Shown here one piece after another: positions 1 to 64,000 of a DNA stretch of 64,000 nt. The position numbers and the translations under genes were made by a program. This DNA comes from Candidatus Helarchaeota archaeon. GTDB taxonomy: Archaea > Asgardarchaeota > Lokiarchaeia > Helarchaeales > RDOG01. Position 1 is the stretch's first letter; each line of letters starts with the position of its first letter. The DNA lies in the NCBI GenBank assembly GCA_019058315.1, contig JAHPZH010000001.1, positions 567,536 through 631,535 on the forward strand. Reading direction: 5' to 3'. The notes below the pieces were generated by a model. That model did no database searches. It was not told where the DNA came from and saw only the letters and a list, made by a program, of their open reading frames with translations.

Positions 1-8
1 ATTATGGA

Positions 9-329
9 ATGGTTGAACAAGTAGGGGTTGTTTTTGTTGATTGCGAGGAAGGCTGGAAACATGTTCCTGATTTTGCTGAGGTTATAATAAGAGATTTCTA
101 TACCATGAATGAAAATGAACCAAAAAAACCTGGGCTAATCGAAGTTATGAGTATATTACCAACAAGCTATCCAGGACAAGCTTTATTAACGGAAGATGTT
201 GGTGAAATTATTGGCATAGATGATTGTGCATGCGGAAGAAAAGGGAAATATTTTACTTTTAGATCTAGAGTCCGAAAAGCAGAATTAAGAGGATGTGGAG
301 ATACTTTTGCTGAAAGGAGGGGAGATTAA
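9..329 (+). CDS. LuxE-family acyl-protein synthetase, C-terminal part (gene starts before the window)
   Basis: Motifs SILPTSYPGQALLTEDVG, CACGRKGKYF and AELRGC typical of LuxE; directly upstream of a LuxC-like gene. Confidence 0.8.
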   Translation: MVEQVGVVFVDCEEGWKHVPDFAEVIIRDFYTMNENEPKKPGLIEVMSILPTSYPGQALLTEDVGEIIGIDDCACGRKGKYFTFRSRVRKAELRGCGDTFAERRGD

Positions 330-340
330 TTATTCAAGTC

Positions 341-1627
341 TTGTTCTTTAAAAATAAAATATACAAATTAAATGAAAAAAATGTTAGTGATTTAAAAGAA
401 ATTAGGTCTGAAATTGAAAAGAGCAGGGAAATTTTTAAAAATATCACTACTGAAAAAATTATTGACCTTTTTCACCAATTTGGTAGAGAATTACTCCATA
501 ATAAGGAATTTATATCATTCGAAGGGGTTCCATTTCTCTCTAATTGGCTTAGGAAAGGTAATATTGAAAAAATTGTACTTAAGAATTTAGGTTCTTTTGA
601 AGTTCTAAAAGATTTCATTGGTGAAGGGCGGAAAAAGGTAAAGGCTCAACCGAGGGGTGTTATTTGCCAGTGGATTGCTGGAAATGTCCCTACTCTGGGA
701 TTTTTCTCATTAATTCAGTCTATTTTAGTTGGAAATTCAAATATAGTTAAAATCCCACCTGCAAGTCAATTTATTTTTCTTGAATTAATTAAACTATTTA
801 GAAAAACTGAAATAGAAGGACTAAAAGGGTCTGATATTTTAAAAACAGTAGCAGTTATTGATTTTTTACCCTCAGATACAAAATCCAACTTAAATTTTTC
901 ATTAAGTGCTGATGCAAGAGTAATCTGGGGGGGTCAAGAAGCAGTAGATGCTATTTCAAAAACAACAAAAATGACTCATTGTGAAGATATTGTTTTTGGT
1001 CCAAAGTATTCTTTTGGTATAGTGGATAAAAAAGCACAAGAATCTGAAGAGCTTTCTAAATTAATCCGTCGATTCGTTAATGATATTATAATTTTTGATC
1101 AAGGCGCATGTTCATCACCACAGGTTATCTTTTTTGAAAAAGGAGATCTTAGTTTAGAATCAATTGGGCAATTATTCGAAGAAGAATTTAAATTAGCATC
1201 CGAACGCTTCCCAAAAAATGGAATAGATCAGTTTATAGCGTCAAAAATAATTAATATCAGAGCAGAATATGCTCTTTCTCCAGAAAAGAAAATGCTTGCT
1301 TCCAAAGAGAATGATTGGACAATATTAATGGATAATAATATCAGATTAGAAGAACCTGTCCAATCACGGACTATTTTTTTAAAACAAGTAGAATCTGTCA
1401 TGGATTGTGTTAATTTAATTACTCCAAGAATTCAAACTATCGGCACAGCCATTTATGATAGAAATAAATTATTAGAATTTACTGATGCTGTGACATATAA
1501 AGGGGTGGCAAGATGCGTTTTACCAGGTCAAATGAATTTTTATGATTCTCCGTGGGATGGGATTTATTTCTTAAACCGATTAGTAAGATGGGTAACTTTA
1601 TATATGCCGGCAGATGAAAAACTTTAA
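341..1627 (+). CDS. LuxC-family acyl-CoA reductase
   Basis: PRGVICQWIAGNVP, WGG, FGPKYS and DQGACSSPQ (catalytic Cys) motifs; C-terminal PWDG...LVRW. Confidence 0.88.
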   Translation: MFFKNKIYKLNEKNVSDLKEIRSEIEKSREIFKNITTEKIIDLFHQFGRELLHNKEFISFEGVPFLSNWLRKGNIEKIVLKNLGSFEVLKDFIGEGRKKVKAQPRGVICQWIAGNVPTLGFFSLIQSILVGNSNIVKIPPASQFIFLELIKLFRKTEIEGLKGSDILKTVAVIDFLPSDTKSNLNFSLSADARVIWGGQEAVDAISKTTKMTHCEDIVFGPKYSFGIVDKKAQESEELSKLIRRFVNDIIIFDQGACSSPQVIFFEKGDLSLESIGQLFEEEFKLASERFPKNGIDQFIASKIINIRAEYALSPEKKMLASKENDWTILMDNNIRLEEPVQSRTIFLKQVESVMDCVNLITPRIQTIGTAIYDRNKLLEFTDAVTYKGVARCVLPGQMNFYDSPWDGIYFLNRLVRWVTLYMPADEKL

Positions 1628-1647
1628 AATAAATAAGAGTTTGAATT

Positions 1648-2466
1648 ATGTCATCTTCTATATCTATCGGAAATCATTGGAAAATTGTTCTTTATAGCAC
1701 ATTATTTAACTTTTTATTTGAATACGCAGTTCGTGGTTTTGATAACACATTGGAAATTCCCATACTGCTTTTTGGAATTATAGGTATATATTTCACCTAT
1801 TTTATCTTATTAGAAGATCTGATTGTAAGGTTTAGACTTAAGGATTATGAGCTCTTTTTGATCGCATTTTTTTACTGCCTTATCGGGATGGTGCTTAATT
1901 CAGGTTATATTTTTTGGGAACCAGGTCCATTCCAACCAAATTACTTAATTTTTGGAGTTAATTATTTGGTAATTATTTTTGTATGTATCTTTTGGTGGTC
2001 TGAATTTCAAACTGTACTTACTTTTTACTTTGCAAATAGAATTTCACCAAGAGATTGGGATCAACCATTTCTTGGTAGAAAAGGATGGATATTAACCTTA
2101 TTTCTAAATGCTCTATTTCTATCATTATTTTTTTTAAGTGGAAAGATAGTTTACGGGAGAATAGAAGGTTATATTTCAATGTTTATTATGTGGGTTGTAT
2201 TTGGAATTATTTGTTATATAATGTTAAAGAAGAAAGATCGAAATGAACCATTAAAATTTGAATCTTCGAAAATTCTTGATATTATTATGATATCTACTAT
2301 TATTTTATCGATTTTTAATGCTATTTTTCTTATTAAGGACCCTGTTATTATTGGAGCATCTCATGTAAATAGTCTTGCATTAAGAATTACAATACTTTGG
2401 TCCTTATTGCTAGGTATTTTTGTAATTTTTTATCGTATTTTATCAAAAAAACCAATTTCGGTATGA
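1648..2466 (+). CDS. Polytopic membrane protein, function unknown
   Basis: About 8 hydrophobic segments; co-oriented 20 bp after the luxC-like gene. Confidence 0.65.
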   Translation: MSSSISIGNHWKIVLYSTLFNFLFEYAVRGFDNTLEIPILLFGIIGIYFTYFILLEDLIVRFRLKDYELFLIAFFYCLIGMVLNSGYIFWEPGPFQPNYLIFGVNYLVIIFVCIFWWSEFQTVLTFYFANRISPRDWDQPFLGRKGWILTLFLNALFLSLFFLSGKIVYGRIEGYISMFIMWVVFGIICYIMLKKKDRNEPLKFESSKILDIIMISTIILSIFNAIFLIKDPVIIGASHVNSLALRITILWSLLLGIFVIFYRILSKKPISV

Positions 2467-2488
2467 TAAAACCGCTACTTCTATCTAA

Positions 2489-3319
2489 TTAGGTTTTGAG
2501 ACGCCTAAAATAGTCCAATATAGATAGATTATCTATATCACCTGATAAGCATACAATTGTTTCATCCTCTCCCTTCTTGTAAAATTTTGAAAATGCCTCT
2601 TTTAAGGATAAAATCATAAAATTCTTTTTTGCGTTTATACTTTTAATAAGTCCCTCTAATATTTTGATATATTTTATTTGACCCATTCTAATTGGATGCA
2701 GATCATAGACCAAGACACCAGTTTTACCAAAATCCAAGGCTTCTACAAAGCGTCTTAAAATCTCATTATTATTATTTAGTTTAAGATTATCAATAAGAAC
2801 ATCATCTGATACACCAATTAAAGGAAGTGTAGTAACTCCAGATTTATGTTTAATGGGATGTGGAGGTTCCTTCCAAGGTGGTTTTTGAATATTTATTGAA
2901 GAATCATAATTTATGCCTAATTTCTTTTCATATTCGAAAAATAAATCAGAATTCTTTTCAATTTGAGTTATTCCATAAGGTGCCCTAAAAATCCAAGGTT
3001 TTTGATTTAATTTTTGAAAAATTGAAATAGCATCTTTCATATCTTTAAAAGCTGCTTTTCTTCCAATCAGAGAATAATCCGGATGTAAATGTCCATGTGG
3101 ACCATAGTCATGATTACCAAAATGTGAGAAAAAGTTAGCTTGATTTTCAATTAAATAAGTTGAGATAAAATAAGTAAATTTTACATCATGTTTTTCAAAA
3201 ATTTTATTCATTCTTGATATTAAATTAACCATATTCTCAGAAAATAAACTCAAATAATTGGAAATTTTCTTTATTAATACAGGAATTTTATTTCTATAAG
3301 TTAAAATTCTTCTAAACAA
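2489..3319 (-). CDS. Polysaccharide deacetylase (NodB-like) family protein
   Basis: TYFI, HGHLH, FRAPYG, YDSS and LHP motifs. Confidence 0.75.
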   Translation of the reverse strand: MFRRILTYRNKIPVLIKKISNYLSLFSENMVNLISRMNKIFEKHDVKFTYFISTYLIENQANFFSHFGNHDYGPHGHLHPDYSLIGRKAAFKDMKDAISIFQKLNQKPWIFRAPYGITQIEKNSDLFFEYEKKLGINYDSSINIQKPPWKEPPHPIKHKSGVTTLPLIGVSDDVLIDNLKLNNNNEILRRFVEALDFGKTGVLVYDLHPIRMGQIKYIKILEGLIKSINAKKNFMILSLKEAFSKFYKKGEDETIVCLSGDIDNLSILDYFRRLKT

Positions 3320-3430
3320 AGAATTATCACGCTCTAATTATAATCATAAAAAATTGAAAATTATTAAATCTTATTTTATTGAGTTTTACATATTGCCTAA
3401 AAATAAAGATAATTTAGACTCTTATTTAAT

Positions 3431-5101
3431 TTGAATATAGGTAAATATAGTAATTTTTATAATATTTTTATGTGTCTTGGAATGGAAAGTTTAAAATACT
3501 TAAAATTTGAACCAAGGGAGTATCAAACTATAGCTGTAGAGAAAGCTATAAATGAAATGGAAAATGGGAAAAGACTTTTATTAATTTTGCTTCCAACGGG
3601 GATGGGAAAAACTAAAGTGGGGGAACTGATAGTTTCAGAATATATATTAAAAGGAAAATTAAAAAAGCAAGATAAAATTTTATTTTTGGCTCCTGATAGA
3701 AAAATGAAACATCAACTTTATGAAGTTGCTAATCAAGATGGCCTTTCACACTTTGGAAATCTATTTATATTTCCTGAAGGAACAACTATTCCTCCAAAAA
3801 TAATTAGAAATCACTTTAAATTATCAAAATTTATTTTCTCTACGCCAGAACTTTTATTCAATGCCGTTTTTCCAAGAAATCCGCGCATGAGGAAGGTAAA
3901 CCTTGAAGATATGAAAAAGATTAAGCTGGTTATAATTGATGAGATTTTGGAAGTCCTCGCACAAAAATTTGGAAAAGAGAGGTTTCGAGTAAATTTAAGA
4001 TTTAGACCGCTCCTTGAAATATTGGGTGTATTCGATTCTAACTCAATGAATGTGTTTGTAGGATTAACTGCTACAATAAGCCAATATAAAAAACGAAAGA
4101 TATTGATTGAATTATTTGGAGGAAATGAAAAGGCTGCTGAGATAACTCCTACCCAAACTGATGACTTTAAAGAATATGCACCTGCAATTATTGTAAAAAA
4201 ATTTTATGCATTTGATGATTTCGTAAAAGGTGTTGATGTCTTATTCATGAGTCTGAATTCTAAATGTTTAAATATTTTACAACAAGCCCATAGGATTCTA
4301 ACCGGAGCACCTTTAGAAAGCGACCGCACCTTATTATTTGCTAATGAAATGTTAAAAAAACAAGATGTTGTAAAAGAACATTTTGAAAAACGAAAGCGAG
4401 GAGAGTTATTTGAAAAAGCAAGAGGCTATGCTGGAGCATATTTAGATCTAGTAGTTGCTAGGCAAATGCTATTCGAACATGGTCTGCCTACGTTATATAG
4501 ATTTATCCATTCAGTTAAGAATTCAATACTTCTTAAATCTGATGAATGGAATGACATTATTCAGCAATTACAAATCAGATGGGAAAGTCCTGAGGGCATA
4601 ATCACTAAAAAAGAAGAAAGATTAATAGAACTACTAAAGCGGAAAGTCGTTGAGGAGAAAAAACGTGGGATTGTATTTTGCAGATTTGTTCAAATGACTA
4701 AGAACCTTTATCGCCTTGCTGAAGCTGCAAATATTAAATCAACTTTTATTCACGGTCAAATGGATGGAATGAGCCAAAATAACCGAATTAATCAATTCAA
4801 AAAAGGTGAAGTGGACGTTTTATTTGCGTCAAAAAAATTGATTGAACGTGGAACGGATATTCCCCAAGCAGATTTTGCGATACATTTTGGAACTACAATG
4901 TCTGCTGAACGAAGGGAGCAGAGTATGGGGAGAATTAGATCTACCATGAAAAATTTAAAAGAAGATATTACTATTCTTTACCATGAAACCGCAGAACAAG
5001 CTAAATTTTCAAAAATGATAGAAGACTTCATGGAGAATGTGGAAAAAGTTAAGGTCGAAGGATGGACTATTTTTAAAGATGGAGATATCTCAGAAAAATA
5101 A
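3431..5101 (+). CDS. SF2 helicase, Hef/ERCC4-helicase-like, with divergent motifs and no nuclease domain
   Basis: PREYQ Q-motif, LPTGMGKT, IIDEIL, GLTAT, ERGTDIP, QSMGR; true start may be the ATG at 3482. Confidence 0.78.
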   Translation: MNIGKYSNFYNIFMCLGMESLKYLKFEPREYQTIAVEKAINEMENGKRLLLILLPTGMGKTKVGELIVSEYILKGKLKKQDKILFLAPDRKMKHQLYEVANQDGLSHFGNLFIFPEGTTIPPKIIRNHFKLSKFIFSTPELLFNAVFPRNPRMRKVNLEDMKKIKLVIIDEILEVLAQKFGKERFRVNLRFRPLLEILGVFDSNSMNVFVGLTATISQYKKRKILIELFGGNEKAAEITPTQTDDFKEYAPAIIVKKFYAFDDFVKGVDVLFMSLNSKCLNILQQAHRILTGAPLESDRTLLFANEMLKKQDVVKEHFEKRKRGELFEKARGYAGAYLDLVVARQMLFEHGLPTLYRFIHSVKNSILLKSDEWNDIIQQLQIRWESPEGIITKKEERLIELLKRKVVEEKKRGIVFCRFVQMTKNLYRLAEAANIKSTFIHGQMDGMSQNNRINQFKKGEVDVLFASKKLIERGTDIPQADFAIHFGTTMSAERREQSMGRIRSTMKNLKEDITILYHETAEQAKFSKMIEDFMENVEKVKVEGWTIFKDGDISEK

Positions 5102-5827
5102 TTAAGGCACTTTTTTGATATATGCTTCTTTTTCTTCTCTTGTAAATATTTTAAATGTCTTTTCATCAGTGCTAATCACTCCAACATCAGTATGATCTGG
5201 AGCAAATTCTTTAGAAATTACCTTCTTTAGGGCTGATAGAGCAAGGATTATGGTCTCTTCGATGCTCATTTTTTCTTTATATTCCTTTTCTAAAAACTCT
5301 CTAGCTGTTGGAGCACCTGAACCTATGGCTTGTGCACGATATTTATTAAAAGCACCCGATGGTGCAGTCATATATAATTCTGCTTTAGAATTAACACCAA
5401 CTCCTGCAATAAGCATGGCGATCCCAAAAGGTCTTACTCCTGCATTCATAGTATATATTTGTTTTAAATTACAAACTTGCCTTACAAGCATTTTAATATC
5501 TATCGGCTCATCATAACTAAGACGATTAACTTGAGCTTGCACCCTTGCGTGTTCTATTAAAACTTGAGCGTCTGCAGTTAAGCCCGCTATTACACAACCA
5601 ATATGTTTATCAATTTTGAAGATTTTTTCAACCTTCTCAGAAATTTGTAATGGTTTTAATCTCTTCTCCGCAACAAGAGCTGCCCCTTCTGCCGATTGAA
5701 CTCCAATTGCTATAGTTCCTTGCTTTATCGCTTCTGAGGCATATTCTACTTGAAATAAACGACCTTCGGGTGAAAAAATCGTAATAGCTTGATCATAAGA
5801 GGCTTCATGTGGTTGCAATTTCTTCAA
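5102..5827 (-). CDS. psmA: Proteasome alpha subunit
   Basis: YDQAITIFSPEGRLFQVEYA signature; RPFG and AIGSG motifs. Confidence 0.95.
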   Translation of the reverse strand: MKKLQPHEASYDQAITIFSPEGRLFQVEYASEAIKQGTIAIGVQSAEGAALVAEKRLKPLQISEKVEKIFKIDKHIGCVIAGLTADAQVLIEHARVQAQVNRLSYDEPIDIKMLVRQVCNLKQIYTMNAGVRPFGIAMLIAGVGVNSKAELYMTAPSGAFNKYRAQAIGSGAPTAREFLEKEYKEKMSIEETIILALSALKKVISKEFAPDHTDVGVISTDEKTFKIFTREEKEAYIKKVP

Positions 5828-5958
5828 TTCTCCAATTTTTTCTATTCTTATTTATTTTAAATTTTTAAATAATTCTTTTTAAGATTATTACAGAATAATC
5901 CAAATAAAAATTCGCTTATGAATTTTACATTATATCAATTCTAAGAAGCTTAAACAAA

Positions 5959-6495
5959 ATGGAGCCATCCTCTAAAAATCTTGAATTCTGGTTAAAACAG
6001 CTTGAAGATTCAGATCTTGATAAAAAAATGCAAGCTCTTGAACAATTAATTGAATTGAGAAATCCTGAAATCATGGATATCCTAATCGAAGTTGCGGAAA
6101 TAGAAAAAAATGAAACTCTTCGTATAAAAGCAATTCAAGCTCTTGGTAAATTAGATGTTTCTGACCCAACTGATATATTTAATGTTCTTAAAAAATTGCT
6201 AATTGGAGAAAATCCAAAAATAAGAAAAGCAGTTCTTCGAACTATAGTTGATTTAGGAGATATTAGTGCAATTAAATATCTAACAAAATATTATTATTCT
6301 GATCATAGTGTTGGGATAAAACCAGATGTTAGTAAAGCTCTGGAAGACCTTTCAAAAGTTTTAGACGAAATTAAAAAGGATAAAAAAGTAAAAAAATCAA
6401 ATATGACAACTATACAGAAAAAATTGCCTATAAAATCGACCAATAAAGAAAATGATATCGATTATCAAAAATATATTAAAAAATTTTTTGACTAA
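5959..6495 (+). CDS. HEAT-repeat protein
   Basis: Repeated R..A..ALG.L helical units. Confidence 0.75.
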   Translation: MEPSSKNLEFWLKQLEDSDLDKKMQALEQLIELRNPEIMDILIEVAEIEKNETLRIKAIQALGKLDVSDPTDIFNVLKKLLIGENPKIRKAVLRTIVDLGDISAIKYLTKYYYSDHSVGIKPDVSKALEDLSKVLDEIKKDKKVKKSNMTTIQKKLPIKSTNKENDIDYQKYIKKFFD

Positions 6496-6525
6496 TTGAT
6501 TATAAAACAATTTTAAAGTGGTTAG

Positions 6526-6873
6526 ATGGAATTAATTTTAAAAATGAATAATTTTAAATTTCCTTTTAATAGCAAAGCATTCCAAATTCTTGCTACAATA
6601 GTTCCAGATTCGGAATTAAGTGAAAATGAAGAACTCGTATTTGTTTTGCGTGCATATTCTGCTGGAACTGGACAAAAACTAAATATTGAAAAAATTATTC
6701 AATCTGAAGAAAATCCGGATTATTTGAATGCCCTTTTGAATAGGGGTGATTCTGAGGCAACAAGAGACCCAATGGGAAGGAAATGGGCCGGAATTAACAA
6801 ATTCAATGCCTGGCTACAAGATCATGGATTGCCTATAAGAATTATTCCAAATAAACTTTATTTAGAGACTTAA
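6526..6873 (+). CDS. Hypothetical protein
   Basis: ATG ORF co-oriented with neighbours; no family recognised. Confidence 0.6.
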   Translation: MELILKMNNFKFPFNSKAFQILATIVPDSELSENEELVFVLRAYSAGTGQKLNIEKIIQSEENPDYLNALLNRGDSEATRDPMGRKWAGINKFNAWLQDHGLPIRIIPNKLYLET

Positions 6874-7006
6874 ACCATTCATTAAAAGTTTTATTGTTTC
6901 TCGCTTTTTTTATTATACAGAAATGATATCTAAAATCATTGCAGAATATATTTAAAAATAAAAAGGTCAAATCTGCATTTAGAGATTTTTTTTAATTGAT
7001 GAAGGA

Positions 7007-7501
7007 ATGGTACAAAAAATGCCAAAAGCAAGTAAAAAGGTTAAAGCTAAGAAAAAAATTAAAAAAAGTAAAAAGGTAAAAGTTAAGAAGAAAACTGAAT
7101 TAAAACCTAAGAAAACGAAAGCAAAGCCGATTTTATGTATATGTAAAGATGGTTACACGATTGAGGAACGTTTAGGTGATGTAGAATATTTCTCATACGT
7201 TTTATTTGGGATAGTTAGAAGATTCGGGCTTTCAGAGCCACCAGATCTTGAAGAACTTTTACGAGTATCCAAAATAGTTTTAAATCACATAATGAGCATG
7301 CGCTTTGATGATGCGATAGGGTACCCAGTTTATCCTAATTCAGATTTCAATTCGGCATTAATCCGGATCGCTAGAAAAATGATTGAGATTGCTACTAAAA
7401 AGTTAAATGAAGGACAATCTTATCATGATTTATATGACAAAATTCTTGAAGATTTAGACAAAGAAGAGTGGAGATATGAATGGGATTTAAAAACTCGATA
7501 A
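7007..7501 (+). CDS. Hypothetical protein with Lys-rich N-terminus
   Basis: About 35-aa K-rich tract followed by a helical domain. Confidence 0.65.
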   Translation: MVQKMPKASKKVKAKKKIKKSKKVKVKKKTELKPKKTKAKPILCICKDGYTIEERLGDVEYFSYVLFGIVRRFGLSEPPDLEELLRVSKIVLNHIMSMRFDDAIGYPVYPNSDFNSALIRIARKMIEIATKKLNEGQSYHDLYDKILEDLDKEEWRYEWDLKTR

Positions 7502-7624
7502 GAAACCATCTTATTTAAGATAAAAAAAAATATCATTGAATTTGTTAGATTTTGAGGGACCTAAATCATCCAAAAAAGTCTCTTTTATTTTAATTTCGTC
7601 TTAAATGAAATTTATAAAAAAGAA

Positions 7625-8620
7625 TTAAGGCAATTTGAACCAAATTTTGCCCATTTTAAGTGATGGCATATACTGACCTCTACGTTTCCGCTTCCGTTCG
7701 ATGACTTTTTTTATTCCATCAGCAAAGCGATTGAATTCAACCTCTGCTTTTTCCGGCTCAGTTACAGCCATAGCTGAAATTTTACCTGATAACAAGGCTC
7801 CGGTAATTCCACCCCCGAATGCAGGTTCTACAAATCCGGCCATAGTGCCCGTTAAAATGAAGTCTTTATAAAAAAGACGTGGCCATTTTGGTGTATTACC
7901 TAGAAATCGTCTCCATTTATCAAAGGACCGTCCCTCGATCGAATTTAATTGTTTTTTAAAGGATTCTAGGACTTCTGGGGTAACCCCTCTACGAGCAAAT
8001 AAGAGGACATACCAAATTCCATTCATTGCACAAGTATAACCATACTCATTAGTTAAACCAAAGTAAAATTTATTAGAAATAAAATTCTTCTCGACTTCGG
8101 AGTATGCCCAATACCCAGAAAATACACTGTATTCGATTCCCAACCACTCATAAATTCCAGGAGAAAGACCTGAGGCAATAATTGTGCCCTTAGGTGCAGT
8201 ATTAAATTCCTCTTTAGTAAATGGTTTATTAAACTCAAATTTAACACCTTCCTTATTAGCAATCCTGTAAAGGATACTATCCAATGAAGACTCCCTATGT
8301 CCACGTTCGGTATTACACATACCATGTGAAGCAATCATAGATTTCAAGTCACCAACTTCTTTCCCATTCATGTAAATTTCAAGAACATCGGTGCTATCAA
8401 CAAATGCCTCGCTTAAATCTATTCCTATATAATCAAACAAATCTTCTCCAACTGGAGTAGTATGTACTGATGGATGCCATCCAGGAGGTCCTCCAACACT
8501 GTCCTCTTTTTCACGAACAAGAACATTGAATCCTTCACGATTCAAATTTATTGCTGCAACTAAACCTGATGGACCCGCACCTACAATAATAATATCTTTT
8601 TTGACCATTTTTATCTCCAT
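7625..8620 (-). CDS. FAD-dependent oxidoreductase (geranylgeranyl-reductase-like)
   Basis: DIIIVGAGPSG Rossmann motif; G.MAGFVEPAFGGGI motif. Confidence 0.8.
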   Translation of the reverse strand: MEIKMVKKDIIIVGAGPSGLVAAINLNREGFNVLVREKEDSVGGPPGWHPSVHTTPVGEDLFDYIGIDLSEAFVDSTDVLEIYMNGKEVGDLKSMIASHGMCNTERGHRESSLDSILYRIANKEGVKFEFNKPFTKEEFNTAPKGTIIASGLSPGIYEWLGIEYSVFSGYWAYSEVEKNFISNKFYFGLTNEYGYTCAMNGIWYVLLFARRGVTPEVLESFKKQLNSIEGRSFDKWRRFLGNTPKWPRLFYKDFILTGTMAGFVEPAFGGGITGALLSGKISAMAVTEPEKAEVEFNRFADGIKKVIERKRKRRGQYMPSLKMGKIWFKLP

Positions 8621-8708
8621 TAAAAAATTGTAATTAATTGATTTGTTTAAAATATTTTAATTTATTGGATAATTTTCGATATTTATACTAACTAATATGA
8701 AAAAATTG

Positions 8709-9641
8709 TTATTTTATCATTCTATCAACAAAAAAACGTAAAAAACGTTGAGAATTGACTTTTAGACAAATCTTTAATGGTGGTTTTTCTTTGGAAATTA
8801 TAAGTTTTCCATACTCTTCATTTTTATTAACCATGACCTCTAAACCCATCATTTCAGTTGTAAATAAAGTCGGATCAATTGAATATGCCATTGCTAATGC
8901 ATCATGAATATAACACCCATCAATATTTCTCAGTTTTTGATTAATTTCTATATAATATGGAAGCATTCGACTTATGAGTATCGAGATTGGAGTATTTGCT
9001 TTCTTAATCTCATAAAGATTAGCAGTTGTTAATCTAAAACTAGTTGTTACATCAAGTGGAACAAGCGTAATCGGTAGATCTGACTCGAGAACAATTTTAG
9101 CTGCTTCAGCATCTGCCCAGATGTTATACTCTGCAACGGAAGTGACATTTCCAGGAATATTGACAGCTCCCCCCATAATAATAAGCTCTAATATGTCATT
9201 TGAAATTTCAGGACTAGATGTTAACATTTTAGCTATGTTTGTTAAAGGTCCTGTAGCTACAATTGTTACTTCATTAGGGTTATTTTTAATCGTATTGATT
9301 ATAAATTCTGATGCTAACTGCGGGATAGGTTGAGTTTTTGGACTTGGTAGGTTAATATTTCCTAAACCATCTTGACCATGGACAAATTCAGCAGTTTCCA
9401 ATTCTTTATAAAGAGGTTTTTCACTCCCTCTTACCACAGGTATATTTTCTATCTTCAGATATTCTAATATACTCAAAGCATTTAATGTGCCTCTATCTAC
9501 ATTAACATTCCCCGCTACTGTTGTTATTCCAATTAATTGGAGTTCTTTTGACTGCAAAGCAAGCATTATTGCTAAAGCATCATCAATCCCCGGATCGCCA
9601 TCAAAAATAATTTTTTTCATAGAGTACCCAATATTTGCCAA
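8709..9641 (-). CDS. Nucleoside hydrolase (IunH/Rih family)
   Basis: DGDPGIDDA, TVAGN, HGQDGLG, TGPLTN, AEYNIWAD and IHD motifs. Confidence 0.93.
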   Translation of the reverse strand: MANIGYSMKKIIFDGDPGIDDALAIMLALQSKELQLIGITTVAGNVNVDRGTLNALSILEYLKIENIPVVRGSEKPLYKELETAEFVHGQDGLGNINLPSPKTQPIPQLASEFIINTIKNNPNEVTIVATGPLTNIAKMLTSSPEISNDILELIIMGGAVNIPGNVTSVAEYNIWADAEAAKIVLESDLPITLVPLDVTTSFRLTTANLYEIKKANTPISILISRMLPYYIEINQKLRNIDGCYIHDALAMAYSIDPTLFTTEMMGLEVMVNKNEEYGKLIISKEKPPLKICLKVNSQRFLRFFVDRMIK

Positions 9642-10354
9642 AATAAATAATTCATACGAATAATAAATGCACCAAAAAAGATGAGAGTCAATAAAATATT
9701 CAATATAATTTCTGTATTATCTCCTATCCAAGGATCACGCATCCTATCAGAGTTGTATATAAAGGGATCCCAAAGAAAAATTTTGCGTGGAGGCACCCAT
9801 TCATAAATAAGAACTGCAAGAAATACCCCATTAATAATTAAAGATAAAATTGCAACAATTCTTGTTGAAACTGGTGAATAATTCAAAAACATAAATTTTT
9901 CAAAGTCAAAATACGGATATCTAGGAAATATATCTGTTAATAAAATATCAAGATGATAACTAAATTCACTAGCAGGCCAGAAATAAAGATGATGTATTGC
10001 TCCATATTCATTTGCGGTTGTATTAATATCTAATAACAAATGTATAAAAATACCAAACAAACCGAGAAGAATAAATCGCATTAACTTCATATTTTCAGTT
10101 TTTGGATCCCTCCATTTCATAATCCCAAAAGAAATGATAGCTAGAATTGTGCTCATTATAAACCCCATTAAAAACATGTGGGTTACTCCCCCATGAAAGG
10201 ATGCTGGATATTGGAAGCCGCTTATAAAAAAATAGAAAATAGCATCGAAATCTGGAAGAATCGCTGCTAAAATCAACACAATCTTCTCTGAACGGTCCAA
10301 TTTCAAGAGCCTTCCTGAAAAATACCCGCTTAAGTAATGAATATGAAACCACAA
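9617..10354 (-). CDS. Membrane-bound metal-dependent hydrolase (YdjM-like)
   Basis: N-terminal H, LPDFD, HGGVTH and HLLLD motifs; TM segments. Confidence 0.75.
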   Translation of the reverse strand: MWFHIHYLSGYFSGRLLKLDRSEKIVLILAAILPDFDAIFYFFISGFQYPASFHGGVTHMFLMGFIMSTILAIISFGIMKWRDPKTENMKLMRFILLGLFGIFIHLLLDINTTANEYGAIHHLYFWPASEFSYHLDILLTDIFPRYPYFDFEKFMFLNYSPVSTRIVAILSLIINGVFLAVLIYEWVPPRKIFLWDPFIYNSDRMRDPWIGDNTEIILNILLTLIFFGAFIIRMNYLFWQILGTL

Positions 10355-10440
10355 TTTTAGTCCGTTCTTATTTTGTTCTTATTCTGTTCTTATTTACAAA
10401 AAATACTTTTAAACTTTAAATATTTCTTATTTTTGAGTTA

Positions 10441-11073
10441 TTGACTAGAATAGTTGAAAATAAAATGCATATGAACGTTCATACAGCTATAGGTATATTA
10501 ATTACAATGATATTTTCAGATTATTTATCTGATTTTGAGATATTATTTGTTATAGTAGTTATGGTAATAATTGATTTCGACTTTCTATTTTCAAAATTTG
10601 CTAAAAATCATAACCATCGTAGATTACCCACACATACATTTTTTCTCTATGGGATTTTCATTATCATAGGGATAATATTCTTTATTTTTAGAATTTCATT
10701 ATTTAATTCCACTGATATATGGCGATATATTATTTTAATTGGAATTTGCGGACTTATTCATGTAGGAACAGATTCAATTGATTGGGGAATTTTATTATTT
10801 TATCCTTTTAGCCAAAATTTAATAGGAGGCATTTTGAAAATTCCTGATATAAAAAATGATGAAAATAATGAACTGGGACGTTGCTATTTTATAAATAAAT
10901 ACTATAATTCAAATATTATCAAAGTATTAGAAATAAGTTTTGGAATTTCAGCAATCTTATCAATATTATTAATTAATATTGATTATTTTTATGTTCTATT
11001 AATTTATTTTGGGACTTTGGCTTTACATCTCATTCAATTTTTCAGATGTAGCAAACAAAAAGATAATTATTGA
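10441..11073 (+). CDS. Membrane-bound metal-dependent hydrolase (YdjM-like)
   Basis: H, IDFD, HRRLPTH, HVGTD and LFYPFS motifs. Confidence 0.72.
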   Translation: MTRIVENKMHMNVHTAIGILITMIFSDYLSDFEILFVIVVMVIIDFDFLFSKFAKNHNHRRLPTHTFFLYGIFIIIGIIFFIFRISLFNSTDIWRYIILIGICGLIHVGTDSIDWGILLFYPFSQNLIGGILKIPDIKNDENNELGRCYFINKYYNSNIIKVLEISFGISAILSILLINIDYFYVLLIYFGTLALHLIQFFRCSKQKDNY

Positions 11074-11200
11074 TAGATTAATATAATAATTTAATTAAAA
11101 TTATTTAGTCAATATGAACTCCTTTCCTTAACACCAAAATATATTTTCGAACCAAAACTTTGAAAATAAAAAAATTCATTCATTAAAATGTGTTCTTGAA

Positions 11201-11941
11201 ATGGTTGTCACAAAGAGAAAAATAGCAGTTGCCCTTTTTGTTATTGCATTCTGGTCAACTATTTGTTATATGGCTTTCGACTATCAAACTGATGAATGGA
11301 ATAGAACTTTTGTGTGGCCTGATGGCTGGCTTCATAAAGTAAGGTCGATTAGTTTTAAAGGAAATAATTTTTATGATGATCATGGCTTAGATCTTAATTA
11401 TTTATCTACTCTAGCAGGATATCCTGACGAAGGGGAAGAAGATGGGTTTTTTCCTGGTTTAGATAGTCCATGGAGTGCTTGGACTGACTGGACTTCATAT
11501 AGCTATCAGATTGGTAAAGATGAGGAAATTTTAGAAGGATATGAAATAATGACATGGTACTCAGCTTTTATGGTCTTTGTCCCACCCGGCTTTGATGGAG
11601 ATTATGATGTTAATGTTGGTTCAGATGACTCTATAAAAATCTGGAAAGATGGTAAAATAATACATAATAAAAGTTTGGTAGATGAAAGGCGAATCGTTCC
11701 TGATACGGATGTAATTAAAAATGTTAATTTTCATGAGGGCCATAATGTCTTTATTGTTGGATTATATCAAAAATCAGATATAACTGGTTTTTGTTTCCGA
11801 ATAAAAGATCATAATACAGTCATGCCTTGGCTTGGATTTTATTATTGGATTAGTCTTCCACCTCCAAATTACGGATATGAAATAACCCTCATAGCGATAT
11901 GTTTAGTTGCTGCTTTTATATGGGTATATTTCGTTTATTGA
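11201..11941 (+). CDS. Membrane-anchored protein with PA14-like beta domain
   Basis: N- and C-terminal TM helices; VGSDDSIKIWKDG motif resembles PA14-type domains. Confidence 0.55.
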   Translation: MVVTKRKIAVALFVIAFWSTICYMAFDYQTDEWNRTFVWPDGWLHKVRSISFKGNNFYDDHGLDLNYLSTLAGYPDEGEEDGFFPGLDSPWSAWTDWTSYSYQIGKDEEILEGYEIMTWYSAFMVFVPPGFDGDYDVNVGSDDSIKIWKDGKIIHNKSLVDERRIVPDTDVIKNVNFHEGHNVFIVGLYQKSDITGFCFRIKDHNTVMPWLGFYYWISLPPPNYGYEITLIAICLVAAFIWVYFVY

Positions 11942-12033
11942 TTTCTTTATTTCTTTTAAATTTCATAATTAAATTAGAGAAAATATTCTAATACCTTTGG
12001 TTCTTAGAAAATTAATTAAATATAGTTAGAATT

Positions 12034-13053
12034 TTGAAAAAATTGCAGGAATTCAGCTTTTTATTTTGGGTAGGTATATTTTTTGTCGGTTATTTATTAA
12101 TTTTCTTTTTTGCAGATGTTTTTATAGATAATTTGAAAATATTATGTATTATTTATGGAGTATCTCCTTTTATAATAGGATCAATGATTTTAGGGATAGA
12201 TCCAGAAGAATCTATCGCATCTATTATAGCTTCATTAGATGGACTGCCCTATATCGCAGTGGGTAATGTTATTGGAAATTCTATTATAGCATTAACTTTA
12301 TGTTTTTCTTTGCCAGCCCTATTCTATAAAATTAAATTTAAAAAAGTTTCAAAATTTTATTTTTTAATAATTTTTTCGTGTCTATTATTTATTCTACTTG
12401 GTTTTTTAATTACTTCTGGATTATTTCTCTTTGGAACAGCTTGTCTTATTGTTTATCTAATTTATCTTATTAGAAATATTAGATATATATCTAAAGAAAA
12501 GGAAATCGATCTTTCTGTTGACTATGAGTTATTTGAAGGAGAAGTAGAAGAGGAGGTAAAAGAAAGATCAATAAAATTCAAGTTAAAAAAGATCTTTTTA
12601 ATCGTTATTAGTTTATTATTTATTTTCATTGGTGGAGAAGTGCTAATTTATGCAACAACTGAAATTATTAAAATAACCAACATTTCTGAATCAATTTTTG
12701 GATTTATTGTAATTGCATTTACAACTAATGTCGAAGAGTTGACTTTGGTTATTAAATCGATAAAAAAACATAGTATTGAAATCGGTTTAGGAGGAATGAT
12801 AGGTAAAATTATTTGGAATTTTACGATTACCTTTGGAATTAGTGGTATAATAACCTTAAATATTATATTTGACTGGAATCTGATATGGAATTGGATTATT
12901 TTGTTTTTAACCATATCATATTTTTATATTATATCTTGGAAACGATCCTTAACAAGAATTGATGGTGCTATTTTATTAATTATTTTTATAATTTTCCTAA
13001 TATTTAATATATTACTGCCAATTAATGTAGGGTTACTCCATGGGATTTTTTAG
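12034..13053 (+). CDS. Sodium/calcium exchanger (CaCA, YrbG-like)
   Basis: Two alpha repeats (DPEE...GNVIGN; TTNVEE...GGMIG), about 10 TMs and an acidic central loop. Confidence 0.82.
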   Translation: MKKLQEFSFLFWVGIFFVGYLLIFFFADVFIDNLKILCIIYGVSPFIIGSMILGIDPEESIASIIASLDGLPYIAVGNVIGNSIIALTLCFSLPALFYKIKFKKVSKFYFLIIFSCLLFILLGFLITSGLFLFGTACLIVYLIYLIRNIRYISKEKEIDLSVDYELFEGEVEEEVKERSIKFKLKKIFLIVISLLFIFIGGEVLIYATTEIIKITNISESIFGFIVIAFTTNVEELTLVIKSIKKHSIEIGLGGMIGKIIWNFTITFGISGIITLNIIFDWNLIWNWIILFLTISYFYIISWKRSLTRIDGAILLIIFIIFLIFNILLPINVGLLHGIF

Positions 13054-13142
13054 TTAATAACGATTGATGATAAATTTAAAATATTTAATTAATGATTTCT
13101 ATTCAAAAAAATACTTAATAGATTAAAAATTTTAATCTGAAA

Positions 13143-14312
13143 ATGGGTGATTTAATGGTTAAGAAAGTTATAGCGCTTGGTGGCGATGGTATTGGACCAC
13201 TTGTTGTCAATGCAACTGTCTGGTTATTGAAAGAAATGAAAATTCCAAATTTAGAAATCCAATCTATGCCCGTAGGTGAATCTGCTATCGAAACCCATGG
13301 AGATGCGTTTCCTCCAGAGACTAAAGAAGCTGTTCAAAATTGTGACGCTATTTTATTTGGAGCTACGGAAGAAAAAGCCTTACAAGTAATTGCTTTTTTG
13401 AGATGGGGTCTGGGTAATTATGCGAATATTAGACCCATCAAATATTATCCTGGTATTGAAGTTGTTTCCCCTATGAAAAAGGAACTGATAGAAAATATAG
13501 ATTATGTATTTGTACGTGAAGGAACAGAAGGAATGTATGCTGCCGCAGGAAGAGAAGGAAGAGTCAAAAAATTAGCAAAAAAAGGAGTTGTCAACCCTAC
13601 AGAAATAGAAAGATGGGGTGAAAAAGCTGTCTATGCTCTGCGTATATGTTCTCCTAAAGGGACTGAAAGAATTGCACGATTCGGTTTGGAGTTGTGCAAG
13701 AAAAGAAAGGAAGAAGGTGTTGGTAAGGGATTACTTGAAGTTATAACTAAAAGAAATGTATTACGTGTTCAAGATAAACTTTGGTTGGATACTATAACAA
13801 AGATTGCTAAAGCAGAATATCCCGAAATTAAAATCGAAGAATATTTTGTGGATGATTTTGCTAGACGTTTGTTACGTTATCCTGATTACCATGACACTAT
13901 AATTGCCGAAAATATGATTGGTGATATTCTAACTGATATGTGTGCAGAGCTTGTTGGTGGCTTAGGACTTGCTGGATCTGGAATATATGGTGAGAAGATA
14001 CCCTATTTTGAACCTACACATGGAAGTGCACCTGCAGTACTTGCTAGAAAAAACTATGCTGGAGAACCTGTAGCAAACCCAATGGCAACAATTTTTTCTG
14101 CAATAATGATGTTAGATTATTTAAAATTTGAGAAAGAAGCAAAAAAATTGGAAAAGGCAGTTGCAGCATTAATTGCAGATGCAAAAAATTATGATGAAAA
14201 TTGGAAAGACTTACCTAGAGATATTGTTCCTGAGAAATTACGGAAAGAAGGTAAATTTGCCTCAACACAACATACAGCAGAAGCAATCTATGAAAAATAT
14301 AAGTCAATTTAG
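13143..14312 (+). CDS. Isocitrate/isopropylmalate dehydrogenase family protein
   Basis: GDGIGP, YANIRP, VREGTEG, NMIGDILTD, FEPTHGSAP and ANP motifs. Confidence 0.9.
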   Translation: MGDLMVKKVIALGGDGIGPLVVNATVWLLKEMKIPNLEIQSMPVGESAIETHGDAFPPETKEAVQNCDAILFGATEEKALQVIAFLRWGLGNYANIRPIKYYPGIEVVSPMKKELIENIDYVFVREGTEGMYAAAGREGRVKKLAKKGVVNPTEIERWGEKAVYALRICSPKGTERIARFGLELCKKRKEEGVGKGLLEVITKRNVLRVQDKLWLDTITKIAKAEYPEIKIEEYFVDDFARRLLRYPDYHDTIIAENMIGDILTDMCAELVGGLGLAGSGIYGEKIPYFEPTHGSAPAVLARKNYAGEPVANPMATIFSAIMMLDYLKFEKEAKKLEKAVAALIADAKNYDENWKDLPRDIVPEKLRKEGKFASTQHTAEAIYEKYKSI

Positions 14313-14371
14313 AATTTTTTTTTATTTTTTATTTTATTATATACAAATCATTTTAAAAGAAGTGTGAATAT

Positions 14372-14647
14372 ATGGCAGAAGAAGAAGAACCGCCCATTCA
14401 ATATTATGAAATTATAAAACATAAAACTATTTCTAAACGAGGTCGCTGGTGGACTCTTCTAACCTTATTGAAAGATACAGAAAAAGATCAAACTTTTTTG
14501 TCAATTTATAAATTTCAGAAGAGAACAAATAAAAGTACAGATGAGAAATATTGGGCAAAACATTCTAGTTTTAGAATAAATAATATAAAACATGCTCAAA
14601 CTCTTGTTGAATCACTCAAAGATTTAATGGATACATGGGAAGAATAA
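14372..14647 (+). CDS. Small hypothetical protein (possibly PC4-like nucleic-acid binding)
   Basis: Beta-rich aromatic/basic core followed by one helix; the fold is a guess. Confidence 0.55.
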   Translation: MAEEEEPPIQYYEIIKHKTISKRGRWWTLLTLLKDTEKDQTFLSIYKFQKRTNKSTDEKYWAKHSSFRINNIKHAQTLVESLKDLMDTWEE

Positions 14648-14776
14648 GATACTCTTGGATATCCACCAAATAAGTTAAAAAATCATGAATTTCTATAAAA
14701 ATCAAAAAATATACTTTATAACCCGATTAGAAGAAATTATATCGACAAAAAATAGTCAGATTAGGCGGGTTTATTA

Positions 14777-14802
14777 AAAAGCGCCTCTATTTAGGCGCTT
14801 TT
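14777..14802. terminator. Perfect 10-bp inverted repeat (terminator-like hairpin or operator)
   Basis: AAAAGCGCCT-ctattt-AGGCGCTTTT in an intergenic region. Confidence 0.45.
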
Positions 14803-14860
14803 CAAAGATTTTTAAATGTAAAATTCTTCTATTATTTTAAGACATGTTACGGAAGAAAAA

Positions 14861-15310
14861 ATGATGACGTGTCCAATTTGCGGTGTTCCTACACCTGGAG
14901 AATCTTATTGTTCTGTAGAATGTATGAAAATTGCTAAGGAAAAAGAAGCAAAGGGTGTAGAAAGTGAAGATGCAGAGGAAAAAGAATTAGATCGAAAGTA
15001 TGAATTACTCCCAATTCTCACCGAGAAATGGACTATTTGCCCATTTCATAAAGTAAAACTAAGACTTGGTAAAGAGAAATTAATAAAGGAAGACGAGGAT
15101 GACGAGGATACCTATTATTATGAGCGTACTAAGTATTGTCCGAAATGTTATCGGGTTTTTTGTTATCTTTTCAAGGAATATGGAATAGAGGATGCAGAAT
15201 GGGAACTTGAGGCACCATATTTCGAAGAAACAGTTGATTTACTTGCTGAACTTGACCCCATAATAAAAGAATATGACCGTAAAAAGAAAGATATTTATAG
15301 TTTCGACTAA
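14861..15310 (+). CDS. Cys-rich putative zinc-finger protein
   Basis: CPIC...YCSVEC plus CPFH...CPKC motifs; acidic. Confidence 0.65.
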   Translation: MMTCPICGVPTPGESYCSVECMKIAKEKEAKGVESEDAEEKELDRKYELLPILTEKWTICPFHKVKLRLGKEKLIKEDEDDEDTYYYERTKYCPKCYRVFCYLFKEYGIEDAEWELEAPYFEETVDLLAELDPIIKEYDRKKKDIYSFD

Positions 15311-15340
15311 TTTTAACCATTTTTATTTAATAATTTTGTT

Positions 15341-15889
15341 TCAATCTATGAAATAATCCATAATAATTTCATCATAATAAATTCCATCTATTAAAAATTG
15401 TTTTTTCCTAGTTCCAACTATTTTAAATCCCATTTTTTTATACAATTCTATCGCATTTGTATTTGTGTGGAATACTGACAAATTAACTTTTTCAAAACCC
15501 TTCAATTTTGCTTCTCTTAATGCATTTTTCATTAATAGACCACCAATGCTTGGTTTCGCATTCCTATAGGTCTTATTTAGCAAAATACCTAATTCCCCCG
15601 CTTGTTCGCTACATTCCCAATTATTATGTTCAATAGTGCAATGTCCTACTACCTTTTCATCAATAGTAGCTACAAGTACTATGTTATTCTCATTTTGATG
15701 GTTATAGAACCACGATTCTTGTTCATATTTATTTGTAATTTCAGAAATGACTGGAATAAATCTTTTTTCACAAACCACAGAATTAAAATTTTCCCAAATC
15801 ATAGACAAATCAGACTTTATTGCATGTCTAATTATAATTTTAACTAGAGGTCCATTAGATAATGTAACTTCAACAGATTCTAAAATCAA
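15341..15889 (-). CDS. GNAT family N-acetyltransferase
   Basis: VVGHC, YRN...IGG and NTNAIELYKKMGF motifs. Confidence 0.88.
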   Translation of the reverse strand: MILESVEVTLSNGPLVKIIIRHAIKSDLSMIWENFNSVVCEKRFIPVISEITNKYEQESWFYNHQNENNIVLVATIDEKVVGHCTIEHNNWECSEQAGELGILLNKTYRNAKPSIGGLLMKNALREAKLKGFEKVNLSVFHTNTNAIELYKKMGFKIVGTRKKQFLIDGIYYDEIIMDYFID

Positions 15890-15916
15890 TTAAAGATACC
15901 GCCCCTAAAATCTCAA

Positions 15917-16264
15917 TTAATATCCATGATTCAACAGATAAATTAAAGGTATATCTTCAAACTTTCCATCAGGAAGTTTTCTACGTATTGTTATAGGTAA
16001 TAATCTATTTTCAAGTTCCATTTCAGCAATTTGGATTGGATCTTTAATGTCTGGAATTTCATCTAACAGAATTGGAGCTGACATAGAGATTTGTAAAGCT
16101 CTAGCTCCAATAATTCTTGCCCTCTCGTATTTAGTTAAGTGAGAAGGTCCAATTTCTATCTTAAATTTCTTCCTTTTCTCTTCTAATGGTATAGATGGTT
16201 CTTCTATTAGCTCCTCTTCGCTCTTGATCTCTTTTTTGGTCTTTTTTTTCGATTTTTTAACCAT
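15917..16264 (-). CDS. rpoK: DNA-directed RNA polymerase subunit K (Rpo6)
   Basis: [19 protein letters not shown] and LPITIRR signatures. Confidence 0.96.
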
Positions 16265-16479
16265 AATTAATAGCGCCCGACCAAAATTTAAACCTAATAT
16301 GATATCTTCTTATTTTTAACTTAAAATACCCAAAATCAGTTAGACGTTTCAAAAATAGGTTTTTTATCATTTTCACTAATTTATACTTATAAATTTTTTC
16401 TTTTTAAGAAATAATTTATTTTTAGAGTAAAAAGAAAGAAAAAAATCTTGAAATGAAAGTGACAGATAAAATAGAGTTC

Positions 16480-18141
16480 TTAATTTTTTAAAAAATCAGA
16501 AGAACTTAACCGGATTGTACCTTGGATCAATCCTTTATTTAACATTTCATTTAAGAGCTTTTCTGCAAATTTTTCTGTTATGTTTAAAGTCTTCGCTATT
16601 AAAGAAAAAGGAATGTTTTTATAACGTTTTATAAGATTTGAGATCGCTCTATATGTCGATTCTTCATGTAGGAATGTTCCAGCATCGATATCAAAAAAAA
16701 TCTTCTTAAATTTATCTTTTTTCTCAAACATCTCAATTAAAATTTCTTTAACAACAAATTGAGAATAATTTAAATGATTTGCGATCTGCTCTATTGTCAC
16801 TATTGGAGATTTTTTTATCATCTTTTCAACTTCTATACCAAAATCATCTATAATCGAAGGGATTTCCTTTTGAAACGATTTCTTTATTCCTTTAATTTTC
16901 CATTTTACTTTATGAAAATCAGAACTAGTGCCTAACTCAGGATCATCTAATCTAAATATTTCAAAACCTAGAAATTCTTCAGTAATTTTAGTGAAATCAA
17001 ATACCAATGCTATGGCCTTTGGATTTAAATTTTGATATCCCAATTGGTTTAATCTATCTGTAGGTGATAAAAATAAACCTAGGCCGGGGTGTGAATGATA
17101 CCAACCAACCGTAAAATATCCCTTTTCAACTGCCATTGAGTCATATTCAGCTGCCTTTAAATAATGTTCCTCTTCAAAGGCAACTTCGAATTTCTCACCT
17201 GAAGTGATAGGAACTGAATCAAAAATTATCAAATCCTCATCTTTTAATTTTCCGATTAAAAGACCATATGTCTCTTTCCAATCTTCCCGTTTAATATCAA
17301 AATTTGCGTAAAACATTGTATGCAATAAAATATTTCTAAAAGAATCTAAGTTTAAAATGACTGTTCCCTTTTCTTCTACTGTTACTTTTGTTAAGTGAAG
17401 TTGTTCTTCAGGAACATACTTAAACAGAACATTATGGAATAAACTTATAAGAATGGCCTGAAAAGAGGGTCCAGAAAATGATAAATTGCTTGATTCTGCT
17501 TCAATTGTTTGAAGATTCCGTCTAGCCTCTTCAATATTGCCCTTTAATATATTATTAATAAAATTAAATATTGTTAACCCCAATCCAGTTATTTTATTTA
17601 ATTTAATTAAGTCCTCTATTTTATTCATTATATCTTTGGCACTTTCAGGTATTTCGAGTAAAAGATCAATTATTGCTATGAAACTATCATAAATAGTAGC
17701 ACGCTCATAAATATATTTCTGCAGAACGGAATCCTCCATTTCCGCCCTTTTATTAGTGAATTCTTTAGCTTTTTGAAAAAATCTTATCGAGTTTAAATAA
17801 TCCGGAGTCCCTTCTTTGGGATTTAATAAACATGTCGCTAAATCTATACAACAATTTGCAATTTTTTCATATTTATCTTTTAAGTCTAATTGACCTTTAG
17901 TGTAAGCATTAATTGCATTTTGATAGCATTTTATTGCTTTAGCATATTCTTGGATTTCCACAAAACAAGCTGCCGCTCTAAATAAACTATCTCCAATTTC
18001 GGTTTTAGGATCTTCAACATCTGAAGTCTTTTCAATTTCTAAAGCGGCTTTTAAATAGTTCTTTATAGCTTCTTGGAAATTTCCATTAATTTCGTATGCT
18101 CTACCTTGCTCCTTATATTCCATTATATGGCTATCCCACAC
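16480..18141 (-). CDS. TPR/SNAP-like + MPN(JAMM) metalloprotease + C-terminal winged-helix (PCI-like) fusion
   Basis: N-terminal TPR-like helices; ETYGLLIG and VGWYHSHPGLGLFLSPTD (intact JAMM); two C-terminal wHTH-like units. Confidence 0.82.
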   Translation of the reverse strand: MWDSHIMEYKEQGRAYEINGNFQEAIKNYLKAALEIEKTSDVEDPKTEIGDSLFRAAACFVEIQEYAKAIKCYQNAINAYTKGQLDLKDKYEKIANCCIDLATCLLNPKEGTPDYLNSIRFFQKAKEFTNKRAEMEDSVLQKYIYERATIYDSFIAIIDLLLEIPESAKDIMNKIEDLIKLNKITGLGLTIFNFINNILKGNIEEARRNLQTIEAESSNLSFSGPSFQAILISLFHNVLFKYVPEEQLHLTKVTVEEKGTVILNLDSFRNILLHTMFYANFDIKREDWKETYGLLIGKLKDEDLIIFDSVPITSGEKFEVAFEEEHYLKAAEYDSMAVEKGYFTVGWYHSHPGLGLFLSPTDRLNQLGYQNLNPKAIALVFDFTKITEEFLGFEIFRLDDPELGTSSDFHKVKWKIKGIKKSFQKEIPSIIDDFGIEVEKMIKKSPIVTIEQIANHLNYSQFVVKEILIEMFEKKDKFKKIFFDIDAGTFLHEESTYRAISNLIKRYKNIPFSLIAKTLNITEKFAEKLLNEMLNKGLIQGTIRLSSSDFLKN

Positions 18142-18167
18142 AAAAAATATAAATTTTTAAAAAGAAA

Positions 18168-18695
18168 TCAAAATTTTGTAATTAACAATTTTGCTAATTC
18201 TGTAAATGCTTCATCTACTTTATCACCGGTTTTTGCAGAAGTCTCTATAAAACCGTGAGCATTAATTCTTTTTTGAAGTTTTAATCCATCTTCTTTTGTA
18301 ACTTCCTTATTTGGTAAATCCATTTTATTAGCAACAAGTATTGTTTGAAATTTTGGTTCTTTAACGTATTTATCTAATTCGTCCATCCATCTTTGTTCTA
18401 TCTGATTATATGTAGATTTTCGTGTAACGTCGTAGACAATTAATGCACCTTGTGCGCCTTGGAAATAAACATCTTGCATTTGACTCCATCTATCGTCACC
18501 AGCTAAATCCCATAATGTTAGCTTAATTCTATTGCCCTTTAATTCTATATTTTTTAAATAAATATTAGCGCCCATTGTGCTTTTATATTCCTCAGAAAAT
18601 TTCTCAGTTACATATTTTTTGACTAATGAAGTCTTACCTACAGCGGGCTGTCCAATTATACTGATTTTGAAAACATAAAGCGGTAATTTACTCAT
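18168..18695 (-). CDS. Rab-like small GTPase
   Basis: GQPAVGKTS, STMG, WDLAGD, NKMD and ETSAK (G1-G5); no CAAX tail. Confidence 0.93.
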   Translation of the reverse strand: MSKLPLYVFKISIIGQPAVGKTSLVKKYVTEKFSEEYKSTMGANIYLKNIELKGNRIKLTLWDLAGDDRWSQMQDVYFQGAQGALIVYDVTRKSTYNQIEQRWMDELDKYVKEPKFQTILVANKMDLPNKEVTKEDGLKLQKRINAHGFIETSAKTGDKVDEAFTELAKLLITKF

Positions 18696-18854
18696 TGCAA
18701 TTATCTCGTTTTAGTATGGTTGATTCAAGAGATAAGATCCTATTATCACATCAATCCATATTAATTTAATTAATTTATTGAATTTACATATAATGCCAAA
18801 TTGAATTAATTAGATAATTCTATTCAGATGATTTGAAAATTTACTGAATAATAA

Positions 18855-19994
18855 TTAATATTTTATATCCGAAAGCAGATGTTCATTTCCAATTTTAACT
18901 CTTTTTAAACCAATCACATTCTTAGCGATTTCTAAGCAGCGTTTTGCATGGTTTTTACTAGTCAGGGGTAGATCGTTCATATAATAATGAGGAAAAAAGC
19001 CTAATAACGAATATGGAATATTTGGATTAATGTCTTTTATAAATTGAGCGATTTTTTTTACTTCATCAACATCTACATAACCAGGAACTAATAATGTAGA
19101 ACCTATTAAAAAAGGGATTTTGGGTCTTTCCGCCACCATCTCACCTAATTTTTTGAAATTTTCAAAGGTTTGTTTATTAGAAACCCCACAAAGAGCAATA
19201 TTTAAATTTTCATCAAAGCATTTAAGATCTATTTTAATACAACCCCCTGAATTAAAAGCTAGTTCTGCTGCTTTCTTCATCAATGGCCACTTCATCCCCC
19301 CATTAGTTTCAAAACAAACTCTAAATATCTGCTTATTTTCTCTAGCTTTATTCAAAGCGATTTGAGCAGTTTTAATAGCATGAGGCATCTGCGGAGAAGG
19401 ATCCCCACCAAAATAGCAAATACAACTAACTTTGTTATTAATTTTTTCGGCTAATTCTCTTGAACTAATAAGATGGTTTAGTTTTTGGGGCATTTGTCGA
19501 TATTGATAGTTCTGGCAATATAAACAGTCAAAATTACATGCCCCATAAAACACAGCAAGATTTGAATATCCATATTCTGGTCCTTGTTTATTAGCATAAT
19601 TAGGATACCCGCAACCAGTTCCCGCTGGACAAACAAATGCCGCTACGCAGTTTGTAGGATTTGGATCATAATACCATTGAAGTAATCCTTTTTCTATAGT
19701 TCCTGCTAGACGATTAATCCTACCTTTATCATTTTTCACAAGACCACAATAACCCAATCCACCCAAGGGAATTTTACAATCATTTGAACAGAAACCACAT
19801 CTTATGCCATCATCATCCCTTGGAACAGCTGGGGGAAGACCATACTTCTTCCTACTCATTTCATGCAATTGGTGCGTAATTTCAATAGCTTCACTAGGCC
19901 TTTCTATAATACATTTATAACAAACCCCCAATTTTCTTGAAAATATTTTGTCCGATTTACGACAAACTTTGCATTCTGGAGTTTCGACTTTCAT
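18855..19994 (-). CDS. Radical SAM protein (AmmeMemoRadiSam/PFL-activase-like)
   Basis: CNFDCLYCQN, FGGDP, ETNG and KIDLK motifs; extra N-terminal Cys clusters. Confidence 0.85.
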   Translation of the reverse strand: MKVETPECKVCRKSDKIFSRKLGVCYKCIIERPSEAIEITHQLHEMSRKKYGLPPAVPRDDDGIRCGFCSNDCKIPLGGLGYCGLVKNDKGRINRLAGTIEKGLLQWYYDPNPTNCVAAFVCPAGTGCGYPNYANKQGPEYGYSNLAVFYGACNFDCLYCQNYQYRQMPQKLNHLISSRELAEKINNKVSCICYFGGDPSPQMPHAIKTAQIALNKARENKQIFRVCFETNGGMKWPLMKKAAELAFNSGGCIKIDLKCFDENLNIALCGVSNKQTFENFKKLGEMVAERPKIPFLIGSTLLVPGYVDVDEVKKIAQFIKDINPNIPYSLLGFFPHYYMNDLPLTSKNHAKRCLEIAKNVIGLKRVKIGNEHLLSDIKY

Positions 19995-20111
19995 ATACCT
20001 CCAATTTTCCTAACTAAAAACAAAATAAATTATAAAAAATAAAACTTTTATGTTATTTCTCCAGCATTTATTTTAGAAATGAAGTGAGCATTAAAATCAG
20101 TTGAAGTAAAG

Positions 20112-20612
20112 ATGACTTTAAAAAAATTCTCGATGGACTTGACTCCTTATAAACTACGAGAATTTAAAGAAGAGGATCTTGCTTCAGTTGTTGATATCAA
20201 TCTAAAATGTTTGCCAGAGAATTATCCGGACTTCTTTTTCTTAGGAATTTATTATAGATATCCCAAAAGCTTCTTGGTTGCTGAAATCGATCATAAAATC
20301 GTTGGCTATTCAATGTACAGAAAGGAAAAAGGAATCTCATGCTTTGGTTTGAAATGGATTGATAAAGGACACTTGGTTTCTATTGCAGTACTTCCTGACC
20401 ATAGAACCAAAGGATTAGGACAAAATTTGCTCCTAGGTGGAATCCATTCTATGAAATTCGATTATAACGCAAAAGAAATCATCTTGGAAGTACGTATTTC
20501 AAATAACTCGGCTATCAATTTATATAAAAAGAATTCATTCAGTATAGTAAAAACACTTTCTCATTATTATAAGGATGGGGAAGATGCATATTTAATGGCT
20601 TTCAAATGTTAA
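20112..20612 (+). CDS. N-terminal acetyltransferase (Ard1/RimI-like)
   Basis: CLPENY, GHLVSIAV, LEVRISN and YYKDGEDAY motifs. Confidence 0.9.
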   Translation: MTLKKFSMDLTPYKLREFKEEDLASVVDINLKCLPENYPDFFFLGIYYRYPKSFLVAEIDHKIVGYSMYRKEKGISCFGLKWIDKGHLVSIAVLPDHRTKGLGQNLLLGGIHSMKFDYNAKEIILEVRISNNSAINLYKKNSFSIVKTLSHYYKDGEDAYLMAFKC

Positions 20613-20777
20613 TACATTTATTTAAAATTTAAACGTTAATTGTCAATATTTTTTATTTTAAACCTTCAGAAAATAATATAAATAACATTTAATTATTCAG
20701 AATCTATTGTAACCTAGAAATTAATTATAACTTAATTTTGATAATTTATTTACAATTAGCTACTTAACGGTAAAACA

Positions 20778-22091
20778 ATGTATTTTCAAAATAAACCATA
20801 TGATTTTTACCAAATTCGACAAATAATAGAAACTGAGTTTTTTTCAGAAAGAGAATTTATACATCCAATAACTCAAACTCCTACTTTTCTAATCTTATCT
20901 GAGCCAAAAATTAAAAAATTGGGAGATGCATTCGATTCAGTATTGGAAAAATTTGCAGATATAAATTTGCTCCCATTTTTAAGAACACCAACACCTTTAG
21001 AGTTAGATTTATTAGGAGAGGATATTGAAAAGAGAAAATATTATTCAATATTAATAGTCCCAAAAATAGAAGAGGATATACGACCAGAAAATATTAAAAT
21101 AAATATAATACTATTCTTTTGTACGTTAATTTCAGTATTTTTTGCTGCTTGGGTATATTTTATATTTTTAGGTGCAGATCCTCTAAATGTAAATACTCAA
21201 TTTAATAGTATTTTCAAATTACTCCCTATCCTTATAGCTTATGGTCTATCCATTTTATCTATACTTGGACTTCATGAATTAGGTCACATGGCTGCTTGCC
21301 GTATGCATAAAACACGTACAAGCTGGCCTTATTTTATACCACTTCCTATACCTCCTCTAGGCACTATGGGTGCCATAATAAAACAAAAAGGTCTAGTAAA
21401 AAATCGAAATGAACTTTTTGATATTGGTCTATTTGGTCCATTAGTTGGTTTTTTAGTGACATGTATAGTACTTTCAGTAGGTTTATTTTTGACAAAGCCC
21501 ATTACAACCGCAGATTATGTTACATTTATGAACATTCTCTACCCATTTTTACCAAGAGAGATAATAGAATTATATGTATTAGTCCTCTTAACATCCCCTC
21601 AATTACCTTTAATGCCAATTTTTTATGTTCTGGATCCAATTTTCTTTCCCGGAATATTAACTTATAATTTTTATGCTCGATCAATTGCTCCAATCCCATT
21701 ACCCGATGTAATCATATTTTTCCATCCATTAGCCTTTGCGGCATGGGTGGGTCTGCTTTTATCGGCTTTAAATATGTTACCATTTGGACAATTAGATGGG
21801 GGACATGTGGCTCGGGCAGTTTTTGGGGATAAAGGTTTTACTATTAATATTAATGGAATTCCTAGAAGGATTGAATTTTATAAAATTATAGGCCTTATCA
21901 GTCTAGGTATTATATTTTACATTAGTCCAGTATTTGGTTTTATTGTTCTTGTTTTATCAAGGGGTATATCACATCCCGGACCTTTAAATGATGTGTCTCC
22001 AATTAGTAAGCGAAGAAAATTTTTCTTCTTTATATTTCTAACTATGATAGTTCTAAGCTTTCCGCTCGGAACATTGTGGGTCTTTTTCTAA
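20778..22091 (+). CDS. Site-2 protease (M50 family)
   Basis: HELGH zinc motif, PYFIP, GTMGA and NMLPFGQLDGGH. Confidence 0.92.
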   Translation: MYFQNKPYDFYQIRQIIETEFFSEREFIHPITQTPTFLILSEPKIKKLGDAFDSVLEKFADINLLPFLRTPTPLELDLLGEDIEKRKYYSILIVPKIEEDIRPENIKINIILFFCTLISVFFAAWVYFIFLGADPLNVNTQFNSIFKLLPILIAYGLSILSILGLHELGHMAACRMHKTRTSWPYFIPLPIPPLGTMGAIIKQKGLVKNRNELFDIGLFGPLVGFLVTCIVLSVGLFLTKPITTADYVTFMNILYPFLPREIIELYVLVLLTSPQLPLMPIFYVLDPIFFPGILTYNFYARSIAPIPLPDVIIFFHPLAFAAWVGLLLSALNMLPFGQLDGGHVARAVFGDKGFTININGIPRRIEFYKIIGLISLGIIFYISPVFGFIVLVLSRGISHPGPLNDVSPISKRRKFFFFIFLTMIVLSFPLGTLWVFF

Positions 22092-22112
22092 TTTATTAGG
22101 ATGTAGTTTTAA

Positions 22113-23372
22113 TTGGAATTAAAATTAGCATATGGCAATCAAACAGTCACTGTAGAAGTTCCAGAAAAAAATTTTTTAGGAACTTTATTGCCAAATGAAC
22201 TTCCAAGTGCAGAAGATGAGAGTCTAGAAATTCAAAGGGCGATTAATAACCCAATAAAAAGTCCTAAATTGGAAAAAATAATAAAACCAAACATGAAAGT
22301 CTCTATATTAGCAGATGATCATACAAGAGGGACTCCTGCATATTTAATTTTACCACATATTTTGAACAAATTAAATAAATTAAAAGTTCCTGATGAAAAT
22401 ATTACCATAATATTTGGGTGTGGAACCCATAGATGTGTAATGCCAGGTGAAGCAGAATTTTTAATAGGAAAAGAAATAATAAAAAGAATTAGGGTAGAAA
22501 GCCACAACTGTTATGCTGAAGATTTAGTTAATATTGGCAAAACATCTTTCGGTAATGAAATAAAGATAAATTCAATTGTTGCTAATAGTGACGCGATTAT
22601 TACTTTAGGCAAACTCGGTTATCATTATTATGCTGGATTTACAGGGGGTAGAAAAAGCATTCTACCTGGAGTATCCTCCTATGATACCATAAATTTTAAT
22701 CATGCTATGCTTATTCATCCTAAAGCAGTAACTGGAAATCTGGAGGGAAATCCTGTTCATCAGGATATGGTCGAGGCAGCAAGGCTTGCAAAAGTAGATT
22801 TTATTATTAATCTAGTAAAAAATAGTAAGGATAAAATCGTCAAAACTTTTGCGGGAGATTTAGAAGCTGCACACTTGGAAGCCAGTAAATTATATGATAA
22901 AATGTTTAGGGTAACCATTAAAAAAAGACCCGATATCGTATTACTCAGTGCAGGGGGTTACCCAAAAGATATCGATTTATATCAAGGTTCTAAGGCTATT
23001 GATAATTCAAAATTCCTAGTTCGTCCTGGTGGTGTAATAATTGCATTGTTAGAATGTAGAGAAGGGGTTGGAAATGATGTTTATAGAGAATGGTCTATAA
23101 AATATCGAACTTTAGAAGAACTTGAAAAGCAAGTTAAGACTAATTTTGTTTTAGGGGGGCATAAAGCTTATTATATGGAAAGAATTTTATTAAAATCTAC
23201 GATAATACTCGTTTCTGAAATGCCAGATAAAGAAGTCAGTGAAATTTACAAATTAAAACCATCTAGTAATGTTGATGATGCATTAGAAATAGCTTATAAT
23301 ATTGTAGGCAGGAATGCAAGCTTAATGGTTATGCCTTATGCAGCATCAACCTTACCAAGCATGGGTAGTTAA
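22113..23372 (+). CDS. larA: Nickel-dependent lactate racemase family protein
   Basis: DHTR, GTHR, HYYAGFTGGRKSILPG and GGYPKDIDLYQ motifs. Confidence 0.88.
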   Translation: MELKLAYGNQTVTVEVPEKNFLGTLLPNELPSAEDESLEIQRAINNPIKSPKLEKIIKPNMKVSILADDHTRGTPAYLILPHILNKLNKLKVPDENITIIFGCGTHRCVMPGEAEFLIGKEIIKRIRVESHNCYAEDLVNIGKTSFGNEIKINSIVANSDAIITLGKLGYHYYAGFTGGRKSILPGVSSYDTINFNHAMLIHPKAVTGNLEGNPVHQDMVEAARLAKVDFIINLVKNSKDKIVKTFAGDLEAAHLEASKLYDKMFRVTIKKRPDIVLLSAGGYPKDIDLYQGSKAIDNSKFLVRPGGVIIALLECREGVGNDVYREWSIKYRTLEELEKQVKTNFVLGGHKAYYMERILLKSTIILVSEMPDKEVSEIYKLKPSSNVDDALEIAYNIVGRNASLMVMPYAASTLPSMGS

Positions 23373-23413
23373 AATAAACTGAAATTTTTTAGAAAATATC
23401 TGATATGAAATAG

Positions 23414-23977
23414 TTACCAAGCTACGATTGCAGCAAGAGCTCCAAATAAAATGGGAAGGCTTCCAATATAATATTGTGTTGCATGATTTAAAGACACAAC
23501 ATGTCCTTGTAGCATTTCAAAATATATACCCAGCTCTACTAAAGCTTTTACAAGAATGTAGTGTAACCTTAAATCGTCATTACCCCTTGAATGTGCATCA
23601 GCAGTTAATGCATCAAGAACAAAATAAAAACGATTTAAATCGCTAGTACCTGCAATAAAGATTGTCATAAATATAAACGATGCAATAGTGGCGATTATGG
23701 CTCCATAAAGTGATAATTTATGATTCTTTTGTTCAAAGCAGCATAATATTCCTCCAAATAAGGTCAATGCGGCTAAAAGATAAAACAAAAAATTTGGAAG
23801 AACAAAATTGTTAAAAGGAGCTCCAATATACAACCCTATTAATGGTATCCAAAAAGCATAATAATTCGGATGTATCCACCAAGGTATAAAACAGAAGATT
23901 ATTAATATTATTCCACAAAATAAAATTGTCTTTTGTTTAAAATCCAACGTCTTCCATTCAACCATTAATTTCGCCAC
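23414..23977 (-). CDS. Membrane protein, function unknown
   Basis: About 4 hydrophobic segments. Confidence 0.6.
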   Translation of the reverse strand: MAKLMVEWKTLDFKQKTILFCGIILIIFCFIPWWIHPNYYAFWIPLIGLYIGAPFNNFVLPNFLFYLLAALTLFGGILCCFEQKNHKLSLYGAIIATIASFIFMTIFIAGTSDLNRFYFVLDALTADAHSRGNDDLRLHYILVKALVELGIYFEMLQGHVVSLNHATQYYIGSLPILFGALAAIVAW

Positions 23978-24000
23978 ATTTTTTAAATTAACTTATATCC

Positions 24001-25443
24001 TCATAATTTTTTAAGTTTATCCTCTAATGGTAGAATTTTTTTATGGAGAATTGTAAGTGCTTTTTTTCCTGCTTTATGAACTCCGATAGAACTTTGATTA
24101 ATTAAATTTAATCCCTTTATTTGCACTTTCTTCACAAAATCTCTAATTAATTGGGATAAAATTACATATTTTCGATTAATTTCAGTCCAAATAAATCCAT
24201 TTTTAATGAAAAAATTTGGATTTTTTTCCTTAAATTGTTCTACATGTTCTTTAAGTTGTACTGGTGGTCCTTTCCGTTGATATATTGATGAGAGATTATT
24301 TTTTGAACAATGAAAAACTAGACCATAATAATAATCTTCATAATAAAGAGTATAAGTGCATTTACCAAATTTTGGTTCACCAGTTGATTCTTTTTCTAAT
24401 AAAGTCTTAATTTTTTTTCCTAAACTATATAATTTATCTCTTAATTCAGTATAATGAACTGTGTCACCACTTTTAAATTCTAAAACATAATAATTACTAC
24501 CTAGTTTCGACAATTCGTCATCAGATAGCATTCTAATTGGTTGCTTTATAAAAAAATCCTCAGAGGGCGACTTTAGAAACTCGAATATTTGATGATTAAT
24601 ATATTCATATGCTCTTCTAGAAATGCTAGAAGCAATATTTCGTTTTCTATCTGTAGGGTCTACAATTATTATATAATCATTTTTAAATCTAGGAATATTT
24701 AATAGGGCTTTAGTATCTCTATTAAAAAAATCTATAGGTTTTTTACGAATGAAATTAAAATTTTGAAAAGTGTTTTCAAGATTTTCAAAATAAAGGATTA
24801 GGACTTCAGCAGAAAATCCTGTAAAACCGAATTGTCCTATTGAACATGTATCACCATATGCATAATTTCCCTTAAAGAATGATTTTAATAAGCGAACATC
24901 ATTTTTTTGATTATTAGTTAAATTCTTACTAATAATATCGGTATGAACTGGAGTACGATCAACAGCGGTGATTGGTCCATCTTTGAGTAATTCTTCTTTA
25001 CTTAAAGCAAAACAGCCAACAATATCTATATCGTAAATTCCTTTCTTTACATTTAAATAAGGATGTTCGGCATAGAAAATCCTAATTTTCTCACATTTTA
25101 GTTTTTTAGCCGCTAGAATGAATATATTATTGATAATATCTAAAAAGAGTTGATCTATTTTTTCTTTTTTTTCTCTTTTTTCTAATTTAAGTATATGGCT
25201 ATAATCTTCTTTCTTTAAACCTATAAAAATATCAATATCACTTGCTGAAGTGAGGTTTGTTTGTTTTTTTCCTGTTGAACCTTGTGATTCTATAAAAACA
25301 TAATTTAACCCCTGATAACTTGTGATTTCTTTTAAGGAACTAATAAATAAATCTGTAATTTTTTTAATATTTAATTGCTCGGATTCAGTGGGCACTAATT
25401 TGGCTAAAAGCTTGTTTTTAAGATTTGAAATATCAATACCCAC
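24001..25443 (-). CDS. cca: CCA-adding enzyme (archaeal class I)
   Basis: GS...T.L...SDIDIF, YAEHPY, AVDRTPVH, VRLLK, GFTGFSAE, DPTD..RN.A and GPP motifs. Confidence 0.93.
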   Translation of the reverse strand: MGIDISNLKNKLLAKLVPTESEQLNIKKITDLFISSLKEITSYQGLNYVFIESQGSTGKKQTNLTSASDIDIFIGLKKEDYSHILKLEKREKKEKIDQLFLDIINNIFILAAKKLKCEKIRIFYAEHPYLNVKKGIYDIDIVGCFALSKEELLKDGPITAVDRTPVHTDIISKNLTNNQKNDVRLLKSFFKGNYAYGDTCSIGQFGFTGFSAEVLILYFENLENTFQNFNFIRKKPIDFFNRDTKALLNIPRFKNDYIIIVDPTDRKRNIASSISRRAYEYINHQIFEFLKSPSEDFFIKQPIRMLSDDELSKLGSNYYVLEFKSGDTVHYTELRDKLYSLGKKIKTLLEKESTGEPKFGKCTYTLYYEDYYYGLVFHCSKNNLSSIYQRKGPPVQLKEHVEQFKEKNPNFFIKNGFIWTEINRKYVILSQLIRDFVKKVQIKGLNLINQSSIGVHKAGKKALTILHKKILPLEDKLKKL

Positions 25444-25576
25444 AAAATCACCTGCAATTTAATTGATAATTAATATTCATCAGATCTTAAATTAATACAT
25501 AAGTAGTTTATAGTTTATTCAATTCATCGCATAATTTGAGGTATGCGAGCTGAAAAATAAAAAAATAAGGAAGAAT

Positions 25577-27364
25577 TTATTCAAAGGAAATGTCTGGGTC
25601 TTGGGATTCGTATTCTCCAGTACCTTTAATGGTATATTTAATCTCTATTTGTTGACCGGGACCGATATCTGTTAATCTCCATACGATTTGTGTCCCAGCT
25701 TCTGTATCTACAGTTTCTGGCTTTATTTCATCTGGTTGTGAACTAGTAAAGGTAAAACTTGAAGGGATAATATCTTTTACTGTTACTTTTTCAACGGGGA
25801 CTTCTCCTTTATTCGCGAAAACAATAGGAATTATATATTCCCCTTCTTCAGAACCTGGAGTTACTGATTTATATGCTCGATATTTTCGCCTAACAGTTTT
25901 AGCGACTATTTTTATTTCCGGTACTCCTGCTTTAACTGGGGGTCCTGGAGGGACTGTATTAAACTCTGACATTAGTGGACATGCATAATCTGCAGGGCTG
26001 GGGTCCCAACCCGTTATAGGATATTCAACTAGGATTTCATCATCCGGATTCAAAGGATTAACGAGTGTAGCTAAATTTGGAATTGAAATAGTCAATTTAT
26101 GCTCCATCGATGGATCCTCGTTATTTGGCTCCATTTCAAGAATTACACCTTGCCTTAATTCTTTTCCCTGAGTCACAGTTCTTACCAAATCAAGAGAGGG
26201 AGGTTTAAATGATGCAGGAATTGTATCTTCTATTTTTATTTCAAAGAGTGCAGCAGTTCCCATATTTTTAGTTCTAGATTTTATTAGCATGTTAGTTTTT
26301 GCATGAGCATTAACAGTATCTGGTTCTAATGTTTTTTCACATTTGATTGCAGCAACAGGAATAACTCCTGACTGTTTCGTAATATGACCAACGATTTTTT
26401 TCTGTACTTCATATAGAACAGAAAAATTGTTTGTTTTACTGAATTTAGGAATACCTACAGACTCAACATTGAAATCCTTAGTCCATGAAGCTTGAGGTCC
26501 TAAATTTATTCCAGGAGATTCTTCTAATACTATTTCTTTAGTTGTTTCTTTTATCTGAGATACTTTTGCATTATTTAATACAACTTGAAAATCAGAAAGG
26601 TTCTGAAATTCAACAGTGCATTGCCAATTATTTTGGGAAACTTCTTCATTATCTATAGCATATAAATTATCAGATAATGCTTCTATTTTACCATTAAGAT
26701 CGGAGCGAATAATATTGGGTATTTCATAATCAACCTCAATCTTACCTGTTTGATGGAGATCTGTTTTATCCGGTGTGGCTCCCAGACGAATGTTTAAAAC
26801 TGCTGAATCACCCGCTGGTAAGGTTATTTCAGTCCAATGTACCTCACGGGTGCTTTCTTTATATTCCGTAATGCCAGAAGATGGAGGGTCAATATGAGGT
26901 GTATCAAAATAGTCTGGAATTGCTTTTATTACCTTAGCTTTTGCTTGGACTGTAGAATTATTTGTTAATTTTATCGAATAATTAGTGGGCATCCTGTGAT
27001 TCAAAACAAAATTCCAGTTTATCTCTTCACCTTTTTCATAATATGTATCAATAGTCTCAACTAATTCAATTAGAGGTTTTTGAACAACTTCTGTTGTATC
27101 TAATTGATATTCAAAAGTTTTACTTGCACTAGCATTAATTTCTCCAGTTTTTATTTCATTTTCAGTTAAAGAAACCGAATTAATCCCATCTAATAAAAGA
27201 TTTGTGTTCCATATTCTATGACTAGAACTAGGATTATTTACCGATACTAAGCCAACCATTGAAATCGATTCTAATTCTCCTTTACCAGAGAGGTTAGTTT
27301 CTACTTTTTCCGTGAAATTAATAACAATCTTTTTGCCCGATTCCATTTTTATCCTTAGAGTCAT
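25577..27364 (-). CDS. All-beta cytoplasmic protein; N-terminus resembles a mu-homology domain
   Basis: No signal peptide; IVINFTEKVETNLSGKGELESISMVGLVSV recalls the first MHD strands; repeated Ig-like units. Confidence 0.55.
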   Translation of the reverse strand: MTLRIKMESGKKIVINFTEKVETNLSGKGELESISMVGLVSVNNPSSSHRIWNTNLLLDGINSVSLTENEIKTGEINASASKTFEYQLDTTEVVQKPLIELVETIDTYYEKGEEINWNFVLNHRMPTNYSIKLTNNSTVQAKAKVIKAIPDYFDTPHIDPPSSGITEYKESTREVHWTEITLPAGDSAVLNIRLGATPDKTDLHQTGKIEVDYEIPNIIRSDLNGKIEALSDNLYAIDNEEVSQNNWQCTVEFQNLSDFQVVLNNAKVSQIKETTKEIVLEESPGINLGPQASWTKDFNVESVGIPKFSKTNNFSVLYEVQKKIVGHITKQSGVIPVAAIKCEKTLEPDTVNAHAKTNMLIKSRTKNMGTAALFEIKIEDTIPASFKPPSLDLVRTVTQGKELRQGVILEMEPNNEDPSMEHKLTISIPNLATLVNPLNPDDEILVEYPITGWDPSPADYACPLMSEFNTVPPGPPVKAGVPEIKIVAKTVRRKYRAYKSVTPGSEEGEYIIPIVFANKGEVPVEKVTVKDIIPSSFTFTSSQPDEIKPETVDTEAGTQIVWRLTDIGPGQQIEIKYTIKGTGEYESQDPDISFE

Positions 27365-27503
27365 TGATTTGGCATTATTTAAAATTTACAAGTTTAAAAA
27401 ATAAAATAAAAATTTACAAAATTTAGTTAATTTAGTAACAAAAAAATCGTCTAAAATTTAAAAAGGGGGTTATTTAGAGATATTATTTAAGCTAGATAAT
27501 CAT

Positions 27504-28325
27504 TTATGTATTTTGGATAACTTTTTTTTCCCATTCATTAATTTTTATAATTAATTCTTTTTTATCCTTAGAAGTAAGAACATCATCTTGCTGGTATGTC
27601 CTTAATTTACTTGATGTTGTAGTAATATCTGCGATAACTGGATGCCAAGCATACATTTTAGAAATTGATTTGATAGCATCATCTAAATCTTTTGCAAAAT
27701 CTAAAGCATTAACCTCTTGATTTAATTTTGATTTTAAATTACAAATTACCGAATAAAAAGAGACTTTAGTACTTTCCTTTTCTAATATTGCTTTTTTAGA
27801 TTTTTCAATTCTTTCAACTACAGAATCAATCCTTTGGGCATAGTTATTTATTAAAAATTTAAGAGATTCAAGCTGTTCTAAATCTTCTGTTATTTTGACA
27901 GCTAATAATGTATCAGGTGATAGTTTAAAAAATCCAAAATTACCTTCATTTTGTTTGGCGACGAAATTTCCAATAGCAATTTCTTGAAAATTATTTCTCG
28001 TAAAATTCTTTATAAAATCGATATCCTTGTATAAGCCGCTATAATCACAATATATAACACTACAATTTTTGGTTAAAATAGCAATATAGATATTTTCTTT
28101 GATATCTTGATATAAATTTCGATATAAATCTCTAATTACTTCATTTAATTCCTTAATTGGATCTGAAATAATTCTTACTCGTTTATATAATATTAAATTC
28201 TTATATTTTTGACAATATTCATAACTTGTTGAACCTAAACAATGATACTCTTTATTTCCTATGGTTATTCTATCAGTAGGACTACAAATATCATAGAAGG
28301 GACAACGTTTGAACATATAATCCAC
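27504..28325 (-). CDS. Hypothetical protein (Cys-rich N-terminus, alpha/beta middle, helical C-terminus)
   Basis: Long ORF with CPFYDIC...C...C; no family recognised. Confidence 0.6.
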   Translation of the reverse strand: MDYMFKRCPFYDICSPTDRITIGNKEYHCLGSTSYEYCQKYKNLILYKRVRIISDPIKELNEVIRDLYRNLYQDIKENIYIAILTKNCSVIYCDYSGLYKDIDFIKNFTRNNFQEIAIGNFVAKQNEGNFGFFKLSPDTLLAVKITEDLEQLESLKFLINNYAQRIDSVVERIEKSKKAILEKESTKVSFYSVICNLKSKLNQEVNALDFAKDLDDAIKSISKMYAWHPVIADITTTSSKLRTYQQDDVLTSKDKKELIIKINEWEKKVIQNT

Positions 28326-28786
28326 TGTATCATAATATAATTACAGATTAAAGTTTAATTCAATAAAAAATATGAATTAAAGTTGATTTTAATGGTTTTT
28401 TAAAATTTATAACTCTTTTCTATTAACTATTCAATTTTTAAAGATTTAAGGCTTTTATAAAATTTAAGATATTTTAATTTAACCTTTTTATACGAGATTT
28501 TTCTAGGATATGTGAGGAATTTTAGAATTTAAAGTTATTTTAACAAATTAATATATTAATTATTTATCATTGGAATAGAATTCGATAATATATCTAAATA
28601 ATCTTATGAAAAAAATGAATTTTTAATTGTAAGCTTGCTTTTTAAAGCAGATAATAAAATCACAAGTAATAAATATGATGTGACATTGTCTTTTTTAGAG
28701 AGTGAAAATTACCCGCTAATTATTTTTTCAAATGACATCCAAGCAATATAACCTTTTTGCATTGAATTATCGATAAATGTGATTAA

Positions 28787-30481
28787 ATGGATAAAAAAAC
28801 TGAAGAATTAAAAAATGCAGCTGACTTTTTTAAGAAAAATGAATATCTACCTGCAGCTAAATGTTATGCAAATGTTGCAGAACTATTGGAAAAAGCGGGG
28901 AATATTAAAGAGGCTGAATTAATTTTCCATAATATTATTGATTGTTATAATAAAGAAGCCGAAATGAATATTAGACAAAAAAAATATCAAGAAGCCGCTG
29001 AGATATTATTATCGGCAGGAGAACTGGAAACTCGAATAAATGAGGAGGATATTTCGAGAGAATACTATAATAAAGCAGTTCAACTATTTATTAAAGCTGC
29101 TGAAGAAACTCTAGACCAAAAAAATTTTCAAAATGCAGGGGACTTATTCAAAAAAGCTGCTTTTTACTTGGAGCAAGAAATTCAAGATACCGATTCAGCA
29201 ATTAAATATTACCATAATGCAATTGAAAGTTATCAAAAATTTAAAAATCAAATTGTTGTTAAAGAAGATCTAAAAAAGGCTACCCAAATTACTCAATTAA
29301 TAGCAATTTTATATGAAAGAACTAATGATTACAAAAAAGCAATCGAAATAGACAAAGAAGCTCTTGAATTGGCTAAAAAGAGAGATTTGGTTCAAATTAT
29401 TACTGATTGTTATCTGCATATGGCTCATTGTTATTTAAAATTAAATAAAGAAGATGATATGATTAATACTCTTAAAATTGCAAAGGATTACAATATTAAA
29501 ATTGGTAAATTAAAGATGCAAAAAAAGAATTATCTCGAAGCCGCAGAAAGTTTTGATAATGCTATTTCGATCTTAAAGGAATTAACTATATTACTTGATA
29601 AAAAAAGTGTTGTTTTGGAAGAAATTAATCAATCATATATAAATAAAGCAGATAGTTATCTCAAAATAGCTGAATCACATTTAAAACAAAACGAAATTGA
29701 TCGTGCAGCTCATTTTCAAAGGAACGCAGCCCTTTGCTATAGATTGATTAATAAACATAAGAATGCAGCAGAGCTATTTCTTGAGGCGGGGACAAATTTT
29801 GAAAAAATTAATACACAAAAATTAGCTGCAATTAATTTTAGAGATGCAGGATTACAATACGAGCTGATGAAAAAGCTTGATATAGCTGCTGAATTGCTAT
29901 TCAAAGCAGCAAAATTAGCAATAACAGAGGGAACTACTGAAATATCAATTGAATGTTATCGCGCTACTTTAAGAAATTTTGAATGCTTTGATGATATGAT
30001 AAAATTTGAAGAAACTCTTAAAGATCTTGAAGAAATACTAAAAACTCTCGCAGAAGAAGAAGAACAAGAAGAGAACTATCATATCGCCGCAAGTTATCTC
30101 TTTGAAATAGGAAATTATTATGATTCCTTGAAAAAACCAAAAAAAGCTGAAATTTATTATAAATCTGCAACTGATAAACTTCAGAAAGCAGTAGAAATTG
30201 CAATTAAAGAAGAACAATTGACAATCGCTGCGTATTCTTTATCTTGTTTCATTATCATTAAATTAATCTTGAACGATACTGATATTGAATCAATTTTAGC
30301 GATGTATAGAAATAAATTAGGAGAAAATCACTATTTCAAATTAAGTGAAGATTTATATAAGGAATTTATTTCTAAAGAAGCGAATTTATTTGCAGTTATC
30401 GATAAATATGATAATATAATTAAACATTCAGATGAATTAGATTATTTAATCTCGAAATTAACAGAATCAATAAAAAGTTGA
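28787..30481 (+). CDS. TPR / alpha-SNAP-like solenoid protein
   Basis: Many A..F..AA..Y helical hairpins along the whole length. Confidence 0.78.
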   Translation: MDKKTEELKNAADFFKKNEYLPAAKCYANVAELLEKAGNIKEAELIFHNIIDCYNKEAEMNIRQKKYQEAAEILLSAGELETRINEEDISREYYNKAVQLFIKAAEETLDQKNFQNAGDLFKKAAFYLEQEIQDTDSAIKYYHNAIESYQKFKNQIVVKEDLKKATQITQLIAILYERTNDYKKAIEIDKEALELAKKRDLVQIITDCYLHMAHCYLKLNKEDDMINTLKIAKDYNIKIGKLKMQKKNYLEAAESFDNAISILKELTILLDKKSVVLEEINQSYINKADSYLKIAESHLKQNEIDRAAHFQRNAALCYRLINKHKNAAELFLEAGTNFEKINTQKLAAINFRDAGLQYELMKKLDIAAELLFKAAKLAITEGTTEISIECYRATLRNFECFDDMIKFEETLKDLEEILKTLAEEEEQEENYHIAASYLFEIGNYYDSLKKPKKAEIYYKSATDKLQKAVEIAIKEEQLTIAAYSLSCFIIIKLILNDTDIESILAMYRNKLGENHYFKLSEDLYKEFISKEANLFAVIDKYDNIIKHSDELDYLISKLTESIKS

Positions 30482-30688
30482 TATGATCTCGAAATAATAT
30501 TATTAATTTTTAGTACTTACGTTAATTTGAAAAATTAGAAAAGGGTAAAAAGGGATAGAATTAATATTTTATATTTGTATTATTGATAAAATATTTTTAT
30601 TTTTAACATAACATAATTTAATTTAAATAATATTATTTAATAGGAAATTTTAATAAATTTCTTCCTTATATAGACGGGTTTCAAAGAA

Positions 30689-31585
30689 ATGGGCTTAGAA
30701 GACGTAAAAACTGAATATGCAGACTATGAAATATGCTGTGATAAACCAGATATTAGACCATATAGAGGTGTCTTGGTCTGTCGAAGTTGTGGTACTGTTC
30801 ATGGTCCAGTTCTGGCGGATTCACCACGTAGAGCTTTTTCTGAGGAAGAAATTTCCCAAAGAAGACAATCTGAACCTGTATATCGAACTATAGGTGCTAG
30901 AACAGTAATTCCACGTAGTAATGTTGATATAACAGGTGCGCCCTTATCAGCAAAGACAAAATCTCTATTCTGGAGACTTGCTAAGATACAAAAATCAGTC
31001 ACCTCAACTTTTGAGCGTAATCTATCCATTGCTCAACCAAAATTACTTAATATGGCCAGTATGTTAGGACTTCCTCAAACAGTTACTGAAGAAGCACTTA
31101 GAATTTATTCTAAAGCTGTAAAAAACAAACTTACTATGGGAAGAAGTATAGATAATTTAGTTGCAGCTTCAATTTTCATTGCTATTAAAAGACACGGGAT
31201 TCCACGAACTTTAGATGAAGTTGCTGAATCTATCCAAATTACTAAAAAAAGTCTATCCAAAGCTTATCGTTTAATTATGCAAGAATTTAATATAAAGTTA
31301 CAACCTGTTTCGCCCGTAACCTTTATTTCAAAATTTTCTTCTGAATTAGGACTAAGTATGCAGGTTCAGAATAGAGCAAAGGAACTTTTAAAAATTACTA
31401 AACAAAAAACTAGTTTAATTGGCAAGGATCCTAAAGGTTTAGCATCTGCAGCCATTTATATTGCTGCAAAAGAATTAAATGAACCTAGAAGTCAAGTAGA
31501 ATTATCTAAAATTGCCCATATATCCGAAGTTACTTTGAGAAATCGTACTAAAAATATTAAAAATGCAGTCGGTTTAAAAAAATAA
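30689..31585 (+). CDS. tfb: Transcription initiation factor IIB paralog
   Basis: Zn ribbon (CC...VCRSCG), ERNL, GRS, PRTLDE, GKDPKGLASAAIY and EVTLRNR motifs. Confidence 0.93.
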   Translation: MGLEDVKTEYADYEICCDKPDIRPYRGVLVCRSCGTVHGPVLADSPRRAFSEEEISQRRQSEPVYRTIGARTVIPRSNVDITGAPLSAKTKSLFWRLAKIQKSVTSTFERNLSIAQPKLLNMASMLGLPQTVTEEALRIYSKAVKNKLTMGRSIDNLVAASIFIAIKRHGIPRTLDEVAESIQITKKSLSKAYRLIMQEFNIKLQPVSPVTFISKFSSELGLSMQVQNRAKELLKITKQKTSLIGKDPKGLASAAIYIAAKELNEPRSQVELSKIAHISEVTLRNRTKNIKNAVGLKK

Positions 31586-31625
31586 TCAAAAAATATTTTT
31601 AAGATTTGATAAAGGATTCATTATT

Positions 31626-31925
31626 ATGATTATTATCCATTTAGAGGACCTAAATGACTTCGCTAGTTTTTTAGAAAAACGGATCAGCAATGAAATATTT
31701 TTTGAATTTATCAAACCTGAGTTTACGCTAAATGGAATTAGAGTTCAACTTCAATATCTTGGTGTAATGAATAATACAAATGTTTTATTCACAACACATT
31801 TGGATTTCCCAAAAATTAAAGATAAAGAAGCTGTTAAAGAAAAATTAAAGGAAATTAAAATAGCTGATCTTGAATTAAAACTAATTCATGGGACTATTCG
31901 TGAACTTTATTTCTCAATCTCATAA
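31626..31925 (+). CDS. Hypothetical protein
   Basis: ATG ORF downstream of tfb. Confidence 0.6.
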   Translation: MIIIHLEDLNDFASFLEKRISNEIFFEFIKPEFTLNGIRVQLQYLGVMNNTNVLFTTHLDFPKIKDKEAVKEKLKEIKIADLELKLIHGTIRELYFSIS

Positions 31926-31931
31926 ACTGAT

Positions 31932-32579
31932 TTATTCTCCATGAATTAATTTCTCACGAAATTGGTTTTCAATTTCTGTGAAATTTGAAAGGTTTTTTTC
32001 TAATAATGATTTTAAAAGCCGTTCAAGGATATTAGAATAATCTTGTTCATCAAGGTCCAACTGTGTTTTATATCGTTCTATTTTTTCTTGAGTTACGAGC
32101 ATTATAGATAATACTCGGTTCATAGCTTGTGTGACATTCAATACAGAATCATTCCAAAGCTTTTCTATACGGAATATATTATGAATAAAATCTTCTTGGG
32201 CTGAAAGAGAAAACATTCGTATTGATTCCTTTATTTCTTCAGTACTTCCTGCTTCATCAACGGTCTTCTTCAATGAATGATGTAAATTATTAATTCCACT
32301 CAAAGCTTGCTTACGAAGTACGAACCATGTCTTCATATCCTTTATCCCACGTTCTACTATCGCAATATCCTCTGAGATTTTTTTTATAACTTCTTCGACT
32401 TGTTCTAAAAGTTCATCCTTAATTAGAACAGATGGCGATCTGACCCTAACACCCGAAAAATCCTTCTCTATTAGGCTGACGAGCTCAAGAACTTTCGATA
32501 GTGCATTCAGTAAATTTGATATGCTCGGTTCCATTTCAGTTCTTCCTTGATTATTTATTTTTTTATGATAAATTTGCAA
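31932..32579 (-). CDS. Helical/coiled-coil hypothetical protein
   Basis: Heptad-rich sequence; likely start at MEPS. Confidence 0.6.
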   Translation of the reverse strand: MQIYHKKINNQGRTEMEPSISNLLNALSKVLELVSLIEKDFSGVRVRSPSVLIKDELLEQVEEVIKKISEDIAIVERGIKDMKTWFVLRKQALSGINNLHHSLKKTVDEAGSTEEIKESIRMFSLSAQEDFIHNIFRIEKLWNDSVLNVTQAMNRVLSIMLVTQEKIERYKTQLDLDEQDYSNILERLLKSLLEKNLSNFTEIENQFREKLIHGE

Positions 32580-32663
32580 TGTTTAAAAATAAAGGTTTTT
32601 AGATTTTTAAATACAATGTAATTTTAATTAAATAGTTTCAATTTATAACCTTAATTAATTTAA

Positions 32664-33338
32664 CTAATGAGTAATTTTAGAGCAAACAGCATTTTGTCCA
32701 TTTAGAATTTGATAAATTCTAACGGGAAAATTCCCATTTATTAAATAGACTGTTATTTTGTATTTATTTATAAAATTATATAGTGCTTTATCAACACAAC
32801 TCTCATCGTATTTTTTAAGATCCGATGATTTAATTAATTTGATTAATTTTGCATCCGGATTTTTTTTAGGATCCGCAGTAAAAAGACCGTCTACATCCTT
32901 AACTAGAATAACTGTATCAATTTTGAGTTTATTTGCGAAGTAAACGGCTATTGAGTCACTTGTAACATCCCATGAATGAGGTAATTCATCTAATTCTAGT
33001 AAAAATTTTGAAGGAAGTAGAATCGGAATTTTTGATTGGCTTAATATTTTTTGAATATTTTCTAAGTTATAAGTTAAAATTCCATCTTCAATAAATTCTG
33101 CCATTAGAATTCCAACTATATCTTCAGCCATTATTGCCATTTTATGAGCTGTTGAATCTGAATATTTATAAAGTGACTGAAAATTTCGAACTTGGTCTGC
33201 AAATGCCCCACCACCTGGTAGAATTATTATTGAGTGTTCATTTGTAATGTTTTTGAATGTTATAAGTAATTTCTTCAAAGTAACCGGATTTTTTAATAGA
33301 CTTCCTCCAATTTTAATGAGCACTTTCAGTTTTATCAC
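32664..33338 (-). CDS. mfnE: Amino-acid-kinase family protein, methanofuran pathway (MfnE-like)
   Basis: IKIGGSL, PGGGAFADQVR, AHKMAI, LPHSWDVTSDSIA and KDVDG motifs; in an operon with mfnD/mfnF. Confidence 0.8.
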   Translation of the reverse strand: MIKLKVLIKIGGSLLKNPVTLKKLLITFKNITNEHSIIILPGGGAFADQVRNFQSLYKYSDSTAHKMAIMAEDIVGILMAEFIEDGILTYNLENIQKILSQSKIPILLPSKFLLELDELPHSWDVTSDSIAVYFANKLKIDTVILVKDVDGLFTADPKKNPDAKLIKLIKSSDLKKYDESCVDKALYNFINKYKITVYLINGNFPVRIYQILNGQNAVCSKITH

Positions 33339-34402
33339 TTTTGATTGTTCTTAAAAGTATCATAAAGCATCTTTGCTATTGAGATGGATGGAGCGACTAA
33401 TGCTCCTTTACCACCAATAAGAGAATCAAAATCAATAACATTTTTATATCCTAATTCTTCAGCAGCTTTCCTCGCTAAAAAATCTTTCCCAAGACCAGTA
33501 ACAACAATAGGAAAATCCAGATCTTGTATAGCTTCATTATTATTCGTAACTTGTAACAATCCCTCTTTAATCTGTTCTAATTGTTTTCCGTAAATCTCTT
33601 TTGCGATATTTTGAATCTCTTCTTTTGAAAACATTTCAATATCAGCACAAACAATTCGTGCTAATCTTGCATAGGAGTTTTCTGAATCATTGTCTCTACC
33701 ATCTGCTGTATCGCAATTATATTCATTTCTTGTAATATTTCCTAAAATTAAATGAACATCTGCAGCAAGTGCAAATTTTTCAAAAGAGATTCTGCAAGGT
33801 TTACTTTTAATCTCGACTGTTCTAACAATTGATGGTATTGTTGCTCGTAATGAACCCGTATATACTAATTCACCAGCGATTAATCTGTCAAGATCAGTCT
33901 TACTTTCTGTAGCAATTTGTCCCTCAATAATTGGTATAATATCAGTTGTTGTACTACCAATATCTATCAATATACAATTGGAAACGTATTGACCTACTAA
34001 ATAACAAGTTGCAACCCAATTTGAAGCCGCAACAGATAAAGGTGCATTAATAGCTTGAGATATCGAAATAAAATTTCCATCAACAGTTAATACATGGCAT
34101 TTTTTTTCTGAAAATACTTTTTTAAATGAATTTAGGATATGGTTAACACCTTCACGCTTAGTATAAAAAGCATCTGATAACTCAGCAGTCATTGTTATTG
34201 CTATTAAATCAGGCTTGGCTAAAACCATAGTAGAATAAATACTTGATAATATTTCTGGTAATTTTTGACGCTCTTTTAACCACATAGGATAAAATTTTGA
34301 TTGAACTTTAAAACTTTCTATTTTTTCATTTTCTATCTCAACTAATGCTGCTTTAATATTTACTCCGCCAACATCCCAGCCAATAATTTTCAAATTATTC
34401 AC
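33335..34402 (-). CDS. mfnF: Hydantoinase/oxoprolinase-like methanofuran synthesis protein (MfnF)
   Basis: GWDVGGVNIK, TMTAELSDAF, AASNW, DIGSTTTDIIPI, ELVYTG, TADGR and RLARIVCAD motifs. Confidence 0.85.
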   Translation of the reverse strand: MNNLKIIGWDVGGVNIKAALVEIENEKIESFKVQSKFYPMWLKERQKLPEILSSIYSTMVLAKPDLIAITMTAELSDAFYTKREGVNHILNSFKKVFSEKKCHVLTVDGNFISISQAINAPLSVAASNWVATCYLVGQYVSNCILIDIGSTTTDIIPIIEGQIATESKTDLDRLIAGELVYTGSLRATIPSIVRTVEIKSKPCRISFEKFALAADVHLILGNITRNEYNCDTADGRDNDSENSYARLARIVCADIEMFSKEEIQNIAKEIYGKQLEQIKEGLLQVTNNNEAIQDLDFPIVVTGLGKDFLARKAAEELGYKNVIDFDSLIGGKGALVAPSISIAKMLYDTFKNNQK

Positions 34403-35619
34403 TCACCAAAAAATAATTTATTTCTTATATTTTCAAATTGCTTTTTTGAATCTTTTAAGGTTTCTTGATGAGAACAAATAAAAGCTGAAGTTTTTTCATT
34501 CTCTCTTCCTCTAACCACAAATGGTGGAGCAACTATACCCTCTTTAAAATACTTTTCTTTAAAATCGTCTAATGATAAATTAGGAATAATTAGATCTATT
34601 TTAGAAAAATGAGAATAGCCAAGGAACTCAAATTTTGATAGCCGTTCCTCCTTAAAAATAAATAAATCTATTATCGCATTTGTTATATTTTGATTAGAAA
34701 CTGATTTTATACCCACATAAGATGTTGTTAATCGTGGGTTAATTTCCATAAAATATGCTTTTTCAGGAGTTAGGACAAAATCTATACCGATATATCCTTT
34801 TAGACCTTTTATCTTCTTTATTATTTCTTTAGATTGAGTAACAACTTCTTTTTTTAAAGGATGATTAAATGGCGTATAGCCACCTAGATAGGTTGAACTT
34901 TGAAGATCAATATTTTGGTAATTTAAAGTTAAAGGAATTATCTGATTTTCACCAATTAAAAGACTTATACTTGCATCAACTCCTTCAATAAACTCCTGAA
35001 TTATGAATTTATTTGCTGCTGACTCTTTTCTAATCTTTTCCAAAGCTTGGGGAACCTGAACTTCGCGTTGAATTACGGAAATTCCAGCACAAGCTACCCC
35101 ATCTAATGGTTTCATTACAAAGGGTAATCCTATTTCTTTTGATGCTTGAAAAACATCTTCTGAGGGTAAATCAATTGACATTAATTCTGTTTTTGGAATT
35201 TCTGCTATATTTTCTATCCTCTTAATCGTTTGATATTTATCAGTTGTTATTTTTATTGAGGATGCTGATGGTCCTAATAATAGAATCTTTTTATGTTCGA
35301 CAATTTTTGCTAGATTATATAAGATATTATCAGTCTCAGGAGCAATTAAAAAAACTGCATCAATGGAATTAGATAAGATTTTATTAAATTTGACATTAAA
35401 ATTATCTTTGTGCGAAATTTCAATAATAATGTCTGCATTAATGGGGGGATTATATGTTTTTATTCGATAATCGAGAGTTGAGATTATTTTATGCTCAGTT
35501 TTATTAAAATCTGCTAAAATGGAACTGAGCATAGCATACCCCTCACTAAGTATTGAATTAGATACAGGTTGTGTGGCACTGCCACCTCCTGAAAAAAATT
35601 CAAAAACAAAAATACGCAT
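34399..35619 (-). CDS. mfnD: ATP-grasp ligase, tyramine-glutamate ligase-like (MfnD)
   Basis: FVFEFFSGGG, EGYAML, IAPE, KPLDG and EINPRLTTSY motifs; 4-bp overlaps with the next genes. Confidence 0.82.
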   Translation of the reverse strand: MRIFVFEFFSGGGSATQPVSNSILSEGYAMLSSILADFNKTEHKIISTLDYRIKTYNPPINADIIIEISHKDNFNVKFNKILSNSIDAVFLIAPETDNILYNLAKIVEHKKILLLGPSASSIKITTDKYQTIKRIENIAEIPKTELMSIDLPSEDVFQASKEIGLPFVMKPLDGVACAGISVIQREVQVPQALEKIRKESAANKFIIQEFIEGVDASISLLIGENQIIPLTLNYQNIDLQSSTYLGGYTPFNHPLKKEVVTQSKEIIKKIKGLKGYIGIDFVLTPEKAYFMEINPRLTTSYVGIKSVSNQNITNAIIDLFIFKEERLSKFEFLGYSHFSKIDLIIPNLSLDDFKEKYFKEGIVAPPFVVRGRENEKTSAFICSHQETLKDSKKQFENIRNKLFFGE

Positions 35620-35699
35620 AGATAGTTTTATTTTGTCTTATATTTTAAAGTATTTTTAAAAAATATAGTGATTAGTTATCTATATAAAAGAAAGTTGGT

Positions 35700-35765
35700 G
35701 AACTTTGCCTCCACTTGATGGAGGGAGTAGGATTTTTTTCAAAATCTACAGCGGAGGCAAAGTTC
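35700..35765. repeat. GC-rich hairpin (13-bp perfect outer inverted repeat plus inner stem)
   Basis: GAACTTTGCCTCC (35700-35712) / GGAGGCAAAGTTC (35753-35765). Confidence 0.7.
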
Positions 35766-35790
35766 TCGAAAAAATTAAGAAATTGGAGTT

Positions 35791-37905
35791 CTAGAACTCA
35801 AATAATTTATGAAATATATTTCCAGAGTTATTAAATTGTGAAATATTTCCCGAAAAAGACTTAAGATGGTGCTCGTATTGGTTTTCAAATTCGTGTACAA
35901 AATTATTAAGGTTCTGAACCAAGTAGTCATTTGTTTTTCCATTTAATAGAATAATAGCTTGAATATATTCTCCACTACCAATTTCAATATTGAAATTTTT
36001 ATACTTCAAACCTGTAACGGGTGTCTCCTTCTTCGAGATTTCAGATCCAAAGCTTTGTATTGCTGTTATAAAACCACTCACTAAATCTGCATTTAATTCT
36101 ACCGGTCCAAGTTGTTCTTGGTAAATTGCTAGACCATTATTCTGATGTATAACAATTACATAATTAAGAATCGAAAGTCCATAAATTTTTTCTATTAATT
36201 CCAGATTTTTATCGATATTTTCTTGTCCAATTTCAAAATCTTCTATATACTTTTCAAAATCTTCATGGTCCTCTTTGTATAATTTAATATCATAATTTAC
36301 TAAATCACGAAGTTGCTTTAACCAATCTATTAAATCAGATTCTAATTCAATTGCAGTATCTATATCAATACAACTTTCTTCCTCAAACATTCCATTTAGT
36401 TTTATACTCCATTTATTCATACTATCTAAAACTTTAAAATCGGGGTAATATTTTTTTAAACCATTTTTAATCTTCGCTATGGAAGTTGATATTTTTTTTA
36501 TTTTTTCACCATTACAACATGTATTGAAGCATTCTTTTAATTCATTATTATAATTAAAAACATCTATTATTTTCCTAGCAACGTCCTCAGATTTTTCCAA
36601 TGCTTTTAAAGATTGTTCAAGTGAAATTATAATTAAATTTCGAATATAGGCTAACAAACCTGTAGTTTGGGTTAGATCATTTGCCCAAACTTCGATCATT
36701 ATATTTGGTTGATCCATACTAAGTTTTACAACGATTTCTTGTCCTGTTACTTTTACCTTACCCGAATAAAGAGTTGAAAGTTCTTGTTTATTTTCATTTA
36801 CTTTTGATAAATCTAATGCCTTAATTTGACTGAGAGCTATATTAAATGCTTGATTCTGAGAAATATCTCCGTAATCAATTTTAGTTGTGGATTTTTTCAA
36901 AGTTTTAATCCATTTATTAATTTCATATTCAGACATTGTTTGTGGAATTACTAATGGACATTTGATTGCTATCTCTTTTGGGGGGATTGTTATAGTATGG
37001 GCATTACCATAGGCATCTTGATATGAGACTGCACCAAAAATTGTTGATTTTCCACATGTATTTGGAATTAAAGTAAAATCCACGCCTCTAGAATTATTAG
37101 GGGGCAAAATTGGAACTCTCTGTATTGAATCTTCCCAAAAAAATTGATCTGATGGGGTTAATGTAACTGAAATATTACTTATACTCATATTTGAGGTGTT
37201 ATTTAGGGCAACTTTAAACCTAATATTTCCTCCAACGTAATCAAATTCACGTTTAATGGATAAAGTGTCAACAGTTTCATCGGCTTTTGGTATATAAAAT
37301 ACTACGTCATTTTCCACAATAGATTCAATTATATTGTATTTCAATAGTTTTTTTATGTGAGGTTGGATTTGACCATGCTGTAAATCTAAGTTTTTCTCGA
37401 TATCAACGAGCCGAACCTTTTTATAGATATTAATCTGGTGGAGAATTAGTTTTGTTCTCTCATTTCTTAAAACAAGTATTGTTTCATCTTGATTCTCGTC
37501 AGTACCAACTAAGAAATACACTTTTTTATTCATAAATCGTTTACTTCTTAATAAACCAAAAATCTCTAAATACTTCAGGTGTCTAAAAGCCCTATACGCA
37601 CCAAGGCCGAAAATATCCCTTATTTCTCTATTATGTGTGCCTGGGTTCATTTTAATATATTCAAATATCTTCTGTCTTATCTCATTATCCAAAATTGTCT
37701 CTTTGGTTAACCTAGATCCCTCAACAATATACTTTTTTTGATAAAGCTTCTTTATAGAATTTAAAATTTCTTCTTTAGACTGTTCAAGATGAGATATGCA
37801 AGATTTATAAAGATATTTCAACTCAATAGTTCTCTTTTCTGCTCCAATTTTGTTAGCAATATCTAAAATATCTCTCTCTAATTTTCCTACTCCCTCACGT
37901 TGCAA
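35791..37905 (-). CDS. Winged-helix regulator fused to adaptin-appendage-like and longin-like domains (paralog 1)
   Basis: N-terminal wHTH units (NPGTHNREI); central Ig sandwich plus platform (CPLVIPQTMSEYEINKW); C-terminal GLAIY...DLVSGFITAIQSFG...F.G....F longin-like domain. Confidence 0.75.
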   Translation of the reverse strand: MQREGVGKLERDILDIANKIGAEKRTIELKYLYKSCISHLEQSKEEILNSIKKLYQKKYIVEGSRLTKETILDNEIRQKIFEYIKMNPGTHNREIRDIFGLGAYRAFRHLKYLEIFGLLRSKRFMNKKVYFLVGTDENQDETILVLRNERTKLILHQINIYKKVRLVDIEKNLDLQHGQIQPHIKKLLKYNIIESIVENDVVFYIPKADETVDTLSIKREFDYVGGNIRFKVALNNTSNMSISNISVTLTPSDQFFWEDSIQRVPILPPNNSRGVDFTLIPNTCGKSTIFGAVSYQDAYGNAHTITIPPKEIAIKCPLVIPQTMSEYEINKWIKTLKKSTTKIDYGDISQNQAFNIALSQIKALDLSKVNENKQELSTLYSGKVKVTGQEIVVKLSMDQPNIMIEVWANDLTQTTGLLAYIRNLIIISLEQSLKALEKSEDVARKIIDVFNYNNELKECFNTCCNGEKIKKISTSIAKIKNGLKKYYPDFKVLDSMNKWSIKLNGMFEEESCIDIDTAIELESDLIDWLKQLRDLVNYDIKLYKEDHEDFEKYIEDFEIGQENIDKNLELIEKIYGLSILNYVIVIHQNNGLAIYQEQLGPVELNADLVSGFITAIQSFGSEISKKETPVTGLKYKNFNIEIGSGEYIQAIILLNGKTNDYLVQNLNNFVHEFENQYEHHLKSFSGNISQFNNSGNIFHKLFEF

Positions 37906-37999
37906 AAAAAATCCTCCATCTTATGGATTTATTTCAAATAACATTCTCCATCATATTTTTTTTAAATTAATATAATAAAAAAATAAAAGGTGGAATTTA

Positions 38000-40909
38000 T
38001 TAATCTTCTAGATCCTCGACTTCTTTCAGCCATTCTTCTATTTGTTCTTCATCTAGATTAGCAAGATCTTTTAAGAGTAACTCTTTATCTTCCTGTGATA
38101 GATTTCTTAAATTTTGAACTCTGCTATAAAGATCATCTGAAATGACTTTAAATGGTTTTTTGAGCATTTTTTCAACATCCTCAAAGGAAGTTTGTTCCGG
38201 TTTAGTTTCCTCAGATTCGGCTAAGATTGTTCTTATCTCCTTTGCTCCTAATTTAACACCTATTTTACGTTTTCCTTTCATAACCTTTTTTGATTTTACT
38301 TTTGGTGAACGTCTTTTAATAATTACTGTTGTCGCTACTAATGAACTAGCTGCGATACTACCAATTATTATTATTATTATTATGGTAATATCTTCTCCTG
38401 GGGGTATTATAATAATTGGTTTAGGATTCTTTTTCACTTTAAATTCATATACACTTGAATTATTTACTTGTCCACTTGTGTCATTGGCCCAAATTTGGTA
38501 TGAAATAGTTTTTTTGCTTGCATTCAAAGGAACAAATGTAACATAACTCCAATATCCATCTAATAAAGTTCCTGAAGTTAAGTTCATTTCAAAATATTGA
38601 AAAGATCCATATAAATCTGTATAGATTAGGACTTTAGAGATGCCTTTATCGTCCGTTACTCGTGCGGTAATATTAATGATGTCAAGTGGTCTTGGTCTTT
38701 TATTATTAATTGTAACATTTTGAATAGTAGGTAATTCATCAAAAATAACTTGATATTGATAGACACTTGAACTAGTTGAATTGCCATTAGTATCATTTGC
38801 CCAAATGGTATAATTAATTGTTGTTCCAATGGGTTGTTGAGGAATTGTATAATTCCAATAACCATTTTGAGGAGTACCAGATAGAAAATCTGTAGGATAA
38901 TCTAGGAAAATTCCTGTATAATTGGTATTTATTAATACTGTGTCAACCCCCGTTTCATCAGTGATATGCGCTGTTATAGAGACCATGTCCAAATCACTAG
39001 GAATGACTGGATCTTGTGTTACCATAATTATATTTGGCGGTTGCGTATCTGGAGTTCCGTTTCTAGGACCAAGAATACCAATAGTTGGTGGATTAACTAT
39101 CATAAGATTATGGAGATTATCAACAAAACCTTGTTTTTCAGTAACATTAGTAGTTCCGGCATCTAAAAAGAACTGCCATGCTCCAAAGCTGTTAATTACT
39201 TCCCATGGATATGGAAAGGTAGGATTTCTTCCAATAGTTACAAATACATTTGCAGGGTTAGGCCAACCACATTCTCGTATTAAAATATCATCTAAGTAAG
39301 GATCCTGAGTTGTTTCCCATATAGTTATTAAGATATTAGGATCACCAGTGTCTTCTTGAAACATTTTACCTGCATCAACTGCGTTTGGATGACTTTGCCA
39401 ACTAGCACCGGTATAATCAAAAGCTTCATATTGCCAGCTGCTAGATTGATGGTAGTAAACGCCATTAAAATCAATTGTGGCCTCATCGGCTTCAGCACCC
39501 CATACAAACCAGCCCGTAACACCTGAGCCAGGGTAATTATGATACTTATAGATATATGAATTTGCATAATACTTATATACTGACCATCTAGAAGAACTAT
39601 CAACATGCCAAGATTCAACAAAAATTGGACCATCAGAAATAATTGGTTTATTTGTTATCCAACCACCAGCACCTGTATCATATGTACTGGTCTCATGATA
39701 GTCAGACCTTCCTGATAAATGCTCATTCCCATTTTTATCGAACTGCCTAAGTATATCATAATTTACACCATTATCAGTATGCATCAAGACTGAAGCCCCA
39801 TCGGTGAAATTCACTGTATAACCCGTCCTCGAGATGTCGGTATATGCTGCTGGAGCTGTTGGAGTAGAGTTATAATATATACGATAACTTTTTGTTTCAG
39901 AGCCCGTTAGATTATCTATAAATGCGATATCTGCGGATGAAACATATAATATTCTATCTTCTTGATATCCAACATCCCATGAATTGTCGATTGCAGCTAC
40001 ATAGAAAGCTTTGTTTGCTTGTGGACCCGCACTTTCAATATGAAACCGATAAACCGTGGTTTGTACATTACGAAAACCAGTATTTTCGGTGATAATAGAC
40101 CAATTTAAATTAGTATCATCCCAAAAATAAGCCGAATATTGATCTATGGAACAATCAAAATTGATTTTAAAAGTATACCATTTATTTGCTTCATATGGTA
40201 TCCCAGAATCACTATAACCTGAACTATGACCATAATAAAAGGTACCTGAACTATTGAAAGCAACTGATACAGCATATCCATTAGCACCAGTAACTGAAAT
40301 ACCATTATATGTATCTGGACTAGTTGTCATTGTTGTTATATAATATGTTCCATTGACTTGGTTTGAAAAATCATGTTGTATATAACACCAATTTGTTGAA
40401 CTGTTATCATACAATTCAACTACCTTTTTATGACCACCAAAACGAGGTAGAACCCTAACACTAGTATCTGAAAGTTCTTGTACAGTCCATCCACTTGGAT
40501 TTCCCCAATCTGTTGAAGAAGAAAAAGTTTCCCAAGCGTAAGGCTCTAAATTATAAATTTGTGAAATTAATTCGTCTCCAACACCATATGGTGCCTTATA
40601 TACTCGTAAAGAGTCTTTAAAACAGTACTTACTTTGTTCAGTAAAATTTATGGGGTCTATTATGACATCTGTTTGATTTGAGCCAGTATTTTCTGTGATA
40701 TCGAATTGTTTGAAATGTTCAAAGTCTTCAGAACCAGCTATTTCTATATCTAGATCTAGAGATGCATTAGGAACTTGGATAAATGTAAAATTAGCTGAAC
40801 CCGAATTAAGCAAAGAAACTCCAAGATATATTGAACTAAGTAATATTAGACTTGTAAGAGCTAAGAGTAATCCTTTTTTATTTATTCTATTTTTATTTTT
40901 TAATCCCAT
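38000..40909 (-). CDS. Single-pass surface protein with conserved cytoplasmic helical tail (paralog 1)
   Basis: N-terminal signal, beta-rich ectodomain with many N-x-S/T sequons, two Ig-like units (WANDT), TM, basic linker, acidic helical tail. Confidence 0.8.
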   Translation of the reverse strand: MGLKNKNRINKKGLLLALTSLILLSSIYLGVSLLNSGSANFTFIQVPNASLDLDIEIAGSEDFEHFKQFDITENTGSNQTDVIIDPINFTEQSKYCFKDSLRVYKAPYGVGDELISQIYNLEPYAWETFSSSTDWGNPSGWTVQELSDTSVRVLPRFGGHKKVVELYDNSSTNWCYIQHDFSNQVNGTYYITTMTTSPDTYNGISVTGANGYAVSVAFNSSGTFYYGHSSGYSDSGIPYEANKWYTFKINFDCSIDQYSAYFWDDTNLNWSIITENTGFRNVQTTVYRFHIESAGPQANKAFYVAAIDNSWDVGYQEDRILYVSSADIAFIDNLTGSETKSYRIYYNSTPTAPAAYTDISRTGYTVNFTDGASVLMHTDNGVNYDILRQFDKNGNEHLSGRSDYHETSTYDTGAGGWITNKPIISDGPIFVESWHVDSSSRWSVYKYYANSYIYKYHNYPGSGVTGWFVWGAEADEATIDFNGVYYHQSSSWQYEAFDYTGASWQSHPNAVDAGKMFQEDTGDPNILITIWETTQDPYLDDILIRECGWPNPANVFVTIGRNPTFPYPWEVINSFGAWQFFLDAGTTNVTEKQGFVDNLHNLMIVNPPTIGILGPRNGTPDTQPPNIIMVTQDPVIPSDLDMVSITAHITDETGVDTVLINTNYTGIFLDYPTDFLSGTPQNGYWNYTIPQQPIGTTINYTIWANDTNGNSTSSSVYQYQVIFDELPTIQNVTINNKRPRPLDIINITARVTDDKGISKVLIYTDLYGSFQYFEMNLTSGTLLDGYWSYVTFVPLNASKKTISYQIWANDTSGQVNNSSVYEFKVKKNPKPIIIIPPGEDITIIIIIIIGSIAASSLVATTVIIKRRSPKVKSKKVMKGKRKIGVKLGAKEIRTILAESEETKPEQTSFEDVEKMLKKPFKVISDDLYSRVQNLRNLSQEDKELLLKDLANLDEEQIEEWLKEVEDLED

Positions 40910-40977
40910 TATATCTCACCTTTTACTTCAAAGTAGATATTTATTTTCATGGATTAAGAATAAAATCGATTAATTGA

Positions 40978-41007
40978 AATTTAAATAACTAGGGACCAGT
41001 TCTATGC
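40978..41007 (-). promoter_or_regulatory. Conserved upstream element with TATA-like box
   Basis: Minus strand GCATAGAACTGGTCC-N6-ATTTAAATT; matches 46183-46212 with identical spacing. Confidence 0.55.
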
Positions 41008-41114
41008 TCAGTCCAATATTATGCTACTTTGAGTTTTCAAAAATTTAATATTTTAATATAAACCAAAGAAAAAATTACACGAAATAGAGAAATAAGTTTA
41101 TTGATTTCTATATT

Positions 41115-43226
41115 TCAATTTAGGTTAAAAATTCTATGAAAAATATTTTTAGTGCTTTCAAATATCGAAATATTCCCTAAAAAGGATTTTAATTCTTTTT
41201 CATAGTGTCTTTCGAATTCATTAACAAAATTAACTAGAGATTTATTTAACTCATTGGTTGATTTACCATTTAATAAAATAACTGCTCTTGTATATGTTCC
41301 AGTAACTATCTCAATATTATAGTTTTCATATTTTAAACCTTTTACTAAAGTTTCCTTCCTTGAGACTTCAGTTCCAAAACTTTGTATTGCTGTTATAAAG
41401 CCACTTATTAAATCAGCATCCAATTTTACCGATCCAAGTTGTTGTTGATAAAGTGCCAATCCATTTTCCTTATGGGTTACGATGAGAAAATTAAGGATTG
41501 AATGTTCATATTTTTTTCTAATTAATTCTAAATTTTTATTAAAATTTTGTATTCCAATTTCAAAATTTTCTGGTATTTCATCATGGTCATAAGTATCCTT
41601 ATATAATTTTATATCATGGGAGACTAGTTCTTGGCTTTGTTTTAACCAATCAATCATTTCATATTCTAATTCAAGTGCAAGGTCATTATCAATACAATTT
41701 TCTTCTTCATACATTCCTTGAAATTTTAAAATCCATCCATTTATTGAATCCAAAACTTTAAAATCGGGATAAAGAGGTCCTAAATTATTTTTAATTTTTG
41801 TTAAATAACTAATTATTTTTCTAATTTCATCTCCATTACAACAAACATCAAAACAATTCTTTAATTCATGGTTCAAATTGAAAATTTGGTTTATCTTTCT
41901 CATCAATTCTTCAGATTTTTCCAAGGTTTTCTGAGATTGTCCTAAAGAAATTGCAATAAGATTTCTAATATATGCTAATAAACCAGTTGTTTGAGTAAAA
42001 TCTTCAGCCCAAACATCAATGATAATATGAGGTTTATCTATTCTAAGTTTCACGACAATTTGTTTGCCAGTAACTTTAACTTTTCCCGTATATAGGGCAT
42101 ATTCCTTAGAATTATCTTTGATTCTAGATAAATCTAATGCTCCTACATGACTTAAGGCAATATTATACGCTTGAATATCAGAGATATTTCCGTAATCTAT
42201 TTTGGTGGTAGATTTCTTTAAATTTTTAATCCACTGATTAATTTCAAATTGGGACATAGTTTGGGGAATTACTAATGGACATTTAATTGGAATCTCCTTA
42301 GCAGCTATTGTTGTGTTATGTATATTTCCAAAAGCATCTTGATAAGATACAATTCCAAAAACGGTCGATTTACCGCAAGTATTCGGGATTAAAGTAAAAT
42401 CTACACCTATTGAATTATGAGGCCGTAAAACAGAGACTCTTTTTACTGTCTCTTCCCAAAAAAATTGTTCTGAGGGAGTTAATGTCACCGAAATATTACT
42501 AATACTCATATTACTATTGTTTTGTATCGCAACTTTAAACCTAATATTACCTCCGAAATAATCAAATTCACGTTTGACTGTTATTTTATCAACTAATTCT
42601 GAGATTTTAGGAATATAATATACTATATTATTCTCTATTACAGAGTTAATTAACTTATATTCTTCCAGTTTTTTTACATGCGGTTGGATCTGTCCATGAC
42701 TTAAATTTAAAGATTTTCCTAGATCAGATAGTCTAGCTTTTTCCATTGTATTAATCTGATCTAAAATTTGCTTAGTACGTTCGTTTCTTAGGATTAATAT
42801 TTTATCATCTTGATTTTCGTCTGTTCCAACCAAAAAATAAGTGACTTTATTCATAAATCTCTTGCTTCTTAGAAACCCAAATACTTCTAAATAACCGAGA
42901 TTTCTAAGTGTATCATAAGTGCCAAGATTAAATACTCTTTGTATCTCTCTAATATGTGCTCCAGGATTTTGTTCAATATAATCATATATCAACTTTCTTT
43001 TCTTACTATCCAACAAATTTATTTTTGTAAGTTCATATCCTTCAATTAAATACTTTTCTCGAAATAATTTGTGGATTGATTTAACTATATCTTTTTCAGG
43101 ATAATTAAGTTTAGAAATAGCAGCTTTATAAAGCGGTTCTAATTCGATAGGTCTTTTCATTCCCCCAATCTCAACAGCAATTTCTAGGATCTTTCTTTCT
43201 ATGCTGTTTAATTCTTCTTGACCCAA
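41115..43226 (-). CDS. Winged-helix regulator fused to adaptin-appendage-like and longin-like domains (paralog 2)
   Basis: Colinear full-length paralog of 35791..37905. Confidence 0.75.
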   Translation of the reverse strand: MGQEELNSIERKILEIAVEIGGMKRPIELEPLYKAAISKLNYPEKDIVKSIHKLFREKYLIEGYELTKINLLDSKKRKLIYDYIEQNPGAHIREIQRVFNLGTYDTLRNLGYLEVFGFLRSKRFMNKVTYFLVGTDENQDDKILILRNERTKQILDQINTMEKARLSDLGKSLNLSHGQIQPHVKKLEEYKLINSVIENNIVYYIPKISELVDKITVKREFDYFGGNIRFKVAIQNNSNMSISNISVTLTPSEQFFWEETVKRVSVLRPHNSIGVDFTLIPNTCGKSTVFGIVSYQDAFGNIHNTTIAAKEIPIKCPLVIPQTMSQFEINQWIKNLKKSTTKIDYGNISDIQAYNIALSHVGALDLSRIKDNSKEYALYTGKVKVTGKQIVVKLRIDKPHIIIDVWAEDFTQTTGLLAYIRNLIAISLGQSQKTLEKSEELMRKINQIFNLNHELKNCFDVCCNGDEIRKIISYLTKIKNNLGPLYPDFKVLDSINGWILKFQGMYEEENCIDNDLALELEYEMIDWLKQSQELVSHDIKLYKDTYDHDEIPENFEIGIQNFNKNLELIRKKYEHSILNFLIVTHKENGLALYQQQLGSVKLDADLISGFITAIQSFGTEVSRKETLVKGLKYENYNIEIVTGTYTRAVILLNGKSTNELNKSLVNFVNEFERHYEKELKSFLGNISIFESTKNIFHRIFNLN

Positions 43227-43370
43227 AATTAATATCCCTCATTAAAAATTCTGAATTATCACCACTATATTTTCTAACCTCTCTGTATATAAAAATTGGA
43301 TTATTATTTCATTATAAAAAATTTTAAAATCAATTTTTGGTTTAAGCGGGGATGCATAACCGAAAAATGG

Positions 43371-43418
43371 GGGATGCAGGGAGGTTTTCTCAAAAACAGT
43401 TTTCCGGTCCTGCATCCC
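43371..43418. repeat. GC-rich hairpin between surface-protein and regulator genes
   Basis: GGGATGCAGG (43371-43380) / CCTGCATCCC (43409-43418). Confidence 0.6.
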
Positions 43419-43486
43419 TTTCGCCACCATCAAAAATTATAATTTGTTTTAATAATATAAAAAAATTTAATAAAAAAATAAAAAAT

Positions 43487-46126
43487 TTAGGTTTTATAGT
43501 CTTCAATCTTTCTTAGCCATTCTTCCATATGTTCTTCATCTAAAGTAGCGAGATCTTTTAATAAAACCTCTTTTTCTTGTTCAGTTAGATGTTTTAGATT
43601 TTCTACTCTTAATAAAATATCCTTTGGGATAATTTTAAATGGTTTTGTTATAATTTTCTTAAGATCCTCAAAGGTTTCAGGTTCGAATTGCATTGATTCT
43701 CTAGTTGCAGCTGATTCTTCGGATTCTTTTAAAATAGCTCTGATTTCTTTTGCACCTAATTTGACATCTTTCTTTGCTTTTCCTTTTATGGCTTTTGCTT
43801 TTGTGATCTTTTTTGGTTCAAGTTTTAAAGCTCTTCTTCTTTGAAGAAATATAATTGTGCCAACAATAGAAGACGCTGCGACACTTCCGATGATAATAAT
43901 GATTATGATTCTAATATCTTCGCCTGGCGGGATTATGATGATTGGTTTTGGATTCTTTTTTACCTTAAATTGATAAAATGCTGAAGTATTTATTTGTCCG
44001 CTAGTATCATTGACCCAAATTGAGTAATTAATAGTTTTTTTACTGGCAGTCAAAGGAATTGTTGTATTATAGCTCCAATATCCATCCCATGTGCTTCCTG
44101 AAGTAAAATTCATTTCTAAATATTGAAATGTACCAAAAAGATTCGTATATAGAAAGACGTGAGAAACTTGTACGTTGTCTGTCACATGGACGGTAATATT
44201 TAGGGGATCAAGAGGTCGATATTTTTTCTGATTAAGAATAATTTCCAAAATATTAGGTGCTTCAGTATCTAAAGCCCCGTCCCTAGGTCCTAAGGCACTA
44301 ATTGTAGGTGGATTTTCAATAAGGATATCATATATATTATCAACGAAATCTTGTTTATCATTGATATTGGTTGAACCTATATCCATATAAAAATGCCAAA
44401 AATCGAAACTATGTGTAATTCCTGTCATTAGAGGGCTGGGACAGATTCCCATAGTAATTTGAAGAGCTGGATATCCAGCAAATGGAGGAAACCTGCATTC
44501 TCTAATCCGTAAACTATTTAACCAAATATCGGGAGCAATATCCCATAATGTTATTAAAATATTAGAATCACCAGTGTTTTCTGTAAACATCTTGCCTTGG
44601 TCTAATGTATAATAAGTCTCATGCCAACTTGCACCAGAATCATCAAAATCTTCTTGTGCCCAACTCCCCCCTTGATGAAAATATGATGCATTAAAGTCGA
44701 TATCTTGTCCTCCAGTAAGTGGATCAGAATATATTCCCGAAAAAGTATTTCCTCCTACTCCTGGATAGTGTTGATATTTATAGATAAATGAATTAGAATA
44801 GAATCTATAATAACACCAATCATTTTCATCATCACTTTGCCATGCCTCAATAAAAATAGGTCCATCACTGATTATTGGAGCGGACTCTGTTGCTCCAGTG
44901 ACGTTATTACCAGAAGAAGTCATAGCATATTGAGTTTGACCGGACAGATGTTCATTCCCATCCTTATCAAACTGTCTAAGAACATCCATATTAGTAGGAT
45001 ACATAATTGCAGAAGCCCCATCCGTGAAATTGACAGTGTAACCAGTCCTTGCTATATTTGTATAACTCGTCGATACTGTTGGAGTGCTGTTATAATATAC
45101 ACGATATTGTTTTGTCTCCGAGGCGGTTAAATTATCTATAAAAGCTACATTTACAGAAGAAATGTATAATATTCTATCTTCTGAATAAGCTGTTGCCCAA
45201 CTTGTATCTACTGCAGCAACATAAGAAGTACCTTTTGTTGCACCCGTGGCTCCAGCAATATATAGCGTATCAATATCTGCAGCTGGATTGTTCATATTAG
45301 CATCAATAAAAAGGCTTGACCAAGTATTAGCACTTTCATTCCAAAAATATCCTGAAAACTTATTTTCAGTGCAATTAAATGACATTTTGAATGTATACCA
45401 TTTATTTATTGAATATGGAATACCTGTATCTTGCAGCGAACCATTATGATAGCCAAAATTACCATCAGTTCTAAATAGAATTGAGCCTCTTGGATCAACT
45501 CCCCTTGACATGCTGAAACCTCCCCCATTGGTTTCATTAACTAACATAACAACATAAATCGTACCACTAGTCTGAGCCGTAAATGTATATCCAATGTTAT
45601 TACTTTGAACTGTATCATTATCATTGATTTCAACAACCTTTTCATACCCTTTAAATCGCGGAAGAACCCAGATATTTGTACCTACTGGTTCCCAAAGCAC
45701 CCAATTTGTTGTAGGATTTCCAAAATCAGGATCATTTTCAAAATTTTCCCAAGCTTGTAACTTTAAATTATAAACTTGGGAAATAATCTCGTCACTAGGT
45801 CCGTAAGGTGATTTATATAACCTTATTGAATCTTTAAAACAGTAATTATTTTCCTCATTGAAAATTACAGGATCTATTATTACATTCATTTGATTTGAAC
45901 CGGTGTTCTCTGTAACGGTAAATTGTTTAAAGTTTTCAAAACTTTTAGCAGATATTATGATATCTTCTACTTGGGAAGTTGCATTAAGAATTAGTGTGTT
46001 AGGAAATATATTCGATGAATTATTAGATATTGAACTTCCGATTCCAAGTATGCCTAAGAACATTAAACTTGTGAAAAACAGTAAGAAAATCCTTCTCTTG
46101 AAGTTACTTTTAGTTTTAAACCCCAT
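43487..46126 (-). CDS. Single-pass surface protein with conserved cytoplasmic helical tail (paralog 2)
   Basis: Paralog of 38000..40909 with one fewer Ig-like unit; shares KKNPKPIIIIPPGEDI and KPFK...LLKDLA.LDEE..EEWL. Confidence 0.8.
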   Translation of the reverse strand: MGFKTKSNFKRRIFLLFFTSLMFLGILGIGSSISNNSSNIFPNTLILNATSQVEDIIISAKSFENFKQFTVTENTGSNQMNVIIDPVIFNEENNYCFKDSIRLYKSPYGPSDEIISQVYNLKLQAWENFENDPDFGNPTTNWVLWEPVGTNIWVLPRFKGYEKVVEINDNDTVQSNNIGYTFTAQTSGTIYVVMLVNETNGGGFSMSRGVDPRGSILFRTDGNFGYHNGSLQDTGIPYSINKWYTFKMSFNCTENKFSGYFWNESANTWSSLFIDANMNNPAADIDTLYIAGATGATKGTSYVAAVDTSWATAYSEDRILYISSVNVAFIDNLTASETKQYRVYYNSTPTVSTSYTNIARTGYTVNFTDGASAIMYPTNMDVLRQFDKDGNEHLSGQTQYAMTSSGNNVTGATESAPIISDGPIFIEAWQSDDENDWCYYRFYSNSFIYKYQHYPGVGGNTFSGIYSDPLTGGQDIDFNASYFHQGGSWAQEDFDDSGASWHETYYTLDQGKMFTENTGDSNILITLWDIAPDIWLNSLRIRECRFPPFAGYPALQITMGICPSPLMTGITHSFDFWHFYMDIGSTNINDKQDFVDNIYDILIENPPTISALGPRDGALDTEAPNILEIILNQKKYRPLDPLNITVHVTDNVQVSHVFLYTNLFGTFQYLEMNFTSGSTWDGYWSYNTTIPLTASKKTINYSIWVNDTSGQINTSAFYQFKVKKNPKPIIIIPPGEDIRIIIIIIIGSVAASSIVGTIIFLQRRRALKLEPKKITKAKAIKGKAKKDVKLGAKEIRAILKESEESAATRESMQFEPETFEDLKKIITKPFKIIPKDILLRVENLKHLTEQEKEVLLKDLATLDEEHMEEWLRKIEDYKT

Positions 46127-46182
46127 GGTTCATTTTCACCTTTTTTTGTTTAAATCAGGTTAATATTATTAAAAAAAAATTG

Positions 46183-46212
46183 AATTTAAATCGAAATGGA
46201 ACAGTTTTATGC
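46183..46212 (-). promoter_or_regulatory. Conserved upstream element with TATA-like box
   Basis: Minus strand GCATAAAACTGTTCC-N6-ATTTAAATT; matches 40978-41007. Confidence 0.55.
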
Positions 46213-46481
46213 GATGATGAGTTTGCACTGAAATTGTGCTCTTAGGGTGAATTCATATTTTGGTGGAAAATTTTAAAAAAGGGTTATTAATGTGGGAATA
46301 AACAAATAAAAAATTTACTAAAATTTATTCATTTTTAAATTCATATATAATTTTGAAATTTATAATAAATTAATTCTGTATTTTGGGATAATTAAAGAAC
46401 GTACATTGAAAAAGAAGTTACCTTATTGAAACAAATAAGTTTAATATATCAGTATAAAAATTAACCAAATTGTGCTAAAAG

Positions 46482-46507
46482 TGGACTAGATGCCTTTTTA
46501 AATTAAA
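46482..46507 (+). promoter_or_regulatory. Repeated promoter/operator motif, copy 1
   Basis: TGGACTAGA-N4-TTTTTAAATTAAA; repeated at 47250-47275. Confidence 0.6.
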
Positions 46508-46539
46508 TAAAGGAATTTCAATTCATAAGCTCGGTAGGG

Positions 46540-47247
46540 ATTAACATCGATAAAATTAAACTTACAGCTTTAGAAAATTCAATTCTAAAACTGGCAAAGA
46601 AAATTGTTAGGAGGGGGCCCTTAAACATTCAAGAGCTATATTCATTAGCAATCAAAGAACTAAATTATTCTAAAATTGAGATTAGTAAGGGAATTTATCA
46701 ACTTACATTAAAAAAAGTCTTGGTTAAAGGGACTAAAATTACACAAGATTCCGTCCTTGAGAACTATGTTCGAAATAGAATTTTTAAATACATTTTAAAA
46801 AATCCAGGTACTCATTTGAGAGAGATTAGAGATAGATTGAGTTTGTTGCCTTTGCAGGCAGATTGGCATCTAAACATGCTAGAAAAATTTGGGTATATTA
46901 GAAAGAATAGAATTAAAAATAAAGTAGTGTATTTTGAGTCAAAAATTAATCCTGATCTTTATGATTCAATCTTTATTTTAAGAAATCTAGATAATTTGAA
47001 TATTATAAAAAAAATTTTAGCAGAACCAGATATTCCTTTAAACACTTTAGTGGGAAAAGTCCGATTAAGACCACGAAAAGTTAAAAATATCATTTTTAAT
47101 CTATTGGAAACAGATTTAATAAAGGAAATAATAGAAGATGGACAGGTAAAATATCGAGCAAATATAGAAAATATTAGTTCAGTAACAAAAATCTTTGAAG
47201 AATTAAGAATAAAAAATAATCAGAGGGGATCAAATTCAACCGTCTAA
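46540..47247 (+). CDS. Stand-alone winged-helix regulator (homolog of the N-terminus of the two fusion regulators)
   Basis: NPGTHLREI wHTH. The frame is open and homologous for 60 codons upstream of the tracked TTG at 46720; start placed tentatively at ATT 46540. Confidence 0.75.
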   Translation: MNIDKIKLTALENSILKLAKKIVRRGPLNIQELYSLAIKELNYSKIEISKGIYQLTLKKVLVKGTKITQDSVLENYVRNRIFKYILKNPGTHLREIRDRLSLLPLQADWHLNMLEKFGYIRKNRIKNKVVYFESKINPDLYDSIFILRNLDNLNIIKKILAEPDIPLNTLVGKVRLRPRKVKNIIFNLLETDLIKEIIEDGQVKYRANIENISSVTKIFEELRIKNNQRGSNSTV

Positions 47248-47249
47248 AA

Positions 47250-47275
47250 TGGACTAGACCCATTTTTAAATTAAA
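47250..47275 (+). promoter_or_regulatory. Repeated promoter/operator motif, copy 2
   Basis: TGGACTAGA-N4-TTTTTAAATTAAA, about 55 bp upstream of the 2597-aa gene. Confidence 0.6.
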
Positions 47276-47329
47276 ATTTGAAAATGATGAATTTAGATTG
47301 CCTAAAAAAACAAAAATATGTGATAAGAT

Positions 47330-50300
47330 ATGAAAAAAGATAAATTCGTAAACTTAATTTTGGCTTATTTTCTCATAATTTTCATATTTCTCCCCGTTAT
47401 TCATTCACCTTCATCAAATTTTTTGCCGCTATGGAGTAAAATAACAATTACTAACGAAATTCCGAAACATAAGCTTGAATTAGAAACTTCTGCTTTGGGC
47501 TGGCCCATGACTGAGGTGGTTTCCACGGAGAGTACGGGTAATTCTTATCATCCCTCGATCGCGGTGGACGGTACCGGGAACGTACATGTGGCGTGGGAAG
47601 ATTGGACGGACTATGGAGGTTCGGGAACGGATAATGATATATTCTATAAGTGCTGGAACGCAACCACTGGAACATGGAAGACTATAGAGGTGGTTTCCAC
47701 GGAGAGCATGGGGGATTCTTACTCTCCAACAATCGCTGCAGACGGTTTTGGGAACGTGCACGTGGCGTGGTATGATTTGTCGGATTACGGGGGCTCGGGG
47801 ACTGATTGGGATATATTCTATAAGCGCTGGAACGCCACCACAGGAACATGGTCAGGATTTATTAATACAACTGATGTAATCTCCACGGAGAGCACAGATC
47901 TTTCCCGTAAACCCTCACTGGCGGTAGACAGTTCTGGGAACGTGCACGTGGCGTGGGAAGATTGTACGGACTATGGGGGTTCGGGGACGGATAATGATAT
48001 ATTCTATAAGTGTTGGAACACCTCCACGAGTTCTTGGACTACGACCGTGCTAATCTCCACGGAGAGTACGGGTAATTCTTATAATCCCTCGATCGCAGTG
48101 GACGGTTCCGAGAACGTGCACGTGGCGTGGTACGATTTGACGGATTACGGAGGCTCGGGGACTGATAAGGATATATTCTATAAACGCTGGAACGCCACAG
48201 GAATATGGTCAGGATTTATTAATACAACTGATATAGTCTCTACGGAGAGCTCGAATGATTCTTGGCTTCTAGCAATCGCGGTGGACGGTTCCGGGAATGT
48301 ATACGTGGCGTGGTGTGATTTGACGGACTATGGGGGCTCGGGAACGGATCCTGATATATTCTATAAGTGTTGGAACACTACCACAGGAATATGGAACACG
48401 ACAGAGGTGGTTTCCACGGAGAGCACGGGTATTTCTTTTCATCCAACAATAGCAGTGGACGGTTCTGGGAACGTGCACGTTGCGTGGATGGATTATACGG
48501 ACTATGAGGGTGCAGGAACGGACCGGGATATATTCTATAAGCGCAGGAACGCCATCACAGGAATATGGTCAGGATATGTTAATGCGAGTGATGTAGTCTC
48601 CACAGAGAGTACGGGACAATTTTATAATTCCAGTCCAACAATAGCGGTTGATACTACTGGAAACGTGCATGTGGCATGGGATGATTCGACTAATTATGGA
48701 GGTTCGGGGACCGATCATGATATATTTTATAAACACCAAATAAATATTGCAAATAATTATTCGGATGATTTTAATTCCGGGACCTTAGATCCGAAATGGA
48801 TATGGCACGATGGGGGTGAAGGGGAGAGTTGGAACTTAACCGTTAATCCCGGAAATTTACGGATAATCTCGACGAGTAAGATTAATGCATGGTGGGGTAA
48901 TAATGGAGACAATATTATTTATATGCCATACATATATCAAAATTTTTCTAATATTCAATATTTTGAAATTATAACTAAGGTTAATCCTCCAGACGGAAAT
49001 GGAAAAGGGAATGGAATAGTTCTTTATGAGGATGATAATAATTATATTGTTTTAAATAACTATCGAGATAGTGTGGGAAATATTCTCTATGCACAGTATA
49101 GAAGTGTGGGAGATCCACTAACTAATATAGGTGTAATCAGAACTACCGTCAATTATTTTAAATTAATGCGAATAGGAAATTTAATTTCATATCAATATTC
49201 AAATGATGGAAGTTCTTGGAATATATTAGCAAATTATACTCATAACTACAATTTTATTCGGATGGGTATTTTTTGTTCAAGTGTAGGAGGAGGTATATTT
49301 AATTCAGATTTTGACTTTTTCAATTTCACAGAGTTAGCACCTTCTATGCCGCCACCAGATCCAAATACAAAAACCCCTCTTTGGAAATATGATACTGGTA
49401 GTTCTATTTATTCTGTTGCAATTACACCTAATGGTCAATATATTGCGGTAGGGACTGGAAACAGTTTACATTTTTGGGATATAAACTCTTCCACTCCTCT
49501 TTGGAGTTATTATGTTGGAGATGTTGTTCAAGCAGTGGATATGTCAGAAGATGGAAATTATATAGTTGCTGGAACTGGAGTTTTGGACCAGCCAGGTAAT
49601 GTTGTATTATGGCAACGTAGTAGTTCAACTCCAATATGGAATTATACAGGTTCTGGTAATTTTGGTTCTATTGCTATATCTGCTGATGGCAATTATATTG
49701 TTGCTGGAGACAGACTTTCAAATAACTTGCATTTATGGCATAGAGATAATTCTACACCTTTGTGGTCTTTCAATCCTGGTTCAGGTAATTGGGAATCGGT
49801 TGCAATTTCATCAGATGGATATTACATTGTCGCTAGTGATGGTTTCTATCATGATTATGTTTATTATTTTGATAGGACAAGTTCTACTCCTATGTGGAAC
49901 TATCAATGTGGTTCGGATGTTTGGTCAGTAGACATTTCAAAAGATGGGCAATATTACGCTGCAGGAAGCAAAGATCATAAAATATATTTCTGGCAAAATA
50001 ATAGTGATACACCAGTTTGGGATTATTCTACTAGTGGAGAAGTGTTTTCGGTTTCAATTTCAAACGACGGATCTCATATTGCAGCTGGAAGTGTCGATAA
50101 TAACCTATATTATTTTAAAACTGATAATTCTACTCCTCAATGGTCCTATACAACTGGTGATGATATCTGTTCAGAAAGAACTGTTTCCATCTCTGGAGAT
50201 GGAGAATATATTGCAGCAGGAACTAAGGATTCTAAAATTTATTTCTTCTATAGAAATGATTCTACACCCATATGGAATTTTACTACAATTACTGGATCTA

Positions 50301-53300
50301 TTGGAGCCATTGATTTATCGGATACAGGACAATATTTGGTAGCAGGCGGGCAAGATCATTATGTCTATGTATTTTCACAAGATAATGAAATGCCCCCAAC
50401 TTCAAATCATCCATTAGATATAATTACTACTGTAAGCGGAACAGAAACGATTAATTGGACACTTTACGATGATTCTGGACCAGGTCAATACCGAATTTGG
50501 GTTAATGATACTAATAATAACTATTATATATGGATTGATTGGACACCGTGGATTAATAATACTAATTTAATCGTTCCAATAAATAGAAGTACTGTCGGAG
50601 TGTTCAATTATACTATAGAATATAATAATAGCAATGGAACATTTGGAATTCCTGATATAGTTATAGTAAAAATAGAAATCTCGGTATTTAACTGGACTAT
50701 GACTGAAGTTATCTCTACGGAGAGTACGGAAGATTCTTCCCAGCCAGCAATTGCAGTTGATAATCTTGGAAATGTTCACGTGGTATGGAATGATTGGACT
50801 GACTATGGAGGTTCAGACATGGATTGTGATGTATTTTACAAGCGTTGGAATGCTATTACGAGCAACTGGACTTTGACGGAGGTAGTTTCCACTGAAAGTA
50901 CGCTTGATGTTTGGAATTTATCCATCGTGGCTGATAGTTCTGGGAATTTACACGTGGTTTGGAGCGATTGGACAGATTATGGAGGTTCAGGAACAGACAA
51001 TGATATATTTTACAAGTTCTGGAATGCTACTTCGGGAACTTGGAGCGGATATATTAATGCTACCGATGTGGTCTCTACAGAGAGCACAGGAAGCTCTAGG
51101 GATCCGGCAATCGCAGTGGATGGTTCCGGGAATGTGCACGTGGTATGGACTGAATGGTCTAATGGAGATATATTCTACAAATTCTGGAACTCTACCTCGA
51201 AAACTTGGAACGGGAATATTAATGCTACCGATGTGGTCTCCACGGAGGGCACAGGTCAATCTTGGTATCCATCTATCGATGTGGATGGATCCGGAAATGT
51301 GCACGTGGTGTGGGAGGATTCGTCGGATTACGGTGATTCGGGAACAGATGATGATATATTTTATAAATTCTGGAATGTTACCTCAAGAATTTGGAGTGGA
51401 AATATTAACACAACTGACATAGTTTCAACGGAAAGCACGGGGGGCTCTTGGTATCCATCGATCGCTGTGGATAGTTCTGGGAATGTACATGTGGTATGGA
51501 GCGATTGGACGGATTATGGAGGTGCGGGATTGAAAAATGATATTTTTTACAAATTCTGGAACGTAACCTCGGGAACTTGGGGTGGTAATTTTAATGCAAC
51601 CGATGTTGTCTCCACTGAAAGTACGGAAAGTTCTTACAGTCCATCGATATTTGTTGATAGTTTCAATAACTTACACGTGGTATGGGAGGATCATACGGAT
51701 TATGGGATGTCAGGAACAGATAATGACATATTTTACAAGTTGAGGAACGCTCCCTCGGGAATCTGGAGCGGAACTGTTAATATTACTGATATAATATCGA
51801 CAGAGAGCACGGGATCTTCTTGGAACCCATCGATAGTTGTTGACGGCTCTGGGAACATACATGTTACTTGGGATGATATGACCAATTATAATGGTTCAGG
51901 AATAGATCGTGATATATTTTATAAGAAAAAAACAATTACGGAATTACCATCTCCTCCTACTTCAAATCATCCAGCAGATATTATTACTCCATTAAGTGGA
52001 ACAGATACCATTAACTGGACACTATACGATGATTTTGGACCAGGTCAATACCGAGTTTGGGTTAATGATACAAACAATAATTACTATATATGGGTAGATT
52101 GGACAATATGGACTAATAATACTAATTTGGCCATTCCAATTAATAGAACTGCTATCGGAGTGTTCAATTATACTATAGAATATAATAACAGCATAGGATT
52201 ATTTGGGATTCCAGATACAGTTCTTGTATTTATTAATCTCCCTGCTCAGAGTAATTCTATTATTTATGGTCTAAATTCGTCTATAGGGTATAATTATCAT
52301 GCAATTCGTATAGATTTGGGTGATATAATAGTTGAAAATACTTTAAATCTTACTCCAGGTAAATTAAATGGGACTCCAGTGATTAATTCTACTATACTTG
52401 AAAACTCAAATGTTATATACGAATCATTTCTGGACAATATTAATCTGTTCGGGAATGCAAAGCTTACTATGAGAAATATATTTGAAACAGGATTAAATAT
52501 TTATTTATTCAATAACTCTGAATTGATCCTAGAGAATTGTACCCTTAATTCAATCACGGCTTGCGACACCTCAAAAGTTTGGATTAAGAATACAACTATA
52601 AACTATATATATGATTATATTAATTGGAGTTTTCCGATTATTTTTGATCCCAGCCCCGACTCAAGTACAATATATGTATTACAAAAATCAACTATAAGCC
52701 AAGTTCACTTATCTGGTGGATCAAATTTTGTAGTTGAAAATAGCACGATTGATTGGATGACAATGCAATCTTTAGCGAACATAATATCAGGAATTTCAAG
52801 AATTTCTTTGCAAGCAACGATTACTAATTCAACGTTAAATTATCTTAGGCTTTATAGGGATTCAAAAGCTACGGTATTTAGCTCACAACTTATTACAGCA
52901 TATGTGTATGATATAGCAAAATTGAGTTTAGTTGCGTCCACAATTACGAATTTATATTATGGCATAATTTGCAATTCAGGATTCACAAGTATTGTTGATG
53001 GTGTTCCAAGTGGAGGTTATATAAATAATACTCAACTAATCGGAACTTCACCATCTGGTTCGTTTGAGCTTATAAGTGTTGCAGTAACCGGTTCTGCATC
53101 TGCCTATATAGAGGGATGGCTAACAACTACTTCATTTGATCTATATTTATATGATTCTTCCTTAGCTCAGTTAAATTACACTTTTGATGCGAATTTAATA
53201 TGTTCTTATAATAATTCTCAATTAGACATTGAAAATTCGATTATAACAACTATAATGGCGTATTTGAATTCTTCAGTAACAATCCAAAAAAATTGTTCGA

Positions 53301-55123
53301 TTGGTTATATGACTATTTGGGGGACAGGGGCTATCTCAATAGATAATAGCACAATTAATGACATATATACAGCTCAATCTTTAACTTCCTCACCAGTTGG
53401 CAATATTTTAATTACGAACTCAACTATCTCATGGGCATCTATTTCTGGGGAATTTATAGCGACCTTTATAAATTGTATAATTAATTCTTTGGTAGAAGGC
53501 ATTGTTGTTTATGATGGTACTGTTATAATAGATTCAACTGGGATAAGTGGGTCAGGAAGTTATACAAATTATACTCAAATCATTTCAAGTACAGTTTTTT
53601 CAAGGTCTTTAATGTTGATCGAAGTAAATAATACTGCTAATGTAATTATTAATGAAGGTTGGTATGGTAATATATATTTAATGCATGATGCAAGTGCCAC
53701 TCTAACTAATGCAAACATAGCAGGAATAGCTTTGTTCAATAATTCCAATGCTTTCATCCATAATTCTACTATAAACGGAACTTTGTTTGGGTTAATGAGT
53801 CTTGGGAGTTCTTATTTTTCAATTGATCAAAATTCCACTTTAAGTATGATGTTTTGTACGGCATCAAGTAATGGGACAATGACTAACTCTACGGTTCTTT
53901 CAAGATTAATCTTAGCCAATTCCGCAACATTGACCATTCTAAAATCTACAATCTTGGGAGTCGCTAAAATTATGGGGTCAAATTCAATTGATTATTCTCT
54001 TAAAATGTATAATTCATCAATTGATGTACTTGAGGGAATTATCTGGGATTATTTATTATTTTATGTAACTATTAAACCTTCAATAATATTAAATAGTCCA
54101 CAAAATCAAACTGTAATAAAAAAACCAGCATATATTGATCTTAAGATTTCAGATGATGATCTAGACCCCTCGACTGTGGAATGGATAGCAAACGTAACAC
54201 AACTTACTTGGACGAATTCTTTTATTGGGTCTTATGATATTGATCTATCTAGTTTTGCCAGTGACCAGACGGTGCAATTCTGGGTTAGAGCGAATGATAC
54301 TTTAGATAATCAGAATCTAATAACTTTTATTTTGACTTTTGATGATATTCCTCCAACTAAACCATCGAATCTAACAGCAATTATTCAAAAAGGCAATATT
54401 ACTATCTCTTGGAATTCATCTTCAGATTTTAATGCTATTTATTATCATATTTGGAGACATAGTAAAAGAGTTAGTAAATATTTAGGAAATACTACATCCA
54501 ATTTTTATATAGATCTCGAGAGTTTAAAACCAGGAAAATATACTTACGAGATAATTCCATTTGATGAAGCAAATAATACAGGAGAATCTATAAACATTAC
54601 TGTAAAAATACGAGGAAGAGATATATATTATCCATTTTTAGAACCCCCTAAAGATAATATAACCTTTATTATTTTCGTGATTATAGGATCTATAGCTGTA
54701 ACCACAAGCGTAGCAATTGTATATAGGAAATACAAAGGTTCAGAAAAAAAGCCTAAAAAAATAGGTAAGGAGACAGGACCAAAACGGAAAAAAAGAAAGA
54801 AATGGAAAGGTAAAATGGCTTTCAAAGTGGATTATATTGGAATCAGTGATCTTTCTGTAGAACTAAAGCTTAGAAATCTCACTAAATCCCCAATTCCTCT
54901 AGATTCCATTGAAGATGAAAATATTAGGGAATTTTATAGTCAAGAATTCAACATTTTATCTGTAGATGAAATAAATAGAATTTTAAAAATGCAAATTCCA
55001 GATATTTCTGATAAAATAGAAATATTGGATGAATTAGCTCGTTTATCTCCAGAAGAACGAAAAGATTTGATTGAATCTCTTGAAAAACTTAATCGATCAA
55101 GACTTAATAGTGAATTTCAATAA
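47330..55123 (+). CDS. Giant (2597 aa) modular surface protein: two 7-repeat propellers, ConA-like domain, WD40/PQQ-like propeller, Ig-like units, beta-helix-like region, FN3, TM, cytoplasmic helical tail
   Basis: Signal peptide; 14 copies of VSTES...AVD..GNVHV.W.D..DYGGSGTD.DIFYK; SVAIS.DG.YI repeats; TM near C-terminus. Confidence 0.85.
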   Translation: MKKDKFVNLILAYFLIIFIFLPVIHSPSSNFLPLWSKITITNEIPKHKLELETSALGWPMTEVVSTESTGNSYHPSIAVDGTGNVHVAWEDWTDYGGSGTDNDIFYKCWNATTGTWKTIEVVSTESMGDSYSPTIAADGFGNVHVAWYDLSDYGGSGTDWDIFYKRWNATTGTWSGFINTTDVISTESTDLSRKPSLAVDSSGNVHVAWEDCTDYGGSGTDNDIFYKCWNTSTSSWTTTVLISTESTGNSYNPSIAVDGSENVHVAWYDLTDYGGSGTDKDIFYKRWNATGIWSGFINTTDIVSTESSNDSWLLAIAVDGSGNVYVAWCDLTDYGGSGTDPDIFYKCWNTTTGIWNTTEVVSTESTGISFHPTIAVDGSGNVHVAWMDYTDYEGAGTDRDIFYKRRNAITGIWSGYVNASDVVSTESTGQFYNSSPTIAVDTTGNVHVAWDDSTNYGGSGTDHDIFYKHQINIANNYSDDFNSGTLDPKWIWHDGGEGESWNLTVNPGNLRIISTSKINAWWGNNGDNIIYMPYIYQNFSNIQYFEIITKVNPPDGNGKGNGIVLYEDDNNYIVLNNYRDSVGNILYAQYRSVGDPLTNIGVIRTTVNYFKLMRIGNLISYQYSNDGSSWNILANYTHNYNFIRMGIFCSSVGGGIFNSDFDFFNFTELAPSMPPPDPNTKTPLWKYDTGSSIYSVAITPNGQYIAVGTGNSLHFWDINSSTPLWSYYVGDVVQAVDMSEDGNYIVAGTGVLDQPGNVVLWQRSSSTPIWNYTGSGNFGSIAISADGNYIVAGDRLSNNLHLWHRDNSTPLWSFNPGSGNWESVAISSDGYYIVASDGFYHDYVYYFDRTSSTPMWNYQCGSDVWSVDISKDGQYYAAGSKDHKIYFWQNNSDTPVWDYSTSGEVFSVSISNDGSHIAAGSVDNNLYYFKTDNSTPQWSYTTGDDICSERTVSISGDGEYIAAGTKDSKIYFFYRNDSTPIWNFTTITGSIGAIDLSDTGQYLVAGGQDHYVYVFSQDNEMPPTSNHPLDIITTVSGTETINWTLYDDSGPGQYRIWVNDTNNNYYIWIDWTPWINNTNLIVPINRSTVGVFNYTIEYNNSNGTFGIPDIVIVKIEISVFNWTMTEVISTESTEDSSQPAIAVDNLGNVHVVWNDWTDYGGSDMDCDVFYKRWNAITSNWTLTEVVSTESTLDVWNLSIVADSSGNLHVVWSDWTDYGGSGTDNDIFYKFWNATSGTWSGYINATDVVSTESTGSSRDPAIAVDGSGNVHVVWTEWSNGDIFYKFWNSTSKTWNGNINATDVVSTEGTGQSWYPSIDVDGSGNVHVVWEDSSDYGDSGTDDDIFYKFWNVTSRIWSGNINTTDIVSTESTGGSWYPSIAVDSSGNVHVVWSDWTDYGGAGLKNDIFYKFWNVTSGTWGGNFNATDVVSTESTESSYSPSIFVDSFNNLHVVWEDHTDYGMSGTDNDIFYKLRNAPSGIWSGTVNITDIISTESTGSSWNPSIVVDGSGNIHVTWDDMTNYNGSGIDRDIFYKKKTITELPSPPTSNHPADIITPLSGTDTINWTLYDDFGPGQYRVWVNDTNNNYYIWVDWTIWTNNTNLAIPINRTAIGVFNYTIEYNNSIGLFGIPDTVLVFINLPAQSNSIIYGLNSSIGYNYHAIRIDLGDIIVENTLNLTPGKLNGTPVINSTILENSNVIYESFLDNINLFGNAKLTMRNIFETGLNIYLFNNSELILENCTLNSITACDTSKVWIKNTTINYIYDYINWSFPIIFDPSPDSSTIYVLQKSTISQVHLSGGSNFVVENSTIDWMTMQSLANIISGISRISLQATITNSTLNYLRLYRDSKATVFSSQLITAYVYDIAKLSLVASTITNLYYGIICNSGFTSIVDGVPSGGYINNTQLIGTSPSGSFELISVAVTGSASAYIEGWLTTTSFDLYLYDSSLAQLNYTFDANLICSYNNSQLDIENSIITTIMAYLNSSVTIQKNCSIGYMTIWGTGAISIDNSTINDIYTAQSLTSSPVGNILITNSTISWASISGEFIATFINCIINSLVEGIVVYDGTVIIDSTGISGSGSYTNYTQIISSTVFSRSLMLIEVNNTANVIINEGWYGNIYLMHDASATLTNANIAGIALFNNSNAFIHNSTINGTLFGLMSLGSSYFSIDQNSTLSMMFCTASSNGTMTNSTVLSRLILANSATLTILKSTILGVAKIMGSNSIDYSLKMYNSSIDVLEGIIWDYLLFYVTIKPSIILNSPQNQTVIKKPAYIDLKISDDDLDPSTVEWIANVTQLTWTNSFIGSYDIDLSSFASDQTVQFWVRANDTLDNQNLITFILTFDDIPPTKPSNLTAIIQKGNITISWNSSSDFNAIYYHIWRHSKRVSKYLGNTTSNFYIDLESLKPGKYTYEIIPFDEANNTGESINITVKIRGRDIYYPFLEPPKDNITFIIFVIIGSIAVTTSVAIVYRKYKGSEKKPKKIGKETGPKRKKRKKWKGKMAFKVDYIGISDLSVELKLRNLTKSPIPLDSIEDENIREFYSQEFNILSVDEINRILKMQIPDISDKIEILDELARLSPEERKDLIESLEKLNRSRLNSEFQ
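47500..48735 (+). repeat. Seven intragenic coding repeats of about 175-195 bp (propeller 1)
   Basis: Recurrent TCCACGGAGAG...GGGAACGTGCACGTGGCGTGG...GATATATTCTATAAG; boundaries approximate. Confidence 0.85.
50690..51925 (+). repeat. Seven intragenic coding repeats (propeller 2)
   Basis: Same repeat family as 47500-48735; boundaries approximate. Confidence 0.85.
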
Positions 55124-55130
55124 TTAAGAA

Positions 55131-55189
55131 TGGTGGATAGGGGAGGATTCGAACCTCCAACCGCTCGGTTAACAGCCGAGTCCTATACC
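55131..55189 (-). repeat. Duplicated 3' part of tRNA-Asn (att-like direct repeat)
   Basis: 59 bp matching 59969-60027 with 2 mismatches; lacks the tRNA 5' end. Confidence 0.92.
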
Positions 55190-55209
55190 CAAAAGGATTT
55201 GTTGTTTAA

Positions 55210-58200
55210 ATGATTAGATGGAAATTCCAAAGGAGAAAAAACTCTATGAATAGAAATAAACTCTCATATTTTGGTAAAATTCAATTTTTTATAATTTTAA
55301 TATTTATTCTTTCTATGTTTTCATCCATATCTTATCTTTGGTCGCCTTGGAGCTATAAAATGAACCCAAGATCTCATATTGGTGATCAGGTGTTATTTAA
55401 ATCCGATTATTATGGCTATGGTAACGAAATAATAATGATTGAGGATCCTGATGCAGACGTTACTCCTGGTCCTTTTAATGATATAATCATAGTTTTTATA
55501 AATAGCAGTTCCGATCCAGCTGGATTATTCGTAACTGGCGATGAATTCGATCCTGGAGTATTTGTTGTCACGATTGGATTCACTGATGGTCCTACCGTTG
55601 GAACATTTCTCCATGTTGAAGATGGTGATTTAATTATGGTCATATATAAAGGAGAGGTGTATGCATCTGATATTTGGCATAAAACATACACAGCTATAAT
55701 CCCAAAACCCCCAATGGAAGATGAATATCATGGTTTATCTTCTTATCATGTATTAAAAATTCTGGATCCAGACATGGACATTACAAACATTACAGAAACT
55801 TTTATCCCTGATAATTTAACCGCTAAAATTGATAGCACAAGCGATCCAATTGGAATTACAGCAACATTCATTGAACTTTTCCCAACTGATGGGGAATTTT
55901 ACTTTGTATTTTCATTCACTAATGGATCTACTTATGATGATTATCTCCACGTAGAAGATGGAGATACGATTAGTTTAACATATTACGATGAACATAATTA
56001 TCAAGGAGATAGTGTTTATCTCGAAGCAAATGCCACTTGGCACAAAACTTATACCGGAACAATTAATGTAAGTGTAACTGGGTCTGTATCTGCGGGTTTA
56101 GATGCTGTTGCTGAAGTAACAATTAATGATAAAGATTTAGATATAAATCCTCTAGTTCTTGATAATTATTCTTTGCCATTTAGTCCCCTCGAGGTCCATA
56201 CTCAAGGAAATAGTTCCAATCTAATTAAAATCCCTCTAAATGAAACTGGACCATCAACTGGGATATTCAAAGGAGTTTTTAATTTAACATTAGGTCCGAC
56301 AAATCAAGATATTCCTTCCCTTCACGTATATGATGGTGCAATTATAATATATACGTATTATGATGCACGAGATATGTATGGTGATTCGGTAAATTTATCT
56401 AAACAAGAACAATTCTTTTTACATCAAAATGGTGTTTTCATAATCGATGATCTTGAATATTTTGGAGATCCAGTTACTGTAAATGTAACAATTAAAGATA
56501 AAGATTTAAACCAACTTCCGACTGTTCAAGAAACTGCAACAATTAATGCATCAAGTAGTCCTTCGGATCTAATTAGTATTACTATCTACGAAAATGGTAC
56601 AAATAGTGATAAATTCATAGGTCAATTTGACATAGGCTCCCTTGTTACATCCGATCCTGATGACTATTTACATGCAAATACAGGAGAAAATATAACAATT
56701 ATATATTTTGATGAAAAAGATATAAATGGTACATCCCAAACGAGAATTGTTAACATAACTTGGTATGAATTTCCAGAGCCCCCATCAATAAAAGTGGTAG
56801 GACTAGTAAATAATTCCATAATCTGGTCTGGGACTCTACTTAATTTCAATGTCTCTGATAATTGGTTAATAGATTCTATTTGGTATAGAGTTAATTTTGG
56901 TCCTAATATTACAATTGATACTTCTATTGGTGTTCATAATTTTTCATTCGTAATAAATGCTACAATAGAAGATCCCTACTGGATTTATGGTTTAAATTAT
57001 ATTGACATTTTTGCTAATGACTCTTTAGGTTTCGAAACTATGAGTAGATTTATACTTACTCTTGATGACACTCTTATTAGAATTAGACCACTTAATCAAA
57101 CAAATATTGTGCCAGATGCAGACGGTAATATCCTTATTGAATGGAACTCTTCGCCAGCTTGGAATCCTATTAGCTTTGATATTTACCGCAGTACCACCCT
57201 TGGATTTACCCCCAATGCAACAAACCAAATAGCACAGGGAATAAGTGATATATACTATTTAGATAATGGAACTGTTGATGGTCTTCATTATTATACAATT
57301 ATCGGTTTTAATGGGACTAATAACTCAACTTATTGGGAATATAGTTCGATATTGATTATCGATATAACTCCACCTAGTTGGGTTTTACCTCCAACTTTTA
57401 CCAGTACTCCAGTTGGTACAGAAAACGCTCGACTTGCCTGGACTAACTCGTTTGACTCTTATGATATAGCTGGATTTTCAATCTATCGAGCTAATGTTGA
57501 TAATTTTACCCAAAGTGTGCGGATTGCCAACCTGACCGAATTAACTTATCTGGACACTAGTTTAAATGCGACAATTTATTATTATTGGATAACAGCATAT
57601 GATGAGAAAGGACAAGAAAGCGGACCATCATTTTCTAGAAGTGTTATCCTACCTGGATTTGACGACGGGGATATCAGTTGTAATAAAGGAGAATACTTTG
57701 GTGATGGGGTCATCGTCTATGTGAATATTACTGATTTGGATTTAAATCAAAACGATTTAACCATTCAGAACGTCACAGTAACTGCAAATACCTCAACATA
57801 TTCAATTAATTTTACCTGTCTAGAATTAGGTCCTAATAGTGATACTTTTGTAGGTAATTTTTCGTTAGTAACTACTGGTACTAATGATTCAACAGATGAG
57901 TTGAACATTACACCTGGAAGTACTATCACAATTTTTTATTTAGATGAAAAGAATAGCGCTGGGTATCCAATATATAGATCTGTTACGATATTTTGGATCG
58001 ACGATCCCCAACCCCCAATTATAGAATTGGACGCCCCTGCAAATAGTTCTATTGTTTGGAGTTGGGATACACTTTATTTCACTGTAAGAGATAATGTACG
58101 GGTAGATTCTGTTTGGTATAGAGTTAATGATGGTATTAATGTAACAGTTGCTACTGATATACAATTCGATGAATATTCATTTGGAATCCTTGTTAATTTA

Positions 58201-59937
58201 TCAGCTCCCGATTGGATTTATGGTTTTAATTATATTGATATTTTTGCTAATGACACTATGGGTATGGAAAATACTAGTAGATTTTCATTTATTATTGATG
58301 ATACCCTTATTAGAATTAGACCGCTTAATTTAACAAATATTGAGCCAGATGCAGACGGTAATATCCTCATTGAATGGAACTCTTCGCCAGCTTGGAATCC
58401 TATTAGCTTTGATATTTACCGCAGTACAATCCCTGGATTCATTCCCAATGCAACAAACCGAATAGCACAAGCGATACCTTGGTCAACTAATTATTATATA
58501 GATAATGGAACTGACGATGGTCTTCACTATTATACAATTATTGGATTTAATGGGACTCATAATTCAACTTGCTGGGAATATGGTTCAATATTAGTTAACG
58601 ATATTACTCCACCGATTCCACCCCAAGATATTAATGCTACTCCAGTTGGTACAAGTGGTGTTCGTCTCATCTGGACTGCCCCGCCAGCCTATTATGATGT
58701 GGTTGGATATTCAATCTACCGAGCTACTATAGATGATTTTGCCCAAAGTGTGTGGATTGCCAACGTGACCGAATTGACACATTTAGACACAGGTTTAAGT
58801 AGTGGACTTTATTTTTATTGGATAACAGCATATGACGAGAAAGGACAAGAAAGCGGACCATCATCACCGGAATTTGTTATATTACCTGGACCAGAAGATG
58901 GTCATATTGAAACTGATAGAGCAGGGTACTTTGGGGAAAATGTTACCGTTTATGTAACCATTACAGATCTAGACTTAAACCAAGATGATTTATCAGTTCA
59001 GGATGTTACTATAAACGTTTCAACTGGTTTTGAATTAATTTATGTAAATCTTTTTGAGTCCGGTTGTAATAATAATACTTTTTTTGGGAATTTTACCTTA
59101 GTTACTTACATTACAAACGATACTCTTGATTACATAAATGTTACTGACGGAGCTATTATTACCATTTCATATCTTGATGAAACGAACAGCCTTGATATTC
59201 CTGAATTATTTCATATTAATATTACTTGGAACTTGATCTCCCAAGCCCCAATAATAAATCTGATAAGCCCGGAGAATGAAACCACAGTTCAAAAACCTAA
59301 CTTAATTGATTTGAATATTTATGATCCAAACTTGGATCTTTCCACTGTGGAATGGAGGGCAAACACAACACAGCTTACTTGGACAAATTCGTTTATTGGG
59401 TCCTATGATATTGATCTATCGAGTTTTGCTAGTGACCAAACTGTGCAATTTTGGGTTAGAGCGAATGATACTGCAGATAATCAGAATTTAATAACTTTTG
59501 TTTTAACTTTTGATGATATTCCTCCAACCAAACCATCGAATATGACAGCAGTAATTCAAAAAGGTAATATTACAATCTCATGGAATACATCTTCAGATGT
59601 TCATATAGTTTATTATCATATTTGGCGACATAGTAAAAAAGAAAGTAAATATTTAGGAAATATCACATCCACTTTTTATACAGATCTCGAGAGTTTAAAA
59701 CCGGGAAAATATACTTATGAAATAATTCCATTTGATGAAGCAAATAATACAGGAGAATCTATAACCATTACTGTAAAAATCAGAGGAAAAGAAACTTATT
59801 ATCCATTCTTGGAACCACTTGATAATCAAGTGACTATTATAATAATAGCAATTTTAGGATCGATAGCTATGGTGATAGGTATTGCTGTATTATTAATGAG
59901 AAAAAAATTTATTTCAGCAAAAAACCATAGTAAATAA
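55210..59937 (+). CDS. Large (about 1575 aa) surface protein with Ig/FN3-like repeats, C-terminal TM, no cytoplasmic domain
   Basis: Signal segment, repeated D.DLN...ETGP..F.G units, duplicated FN3 block, TM followed by a short basic tail. Confidence 0.85.
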   Translation: MIRWKFQRRKNSMNRNKLSYFGKIQFFIILIFILSMFSSISYLWSPWSYKMNPRSHIGDQVLFKSDYYGYGNEIIMIEDPDADVTPGPFNDIIIVFINSSSDPAGLFVTGDEFDPGVFVVTIGFTDGPTVGTFLHVEDGDLIMVIYKGEVYASDIWHKTYTAIIPKPPMEDEYHGLSSYHVLKILDPDMDITNITETFIPDNLTAKIDSTSDPIGITATFIELFPTDGEFYFVFSFTNGSTYDDYLHVEDGDTISLTYYDEHNYQGDSVYLEANATWHKTYTGTINVSVTGSVSAGLDAVAEVTINDKDLDINPLVLDNYSLPFSPLEVHTQGNSSNLIKIPLNETGPSTGIFKGVFNLTLGPTNQDIPSLHVYDGAIIIYTYYDARDMYGDSVNLSKQEQFFLHQNGVFIIDDLEYFGDPVTVNVTIKDKDLNQLPTVQETATINASSSPSDLISITIYENGTNSDKFIGQFDIGSLVTSDPDDYLHANTGENITIIYFDEKDINGTSQTRIVNITWYEFPEPPSIKVVGLVNNSIIWSGTLLNFNVSDNWLIDSIWYRVNFGPNITIDTSIGVHNFSFVINATIEDPYWIYGLNYIDIFANDSLGFETMSRFILTLDDTLIRIRPLNQTNIVPDADGNILIEWNSSPAWNPISFDIYRSTTLGFTPNATNQIAQGISDIYYLDNGTVDGLHYYTIIGFNGTNNSTYWEYSSILIIDITPPSWVLPPTFTSTPVGTENARLAWTNSFDSYDIAGFSIYRANVDNFTQSVRIANLTELTYLDTSLNATIYYYWITAYDEKGQESGPSFSRSVILPGFDDGDISCNKGEYFGDGVIVYVNITDLDLNQNDLTIQNVTVTANTSTYSINFTCLELGPNSDTFVGNFSLVTTGTNDSTDELNITPGSTITIFYLDEKNSAGYPIYRSVTIFWIDDPQPPIIELDAPANSSIVWSWDTLYFTVRDNVRVDSVWYRVNDGINVTVATDIQFDEYSFGILVNLSAPDWIYGFNYIDIFANDTMGMENTSRFSFIIDDTLIRIRPLNLTNIEPDADGNILIEWNSSPAWNPISFDIYRSTIPGFIPNATNRIAQAIPWSTNYYIDNGTDDGLHYYTIIGFNGTHNSTCWEYGSILVNDITPPIPPQDINATPVGTSGVRLIWTAPPAYYDVVGYSIYRATIDDFAQSVWIANVTELTHLDTGLSSGLYFYWITAYDEKGQESGPSSPEFVILPGPEDGHIETDRAGYFGENVTVYVTITDLDLNQDDLSVQDVTINVSTGFELIYVNLFESGCNNNTFFGNFTLVTYITNDTLDYINVTDGAIITISYLDETNSLDIPELFHINITWNLISQAPIINLISPENETTVQKPNLIDLNIYDPNLDLSTVEWRANTTQLTWTNSFIGSYDIDLSSFASDQTVQFWVRANDTADNQNLITFVLTFDDIPPTKPSNMTAVIQKGNITISWNTSSDVHIVYYHIWRHSKKESKYLGNITSTFYTDLESLKPGKYTYEIIPFDEANNTGESITITVKIRGKETYYPFLEPLDNQVTIIIIAILGSIAMVIGIAVLLMRKKFISAKNHSK

Positions 59938-59968
59938 GTAAAGCTAATAAAATAACAATAATTTAAAA

Positions 59969-60045
59969 TGGCGGATAGGGGAGGATTCGAACCTCCAACC
60001 GCTCGGTTAACAGCCGAGTGCTATACCTGATTAAGCCACCTACCC
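59969..60045 (-). tRNA. tRNA-Asn(GTT)
   Basis: GGGTAGG/CCTATCC-G-CCA; anticodon arm CTCGG-CTGTTAA-CCGAG; T arm GGTTCGAATCC. Confidence 0.95.
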
Positions 60046-60052
60046 ATTTTAA

Positions 60053-60127
60053 TGGGATGGAGATCGGGAATTGAACCCGAGTCTATTGAGCCACAATCAA
60101 TTATTCTACCATTAAACTATCTCCACC
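60053..60127 (-). tRNA. tRNA-His(GTG) with encoded G-1
   Basis: G-GTGGAGA/TCTCCAT-C-CCA; ATTGA-TTGTGGC-TCAAT. Confidence 0.93.
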
Positions 60128-60133
60128 AAAATT

Positions 60134-60243
60134 TGGTGCGGATGGGGAGATTTGAACTCCCGTTTTTAGATTTCAGCAGTTTTTGGCGTTCTAGTCCAAA
60201 TAATTTGGAAGTCTAAATGTCTAAACCTCTAACGTACATCCGC
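60134..60243 (-). tRNA. tRNA-Gly(TCC), 34-nt intron (60172-60205)
   Basis: GCGGATG/CATCCGC-A-CCA; TTAGA-CTTCCA^A-TCTAA; central BHB helix is imperfect. Confidence 0.85.
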
Positions 60244-60250
60244 AAAAAAA

Positions 60251-60613
60251 TTAGAGAATTAAGGCAGGCACTGTAATAAATTGCACTGGATTTCTCTTGT
60301 TATACTTTCTATGACATTCCCAACACCATGTAATATTGTTTGTTAATGTTTCAACTTTATAAGCTGAACCGTTACACTTTCCAATAATATGGTGTCGTGT
60401 CAAGTAATTGTTTGGGTCTAGTTTATTTTGTTTTACACCGCATTTCTGACAGGTAAATTTATCTCTATTGTAGATAAATAACCGGAGCTTTAGTTGAAAT
60501 CGCCCGCAGTGTGGACATTGAATGTAACCGATAACTTCTTTATTGAATTGTTTGCATTGTTTGTATTCTTTTTTCAGACCTTTTATTGTTTTTTTACAAT
60601 AAATACACTTAAA
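60251..60613 (-). CDS. HNH endonuclease with N-terminal zinc ribbon (absent from the ORF track; start codon disrupted or non-canonical)
   Basis: Manual translation: FKCIYC...CPHCG...NRDKFTCQKCG...LTRHHII...NNITWCWECHRKYN; 120 open codons; GAGGTGA just upstream. Confidence 0.8.
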   Translation of the reverse strand, partial: FKCIYCKKTIKGLKKEYKQCKQFNKEVIGYIQCPHCGRFQLKLRLFIYNRDKFTCQKCGVKQNKLDPNNYLTRHHIIGKCNGSAYKVETLTNNITWCWECHRKYNKRNPVQFITVPALIL

Positions 60614-60641
60614 TCACACATCACCTCTTTTTGTTTGTTGA

Positions 60642-60713
60642 TCCGACTGTGCGGATTTGAACCACAATATCACAGATCTACAGTCTGCTGCCGTACCAGT
60701 TGGCTACAGTCGG
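60642..60713 (-). tRNA. tRNA-Tyr(GTA)
   Basis: CCGACTG/CAGTCGG-A (C1-G72), followed by TCA; GCAGA-CTGTAGA-TCTGT; short variable loop. Confidence 0.92.
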
Positions 60714-60793
60714 TATTTTAATAAAGATGGGTAGGGTCTAATTCAAAAAAAATAAAAGGGATTGATGGTAAGTCTAATTATATTAAGATATTT

Positions 60794-60910
60794 TTAATCA
60801 ACTTCCTTAGACATCGGACTTAATACAACCTCTACGACTTTTTCAACAACTTTCATTTCTTCTGCTTCTTTTTCCGTCAAATATGCATAATAACCCATAT
60901 ATTGTTGCAA
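60794..60910 (-). CDS. Possible 38-aa small protein
   Basis: GGAGGTGA Shine-Dalgarno, then TTG-start ORF MQQYMGYYAYLTEKEAEEMKVVEKVVEVVLSPMSKEVD. Confidence 0.45.
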   Translation of the reverse strand: MQQYMGYYAYLTEKEAEEMKVVEKVVEVVLSPMSKEVD

Positions 60911-60971
60911 AATTCTTCACCTCCAATTTTTTTTTAAGATAATTTCTAGCTTCAATTGGGTTTTGTAAAGT

Positions 60972-61040
60972 TGCACAGACAGGAATCGAACCTGCTTGCA
61001 ACTCGTTGTAAGCGAGTCAACGATCCAACCGTCCCTGTGC
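60972..61040 (-). tRNA. Atypical tRNA-Val(TAC), 69 nt, shortened D arm
   Basis: GCACAGG/TCTGTGC-A; ACTCG-CTTACAA-CGAGT; GCAGG-TTCGATT-CCTGT; no U8, no CCA. Confidence 0.7.
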
Positions 61041-61046
61041 AAATGA

Positions 61047-61121
61047 TGGAATCGGTGGGATTTGAACCCACATAAACTTGATCTTCAGTCAAGCGGACTC
61101 GCCGGATTATCCTACGATTCC
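61047..61121 (-). tRNA. tRNA-Phe(GAA)
   Basis: GGAATCG/CGATTCC-A followed by TCA; CTTGA-CTGAAGA-TCAAG. Confidence 0.92.
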
Positions 61122-61123
61122 AA

Positions 61124-61209
61124 TGGTGGGGTTACTAGGATTTGAACCTAGATCACCAGATTTCTCCACATTTGGAGTCTGGAAGTCTCCCGGATTAACG
61201 TATAACCCC
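61124..61209 (-). tRNA. tRNA-Trp(CCA), 10-nt intron (61162-61171)
   Basis: GGGGTTA/TAACCCC-A-CCA; CCAGA-CTCCAA^ATGTGGAGAA^A-TCTGG; central helix CTCC/GGAG. Confidence 0.88.
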
Positions 61210-61211
61210 AT

Positions 61212-61327
61212 TGGTACTCCCGCTCGGGTTCGAACCGAGGTCAATGGGTTTCTCCCATATTCAGATTATGTTTGATCTGAATCAGACCAAAGCCCATCAT
61301 GCTTGGCCAAAGCTACACCACGGGAGT
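61212..61327 (-). tRNA. tRNA-Gln(TTG), 37-nt intron (61250-61286)
   Basis: ACTCCCG/CGGGAGT-A-CCA (A1-U72); ATGGG-CTTTGG^A-CCCAT. Confidence 0.9.
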
Positions 61328-61331
61328 ATTA

Positions 61332-61482
61332 TGGCGGTAGGGGAGAGATTTGAACTCTCGCTCCCCGTGGGGAAGTAGATTTCTGGTAAAGTGAAATCTC
61401 AACTCGAGGGTAGGCTACTAAGCCGTTCCATTCTCACTGCTTCAATAGCAGTCTACCGTCGTAACCACTTGACTACCCTACC
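61332..61482 (-). tRNA. tRNA-Ser(GCT), 65-nt intron (61381-61445)
   Basis: GGTAGGG/CCCTACC-G-CCA; GTAGA-CTGCTA^A-TCTAC; long variable arm TCCCC-AC-GGGGA. Confidence 0.9.
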
Positions 61483-61490
61483 GCTGATTG

Positions 61491-61607
61491 TGGCGGACTT
61501 GGGGAGATTTGAACTCCCAATCTACGGGTTTCTCCACGATTAAGTTCGGGTTACCCCAAAGCTTGAGATAAAAGCCCGTTGCCGTAACCTGGTTTGGCCA
61601 CAAGTCC
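61491..61607 (-). tRNA. tRNA-Lys(TTT), 39-nt intron (61530-61568)
   Basis: GGACTTG/CAAGTCC-G-CCA; ACGGG-CTTTTA^A-CCCGT. Confidence 0.9.
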
Positions 61608-61611
61608 GCTT

Positions 61612-61824
61612 TGGCGGGATTGCGGGGAATTGAACCCCGACCTTATGATTTCTGTACTACGGTCGCTTTCCTCCTTTTTCAAAGTCTTATTCTAAACCCT
61701 GCCATGGATAAGTCAACTGAACCCCTATTAAGGAAATTTAATCATTTTTGAGGTGAAATTAATAATTATCAAAAAGGGGCCGTAGTTAGACAGTCATAAA
61801 TCATAGCCATTAGACCACAATCCC
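61612..61824 (-). tRNA. tRNA-Asp(GTC), 138-nt intron (61650-61787)
   Basis: GGGATTG/CAATCCC-G-CCA; TATGA-CTGTCT^A-TCATA; strict BHB (CTGT/ACAG, outer ACTACGG/CCGTAGT). Confidence 0.9.
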
Positions 61825-61882
61825 ATTATTCCTCTTCGACTTCAGCCCTAATCTTAAATTAAAAAATGGGGATAATTTGTTA

Positions 61883-61929
61883 GGGGGCAATAATTAGACA
61901 GTCATTAATAACTATTGAACCACAATCCC
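61883..61929 (-). pseudogene. Orphan degenerate 5' half of tRNA-Asp plus intron stub
   Basis: GGGATTGTGGTTCAATAGTTATTAATGACTGTCT-AATTATTGCCCCC versus intact GGGATTGTGGTCTAATGGCTATGATTTATGACTGTCT-AACTACGGCCCC. Confidence 0.7.
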
Positions 61930-61963
61930 CGTAAGATGTTGTTGGCTGAGTATACAACTATCT

Positions 61964-62028
61964 GGCTTCAGTACGAGAGGAACAATTTCACATTGTTTGT
62001 TTCTGACAAGAGGAACTTCATCATAGCC
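61964..62028 (-). ncRNA. Box C/D guide sRNA antisense to the 23S rRNA sarcin-ricin loop
   Basis: GGCT-ATGATGA(C)-AGTTCCTCTTGT-CAGA(D')-...-ATGTGA(C'-like)-...TTGTTCCTCTCGTA-CTGA(D)-AGCC; 65 nt with a 4-bp terminal stem. Confidence 0.85.
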
Positions 62029-62158
62029 TTGGGAATTATAGTTTGGATAACGACTTATATCCAAGCCCCTGCTATTTCGTTCTCTCATTTTCATTACCAA
62101 TTGCTACACCTCTTACTTTAATTGATTGTATACAATAGATTGTTTTCATCTGATAAAC

Positions 62159-62195
62159 TAATGATAGTGGCAGTAGGATTTGAACCTACAATCTT
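62159..62195 (-). repeat. Duplicated 3' end of tRNA-iMet (att-like direct repeat)
   Basis: 37 bp matching 63002-63038 with 1 mismatch. Confidence 0.9.
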
Positions 62196-62214
62196 ACAGG
62201 CTATTTGCAAAGAA

Positions 62215-62874
62215 TTAGATATTCTCTATTATGTATTTGGTCATTCCTTTTAAGATATATAACTCCTTTGTACTATCAATTCTCAATTTGCATACCCCAT
62301 TATAACTTCTACCGATTCCTCTAGAGCCATGCTTTTTTATGTAAGGTTTTGTAAACTGATTCTTTGGAATATTAAGTATTATTGACCAATAAGAAATCAT
62401 TTTTTCAATTTCATGATAAGAATGTAGATGAAGATGAATCTTAATAGAATTTTTATCGATTTTAAGAACATCTAAAAGAAATCTAAGAAAAATTTCAATT
62501 AATTTTGGGTCGGAATTACTAAATTCTATTCTATGATCACTAGATGTAGTCCCTTCGCTCTGATATAATGTTGTTCCTATTATCATTAGGTCTGACCAAT
62601 TTTCTTTTGCAATTTTCTGCCCTTCCTTATAATATAGTTTTCTTCGTTGTTTTGCTAGTTCCTTCATTTTGTGATGCCCTTTTTCTAGAATAGATTGAGA
62701 TTTCTTCTTCAGTCTATCTTTTTGTTCATTTGTTAAAATTATATCTCTTGTCCAGTTCGCAACTGTTCCCTTCGGTATTCCCATTTGTGAAGATATTTCT
62801 CCAAAAGAATACCCCTTTTTACGCAACCTCCTAGCTTTTCTCTTAATTTTTTCTTTATAACTTCTATACTTCAA
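62215..62874 (-). CDS. HTH + LAGLIDADG-like endonuclease-domain protein
   Basis: ARRLRKKGYSFGEISSQMGIPKGTVANW (HTH); IGTTLYQSEG...IEFSNSDPKLIEIFLRFL; TTTATATA box at about 62938-62946. Confidence 0.75.
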   Translation of the reverse strand: MKYRSYKEKIKRKARRLRKKGYSFGEISSQMGIPKGTVANWTRDIILTNEQKDRLKKKSQSILEKGHHKMKELAKQRRKLYYKEGQKIAKENWSDLMIIGTTLYQSEGTTSSDHRIEFSNSDPKLIEIFLRFLLDVLKIDKNSIKIHLHLHSYHEIEKMISYWSIILNIPKNQFTKPYIKKHGSRGIGRSYNGVCKLRIDSTKELYILKGMTKYIIENI

Positions 62875-63007
62875 TGAACATCACTCTTATATCTCCATAG
62901 CCCAATAATGGCAGTTCAATTGTTTTGTTTCATATTCATATATAAACTCAACAAATTCTCCTGACTATCAAGTGAAATTTTCGTAGAGACGGGAAATTCA
63001 ATAATGA

Positions 63008-63101
63008 TAGTGGCAGTAGGATTCGAACCTACAATCTTTGGGTATCTCAATAGATTATTATTTATGAGCCCAACGAGATCTCCTGATTACTCCATGCCAC
63101 T
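63008..63101 (-). tRNA. Initiator-type tRNA-Met(CAT), 19-nt intron (63044-63062)
   Basis: AGTGGCA/TGCCACT-A (A1-U72) followed by TCA; three G-C pairs in TTGGG/CCCAA; central helix CTCA/TGAG. Confidence 0.9.
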
Positions 63102-63102
63102 A

Positions 63103-63241
63103 TGGTAGAGAGGAGGGGGATCGAACCCCTGCTCTTCAGTTGTCTAAAATTGTTTTGTTACAAAGACAACCATATAAGATTCGTCTTTGTATGACATTAC
63201 ATCATATCAGACTGACGCCTGAACCACTCGGCTACCTCTCT
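63103..63241 (-). tRNA. tRNA-Ile(GAT), 63-nt intron (63142-63204)
   Basis: AGAGAGG/CCTCTCT-A-CCA; TCAGT-CTGATA^A-ACTGA; central helix CTGA/TTAG. Confidence 0.88.
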
Positions 63242-63243
63242 AT

Positions 63244-63351
63244 TGGTGCTGACCGGGGGAATCGAACCCCCGTCAACGGATGTCTTCATGTAAATTCGAG
63301 ATTGCGTTTCAATCGAAAGTCCGCTATACTTGTCCGCTATACTAGGCCAGC
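63244..63351 (-). tRNA. tRNA-Glu(TTC), 32-nt intron (63282-63313)
   Basis: GCTGGCC/GGTCAGC-A-CCA; GCGGA-CTTTCG^A-TCCGT; central helix CTTT/GAAG. Confidence 0.9.
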
Positions 63352-63355
63352 ACGG

Positions 63356-63492
63356 TGGAGGGCTAGGAGGGATTTGAACCCTCAACATCTCACTATCTCT
63401 GGCTAACTTACGCTACAGATACATTCCGCATAAGGAAGAGCATGTCTTCTGCATACTAGGCGAGCGCTCTAGACCATTGGAGCTACTAACCC
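63356..63492 (-). tRNA. tRNA with apparent AGT (Thr) anticodon, 59-nt intron (63395-63453)
   Basis: GGGTTAG/CTAGCCC-T-CCA; CTCGC-CTAGTA^A-GTGAG. The anticodon call assumes a 37/38 intron; BHB is weak. Confidence 0.7.
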
Positions 63493-63578
63493 TATTTTTC
63501 CAATGCAAATGGTTCTTAAACCATACTATTTTTTAAAACTTCTTTTCATCAACTCCGTTTTTTTTATTTTAAATATGT

Positions 63579-63656
63579 TGGTGGACTCGCCGAGCTTCGA
63601 TCTCGGAGCCTCCTACTTGCAAAACAGGCGTTCTACCATTTTCGAACTACGAGTCC
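63579..63656 (-). tRNA. tRNA-Ala(TGC), atypical (A3-U70; T-loop ATCGAAG)
   Basis: GGACTCG/CGAGTCC-A-CCA; CCTGT-TTTGCAA-GTAGG. Confidence 0.8.
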
Positions 63657-63665
63657 ATTTTTCTA

Positions 63666-63738
63666 TGGGCAAGAGAGGATTCGAACCTCTGTGGGTTGGT
63701 CTGCATCCAACTGCATGACCTAATTCTGCCACTTACCC
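63666..63738 (-). tRNA. tRNA-Cys(GCA)-like, atypical (A32, A73, no CCA)
   Basis: GGGTAAG/CTTGCCC-A; GTTGG-ATGCAGA-CCAAC. Confidence 0.78.
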
Positions 63739-63762
63739 ACTATTAAACAAATGTAATTTTGA

Positions 63763-63839
63763 TGGAGGATAAGACAGGATTTGAACCTGTGTGAAATTGG
63801 GTTGCAGCCAATCGCCTACGCCAACTCAGCCACTTATCC
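63763..63839 (-). tRNA. tRNA-Cys(GCA)
   Basis: GGATAAG/CTTATCC-T-CCA (U73); ATTGG-CTGCAAC-CCAAT. Confidence 0.92.
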
Positions 63840-63843
63840 TTAA

Positions 63844-64000
63844 TGGTGCAGGAGGAGGGATTTGAACCCTCGGTCTCAAGATTTCTTCTAGTATTAGGAT
63901 TCTGTTCGGATTCCGTTATTCGAATACTGTACTATTCGCATTCTGTTATTAGAATTCCAGATCGATGAGGATAACCTCAAAAAATTGTCTTGTAGTTTAT
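63844..64000 (-). tRNA. 3' exon and long intron (at least 118 nt) of a tRNA truncated by the window edge; isotype unknown
   Basis: ...GAAGAA^A-TCTTG-AGACC-GAGGGTTCAAATCCCTC-CTCCTGC-A-CCA. Confidence 0.8.

Follow-up and report, generated by a model that had tools for sequence, protein, structure and literature searches.

A module of two genes, one for a surface protein and one for a cytoplasmic winged-helix protein, is the main finding of our follow-up of a 64,000-nt stretch of DNA ("the window") from a Candidatus Helarchaeota archaeon (assembly GCA_019058315.1, contig JAHPZH010000001.1, positions 567,536 to 631,535 of the forward strand). The module is present in about 15 copies in this genome, three of them in the window, and is conserved in Loki-type Asgard archaea. 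Its first gene encodes a type-I surface protein with a freely exchangeable ectodomain, one transmembrane (TM) helix, a basic juxtamembrane stretch, and a conserved, mostly acidic helical tail; the second, usually directly downstream on the same strand, encodes a basic cytoplasmic protein with a tandem winged helix-turn-helix (wHTH). In the reading that we favor, to which we give a probability of about 0.5, the tail is the docking site for the cognate wHTH protein, and the undocked wHTH protein would bind an imperfect palindrome of the TGGAC type, located directly beside the TATA box in the promoters of the module itself. In this way, transcription would respond to the surface protein's state or abundance without a kinase, and docking of the longer partners would also bring a hub for trafficking- or GTPase-type interactions beneath the receptor. 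DNA binding by the wHTH proteins, their signal-dependent release, and a link to GTPases or ESCRT are putative elements of this scheme. If, in addition, the long partners act both as DNA-binding regulators and as proto-coat adaptors, one protein family would physically link receptors at the surface with gene expression and with trafficking/GTPase-type machinery in the archaea most closely related to eukaryotes, and would be a prokaryotic forerunner of the adaptors that shuttle between receptor tails and the nucleus.

Surface proteins share a C-terminal cytoplasmic tail

The region studied (35,791 to 55,123 of the window) holds six open reading frames (ORFs), P0001 to P0006, all of which were found where the initial annotation had placed them. 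Three of these encode type-I surface proteins: P0002 (969 amino acids [aa]; 38000..40909, minus strand), P0004 (879 aa; 43487..46126, minus strand), and the giant P0006 (2597 aa; 47330..55123, plus strand). Each starts with a signal-like hydrophobic segment and has, near its C terminus, a single TM helix (at 54665-54721 in P0006), followed by a Lys/Arg-rich stretch and a tail of ~80 aa. P0002 and P0004 are paralogs (ectodomain identity, 45%; identity of the C-terminal part, 58%), whereas the P0006 ectodomain is not significantly similar to theirs (best E value, 0.74); both points agree with the initial annotation. The P0002 ectodomain matches the DUF7743 Ig-like repeats of Pfam, and that of P0006 runs from SBBP-type repeats through a ConA-like domain, a WD40/PQQ-like propeller, and a beta-helix-like region to an Ig/FN3 stalk.

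The cytoplasmic tails, which the initial annotation had called related, occupy aa 887-969 of P0002 (38003..38251, minus strand), aa 785-879 of P0004 (43490-43774), and aa 2495-2597 of P0006 (54812..55120, plus strand). A BLASTP comparison matched the P0002 and P0006 tails at an E value of 9e-5, and a hidden Markov model (HMM) built from the three tails converged on 15 of the 12,371 ORFs in the 5.8-Mb genome, with E values from 1e-17 to 4e-27 (3.8e-22 for P0002 and 2.3e-25 for P0006). All 15 matches lie at the extreme C terminus of their carriers, which range from 556 to 6781 aa. By these sequence statistics, the relatedness of the tails exceeds chance. The domain measures ~70 to 80 aa, is helical and mostly acidic (net -10 across the last 60 aa of P0002), and is absent from catalogued families: it matched no Pfam family, and a PDB sequence-profile search with the tail profile returned nothing significant. 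A word-based protein search with the same profile returned at least 7 proteins. Of 400 genomes of the phylum, 149 carry the tail; within one family, the figure is 130 of 135. The module is not universal, as no tail match was obtained in three closed genomes of 4.4, 6.0, and 4.3 Mb that belong to the same class.

A tandem winged helix is the constant part of the partners

Beside each surface protein gene lies a homologous wHTH gene, as the initial annotation had noted. P0001 (704 aa; 35791..37905, minus strand) consists of an N-terminal region, a tandem wHTH, an appendage, a helical linker, and a longin-like domain; P0003 (703 aa; 41115..43226, minus strand) is 63% identical to it and has the same architecture; and P0005 (46555..47247, plus strand) is a short partner with the tandem wHTH only. 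The three score 39.4, 41.9, and 39.6 bits, respectively, against PF24266 (HTH_HVO_0163_N), for which the Pfam cutoff is 31. The tandem wHTH module (aa 61-209 of P0001; 37279..37725, minus strand; E value of 1.5e-51 with an own-genome HMM) is common to all 15 members of this subfamily in the genome, which were identified at E < 1e-36. The Pfam matches of the partners comprise PF24266, HTH_24, HTH_20, HTH_5, MarR, and TrmB, with weak HTH_27/MarR-type matches in the wHTH modules; the constant part is a PF24266 unit with an ArsR/MarR/TrmB-like second unit. Homologues of P0001 were found only in Asgard MAGs, the named ones being Promethearchaeota, Helarchaeota, and Hodarchaeota, and a literature search on HVO_0163 turned up no functional study.

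The standard-start ORF of P0005 runs from a TTG at 46720, and its homology reaches further upstream, to about 46561; the protein aligns to a 247-aa paralog at 49% identity from paralog residue 3. Because the homology begins at about 46561, the gene must start upstream of 46720, probably at ATT 46555, and P0005 is about 230 aa rather than 175 aa long.

The appendage and longin are present in 6 of the 15 partners of this genome, including the two in the window, and the other nine carry neither, nor do the ~300-aa partners that we sampled from other genomes. Because most partners do without them, the coat-adaptor parts are accessory, and the core of the pairing with the tail is the tandem wHTH alone. 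The initial annotation had inferred a DNA-binding protein built from coat-adaptor parts; among the partners, only the long ones carry such parts.

A TGGAC element abuts the TATA box of module promoters

A scan of the 260 nt preceding each of the 5261 ORFs of at least 100 aa found the pattern TGGAC-N5-9-TTTWWA 21 times, and 9 of these occurrences precede module genes, where about 0.1 would be expected; the strict form of the element is found before module genes in 6 of 8 cases. In module promoters, it abuts the TATA box. The P0005 promoter element (46482..46500, plus strand) carries TGGACTAGA, with a T-rich TATA-like box immediately after, and the P0006 promoter (47250..47268, plus strand) carries TGGACTAGACCCA and a TATA-like box, the ATG lying 80 nt further on; their cores are near identical. 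At the type-A promoters of the window, the element is present only in degenerate form. Upstream of P0002 (40979..40999, minus strand), a CTGGTCC variant is followed by a TATA-like box; this element is single copy in the window, and its layout is repeated upstream of C5_564558 and of P0004, where a CTGTTCC variant accompanies the TATA-like box (46180..46204, minus strand). An alignment of the two upstream regions, P0002 against P0004, was uninformative.

In other genera, the tail gene of ~540 aa has the palindrome TTGGA-C-TCCAA upstream, beside a T-rich box. The 11-mer occurs 2 to 9 times per genome in other genomes, mostly away from tail genes. We also considered a regulon defined by the TTGGACTCCAA palindrome in genome G239 and rejected it, as the five further sites lie by unrelated genes, such as those for FMN reductase, RsmB, thioredoxin, and a Zn-ribbon protein and follow no pattern. 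The TGGAC element at the TATA box is a candidate DNA target and fits a membrane-to-gene output, although it could instead be bound by a different factor.

Long partners carry an adaptin/COPI-type appendage

The initial annotation had proposed that the two long partners combine a sandwich-plus-platform module with a C-terminal longin-like domain. The first of these was confirmed on a predicted structure. An AlphaFold2 (AF2) model of P0001 aa 208-440 (36586..37284, minus strand) has a pLDDT of 89.9 and shows a beta-sandwich followed by an alpha/beta platform; its best Foldseek matches are the COPI and AP2 alpha/beta2 appendages (E values of 3e-12 to 1e-8 over 218 to 245 columns). VIA gave Z scores of 11.7 to 13.3 across both subdomains, the highest to AP2 alpha ear residues 719-938 with ~200 residues aligned. 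The platform alone (model residues 110-228) superimposes on the AP-4 beta appendage 2mj7 with a Z score of 12.3 (rmsd, 2.6 Å; 113 residues aligned). The sandwich (model residues 5-110; seven to eight strands; pLDDT of about 90) matches the BBSome GAE, TRAP, C3 MG, and transglutaminase sandwiches with Z scores of 11 to 13 and rmsd values of 1.6 to 2.8 Å. A beta-sandwich alone is a common fold; it is the Ig-like sandwich followed by a TBP-like platform as one unit that the model confirms as the appendage fold. The P..MS..E...W motif marks a junction at residues 321-332, within the sandwich-plus-platform module shared by P0001 and P0003.

Sequence searches were far less telling. No Pfam appendage family scored above its cutoff, the nearest being PF23304 (GAE_BBS1) at an E value of 0.0094 and 16.7 bits against a cutoff of 27, a match seen in P0001 and absent from P0003; a PDB sequence-profile search with the appendage gave only weak arrestin C-domain matches (E value, 0.05). 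We compared the P0001 appendage with ears of AP2 alpha/beta2, AP-4 beta, COPI gamma/beta, and the BBSome (PDB 1b9k, 1w80, 1e42, 2mj7, 1pzd, 9qpq, and 6vbu). It resembles these ears in having two subdomains in identical order, whereas sequence identity to known ears is 10 to 15% and the subdomains appear to be oriented differently in the model, the global rmsd being 12 to 14 Å even though each half aligns. This offset may be a real difference or may reflect hinge uncertainty of the model. The Asgard appendage also sits on winged helices or on a TM helix, whereas AP2/COPI-type ears sit on a HEAT solenoid.

The longin assignment is plausible on less direct grounds. The AF2 model of the C-terminal domain of P0001 (aa 560-704; 35794..36228, minus strand), made from 13 sequences, has a pLDDT of 37.8; its elements follow the order expected of a longin, b-b-a-b-b-b-a-a. 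Because this model is poor, the call relies on a transitive sequence link. Neither aa 560-704 nor its 45-sequence profile had a direct Pfam match or a significant PDB match. The profile does detect C5_703236 (E value, 1.4e-10), which scores above the cutoff of PF19036 (Fuz_longin_1) at 38.5 bits, and it recovers 8 of the 10 own-genome PF19036 matches (one above the cutoff); a paralog of the region matches Intu_longin_1 at an E value of 3e-4. ESM Atlas feature searches returned archaeal clusters and, as no more than a lead, a Roadblock/Fuz_longin cluster at 0.86 to 0.87 (0.87 for the cluster labeled Roadblock/LAMTOR2). Through the transitive link, the C-terminal domain of P0001 and P0003 is probably a longin. 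The intervening helical linker (aa 441-559; 36229..36585, minus strand) gave only weak BAR_3 matches in Pfam (E values of 0.004 to 0.035).

Fused receptors and a possible role in cargo sorting

Four type-I surface proteins of this genome carry, ~40 aa after the TM helix, the appendage, linker, and longin directly, and these fused receptors have neither the tail nor the wHTH. The tail and the wHTH are therefore exactly the two parts that are dispensable in the covalent versions, and since the hub is fused to receptors without a wHTH, it works at the membrane and not on DNA.

These fusions bear on the leading alternative, in which the partner protein acts beneath the membrane as an adaptor instead of as a transcription factor. 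Its winged helices would hold the tail as a protein-docking module, as in ESCRT-II or PCI proteins, and the appendage and longin would recruit ESCRT, small GTPases, or other factors that sort, cluster, internalize, or turn over the receptor; the partner would be the functional counterpart, in Asgard archaea, of ESCRT-0 or clathrin adaptors. In AP2 and COPI, the appendage fold confirmed above serves as the classic hub for interactions, and ESCRT-II-type winged helices bind protein rather than DNA. The longin-like family is hugely expanded in this genome, where the longin-region profile matches well over 100 ORFs, and a Roadblock/LC7 gene lies directly downstream of one tail receptor. Makarova et al. 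(2024, PMC11188069) likewise propose substrate recognition for trafficking and read HTH/PCI domains as protein-interaction modules.

Against this sorting role stand the nine partners of this genome and the ~300-aa partners elsewhere that have no hub to contribute. The winged helices, moreover, match DNA-binding families (PF24266 and ArsR/MarR/TrmB/HTH_24) rather than ESCRT-II families; the wHTH modules are strongly basic; and the module promoters have a dedicated palindrome-like element. Neither VPS28 nor any ESCRT gene was seen within the module or next to it, no own-genome VPS28 match overlaps module genes, and the 425-580 region of six homologues gave no Pfam match to PF03997. We regard the sorting role as unlikely, with about half the weight of tail docking coupled to transcription. 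Within the docking scheme, the strongest version, that the long form is a DNA-binding regulator and a proto-coat adaptor in one polypeptide and that tail and tandem wHTH form a genuine receptor-transcription-factor pair, is doubtful, if slightly less so than the sorting role.

Tail and winged-helix genes travel and diversify together

The adjacency of tail and wHTH genes reaches well beyond the window, and the enrichment of tail genes beside this wHTH family is overwhelming in this genome and in others alike. In this genome, 13 of the 15 wHTH genes have a tail gene as their immediate neighbor, and a 14th probably does too, across an assembly gap: it is followed closely by a 1360-aa ORF, probably the 5' portion of the C11 tail gene, which an N-run interrupts. 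In other genomes, 24 of 26 evaluable tail loci have a wHTH gene of the same family 10 to 30 nt further downstream, in the same orientation. NCBI locus tags of other MAGs pair type-A receptors with long partners (ACFFCM_00800/00795 and ACFFDN_26215/26210), and ACFFCM_06505 lies between 06495 and 06510 in a receptor/long-partner neighborhood of a MAG. Unrelated ectodomains occur while the tail and the wHTH gene persist. Tails and wHTH modules also co-diversify, as judged from their sequence distances (Mantel r = 0.80, P ≤ 1e-4; r = 0.56, P = 0.0016 within the larger tail subtype), and the net charge of the tail core is -1 to -11 in 12 of 14 pairs, compared with +1 to +14 for the wHTH modules.

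Since co-duplicating neighbors give congruent trees and synteny without contact between their products, the pairing, modularity, and co-diversification indicate functional linkage and not docking as such; contact between tail and wHTH is a putative step. Co-folding of the P0005 wHTH module with the P0006 tail scored 0.00 and 0.01 against a mark of 0.32, which, for this one pair, counts neither for binding nor against it.

The same data could be read more locally, with the wHTH protein as an autoregulator of its surface operon that never touches the tail and with the tail serving, for example, oligomerization, cytoskeleton anchoring, or binding of the conserved stand-alone tail-only protein. 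On that account, tail and wHTH gene stay together only because the two are duplicated as one cassette, and co-duplication alone predicts congruent divergence. The tight co-directional spacing suggests an operon, the promoter element is common to module genes, and many genomes keep conserved tail-only ORFs of 71 to 97 aa that have no wHTH neighbor. However, ectodomains have been swapped repeatedly while the TM helix, tail, and wHTH gene were kept, which is hard to explain unless tail and partner cooperate; the fused receptors have lost tail and wHTH together; and the charges of the two are complementary. We therefore consider this account improbable, and more so than the sorting role. That there is no system at all, the tail similarity being low-complexity or coiled-coil noise and the adjacency one recent local duplication, can be dismissed: the tails are indeed Lys/Glu-rich and helical, and P0002/P0001 and P0004/P0003 are an obvious tandem duplication, but there are exactly 15 C-terminal HMM matches at E ≤ 1e-17, the pairs lie on six contigs, and the pairing recurs in other genomes.

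Comparison with known systems

Asgard genomes are full of eukaryote-like parts, such as appendages, longins, Roadblock proteins, and small GTPases. To our knowledge, the partners and functions of these parts are essentially unknown, and very few strains have been cultured. The module supplies a genetically linked candidate partner for the appendage-longin proteins, namely, the ~80-aa receptor tail. If docking holds, the module would represent an archaeal kinase-free transmembrane signaling scheme and would show to what the ancestors of coat-adaptor ears were attached before vesicle coats existed.

The closest published counterparts of the long partners are the Asgard proteins with an appendage, Vps28-C, and longin (plus HTH/PCI, TPR, or Ig domains) that the available portion of Makarova et al. 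(2024, PMC11188069) reads as ESCRT-I/0-like, ESCRT-linked sorting factors. P0001 and P0003 come from the same phylum and likewise unite an HTH, an appendage, a helical region, and a probable longin in one polypeptide; they almost certainly belong to this published set of architectures. Between appendage and longin, that class has Vps28-C, which is no more than a candidate fold for the P0001 linker, the Pfam search of P0001-type homologues having given no match to it. That portion of the account makes no mention of the receptor tail, the gene pairing, the short wHTH-only partners, the fused receptors, or the promoter element. The novelty that the initial annotation had claimed thus applies to the pairing of tail and wHTH, of which our literature search found no description, and not to the architecture of the long partners, published in 2024.

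In organization, the closest analogue is the HAAS-PadR dyad (Ravi et al. 2024, mSystems, PMC11237479), in which a small membrane-linked helical domain is always found with a stand-alone wHTH gene and has been predicted, in a proposed kinase-free alternative to two-component systems, to hold and release the transcription factor. The likeness lies in a membrane-linked helical domain encoded beside a stand-alone wHTH gene. HAAS, however, is N-terminal to multi-TM or intracellular sensor domains, whereas the Asgard tail forms the C terminus of single-pass proteins whose ectodomains are very large; the HAAS partner is PadR, a family absent from the Pfam matches of the Asgard partners, which are PF24266/ArsR-like tandem winged helices. 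We rejected membership of the tail in HAAS (PF22564/DUF1700/DUF1129): only 2 of the 15 tails match PF22564, both below the threshold, at best with 21.8 bits against a cutoff of 27 and over ~20 residues (tail 70-89), and the tail alignment has no conserved column for the GxP kink of HAAS.

In ECF sigma/anti-sigma pairs and Mlc-PtsG, too, the cytoplasmic portion of a membrane protein, whose gene is often a neighbor, holds a cytoplasmic DNA-binding protein until a signal releases it. These systems use different DNA-binding folds and a different topology, and anti-sigma factors involve regulated proteolysis; a Pfam scan of the five flanking ORFs covered revealed no protease gene. We detected no homology between them and the Asgard module, and the resemblance lies in their logic alone.

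The tail defines a domain family in Asgard archaea

The module lies in low-GC (~30%) archaeal DNA from a 5.8-Mb genome of 12 contigs, and homologues of the window proteins bear the names Promethearchaeota, Helarchaeota, and Hodarchaeota, which marks it as a Loki-type Asgard archaeon. Three surface proteins, P0002 (38000-40909, minus strand, 969 aa), P0004 (43487-46126, minus strand, 879 aa), and P0006 (47330-55123, plus strand, 2597 aa), each carry a signal-like N-terminus, a single C-proximal transmembrane (TM) helix, a Lys/Arg-rich stretch, and a related tail. Since the Lys/Arg-rich stretch follows the TM helix, the positive-inside rule places their C-termini in the cytoplasm. P0002 and P0004 are paralogs. 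P0006, whose ectodomain is unrelated to theirs, has SBBP-type repeats, a ConA-like domain, and a WD40/PQQ-like propeller. The next gene encodes a 1575-aa surface protein (P0007, 55210-59937) that has an Ig/FN3 membrane-proximal stalk and pre-TM segment in common with P0006 but terminates 10 to 15 residues past the TM helix; it is a tail-less sister of P0006 and is not accompanied by a wHTH gene.

When an HMM seeded with the three window tails was run to convergence over the 12,371 ORFs of the genome, it retrieved 15 ORFs (E values of 1e-17 to 4e-27). The tail sits at the extreme C-terminus in every match, the hosts being proteins of 556 to 6781 aa, identical in topology among the large ones, plus one 73-aa tail-only ORF. 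The alignment has a ~60-residue core (F..F..LS..E..RI..L.IP..EK..IL.ELA.LS.EER.EFL..LE) and two subtypes; it matched no Pfam or PDB sequence family, and the tail was not assignable to HAAS. Judged from its sequence, the tail is a genuine domain family. It is present in 149 of 400 genomes of the phylum, including 130 of 135 from one family, mostly in one or two copies and typically in a ~540-aa protein. Many of these ~540-aa orthologues (loci L054-L073) have 1.5 tail copies, with a second partial HMM match right behind the first. The closed single-contig genomes G134, G137, and G142 of the same class (4.4, 6.0, and 4.3 Mb) gave no tail match at E ≤ 1e-5, so some members of the class, perhaps cultured strains among them, lack the module.

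Tail-only ORFs of 71 to 97 aa, lacking both a TM helix and a wHTH neighbor, are conserved in many of the class's genomes and could act as soluble competitors for the tail's partner. The one in the source genome (G000:C5:22386-22607, L012) lies between a SUKH/SMI1-KNR4 gene, beyond which is an FMN-reductase gene, and a 263-aa ORF with no Pfam match; at locus L049 of another genome, a tail-only ORF neighbors a TFIIB gene. Directly 3' of a 3675-aa tail receptor, on the same strand, is the genome's best Roadblock/LC7 match (G000:C11:251924-252163, L023/L046; 70.8 bits), an adjacency that could be due to chance given the 23 Roadblock matches in the genome.

Tail genes adjoin tandem winged-helix genes

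In the window, the tail genes alternate with those of the long partners P0001 (35791-37905, 704 aa) and P0003 (41115-43226, 703 aa), both on the minus strand, and the short, plus-strand partner P0005 (~46555-47247). A tandem winged-helix HMM found 15 strong members in the genome (E < 1e-36), 13 of which immediately adjoin a tail gene, the pairs being spread over six contigs. On contig C11, a wHTH protein of 732 aa is encoded immediately 5' of an ORF of 1360 aa, which overlaps tail gene C11_266137 over an N-run and probably represents the 5' portion of that gene. The N-run divides an apparent single large receptor gene (G000:C11:266137-272416, L010 and beyond) into ORFs of 1360 and 734 aa, the former with a TGGAC promoter element. 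Only one wHTH member, a divergent one, lacks a tail neighbor. In other genomes, a ~300-aa tandem wHTH protein of the same family is encoded 10 to 30 nt downstream of the tail gene, on the same strand, in 24 of 26 evaluable loci, and NCBI locus tags show receptors of the P0002/P0004 type adjoining long partners in other MAGs. The refuting condition set by the initial annotation, a lack of enrichment of tail genes beside these regulators, is therefore decisively contradicted.

Outside the module, P0001 is directly flanked by amino-acid-kinase-family, hydantoinase_A-family, and ATP-grasp_3 genes that cluster in one orientation (32664-35619) and have no evident connection to the module. About 4 kb away, just before a TFIIB gene (28787-31585 together; TFIIB, 30689-31585), lies the gene for a TPR protein of 564 aa whose SNAP (soluble NSF attachment protein)-like match has E = 2.5e-17.

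Long partners carry an appendage and a probable longin domain

The initial annotation had also predicted that the long partners contain an adaptin-type appendage, and this fold was borne out. A model of P0001 residues 208-440 with 15 homologues was confident (pLDDT 89.9), and Foldseek ranked the COPI gamma/beta, AP2 alpha, and AP2 beta2 appendages at the top (E values of 3e-12 to 1e-8 over 218 to 245 columns), followed by BBSome subunits. A second structural aligner matched both subdomains to the alpha-adaptin ear (Z = 13.3) and the platform alone to the AP-4 beta ear (Z = 12.3, 2.6 Å). The sandwich alone resembles many Ig-like domains; it is the sandwich-plus-platform combination that is specific. 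In the model, the halves are oriented differently from those in crystal structures (global rmsd of 12 to 14 Å), which may be either genuine or an effect of model uncertainty at the hinge.

Beyond a linker (residues 441-559), the C-terminal 145 residues of P0001 modeled poorly (pLDDT 38), with the element order of a longin, and neither Pfam nor the PDB gave a direct sequence match. A profile of this domain matched well over 100 ORFs in the genome and 3637 cluster representatives worldwide (E ≤ 0.001). These ORFs include 8 of the 10 own-genome matches to PF19036, the first longin domain in FUZ/MON1/HPS1, with the sole one above the Pfam cutoff among the eight. The domain is probably a longin. 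In this genome, its very large family takes many architectural forms: stand-alone proteins of ~130 to 150 aa, ~355- to 375-aa proteins with the domain at the C-terminal end, and ~1120-aa TPR proteins. Since the appendage-longin extension occurs in only 6 of 15 own-genome partners and in none of the orthologues sampled elsewhere, the core of the pairing is the tail plus the tandem wHTH.

A promoter element is concentrated at module genes

Upstream of the 5261 larger ORFs of the genome, TGGAC with a TATA-like box 5 to 9 nt behind it is present 21 times, 9 of them before module genes; for the strict form, this is 6 of 8. Near-identical versions precede P0005 (46482-46500) and P0006 (47250-47268), and the P0002 and P0004 promoters have a degenerate variant, CTGKTCC. 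Several copies are imperfect palindromes (TGGA-N5-YCCA). In other genera, TTGGA-C-TCCAA beside a T-rich box precedes the orthologous tail gene, and this 11-mer is present elsewhere in those genomes too. The P0005 frame is open for ~70 codons 5' of its first ATG/GTG/TTG (46720; open region, 46507-46720), and from ~46561 onward it can be aligned to the start of a paralog of 247 aa; translation probably starts at a non-canonical codon such as ATT 46555, ~55 nt past the element.

A candidate kinase-free dyad

The most economical model, to which we assign a probability of about 0.5, is a kinase-free dyad in which the receptor tail would dock its cognate wHTH protein, the undocked protein would act at the TGGAC element of module promoters, and, in the long forms, docking would also place an appendage-longin hub beneath the receptor. 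Four other type I surface proteins of the genome (2607, 1488, 1252, and 899 aa) carry a TM helix, ~40 basic residues, and the appendage, linker, and longin, with neither tail nor wHTH, as expected if tail and wHTH form a non-covalent joint. The wHTH modules are basic and the tails mostly acidic.

The main rival, the reading of Makarova et al. 2024, would make the long partners sorting adaptors whose winged helices are protein-docking modules with no transcriptional output. We consider it less likely than the dyad. The wHTH units match the DNA-binding families PF24266, HTH_24, HTH_20, ArsR, MarR, and TrmB. A simpler and still less probable alternative is that the wHTH protein only autoregulates its operon and never contacts the tail. 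Tail and wHTH sequences have diverged in step, with a Mantel r of 0.80 (P ≤ 1e-4) overall and of 0.56 in the larger subtype, a pattern that co-duplication alone could produce. Overall, the pairing first noticed in the window is confirmed, and its reading as receptor-to-gene signaling is supported in part.

The HTH, appendage, helical, and longin architecture has already been published for Asgard archaea (Makarova et al. 2024, PMC11188069). In the passages of that article covered here, neither the tail and its pairing nor the short partners, fused receptors, or promoter element are mentioned, and we did not find these described elsewhere in the searchable literature. The module is of clear interest because it opens orphan eukaryote-like domains to direct biochemical testing. 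Its closest conceptual precedent is the bacterial HAAS-PadR system, itself a predicted dyad (PMC11237479).

Follow-up and report, generated by a model that had tools for sequence, protein, structure and literature searches.

A box C/D guide RNA in an Asgard archaeon with both guides matching the sarcin-ricin loop of its own 23S rRNA

What is the role of a small RNA gene whose two guides both match the sarcin-ricin loop (SRL), an RNA element with few equals in biology for how strongly it is conserved and how much it is attacked? The gene in question lies in a stretch of 64,000 nt (G000:C3:567536-631535, hereafter the window) of a 5.79-Mb genome in 12 contigs with ~30% GC, which belongs to an Asgard archaeon of the Lokiarchaeia/Promethearchaeia class. 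In what follows we consider the anatomy of this gene and its match to the host rRNA, its homologs and its trace in RNA, its genomic surroundings, and the roles that these leave for it.

Gene anatomy and match to the host rRNA

The sRNA is encoded on the minus strand and reads, in box order, GGCT-ATGATGA-AGTTCCTCTTGT-CAGA-AACAAACAAT-GTGAAAT-TGTTCCTCTCGTA-CTGA-AGCC. Its features, in window coordinates, are the following:

61964 to 62028, minus strand: whole box C/D sRNA, 65 nt
62025 to 62028, minus strand: 5' half of the terminal stem, GGCT, pairing with AGCC at 61964-61967
62018 to 62024, minus strand: C box ATGATGA, a perfect RUGAUGA
62006 to 62017, minus strand: D' guide AGTTCCTCTTGT, 12 nt, of which N1-N11 pair with ACGAGAGGAAC, with a G-U pair at N3
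62002 to 62005, minus strand: D' box CAGA, with the GA intact
61992 to 62001, minus strand: internal loop AACAAACAAT between D' and C'
61985 to 61991, minus strand: C' box GTGAAAT, degenerate, with the RUGA core kept
61972 to 61984, minus strand: D guide TGTTCCTCTCGTA, 13 nt, a perfect complement of UACGAGAGGAACA
61968 to 61971, minus strand: D box CTGA, perfect
61964 to 61967, minus strand: 3' half of the terminal stem, AGCC
62054 to 62062, minus strand: possible TATA-like element GGATATAAG (inferred), ~26-34 nt upstream of the sRNA 5' end

The spacers between C and D' (12 nt) and between C' and D (13 nt) are canonical for archaeal box C/D sRNAs. The internal boxes D' and C' have their GA and RUGA cores and are degenerate in the remainder, C' agreeing with the consensus at four of its seven positions; its register is fixed by the C' boxes of the homologs and by a relative found in a metatranscriptome, both described below. 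The RNA folds into the terminal stem only, its internal structure being unstable (z = 0.44), as is expected where guides must remain single-stranded. The best match in Rfam is to sR44, an archaeal C/D sRNA of Pyrococcus; it is full-length and weak (13.1 bits against a gathering threshold of 45), and no curated Rfam family reaches its gathering threshold on the sRNA.

Within the genome the locus stands out. A strict scan for C/D architecture over all 5.8 Mb returns one locus, which is this sRNA, and none in the reversed genome; a relaxed scan returns 10 candidates, against 1 in the null. The genome, which is mesophile-like, thus has a small C/D repertoire, and among its ~10 candidates this sRNA has by far the best complementarity to rRNA. 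A target-driven scan of the genome, for a D box with a 10-mer complementary to rRNA and an upstream C box, was without power, giving 72 matches against 58 in the reversed-rRNA null, with a 23S range that included AT-rich flanks. The sRNA locus is far beyond chance expectation, and the element is, by its sequence, a genuine archaeal box C/D guide sRNA gene. The genome also encodes the proteins of the corresponding RNP: fibrillarin (PF01269, 310 bits) adjoins Nop5 (PF01798, 218 bits) at C3:1273.5-1275.1 kb, and L7Ae (PF01248, 107 bits) is found at C5:287009.

The 23S rRNA gene is present once in the genome, outside the window, on contig C5 (G000:C5 ~105.5-109 kb; RF02540), where it reads UCAGUACGAGAGGAACAG, with the SRL region GAGUCUCAGUACGAGAGGAACAGACUGAC; the SRL sequences of Sulfolobus and Methanococcus also read UACGAGAGGAAC. 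The 16S gene is unlinked to the 23S gene and is split across two contig ends. Both guides of the sRNA pair with this SRL, the organism's own. Over 13 contiguous base pairs the D guide complements UACGAGAGGAACA exactly, and the D' guide forms 11 base pairs with ACGAGAGGAAC, one of them G-U. Box C/D RNPs methylate the base paired to the fifth guide position from D or D' (the N+5 rule). In the D guide this position is T61976, opposite the equivalent of A2660 (E. coli numbering throughout), and in the D' guide it is C62010, opposite the equivalent of G2661. The two equivalents are found on the complement strand at G000:C5:105784 and 105783, respectively. A2660, the adenosine of the GAGA loop, is the site of ricin, and alpha-sarcin cuts 3' of G2661 (preprint 10.64898/2026.09.18.752725). 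An earlier reading of the window, made from the sequence alone and hereafter called the sequence-only reading, had placed the stem, the C, D' and D boxes and the degenerate C' at 61964-62028 in the orientation of the neighboring tRNA genes, had proposed these same two pairings, had assigned D to A2660 and D' to G2661 by the N+5 rule, had attributed these nucleotides to ricin and alpha-sarcin, and had put the host 23S gene outside the window; all of this is borne out, the toxin sites by agreement with the same preprint.

The two guides of the one sRNA thus address the same 12-nt stretch of rRNA, offset by 1 nt. The D' guide resembles the D guide duplicated within the gene and shortened by its last (3') base, which shifts the register by one; an origin of this kind would fit a mechanism described before, in which duplicated guides acquire indels at their 3' end and methylation moves to the neighboring nucleotide (PMC4644070). 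The Methanopyrus sRNAs sR24 and sR25 (PMC4644070) offer a parallel, as there too an indel adjacent to the box shifts the predicted methylation of a duplicated guide, but their duplicates lie in two sRNA genes, whereas here the duplication is from D into D' within one sRNA. At the other guide, complementarity continues into the D box, whose CUGA matches the UCAG directly ahead of the rRNA target and brings the run to 17 contiguous complementary bases. The base adjoining the D box (N1), however, is A, G, T and T across the homologs; as it varies freely, the 17-base run is taken to be coincidental, owing to the rRNA sequence, rather than the mark of an antisense piece captured from rDNA.

Homologs, distribution and RNA evidence

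A structured pattern (C box, 20-50 nt, TTCCTCTCGT, 0-4 nt, CTGA) was run over 400 genomes of the phylum and is found in four of them, namely the genome of the window and G194, G198 and G208, which represent three genera of another family in the same class; the reversed controls give none. A full-architecture pattern run over JGI metagenomes adds two more variants, both from marine sediments, so that, besides the genome of the window, the D guide is known from three further MAGs of the class and from two variants in metagenomes. Conservation was read from five sequences by anchoring them on their boxes; MAFFT alignments slipped on the ATGATGA repeat.

In all homologs the positions N2-N11 of the D guide (TTCCTCTCGT) are invariant, N1 and N12 vary, and A2660 stands at N+5. 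The C box, ATGATGA, is identical in all five variants and the D box, CTGA, is invariant; the D' box is CAGA in G208 and in the metagenome homologs, and CTGA in G194 and G198. The C' boxes of the homologs read ATGAACG, ATGAAGA and ATGATGA, that is, RTGA followed by three variable bases. The terminal stems differ in sequence and keep their pairing (GCCT/GGGC, CCT/AGG, GTCTT/AAGGC), the loop between D' and C' has 5-10 nt of variable sequence, and the guide spacers have 11-13 nt. The duplex between guide and target in archaeal C/D RNPs, as seen in their structures, has ~10 bp. Judged from these variants, an invariant N2-N11 in fixed register to box D is the pattern that a methylation guide should conserve. 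The D' side differs: G194, G198, G208 and the metagenome variants have A/T-rich D' spacers with no match to the SRL, and no second SRL-directed D' guide came up when those 400 genomes were searched with a D'-type pattern.

By the exact pattern, 4 of the 161 genomes in the class have the guide. Even with up to two mismatches allowed, it is absent from the nearest relatives (MAGs of 82-94% completeness) and from the single-contig genome of the class, and, on the sequences at hand, it is therefore not a conserved necessity; as many of the genomes are incomplete MAGs and sRNA genes are small, such absence is soft evidence. The relaxed search, at two mismatches, covered G001, G002, G003, G006 and G054, and in these five the counts equal those of the reversed control, with no match in a C/D architecture. 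Patchiness and fast turnover of guides are usual for archaeal C/D sRNAs (PMC7994747), and the rarity of the guide consequently supports neither a core role nor a role in defence.

Other searches add little. BLAST of the sRNA against 60 relatives, a method that is uninformative for a 65-nt guide RNA, found only 23S genes, in antisense. A loose pattern over all species genomes gave at least 120 matches, among those listed nearly all of them chance occurrences in bacteria, and is for this reason uninformative on archaea outside the Asgard phylum. Two viral contigs (L178/L179) carry ATGATGA, 30 nt and TTGTTCCTCTCGTTCTGA, with no C'/D' boxes and no stem, within a 301-aa ORF on the opposite strand with 45% GC; this match is regarded as chance. 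Two further contigs (L191/L192) were dropped, being without C/D architecture, and no convincing copy of the guide is found on viral contigs. Possible candidates, neither accepted nor rejected, are SRL-complementary 9-10-mers before CTGA in G197 (L042/L226), G023 (L044) and G103 (L224), with no clear C box or stem.

The sRNA region is also seen in a mangrove-sediment metatranscriptome, in which a 247-nt contig of ~97% identity covers positions 61886-62119 of the window and leaves the adjoining DNA uncovered. Its k-mer depth, ~10 in a library of 423 Mb, makes RNA a likelier source than carried-over DNA; it is one assembled contig from one study, it carries the sequence of a relative, and it gives neither the strand nor the mature ends of the sRNA. 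Upstream it reaches past the TATA-like element, to 62119. Regions of the tRNA array that are without RNA contig cover were given no evidential weight.

Within the sRNA, the contig differs from the window at four positions, none of which falls in the D guide or in the C, D' or D box. Two of them, G61991>A and T61985>A, turn the C' box from GTGAAAT into ATGAAAA and bring it nearer to the consensus. The other two fall in the D' guide: T62008>C turns its G-U pair into G-C, and C62013>T turns a G-C pair into G-U, so that pairing is kept. As the changes either keep pairing or improve C', the dual SRL design is present in a close relative too and appears to be constrained; with two substitutions only in the D' guide, the comparison is suggestive.

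Genomic context

The sRNA lies within a co-oriented, intron-rich cluster of tRNA genes that extends from window position 59969 to C3:631783 (C3:627.5-631.8 kb). The cluster has ~25 tRNA genes, and it accounts for ~19 of the 37-42 tRNAs that are detectable in the genome with ARAGORN or the Rfam model. Two tRNA-like elements enclose the sRNA:

62165 to 62264, minus strand: upstream tRNA-like gene, degenerate (RF00005, 24.4 bits against a gathering threshold of 29)
61886 to 61929, minus strand: downstream tRNA-like 5' segment, starting 34 nt after the sRNA

The 3' end of the upstream gene lies 136 nt before the sRNA, and the downstream segment is on the same RNA contig as the sRNA, so that co-transcription of the sRNA with neighboring tRNA genes is suggested, by this one contig. 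Comparable arrangements are the dicistrons of a tRNA with a C/D sRNA, described for tRNA-Ser in Ignicoccus, tRNA-Pro in Thermoproteus and tRNA-Val in Nanoarchaeum, and the tRNA-snoRNA genes of plants (PMC7994747). They share with the present locus a C/D sRNA gene that directly follows a same-strand tRNA gene, with a shared transcript probable, but differ in that the sRNA described here lies inside a large tRNA cluster and follows a degenerate tRNA-like gene at a distance.

The sequence-only reading had taken the surrounding genes for spare tRNAs, transcribed together with the sRNA as parts of an anti-ribotoxin system. Neither part of this proposal is supported. The tRNA array is chromosomal and is likely the main tRNA cluster of the chromosome: it comprises about half of the detectable tRNAs, BLAST finds no further copy in the genome of its Phe, Tyr, Trp, Ala, Pro and Val genes, and it is flanked by core genes, although tRNA detection is incomplete in so intron-rich a genome, which makes it likely and not certain that these tRNAs are not spare. 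The flank beyond the cluster holds genes of the mevalonate pathway (a flavoprotein, an enzyme of the amino-acid-kinase family, a UbiD-like enzyme and aconitase X), the flank before it holds large surface proteins and wHTH regulators, and no viral or mobile-element hallmarks are found around the tRNA cluster.

As to a system, the homologs, those from metagenomes included, stand in unrelated contexts free of tRNA and toxin genes; in the MAGs the neighbors are of trpD type and DUF1801 in one case, TauE and GH4 in another, and ArsR and RING in the third, and the examined flanks of these three MAG homologs contain no tRNA, so that the expected linkage to tRNA arrays or viruses is not borne out by the homologs or by the viral contigs searched. 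No toxin, immunity or defence gene is found at the sRNA locus or at the loci of the homologs, and ribosome-inactivating proteins (RIP, PF00161) and T1/sarcin-type RNases (PF00545) are absent from the four carrier genomes, of which two are MAGs of ~70% completeness. The same reading had named, as the finding that would speak against it, a ubiquitous housekeeping sRNA unlinked to arrays; the homologs are indeed unlinked to arrays, but a guide with so few carriers in its class is not ubiquitous.

Role of the guide

The most probable account of these observations, which we hold with moderate confidence and which is predicted from sequence, is that the sRNA is a functional guide for rRNA methylation or folding, of the usual kind and with a new target. 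It would assemble with L7Ae, Nop5 and fibrillarin, and the resulting RNP would pair with the SRL (H95) region of the nascent, still-unfolded 23S rRNA. The D guide would then set the 2'-OH of the A2660 equivalent in the active site of fibrillarin for methylation, and the D' guide, with its register shifted by one, would direct methylation to the equivalent of G2661; the latter is less certain, because C' is degenerate and the D' half may work poorly. As both guides compete for the same stretch of rRNA, they would act in turn, or give two chances at one site. The role under selection would be modification of a critical, exposed and protein-poor rRNA site, or help with its folding, or both, and this usual role of C/D sRNAs is the most likely one; an altered sensitivity to SRL toxins would be a consequence of the guide and not its established purpose. 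The SRL motif is very stable and is central to GTPase activation, and methylation there might for this reason do harm.

In its form the sRNA has in common with the archaeal C/D sRNAs of the Sulfolobus, Pyrococcus and Methanopyrus sR families a length of ~65 nt, the order C/D'/C'/D, spacers of 12-13 nt, a terminal K-turn stem, double guides that follow the N+5 rule, the presence of L7Ae, Nop5 and fibrillarin in the host, and an intergenic or tRNA-adjacent placement. It is unlike them in its target, which is the GAGA tetraloop of the SRL (H95), and in having both guides on one 12-nt stretch with an offset of 1 nt. The hotspots described for the 23S rRNA are H35, H61, H68-71 and H90-93, and the SRL helix H95 is not among them. 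A catalogue of seven archaea lists 489 C/D sRNAs (PMC4644070), and no guide among these 489 has a 7-mer antisense to the SRL loop. The D guide of Sulfolobus Sac-sR118 (ATTCCTCGTA before CTGA) resembles the SRL guide less 2 nt and forms only 6 contiguous base pairs; it is not counted as a precedent, the SRL block in the alignment of the paper being without the label ('S') of Sulfolobus. Among the papers covered by the literature search, none reports 2'-O-methylation of A2660 or G2661 for any organism, which is an absence and not a proof, and none gives a catalogue of C/D sRNAs for Asgard archaea. Within the literature searched, the nucleotides A2660 and G2661 of the SRL loop are thus a target not reported for C/D guides before.

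Helix 95 as such is known to C/D guides in eukaryotes. Human G4618 lies, by its numbering, presumably in the stem 3' of the GAGA loop and not at the toxin nucleotides. The C/D-guided methylation Gm4618 of the 28S rRNA, reported for SNORD91 (PMC12288042), is like the present case in being a 2'-O-methylation inside helix 95. In Tetrahymena, the U14-like TtnuCD32 has 15 of 16 nt complementary to the base of the SRL stem, box D included, and is like the present sRNA in its long complementarity to helix 95 of the large subunit, running into box D, but is eukaryotic and unrelated to it in sequence; its predicted site is unmethylated, and it has a role in processing (PMC6315972).

Among the other explanations, the one that survives best confines function to the D half: C' and D' would have decayed, the D' guide would be a neutral leftover of duplication, and A2660 alone would be modified. 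The four of seven consensus positions in C' and the sequence CAGA of D' speak for it, as do the A/T-rich D' guides of the homologs, which have no match to the SRL, so that the family does not need a working D' guide. On the other side, C' has retained its RUGA core and D' its GA, CAGA serves as D' in other members of the family as well, and in the 97% identical relative both changes in C' go toward the consensus and both changes in the D' guide keep pairing. We regard a decayed D' half as somewhat unlikely. Restriction to the D half is, as an aside, compatible with the methylation and folding guide preferred here.

A second explanation dispenses with productive methylation, the RNP acting by pairing only and keeping the SRL of the pre-rRNA unfolded, or timing its folding. 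Such a role has been proposed for some eukaryotic C/D snoRNAs and is discussed for the dual guides of archaea (PMC4644070, PMC7994747), and TtnuCD32 offers a precedent of long SRL-stem complementarity with an unmethylated site (PMC6315972). The unusual length of the complementarity, 13 bp or 17 with the D box, agrees with it, and two guides on one site favor occupancy over chemistry. Against this, the conserved block is exactly N2-N11 and its register to box D is fixed, as one would expect of a guide for which the spacing to the methylated nucleotide is important; the free variation of N1 indicates that pairing into the D box is not needed; and the usual form of the idea bridges two distant sites in the rRNA, whereas these guides bind one. 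We consider a role by pairing only unlikely, yet, like the decayed D' half, a real alternative.

A third explanation is the one put forward by the sequence-only reading, that the sRNA is kept since 2'-O-methyls at A2660 and G2661 armor the ribosome against SRL toxins. The chemistry of the RNase T1 family is such that a 2'-O-methyl blocks the 2'-OH-dependent cleavage 3' of G2661. A methyl at G2661 would accordingly remove the nucleophile of sarcin-type cyclising RNases, and one at A2660 may hinder depurination; SRL nucleases of the PIN type (VapC), however, are not known to employ the 2'-OH as nucleophile. For armor it can be said that the guides point at precisely those two nucleotides that are the classical toxin targets, that the A2660 register is kept in all independent variants, that the genome has few C/D sRNAs and yet both guides of one go to the SRL, and that the patchy distribution (4 of 161 genomes) resembles an accessory more than a core trait; moreover, polymorphic toxins that cleave the SRL occur widely among prokaryotes, with homologs encoded by archaeal genomes as well (preprint 10.64898/2026.09.18.752725). 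Against armor, neither the locus nor its homologs are linked to a toxin, immunity or defence gene, the four carrier genomes have no RIP or T1/sarcin RNase family, the proposed partner, the spare tRNAs, is unsupported, and three of the four carrier lineages target A2660 only. Patchiness is normal for archaeal C/D guides (PMC7994747), and the bacterial toxin that has been characterized cuts at A2662/G2663 via the 2'-OH of A2662, which neither guide covers (preprint 10.64898/2026.09.18.752725). The contextual supports of armor thus fail, the role is not supported so far, and we judge it distinctly unlikely.

Least of all does the sRNA appear to be a chance motif or a functionless fragment of antisense-rRNA DNA, which would explain why complementarity continues through the D box over 17 nt, as in a piece derived from rDNA, but is scarcely credible given the full C/D architecture with zero matches in the reversed-sequence controls, the independent variants in other genomes that differ at N1, and the near-identical conserved copy in an RNA library.

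For the biology of these archaea, a methylation or folding guide to the SRL offers a sharp and easily tested prediction, namely that fibrillarin is aimed at A2660 and G2661, at loop nucleotides where the rRNA modification maps examined have no guide-directed methyl. It is among the first concrete pairs of C/D guide and target described for Asgard archaea, and it raises the questions of how the GTPase center tolerates ribose methyls, how these would bear on the activation of elongation factor-dependent GTPases, and how they would bear on sensitivity to sarcin-type RNases and RIPs. If no methylation occurs, the sRNA still is a clean case of a guide duplicated within its gene with a register shift of one base. 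The furthest-reaching possibility, which we rate as very improbable, is that a few Asgard archaea keep RNA-guided 2'-O-methyls at A2660 and G2661 because these make their ribosomes refractory to SRL nucleases or glycosidases; the toxins in question could come from neighbors or from the toxin-antitoxin modules of the cells themselves. If true, RNA-guided immunity to ribotoxins at their target site would have its first example here.

Box C/D guide RNAs and rRNA genes

Only about 10 canonical C/D candidates occur in G000, the window's own genome; beside the 65-nt guide RNA with guides complementary to the sarcin-ricin loop (SRL sRNA), two further ones on contig C5 are convincing.

G000:C5:56871, minus strand: C/D sRNA candidate, ATGAAGA-TTTTTGCTT-CTGA-TTATTAAG-ATGAAGA-TAAGGCATTTGT-CTGA, stem GGAC/GTCC
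G000:C5:532422, minus strand: C/D sRNA candidate, 10-bp terminal stem

The first has an 11-bp match to 23S; the second has none that is clear to rRNA. The rRNA genes themselves are as follows.

G000:C12:1 to ~950 (minus) and G000:C5:1 to ~400 (plus): 16S rRNA gene, split over two contig ends, with ~200 nt apparently missing
G000:C5, ~105.5-109 kb, minus strand: 23S gene

The 16S gene does not adjoin the 23S gene; in this assembly, therefore, the two are not linked.

In G208, another genome of the same class with a homologous SRL guide (L040/L089), an additional ATGATGA lies 7 nt past the 3' stem of the sRNA and may belong to a tandem second C/D gene. In Sulfolobus acidocaldarius, the D guide of Sac-sR118, CTTGATTCCTCGTA, which precedes CTGA (PMC4644070, Additional file 1), resembles an SRL guide minus 2 nt; either decay of a former SRL guide or coincidence could account for the likeness.

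Genes preceding the tRNA cluster

35791-55123: genes for surface-type proteins of very large size (969, 879 and 2597 aa) with WD40/β-propeller and ConA-like domains, each gene adjoined by an HVO_0163-type wHTH gene
55135-55189: partial tRNA-Asn copy, 55 nt, 98% identical to positions 19-73 of the intact gene
55210-59937: single 1575-aa ORF with weak fn3 and Ig_J matches
59969-60045: intact tRNA-Asn gene

The two tRNA-Asn copies, 4.8 kb apart, bracket the ORF as an att-like direct repeat, with which no integrase was seen; the arrangement suggests that an insertion took place long ago at this tRNA gene.

The tRNA cluster

59969-64000, continuing to G000:C3:631783 (L193:1-784, the stretch past the window end): tRNA cluster, ~20-25 co-oriented, densely packed genes
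62215-62874, minus strand: 219-aa ORF inside the cluster

The ORF has no match in Pfam; its sole similarity is that of its N-terminal HTH, which weakly resembles IS-family transposases (E ~1e-3), and its 3' end overlaps the sub-threshold tRNA-like gene upstream of the SRL sRNA (62165-62264, 24 bits). Many tRNA genes of the cluster contain long introns (32-138 nt by ARAGORN), and its downstream flank consists of mevalonate-pathway genes (flavoprotein, AA_kinase, UbiD-like, AcnX). Of the tRNAs that can be detected in the 5.8-Mb genome, about half belong to this cluster, which looks like the main chromosomal set rather than backup tRNAs.
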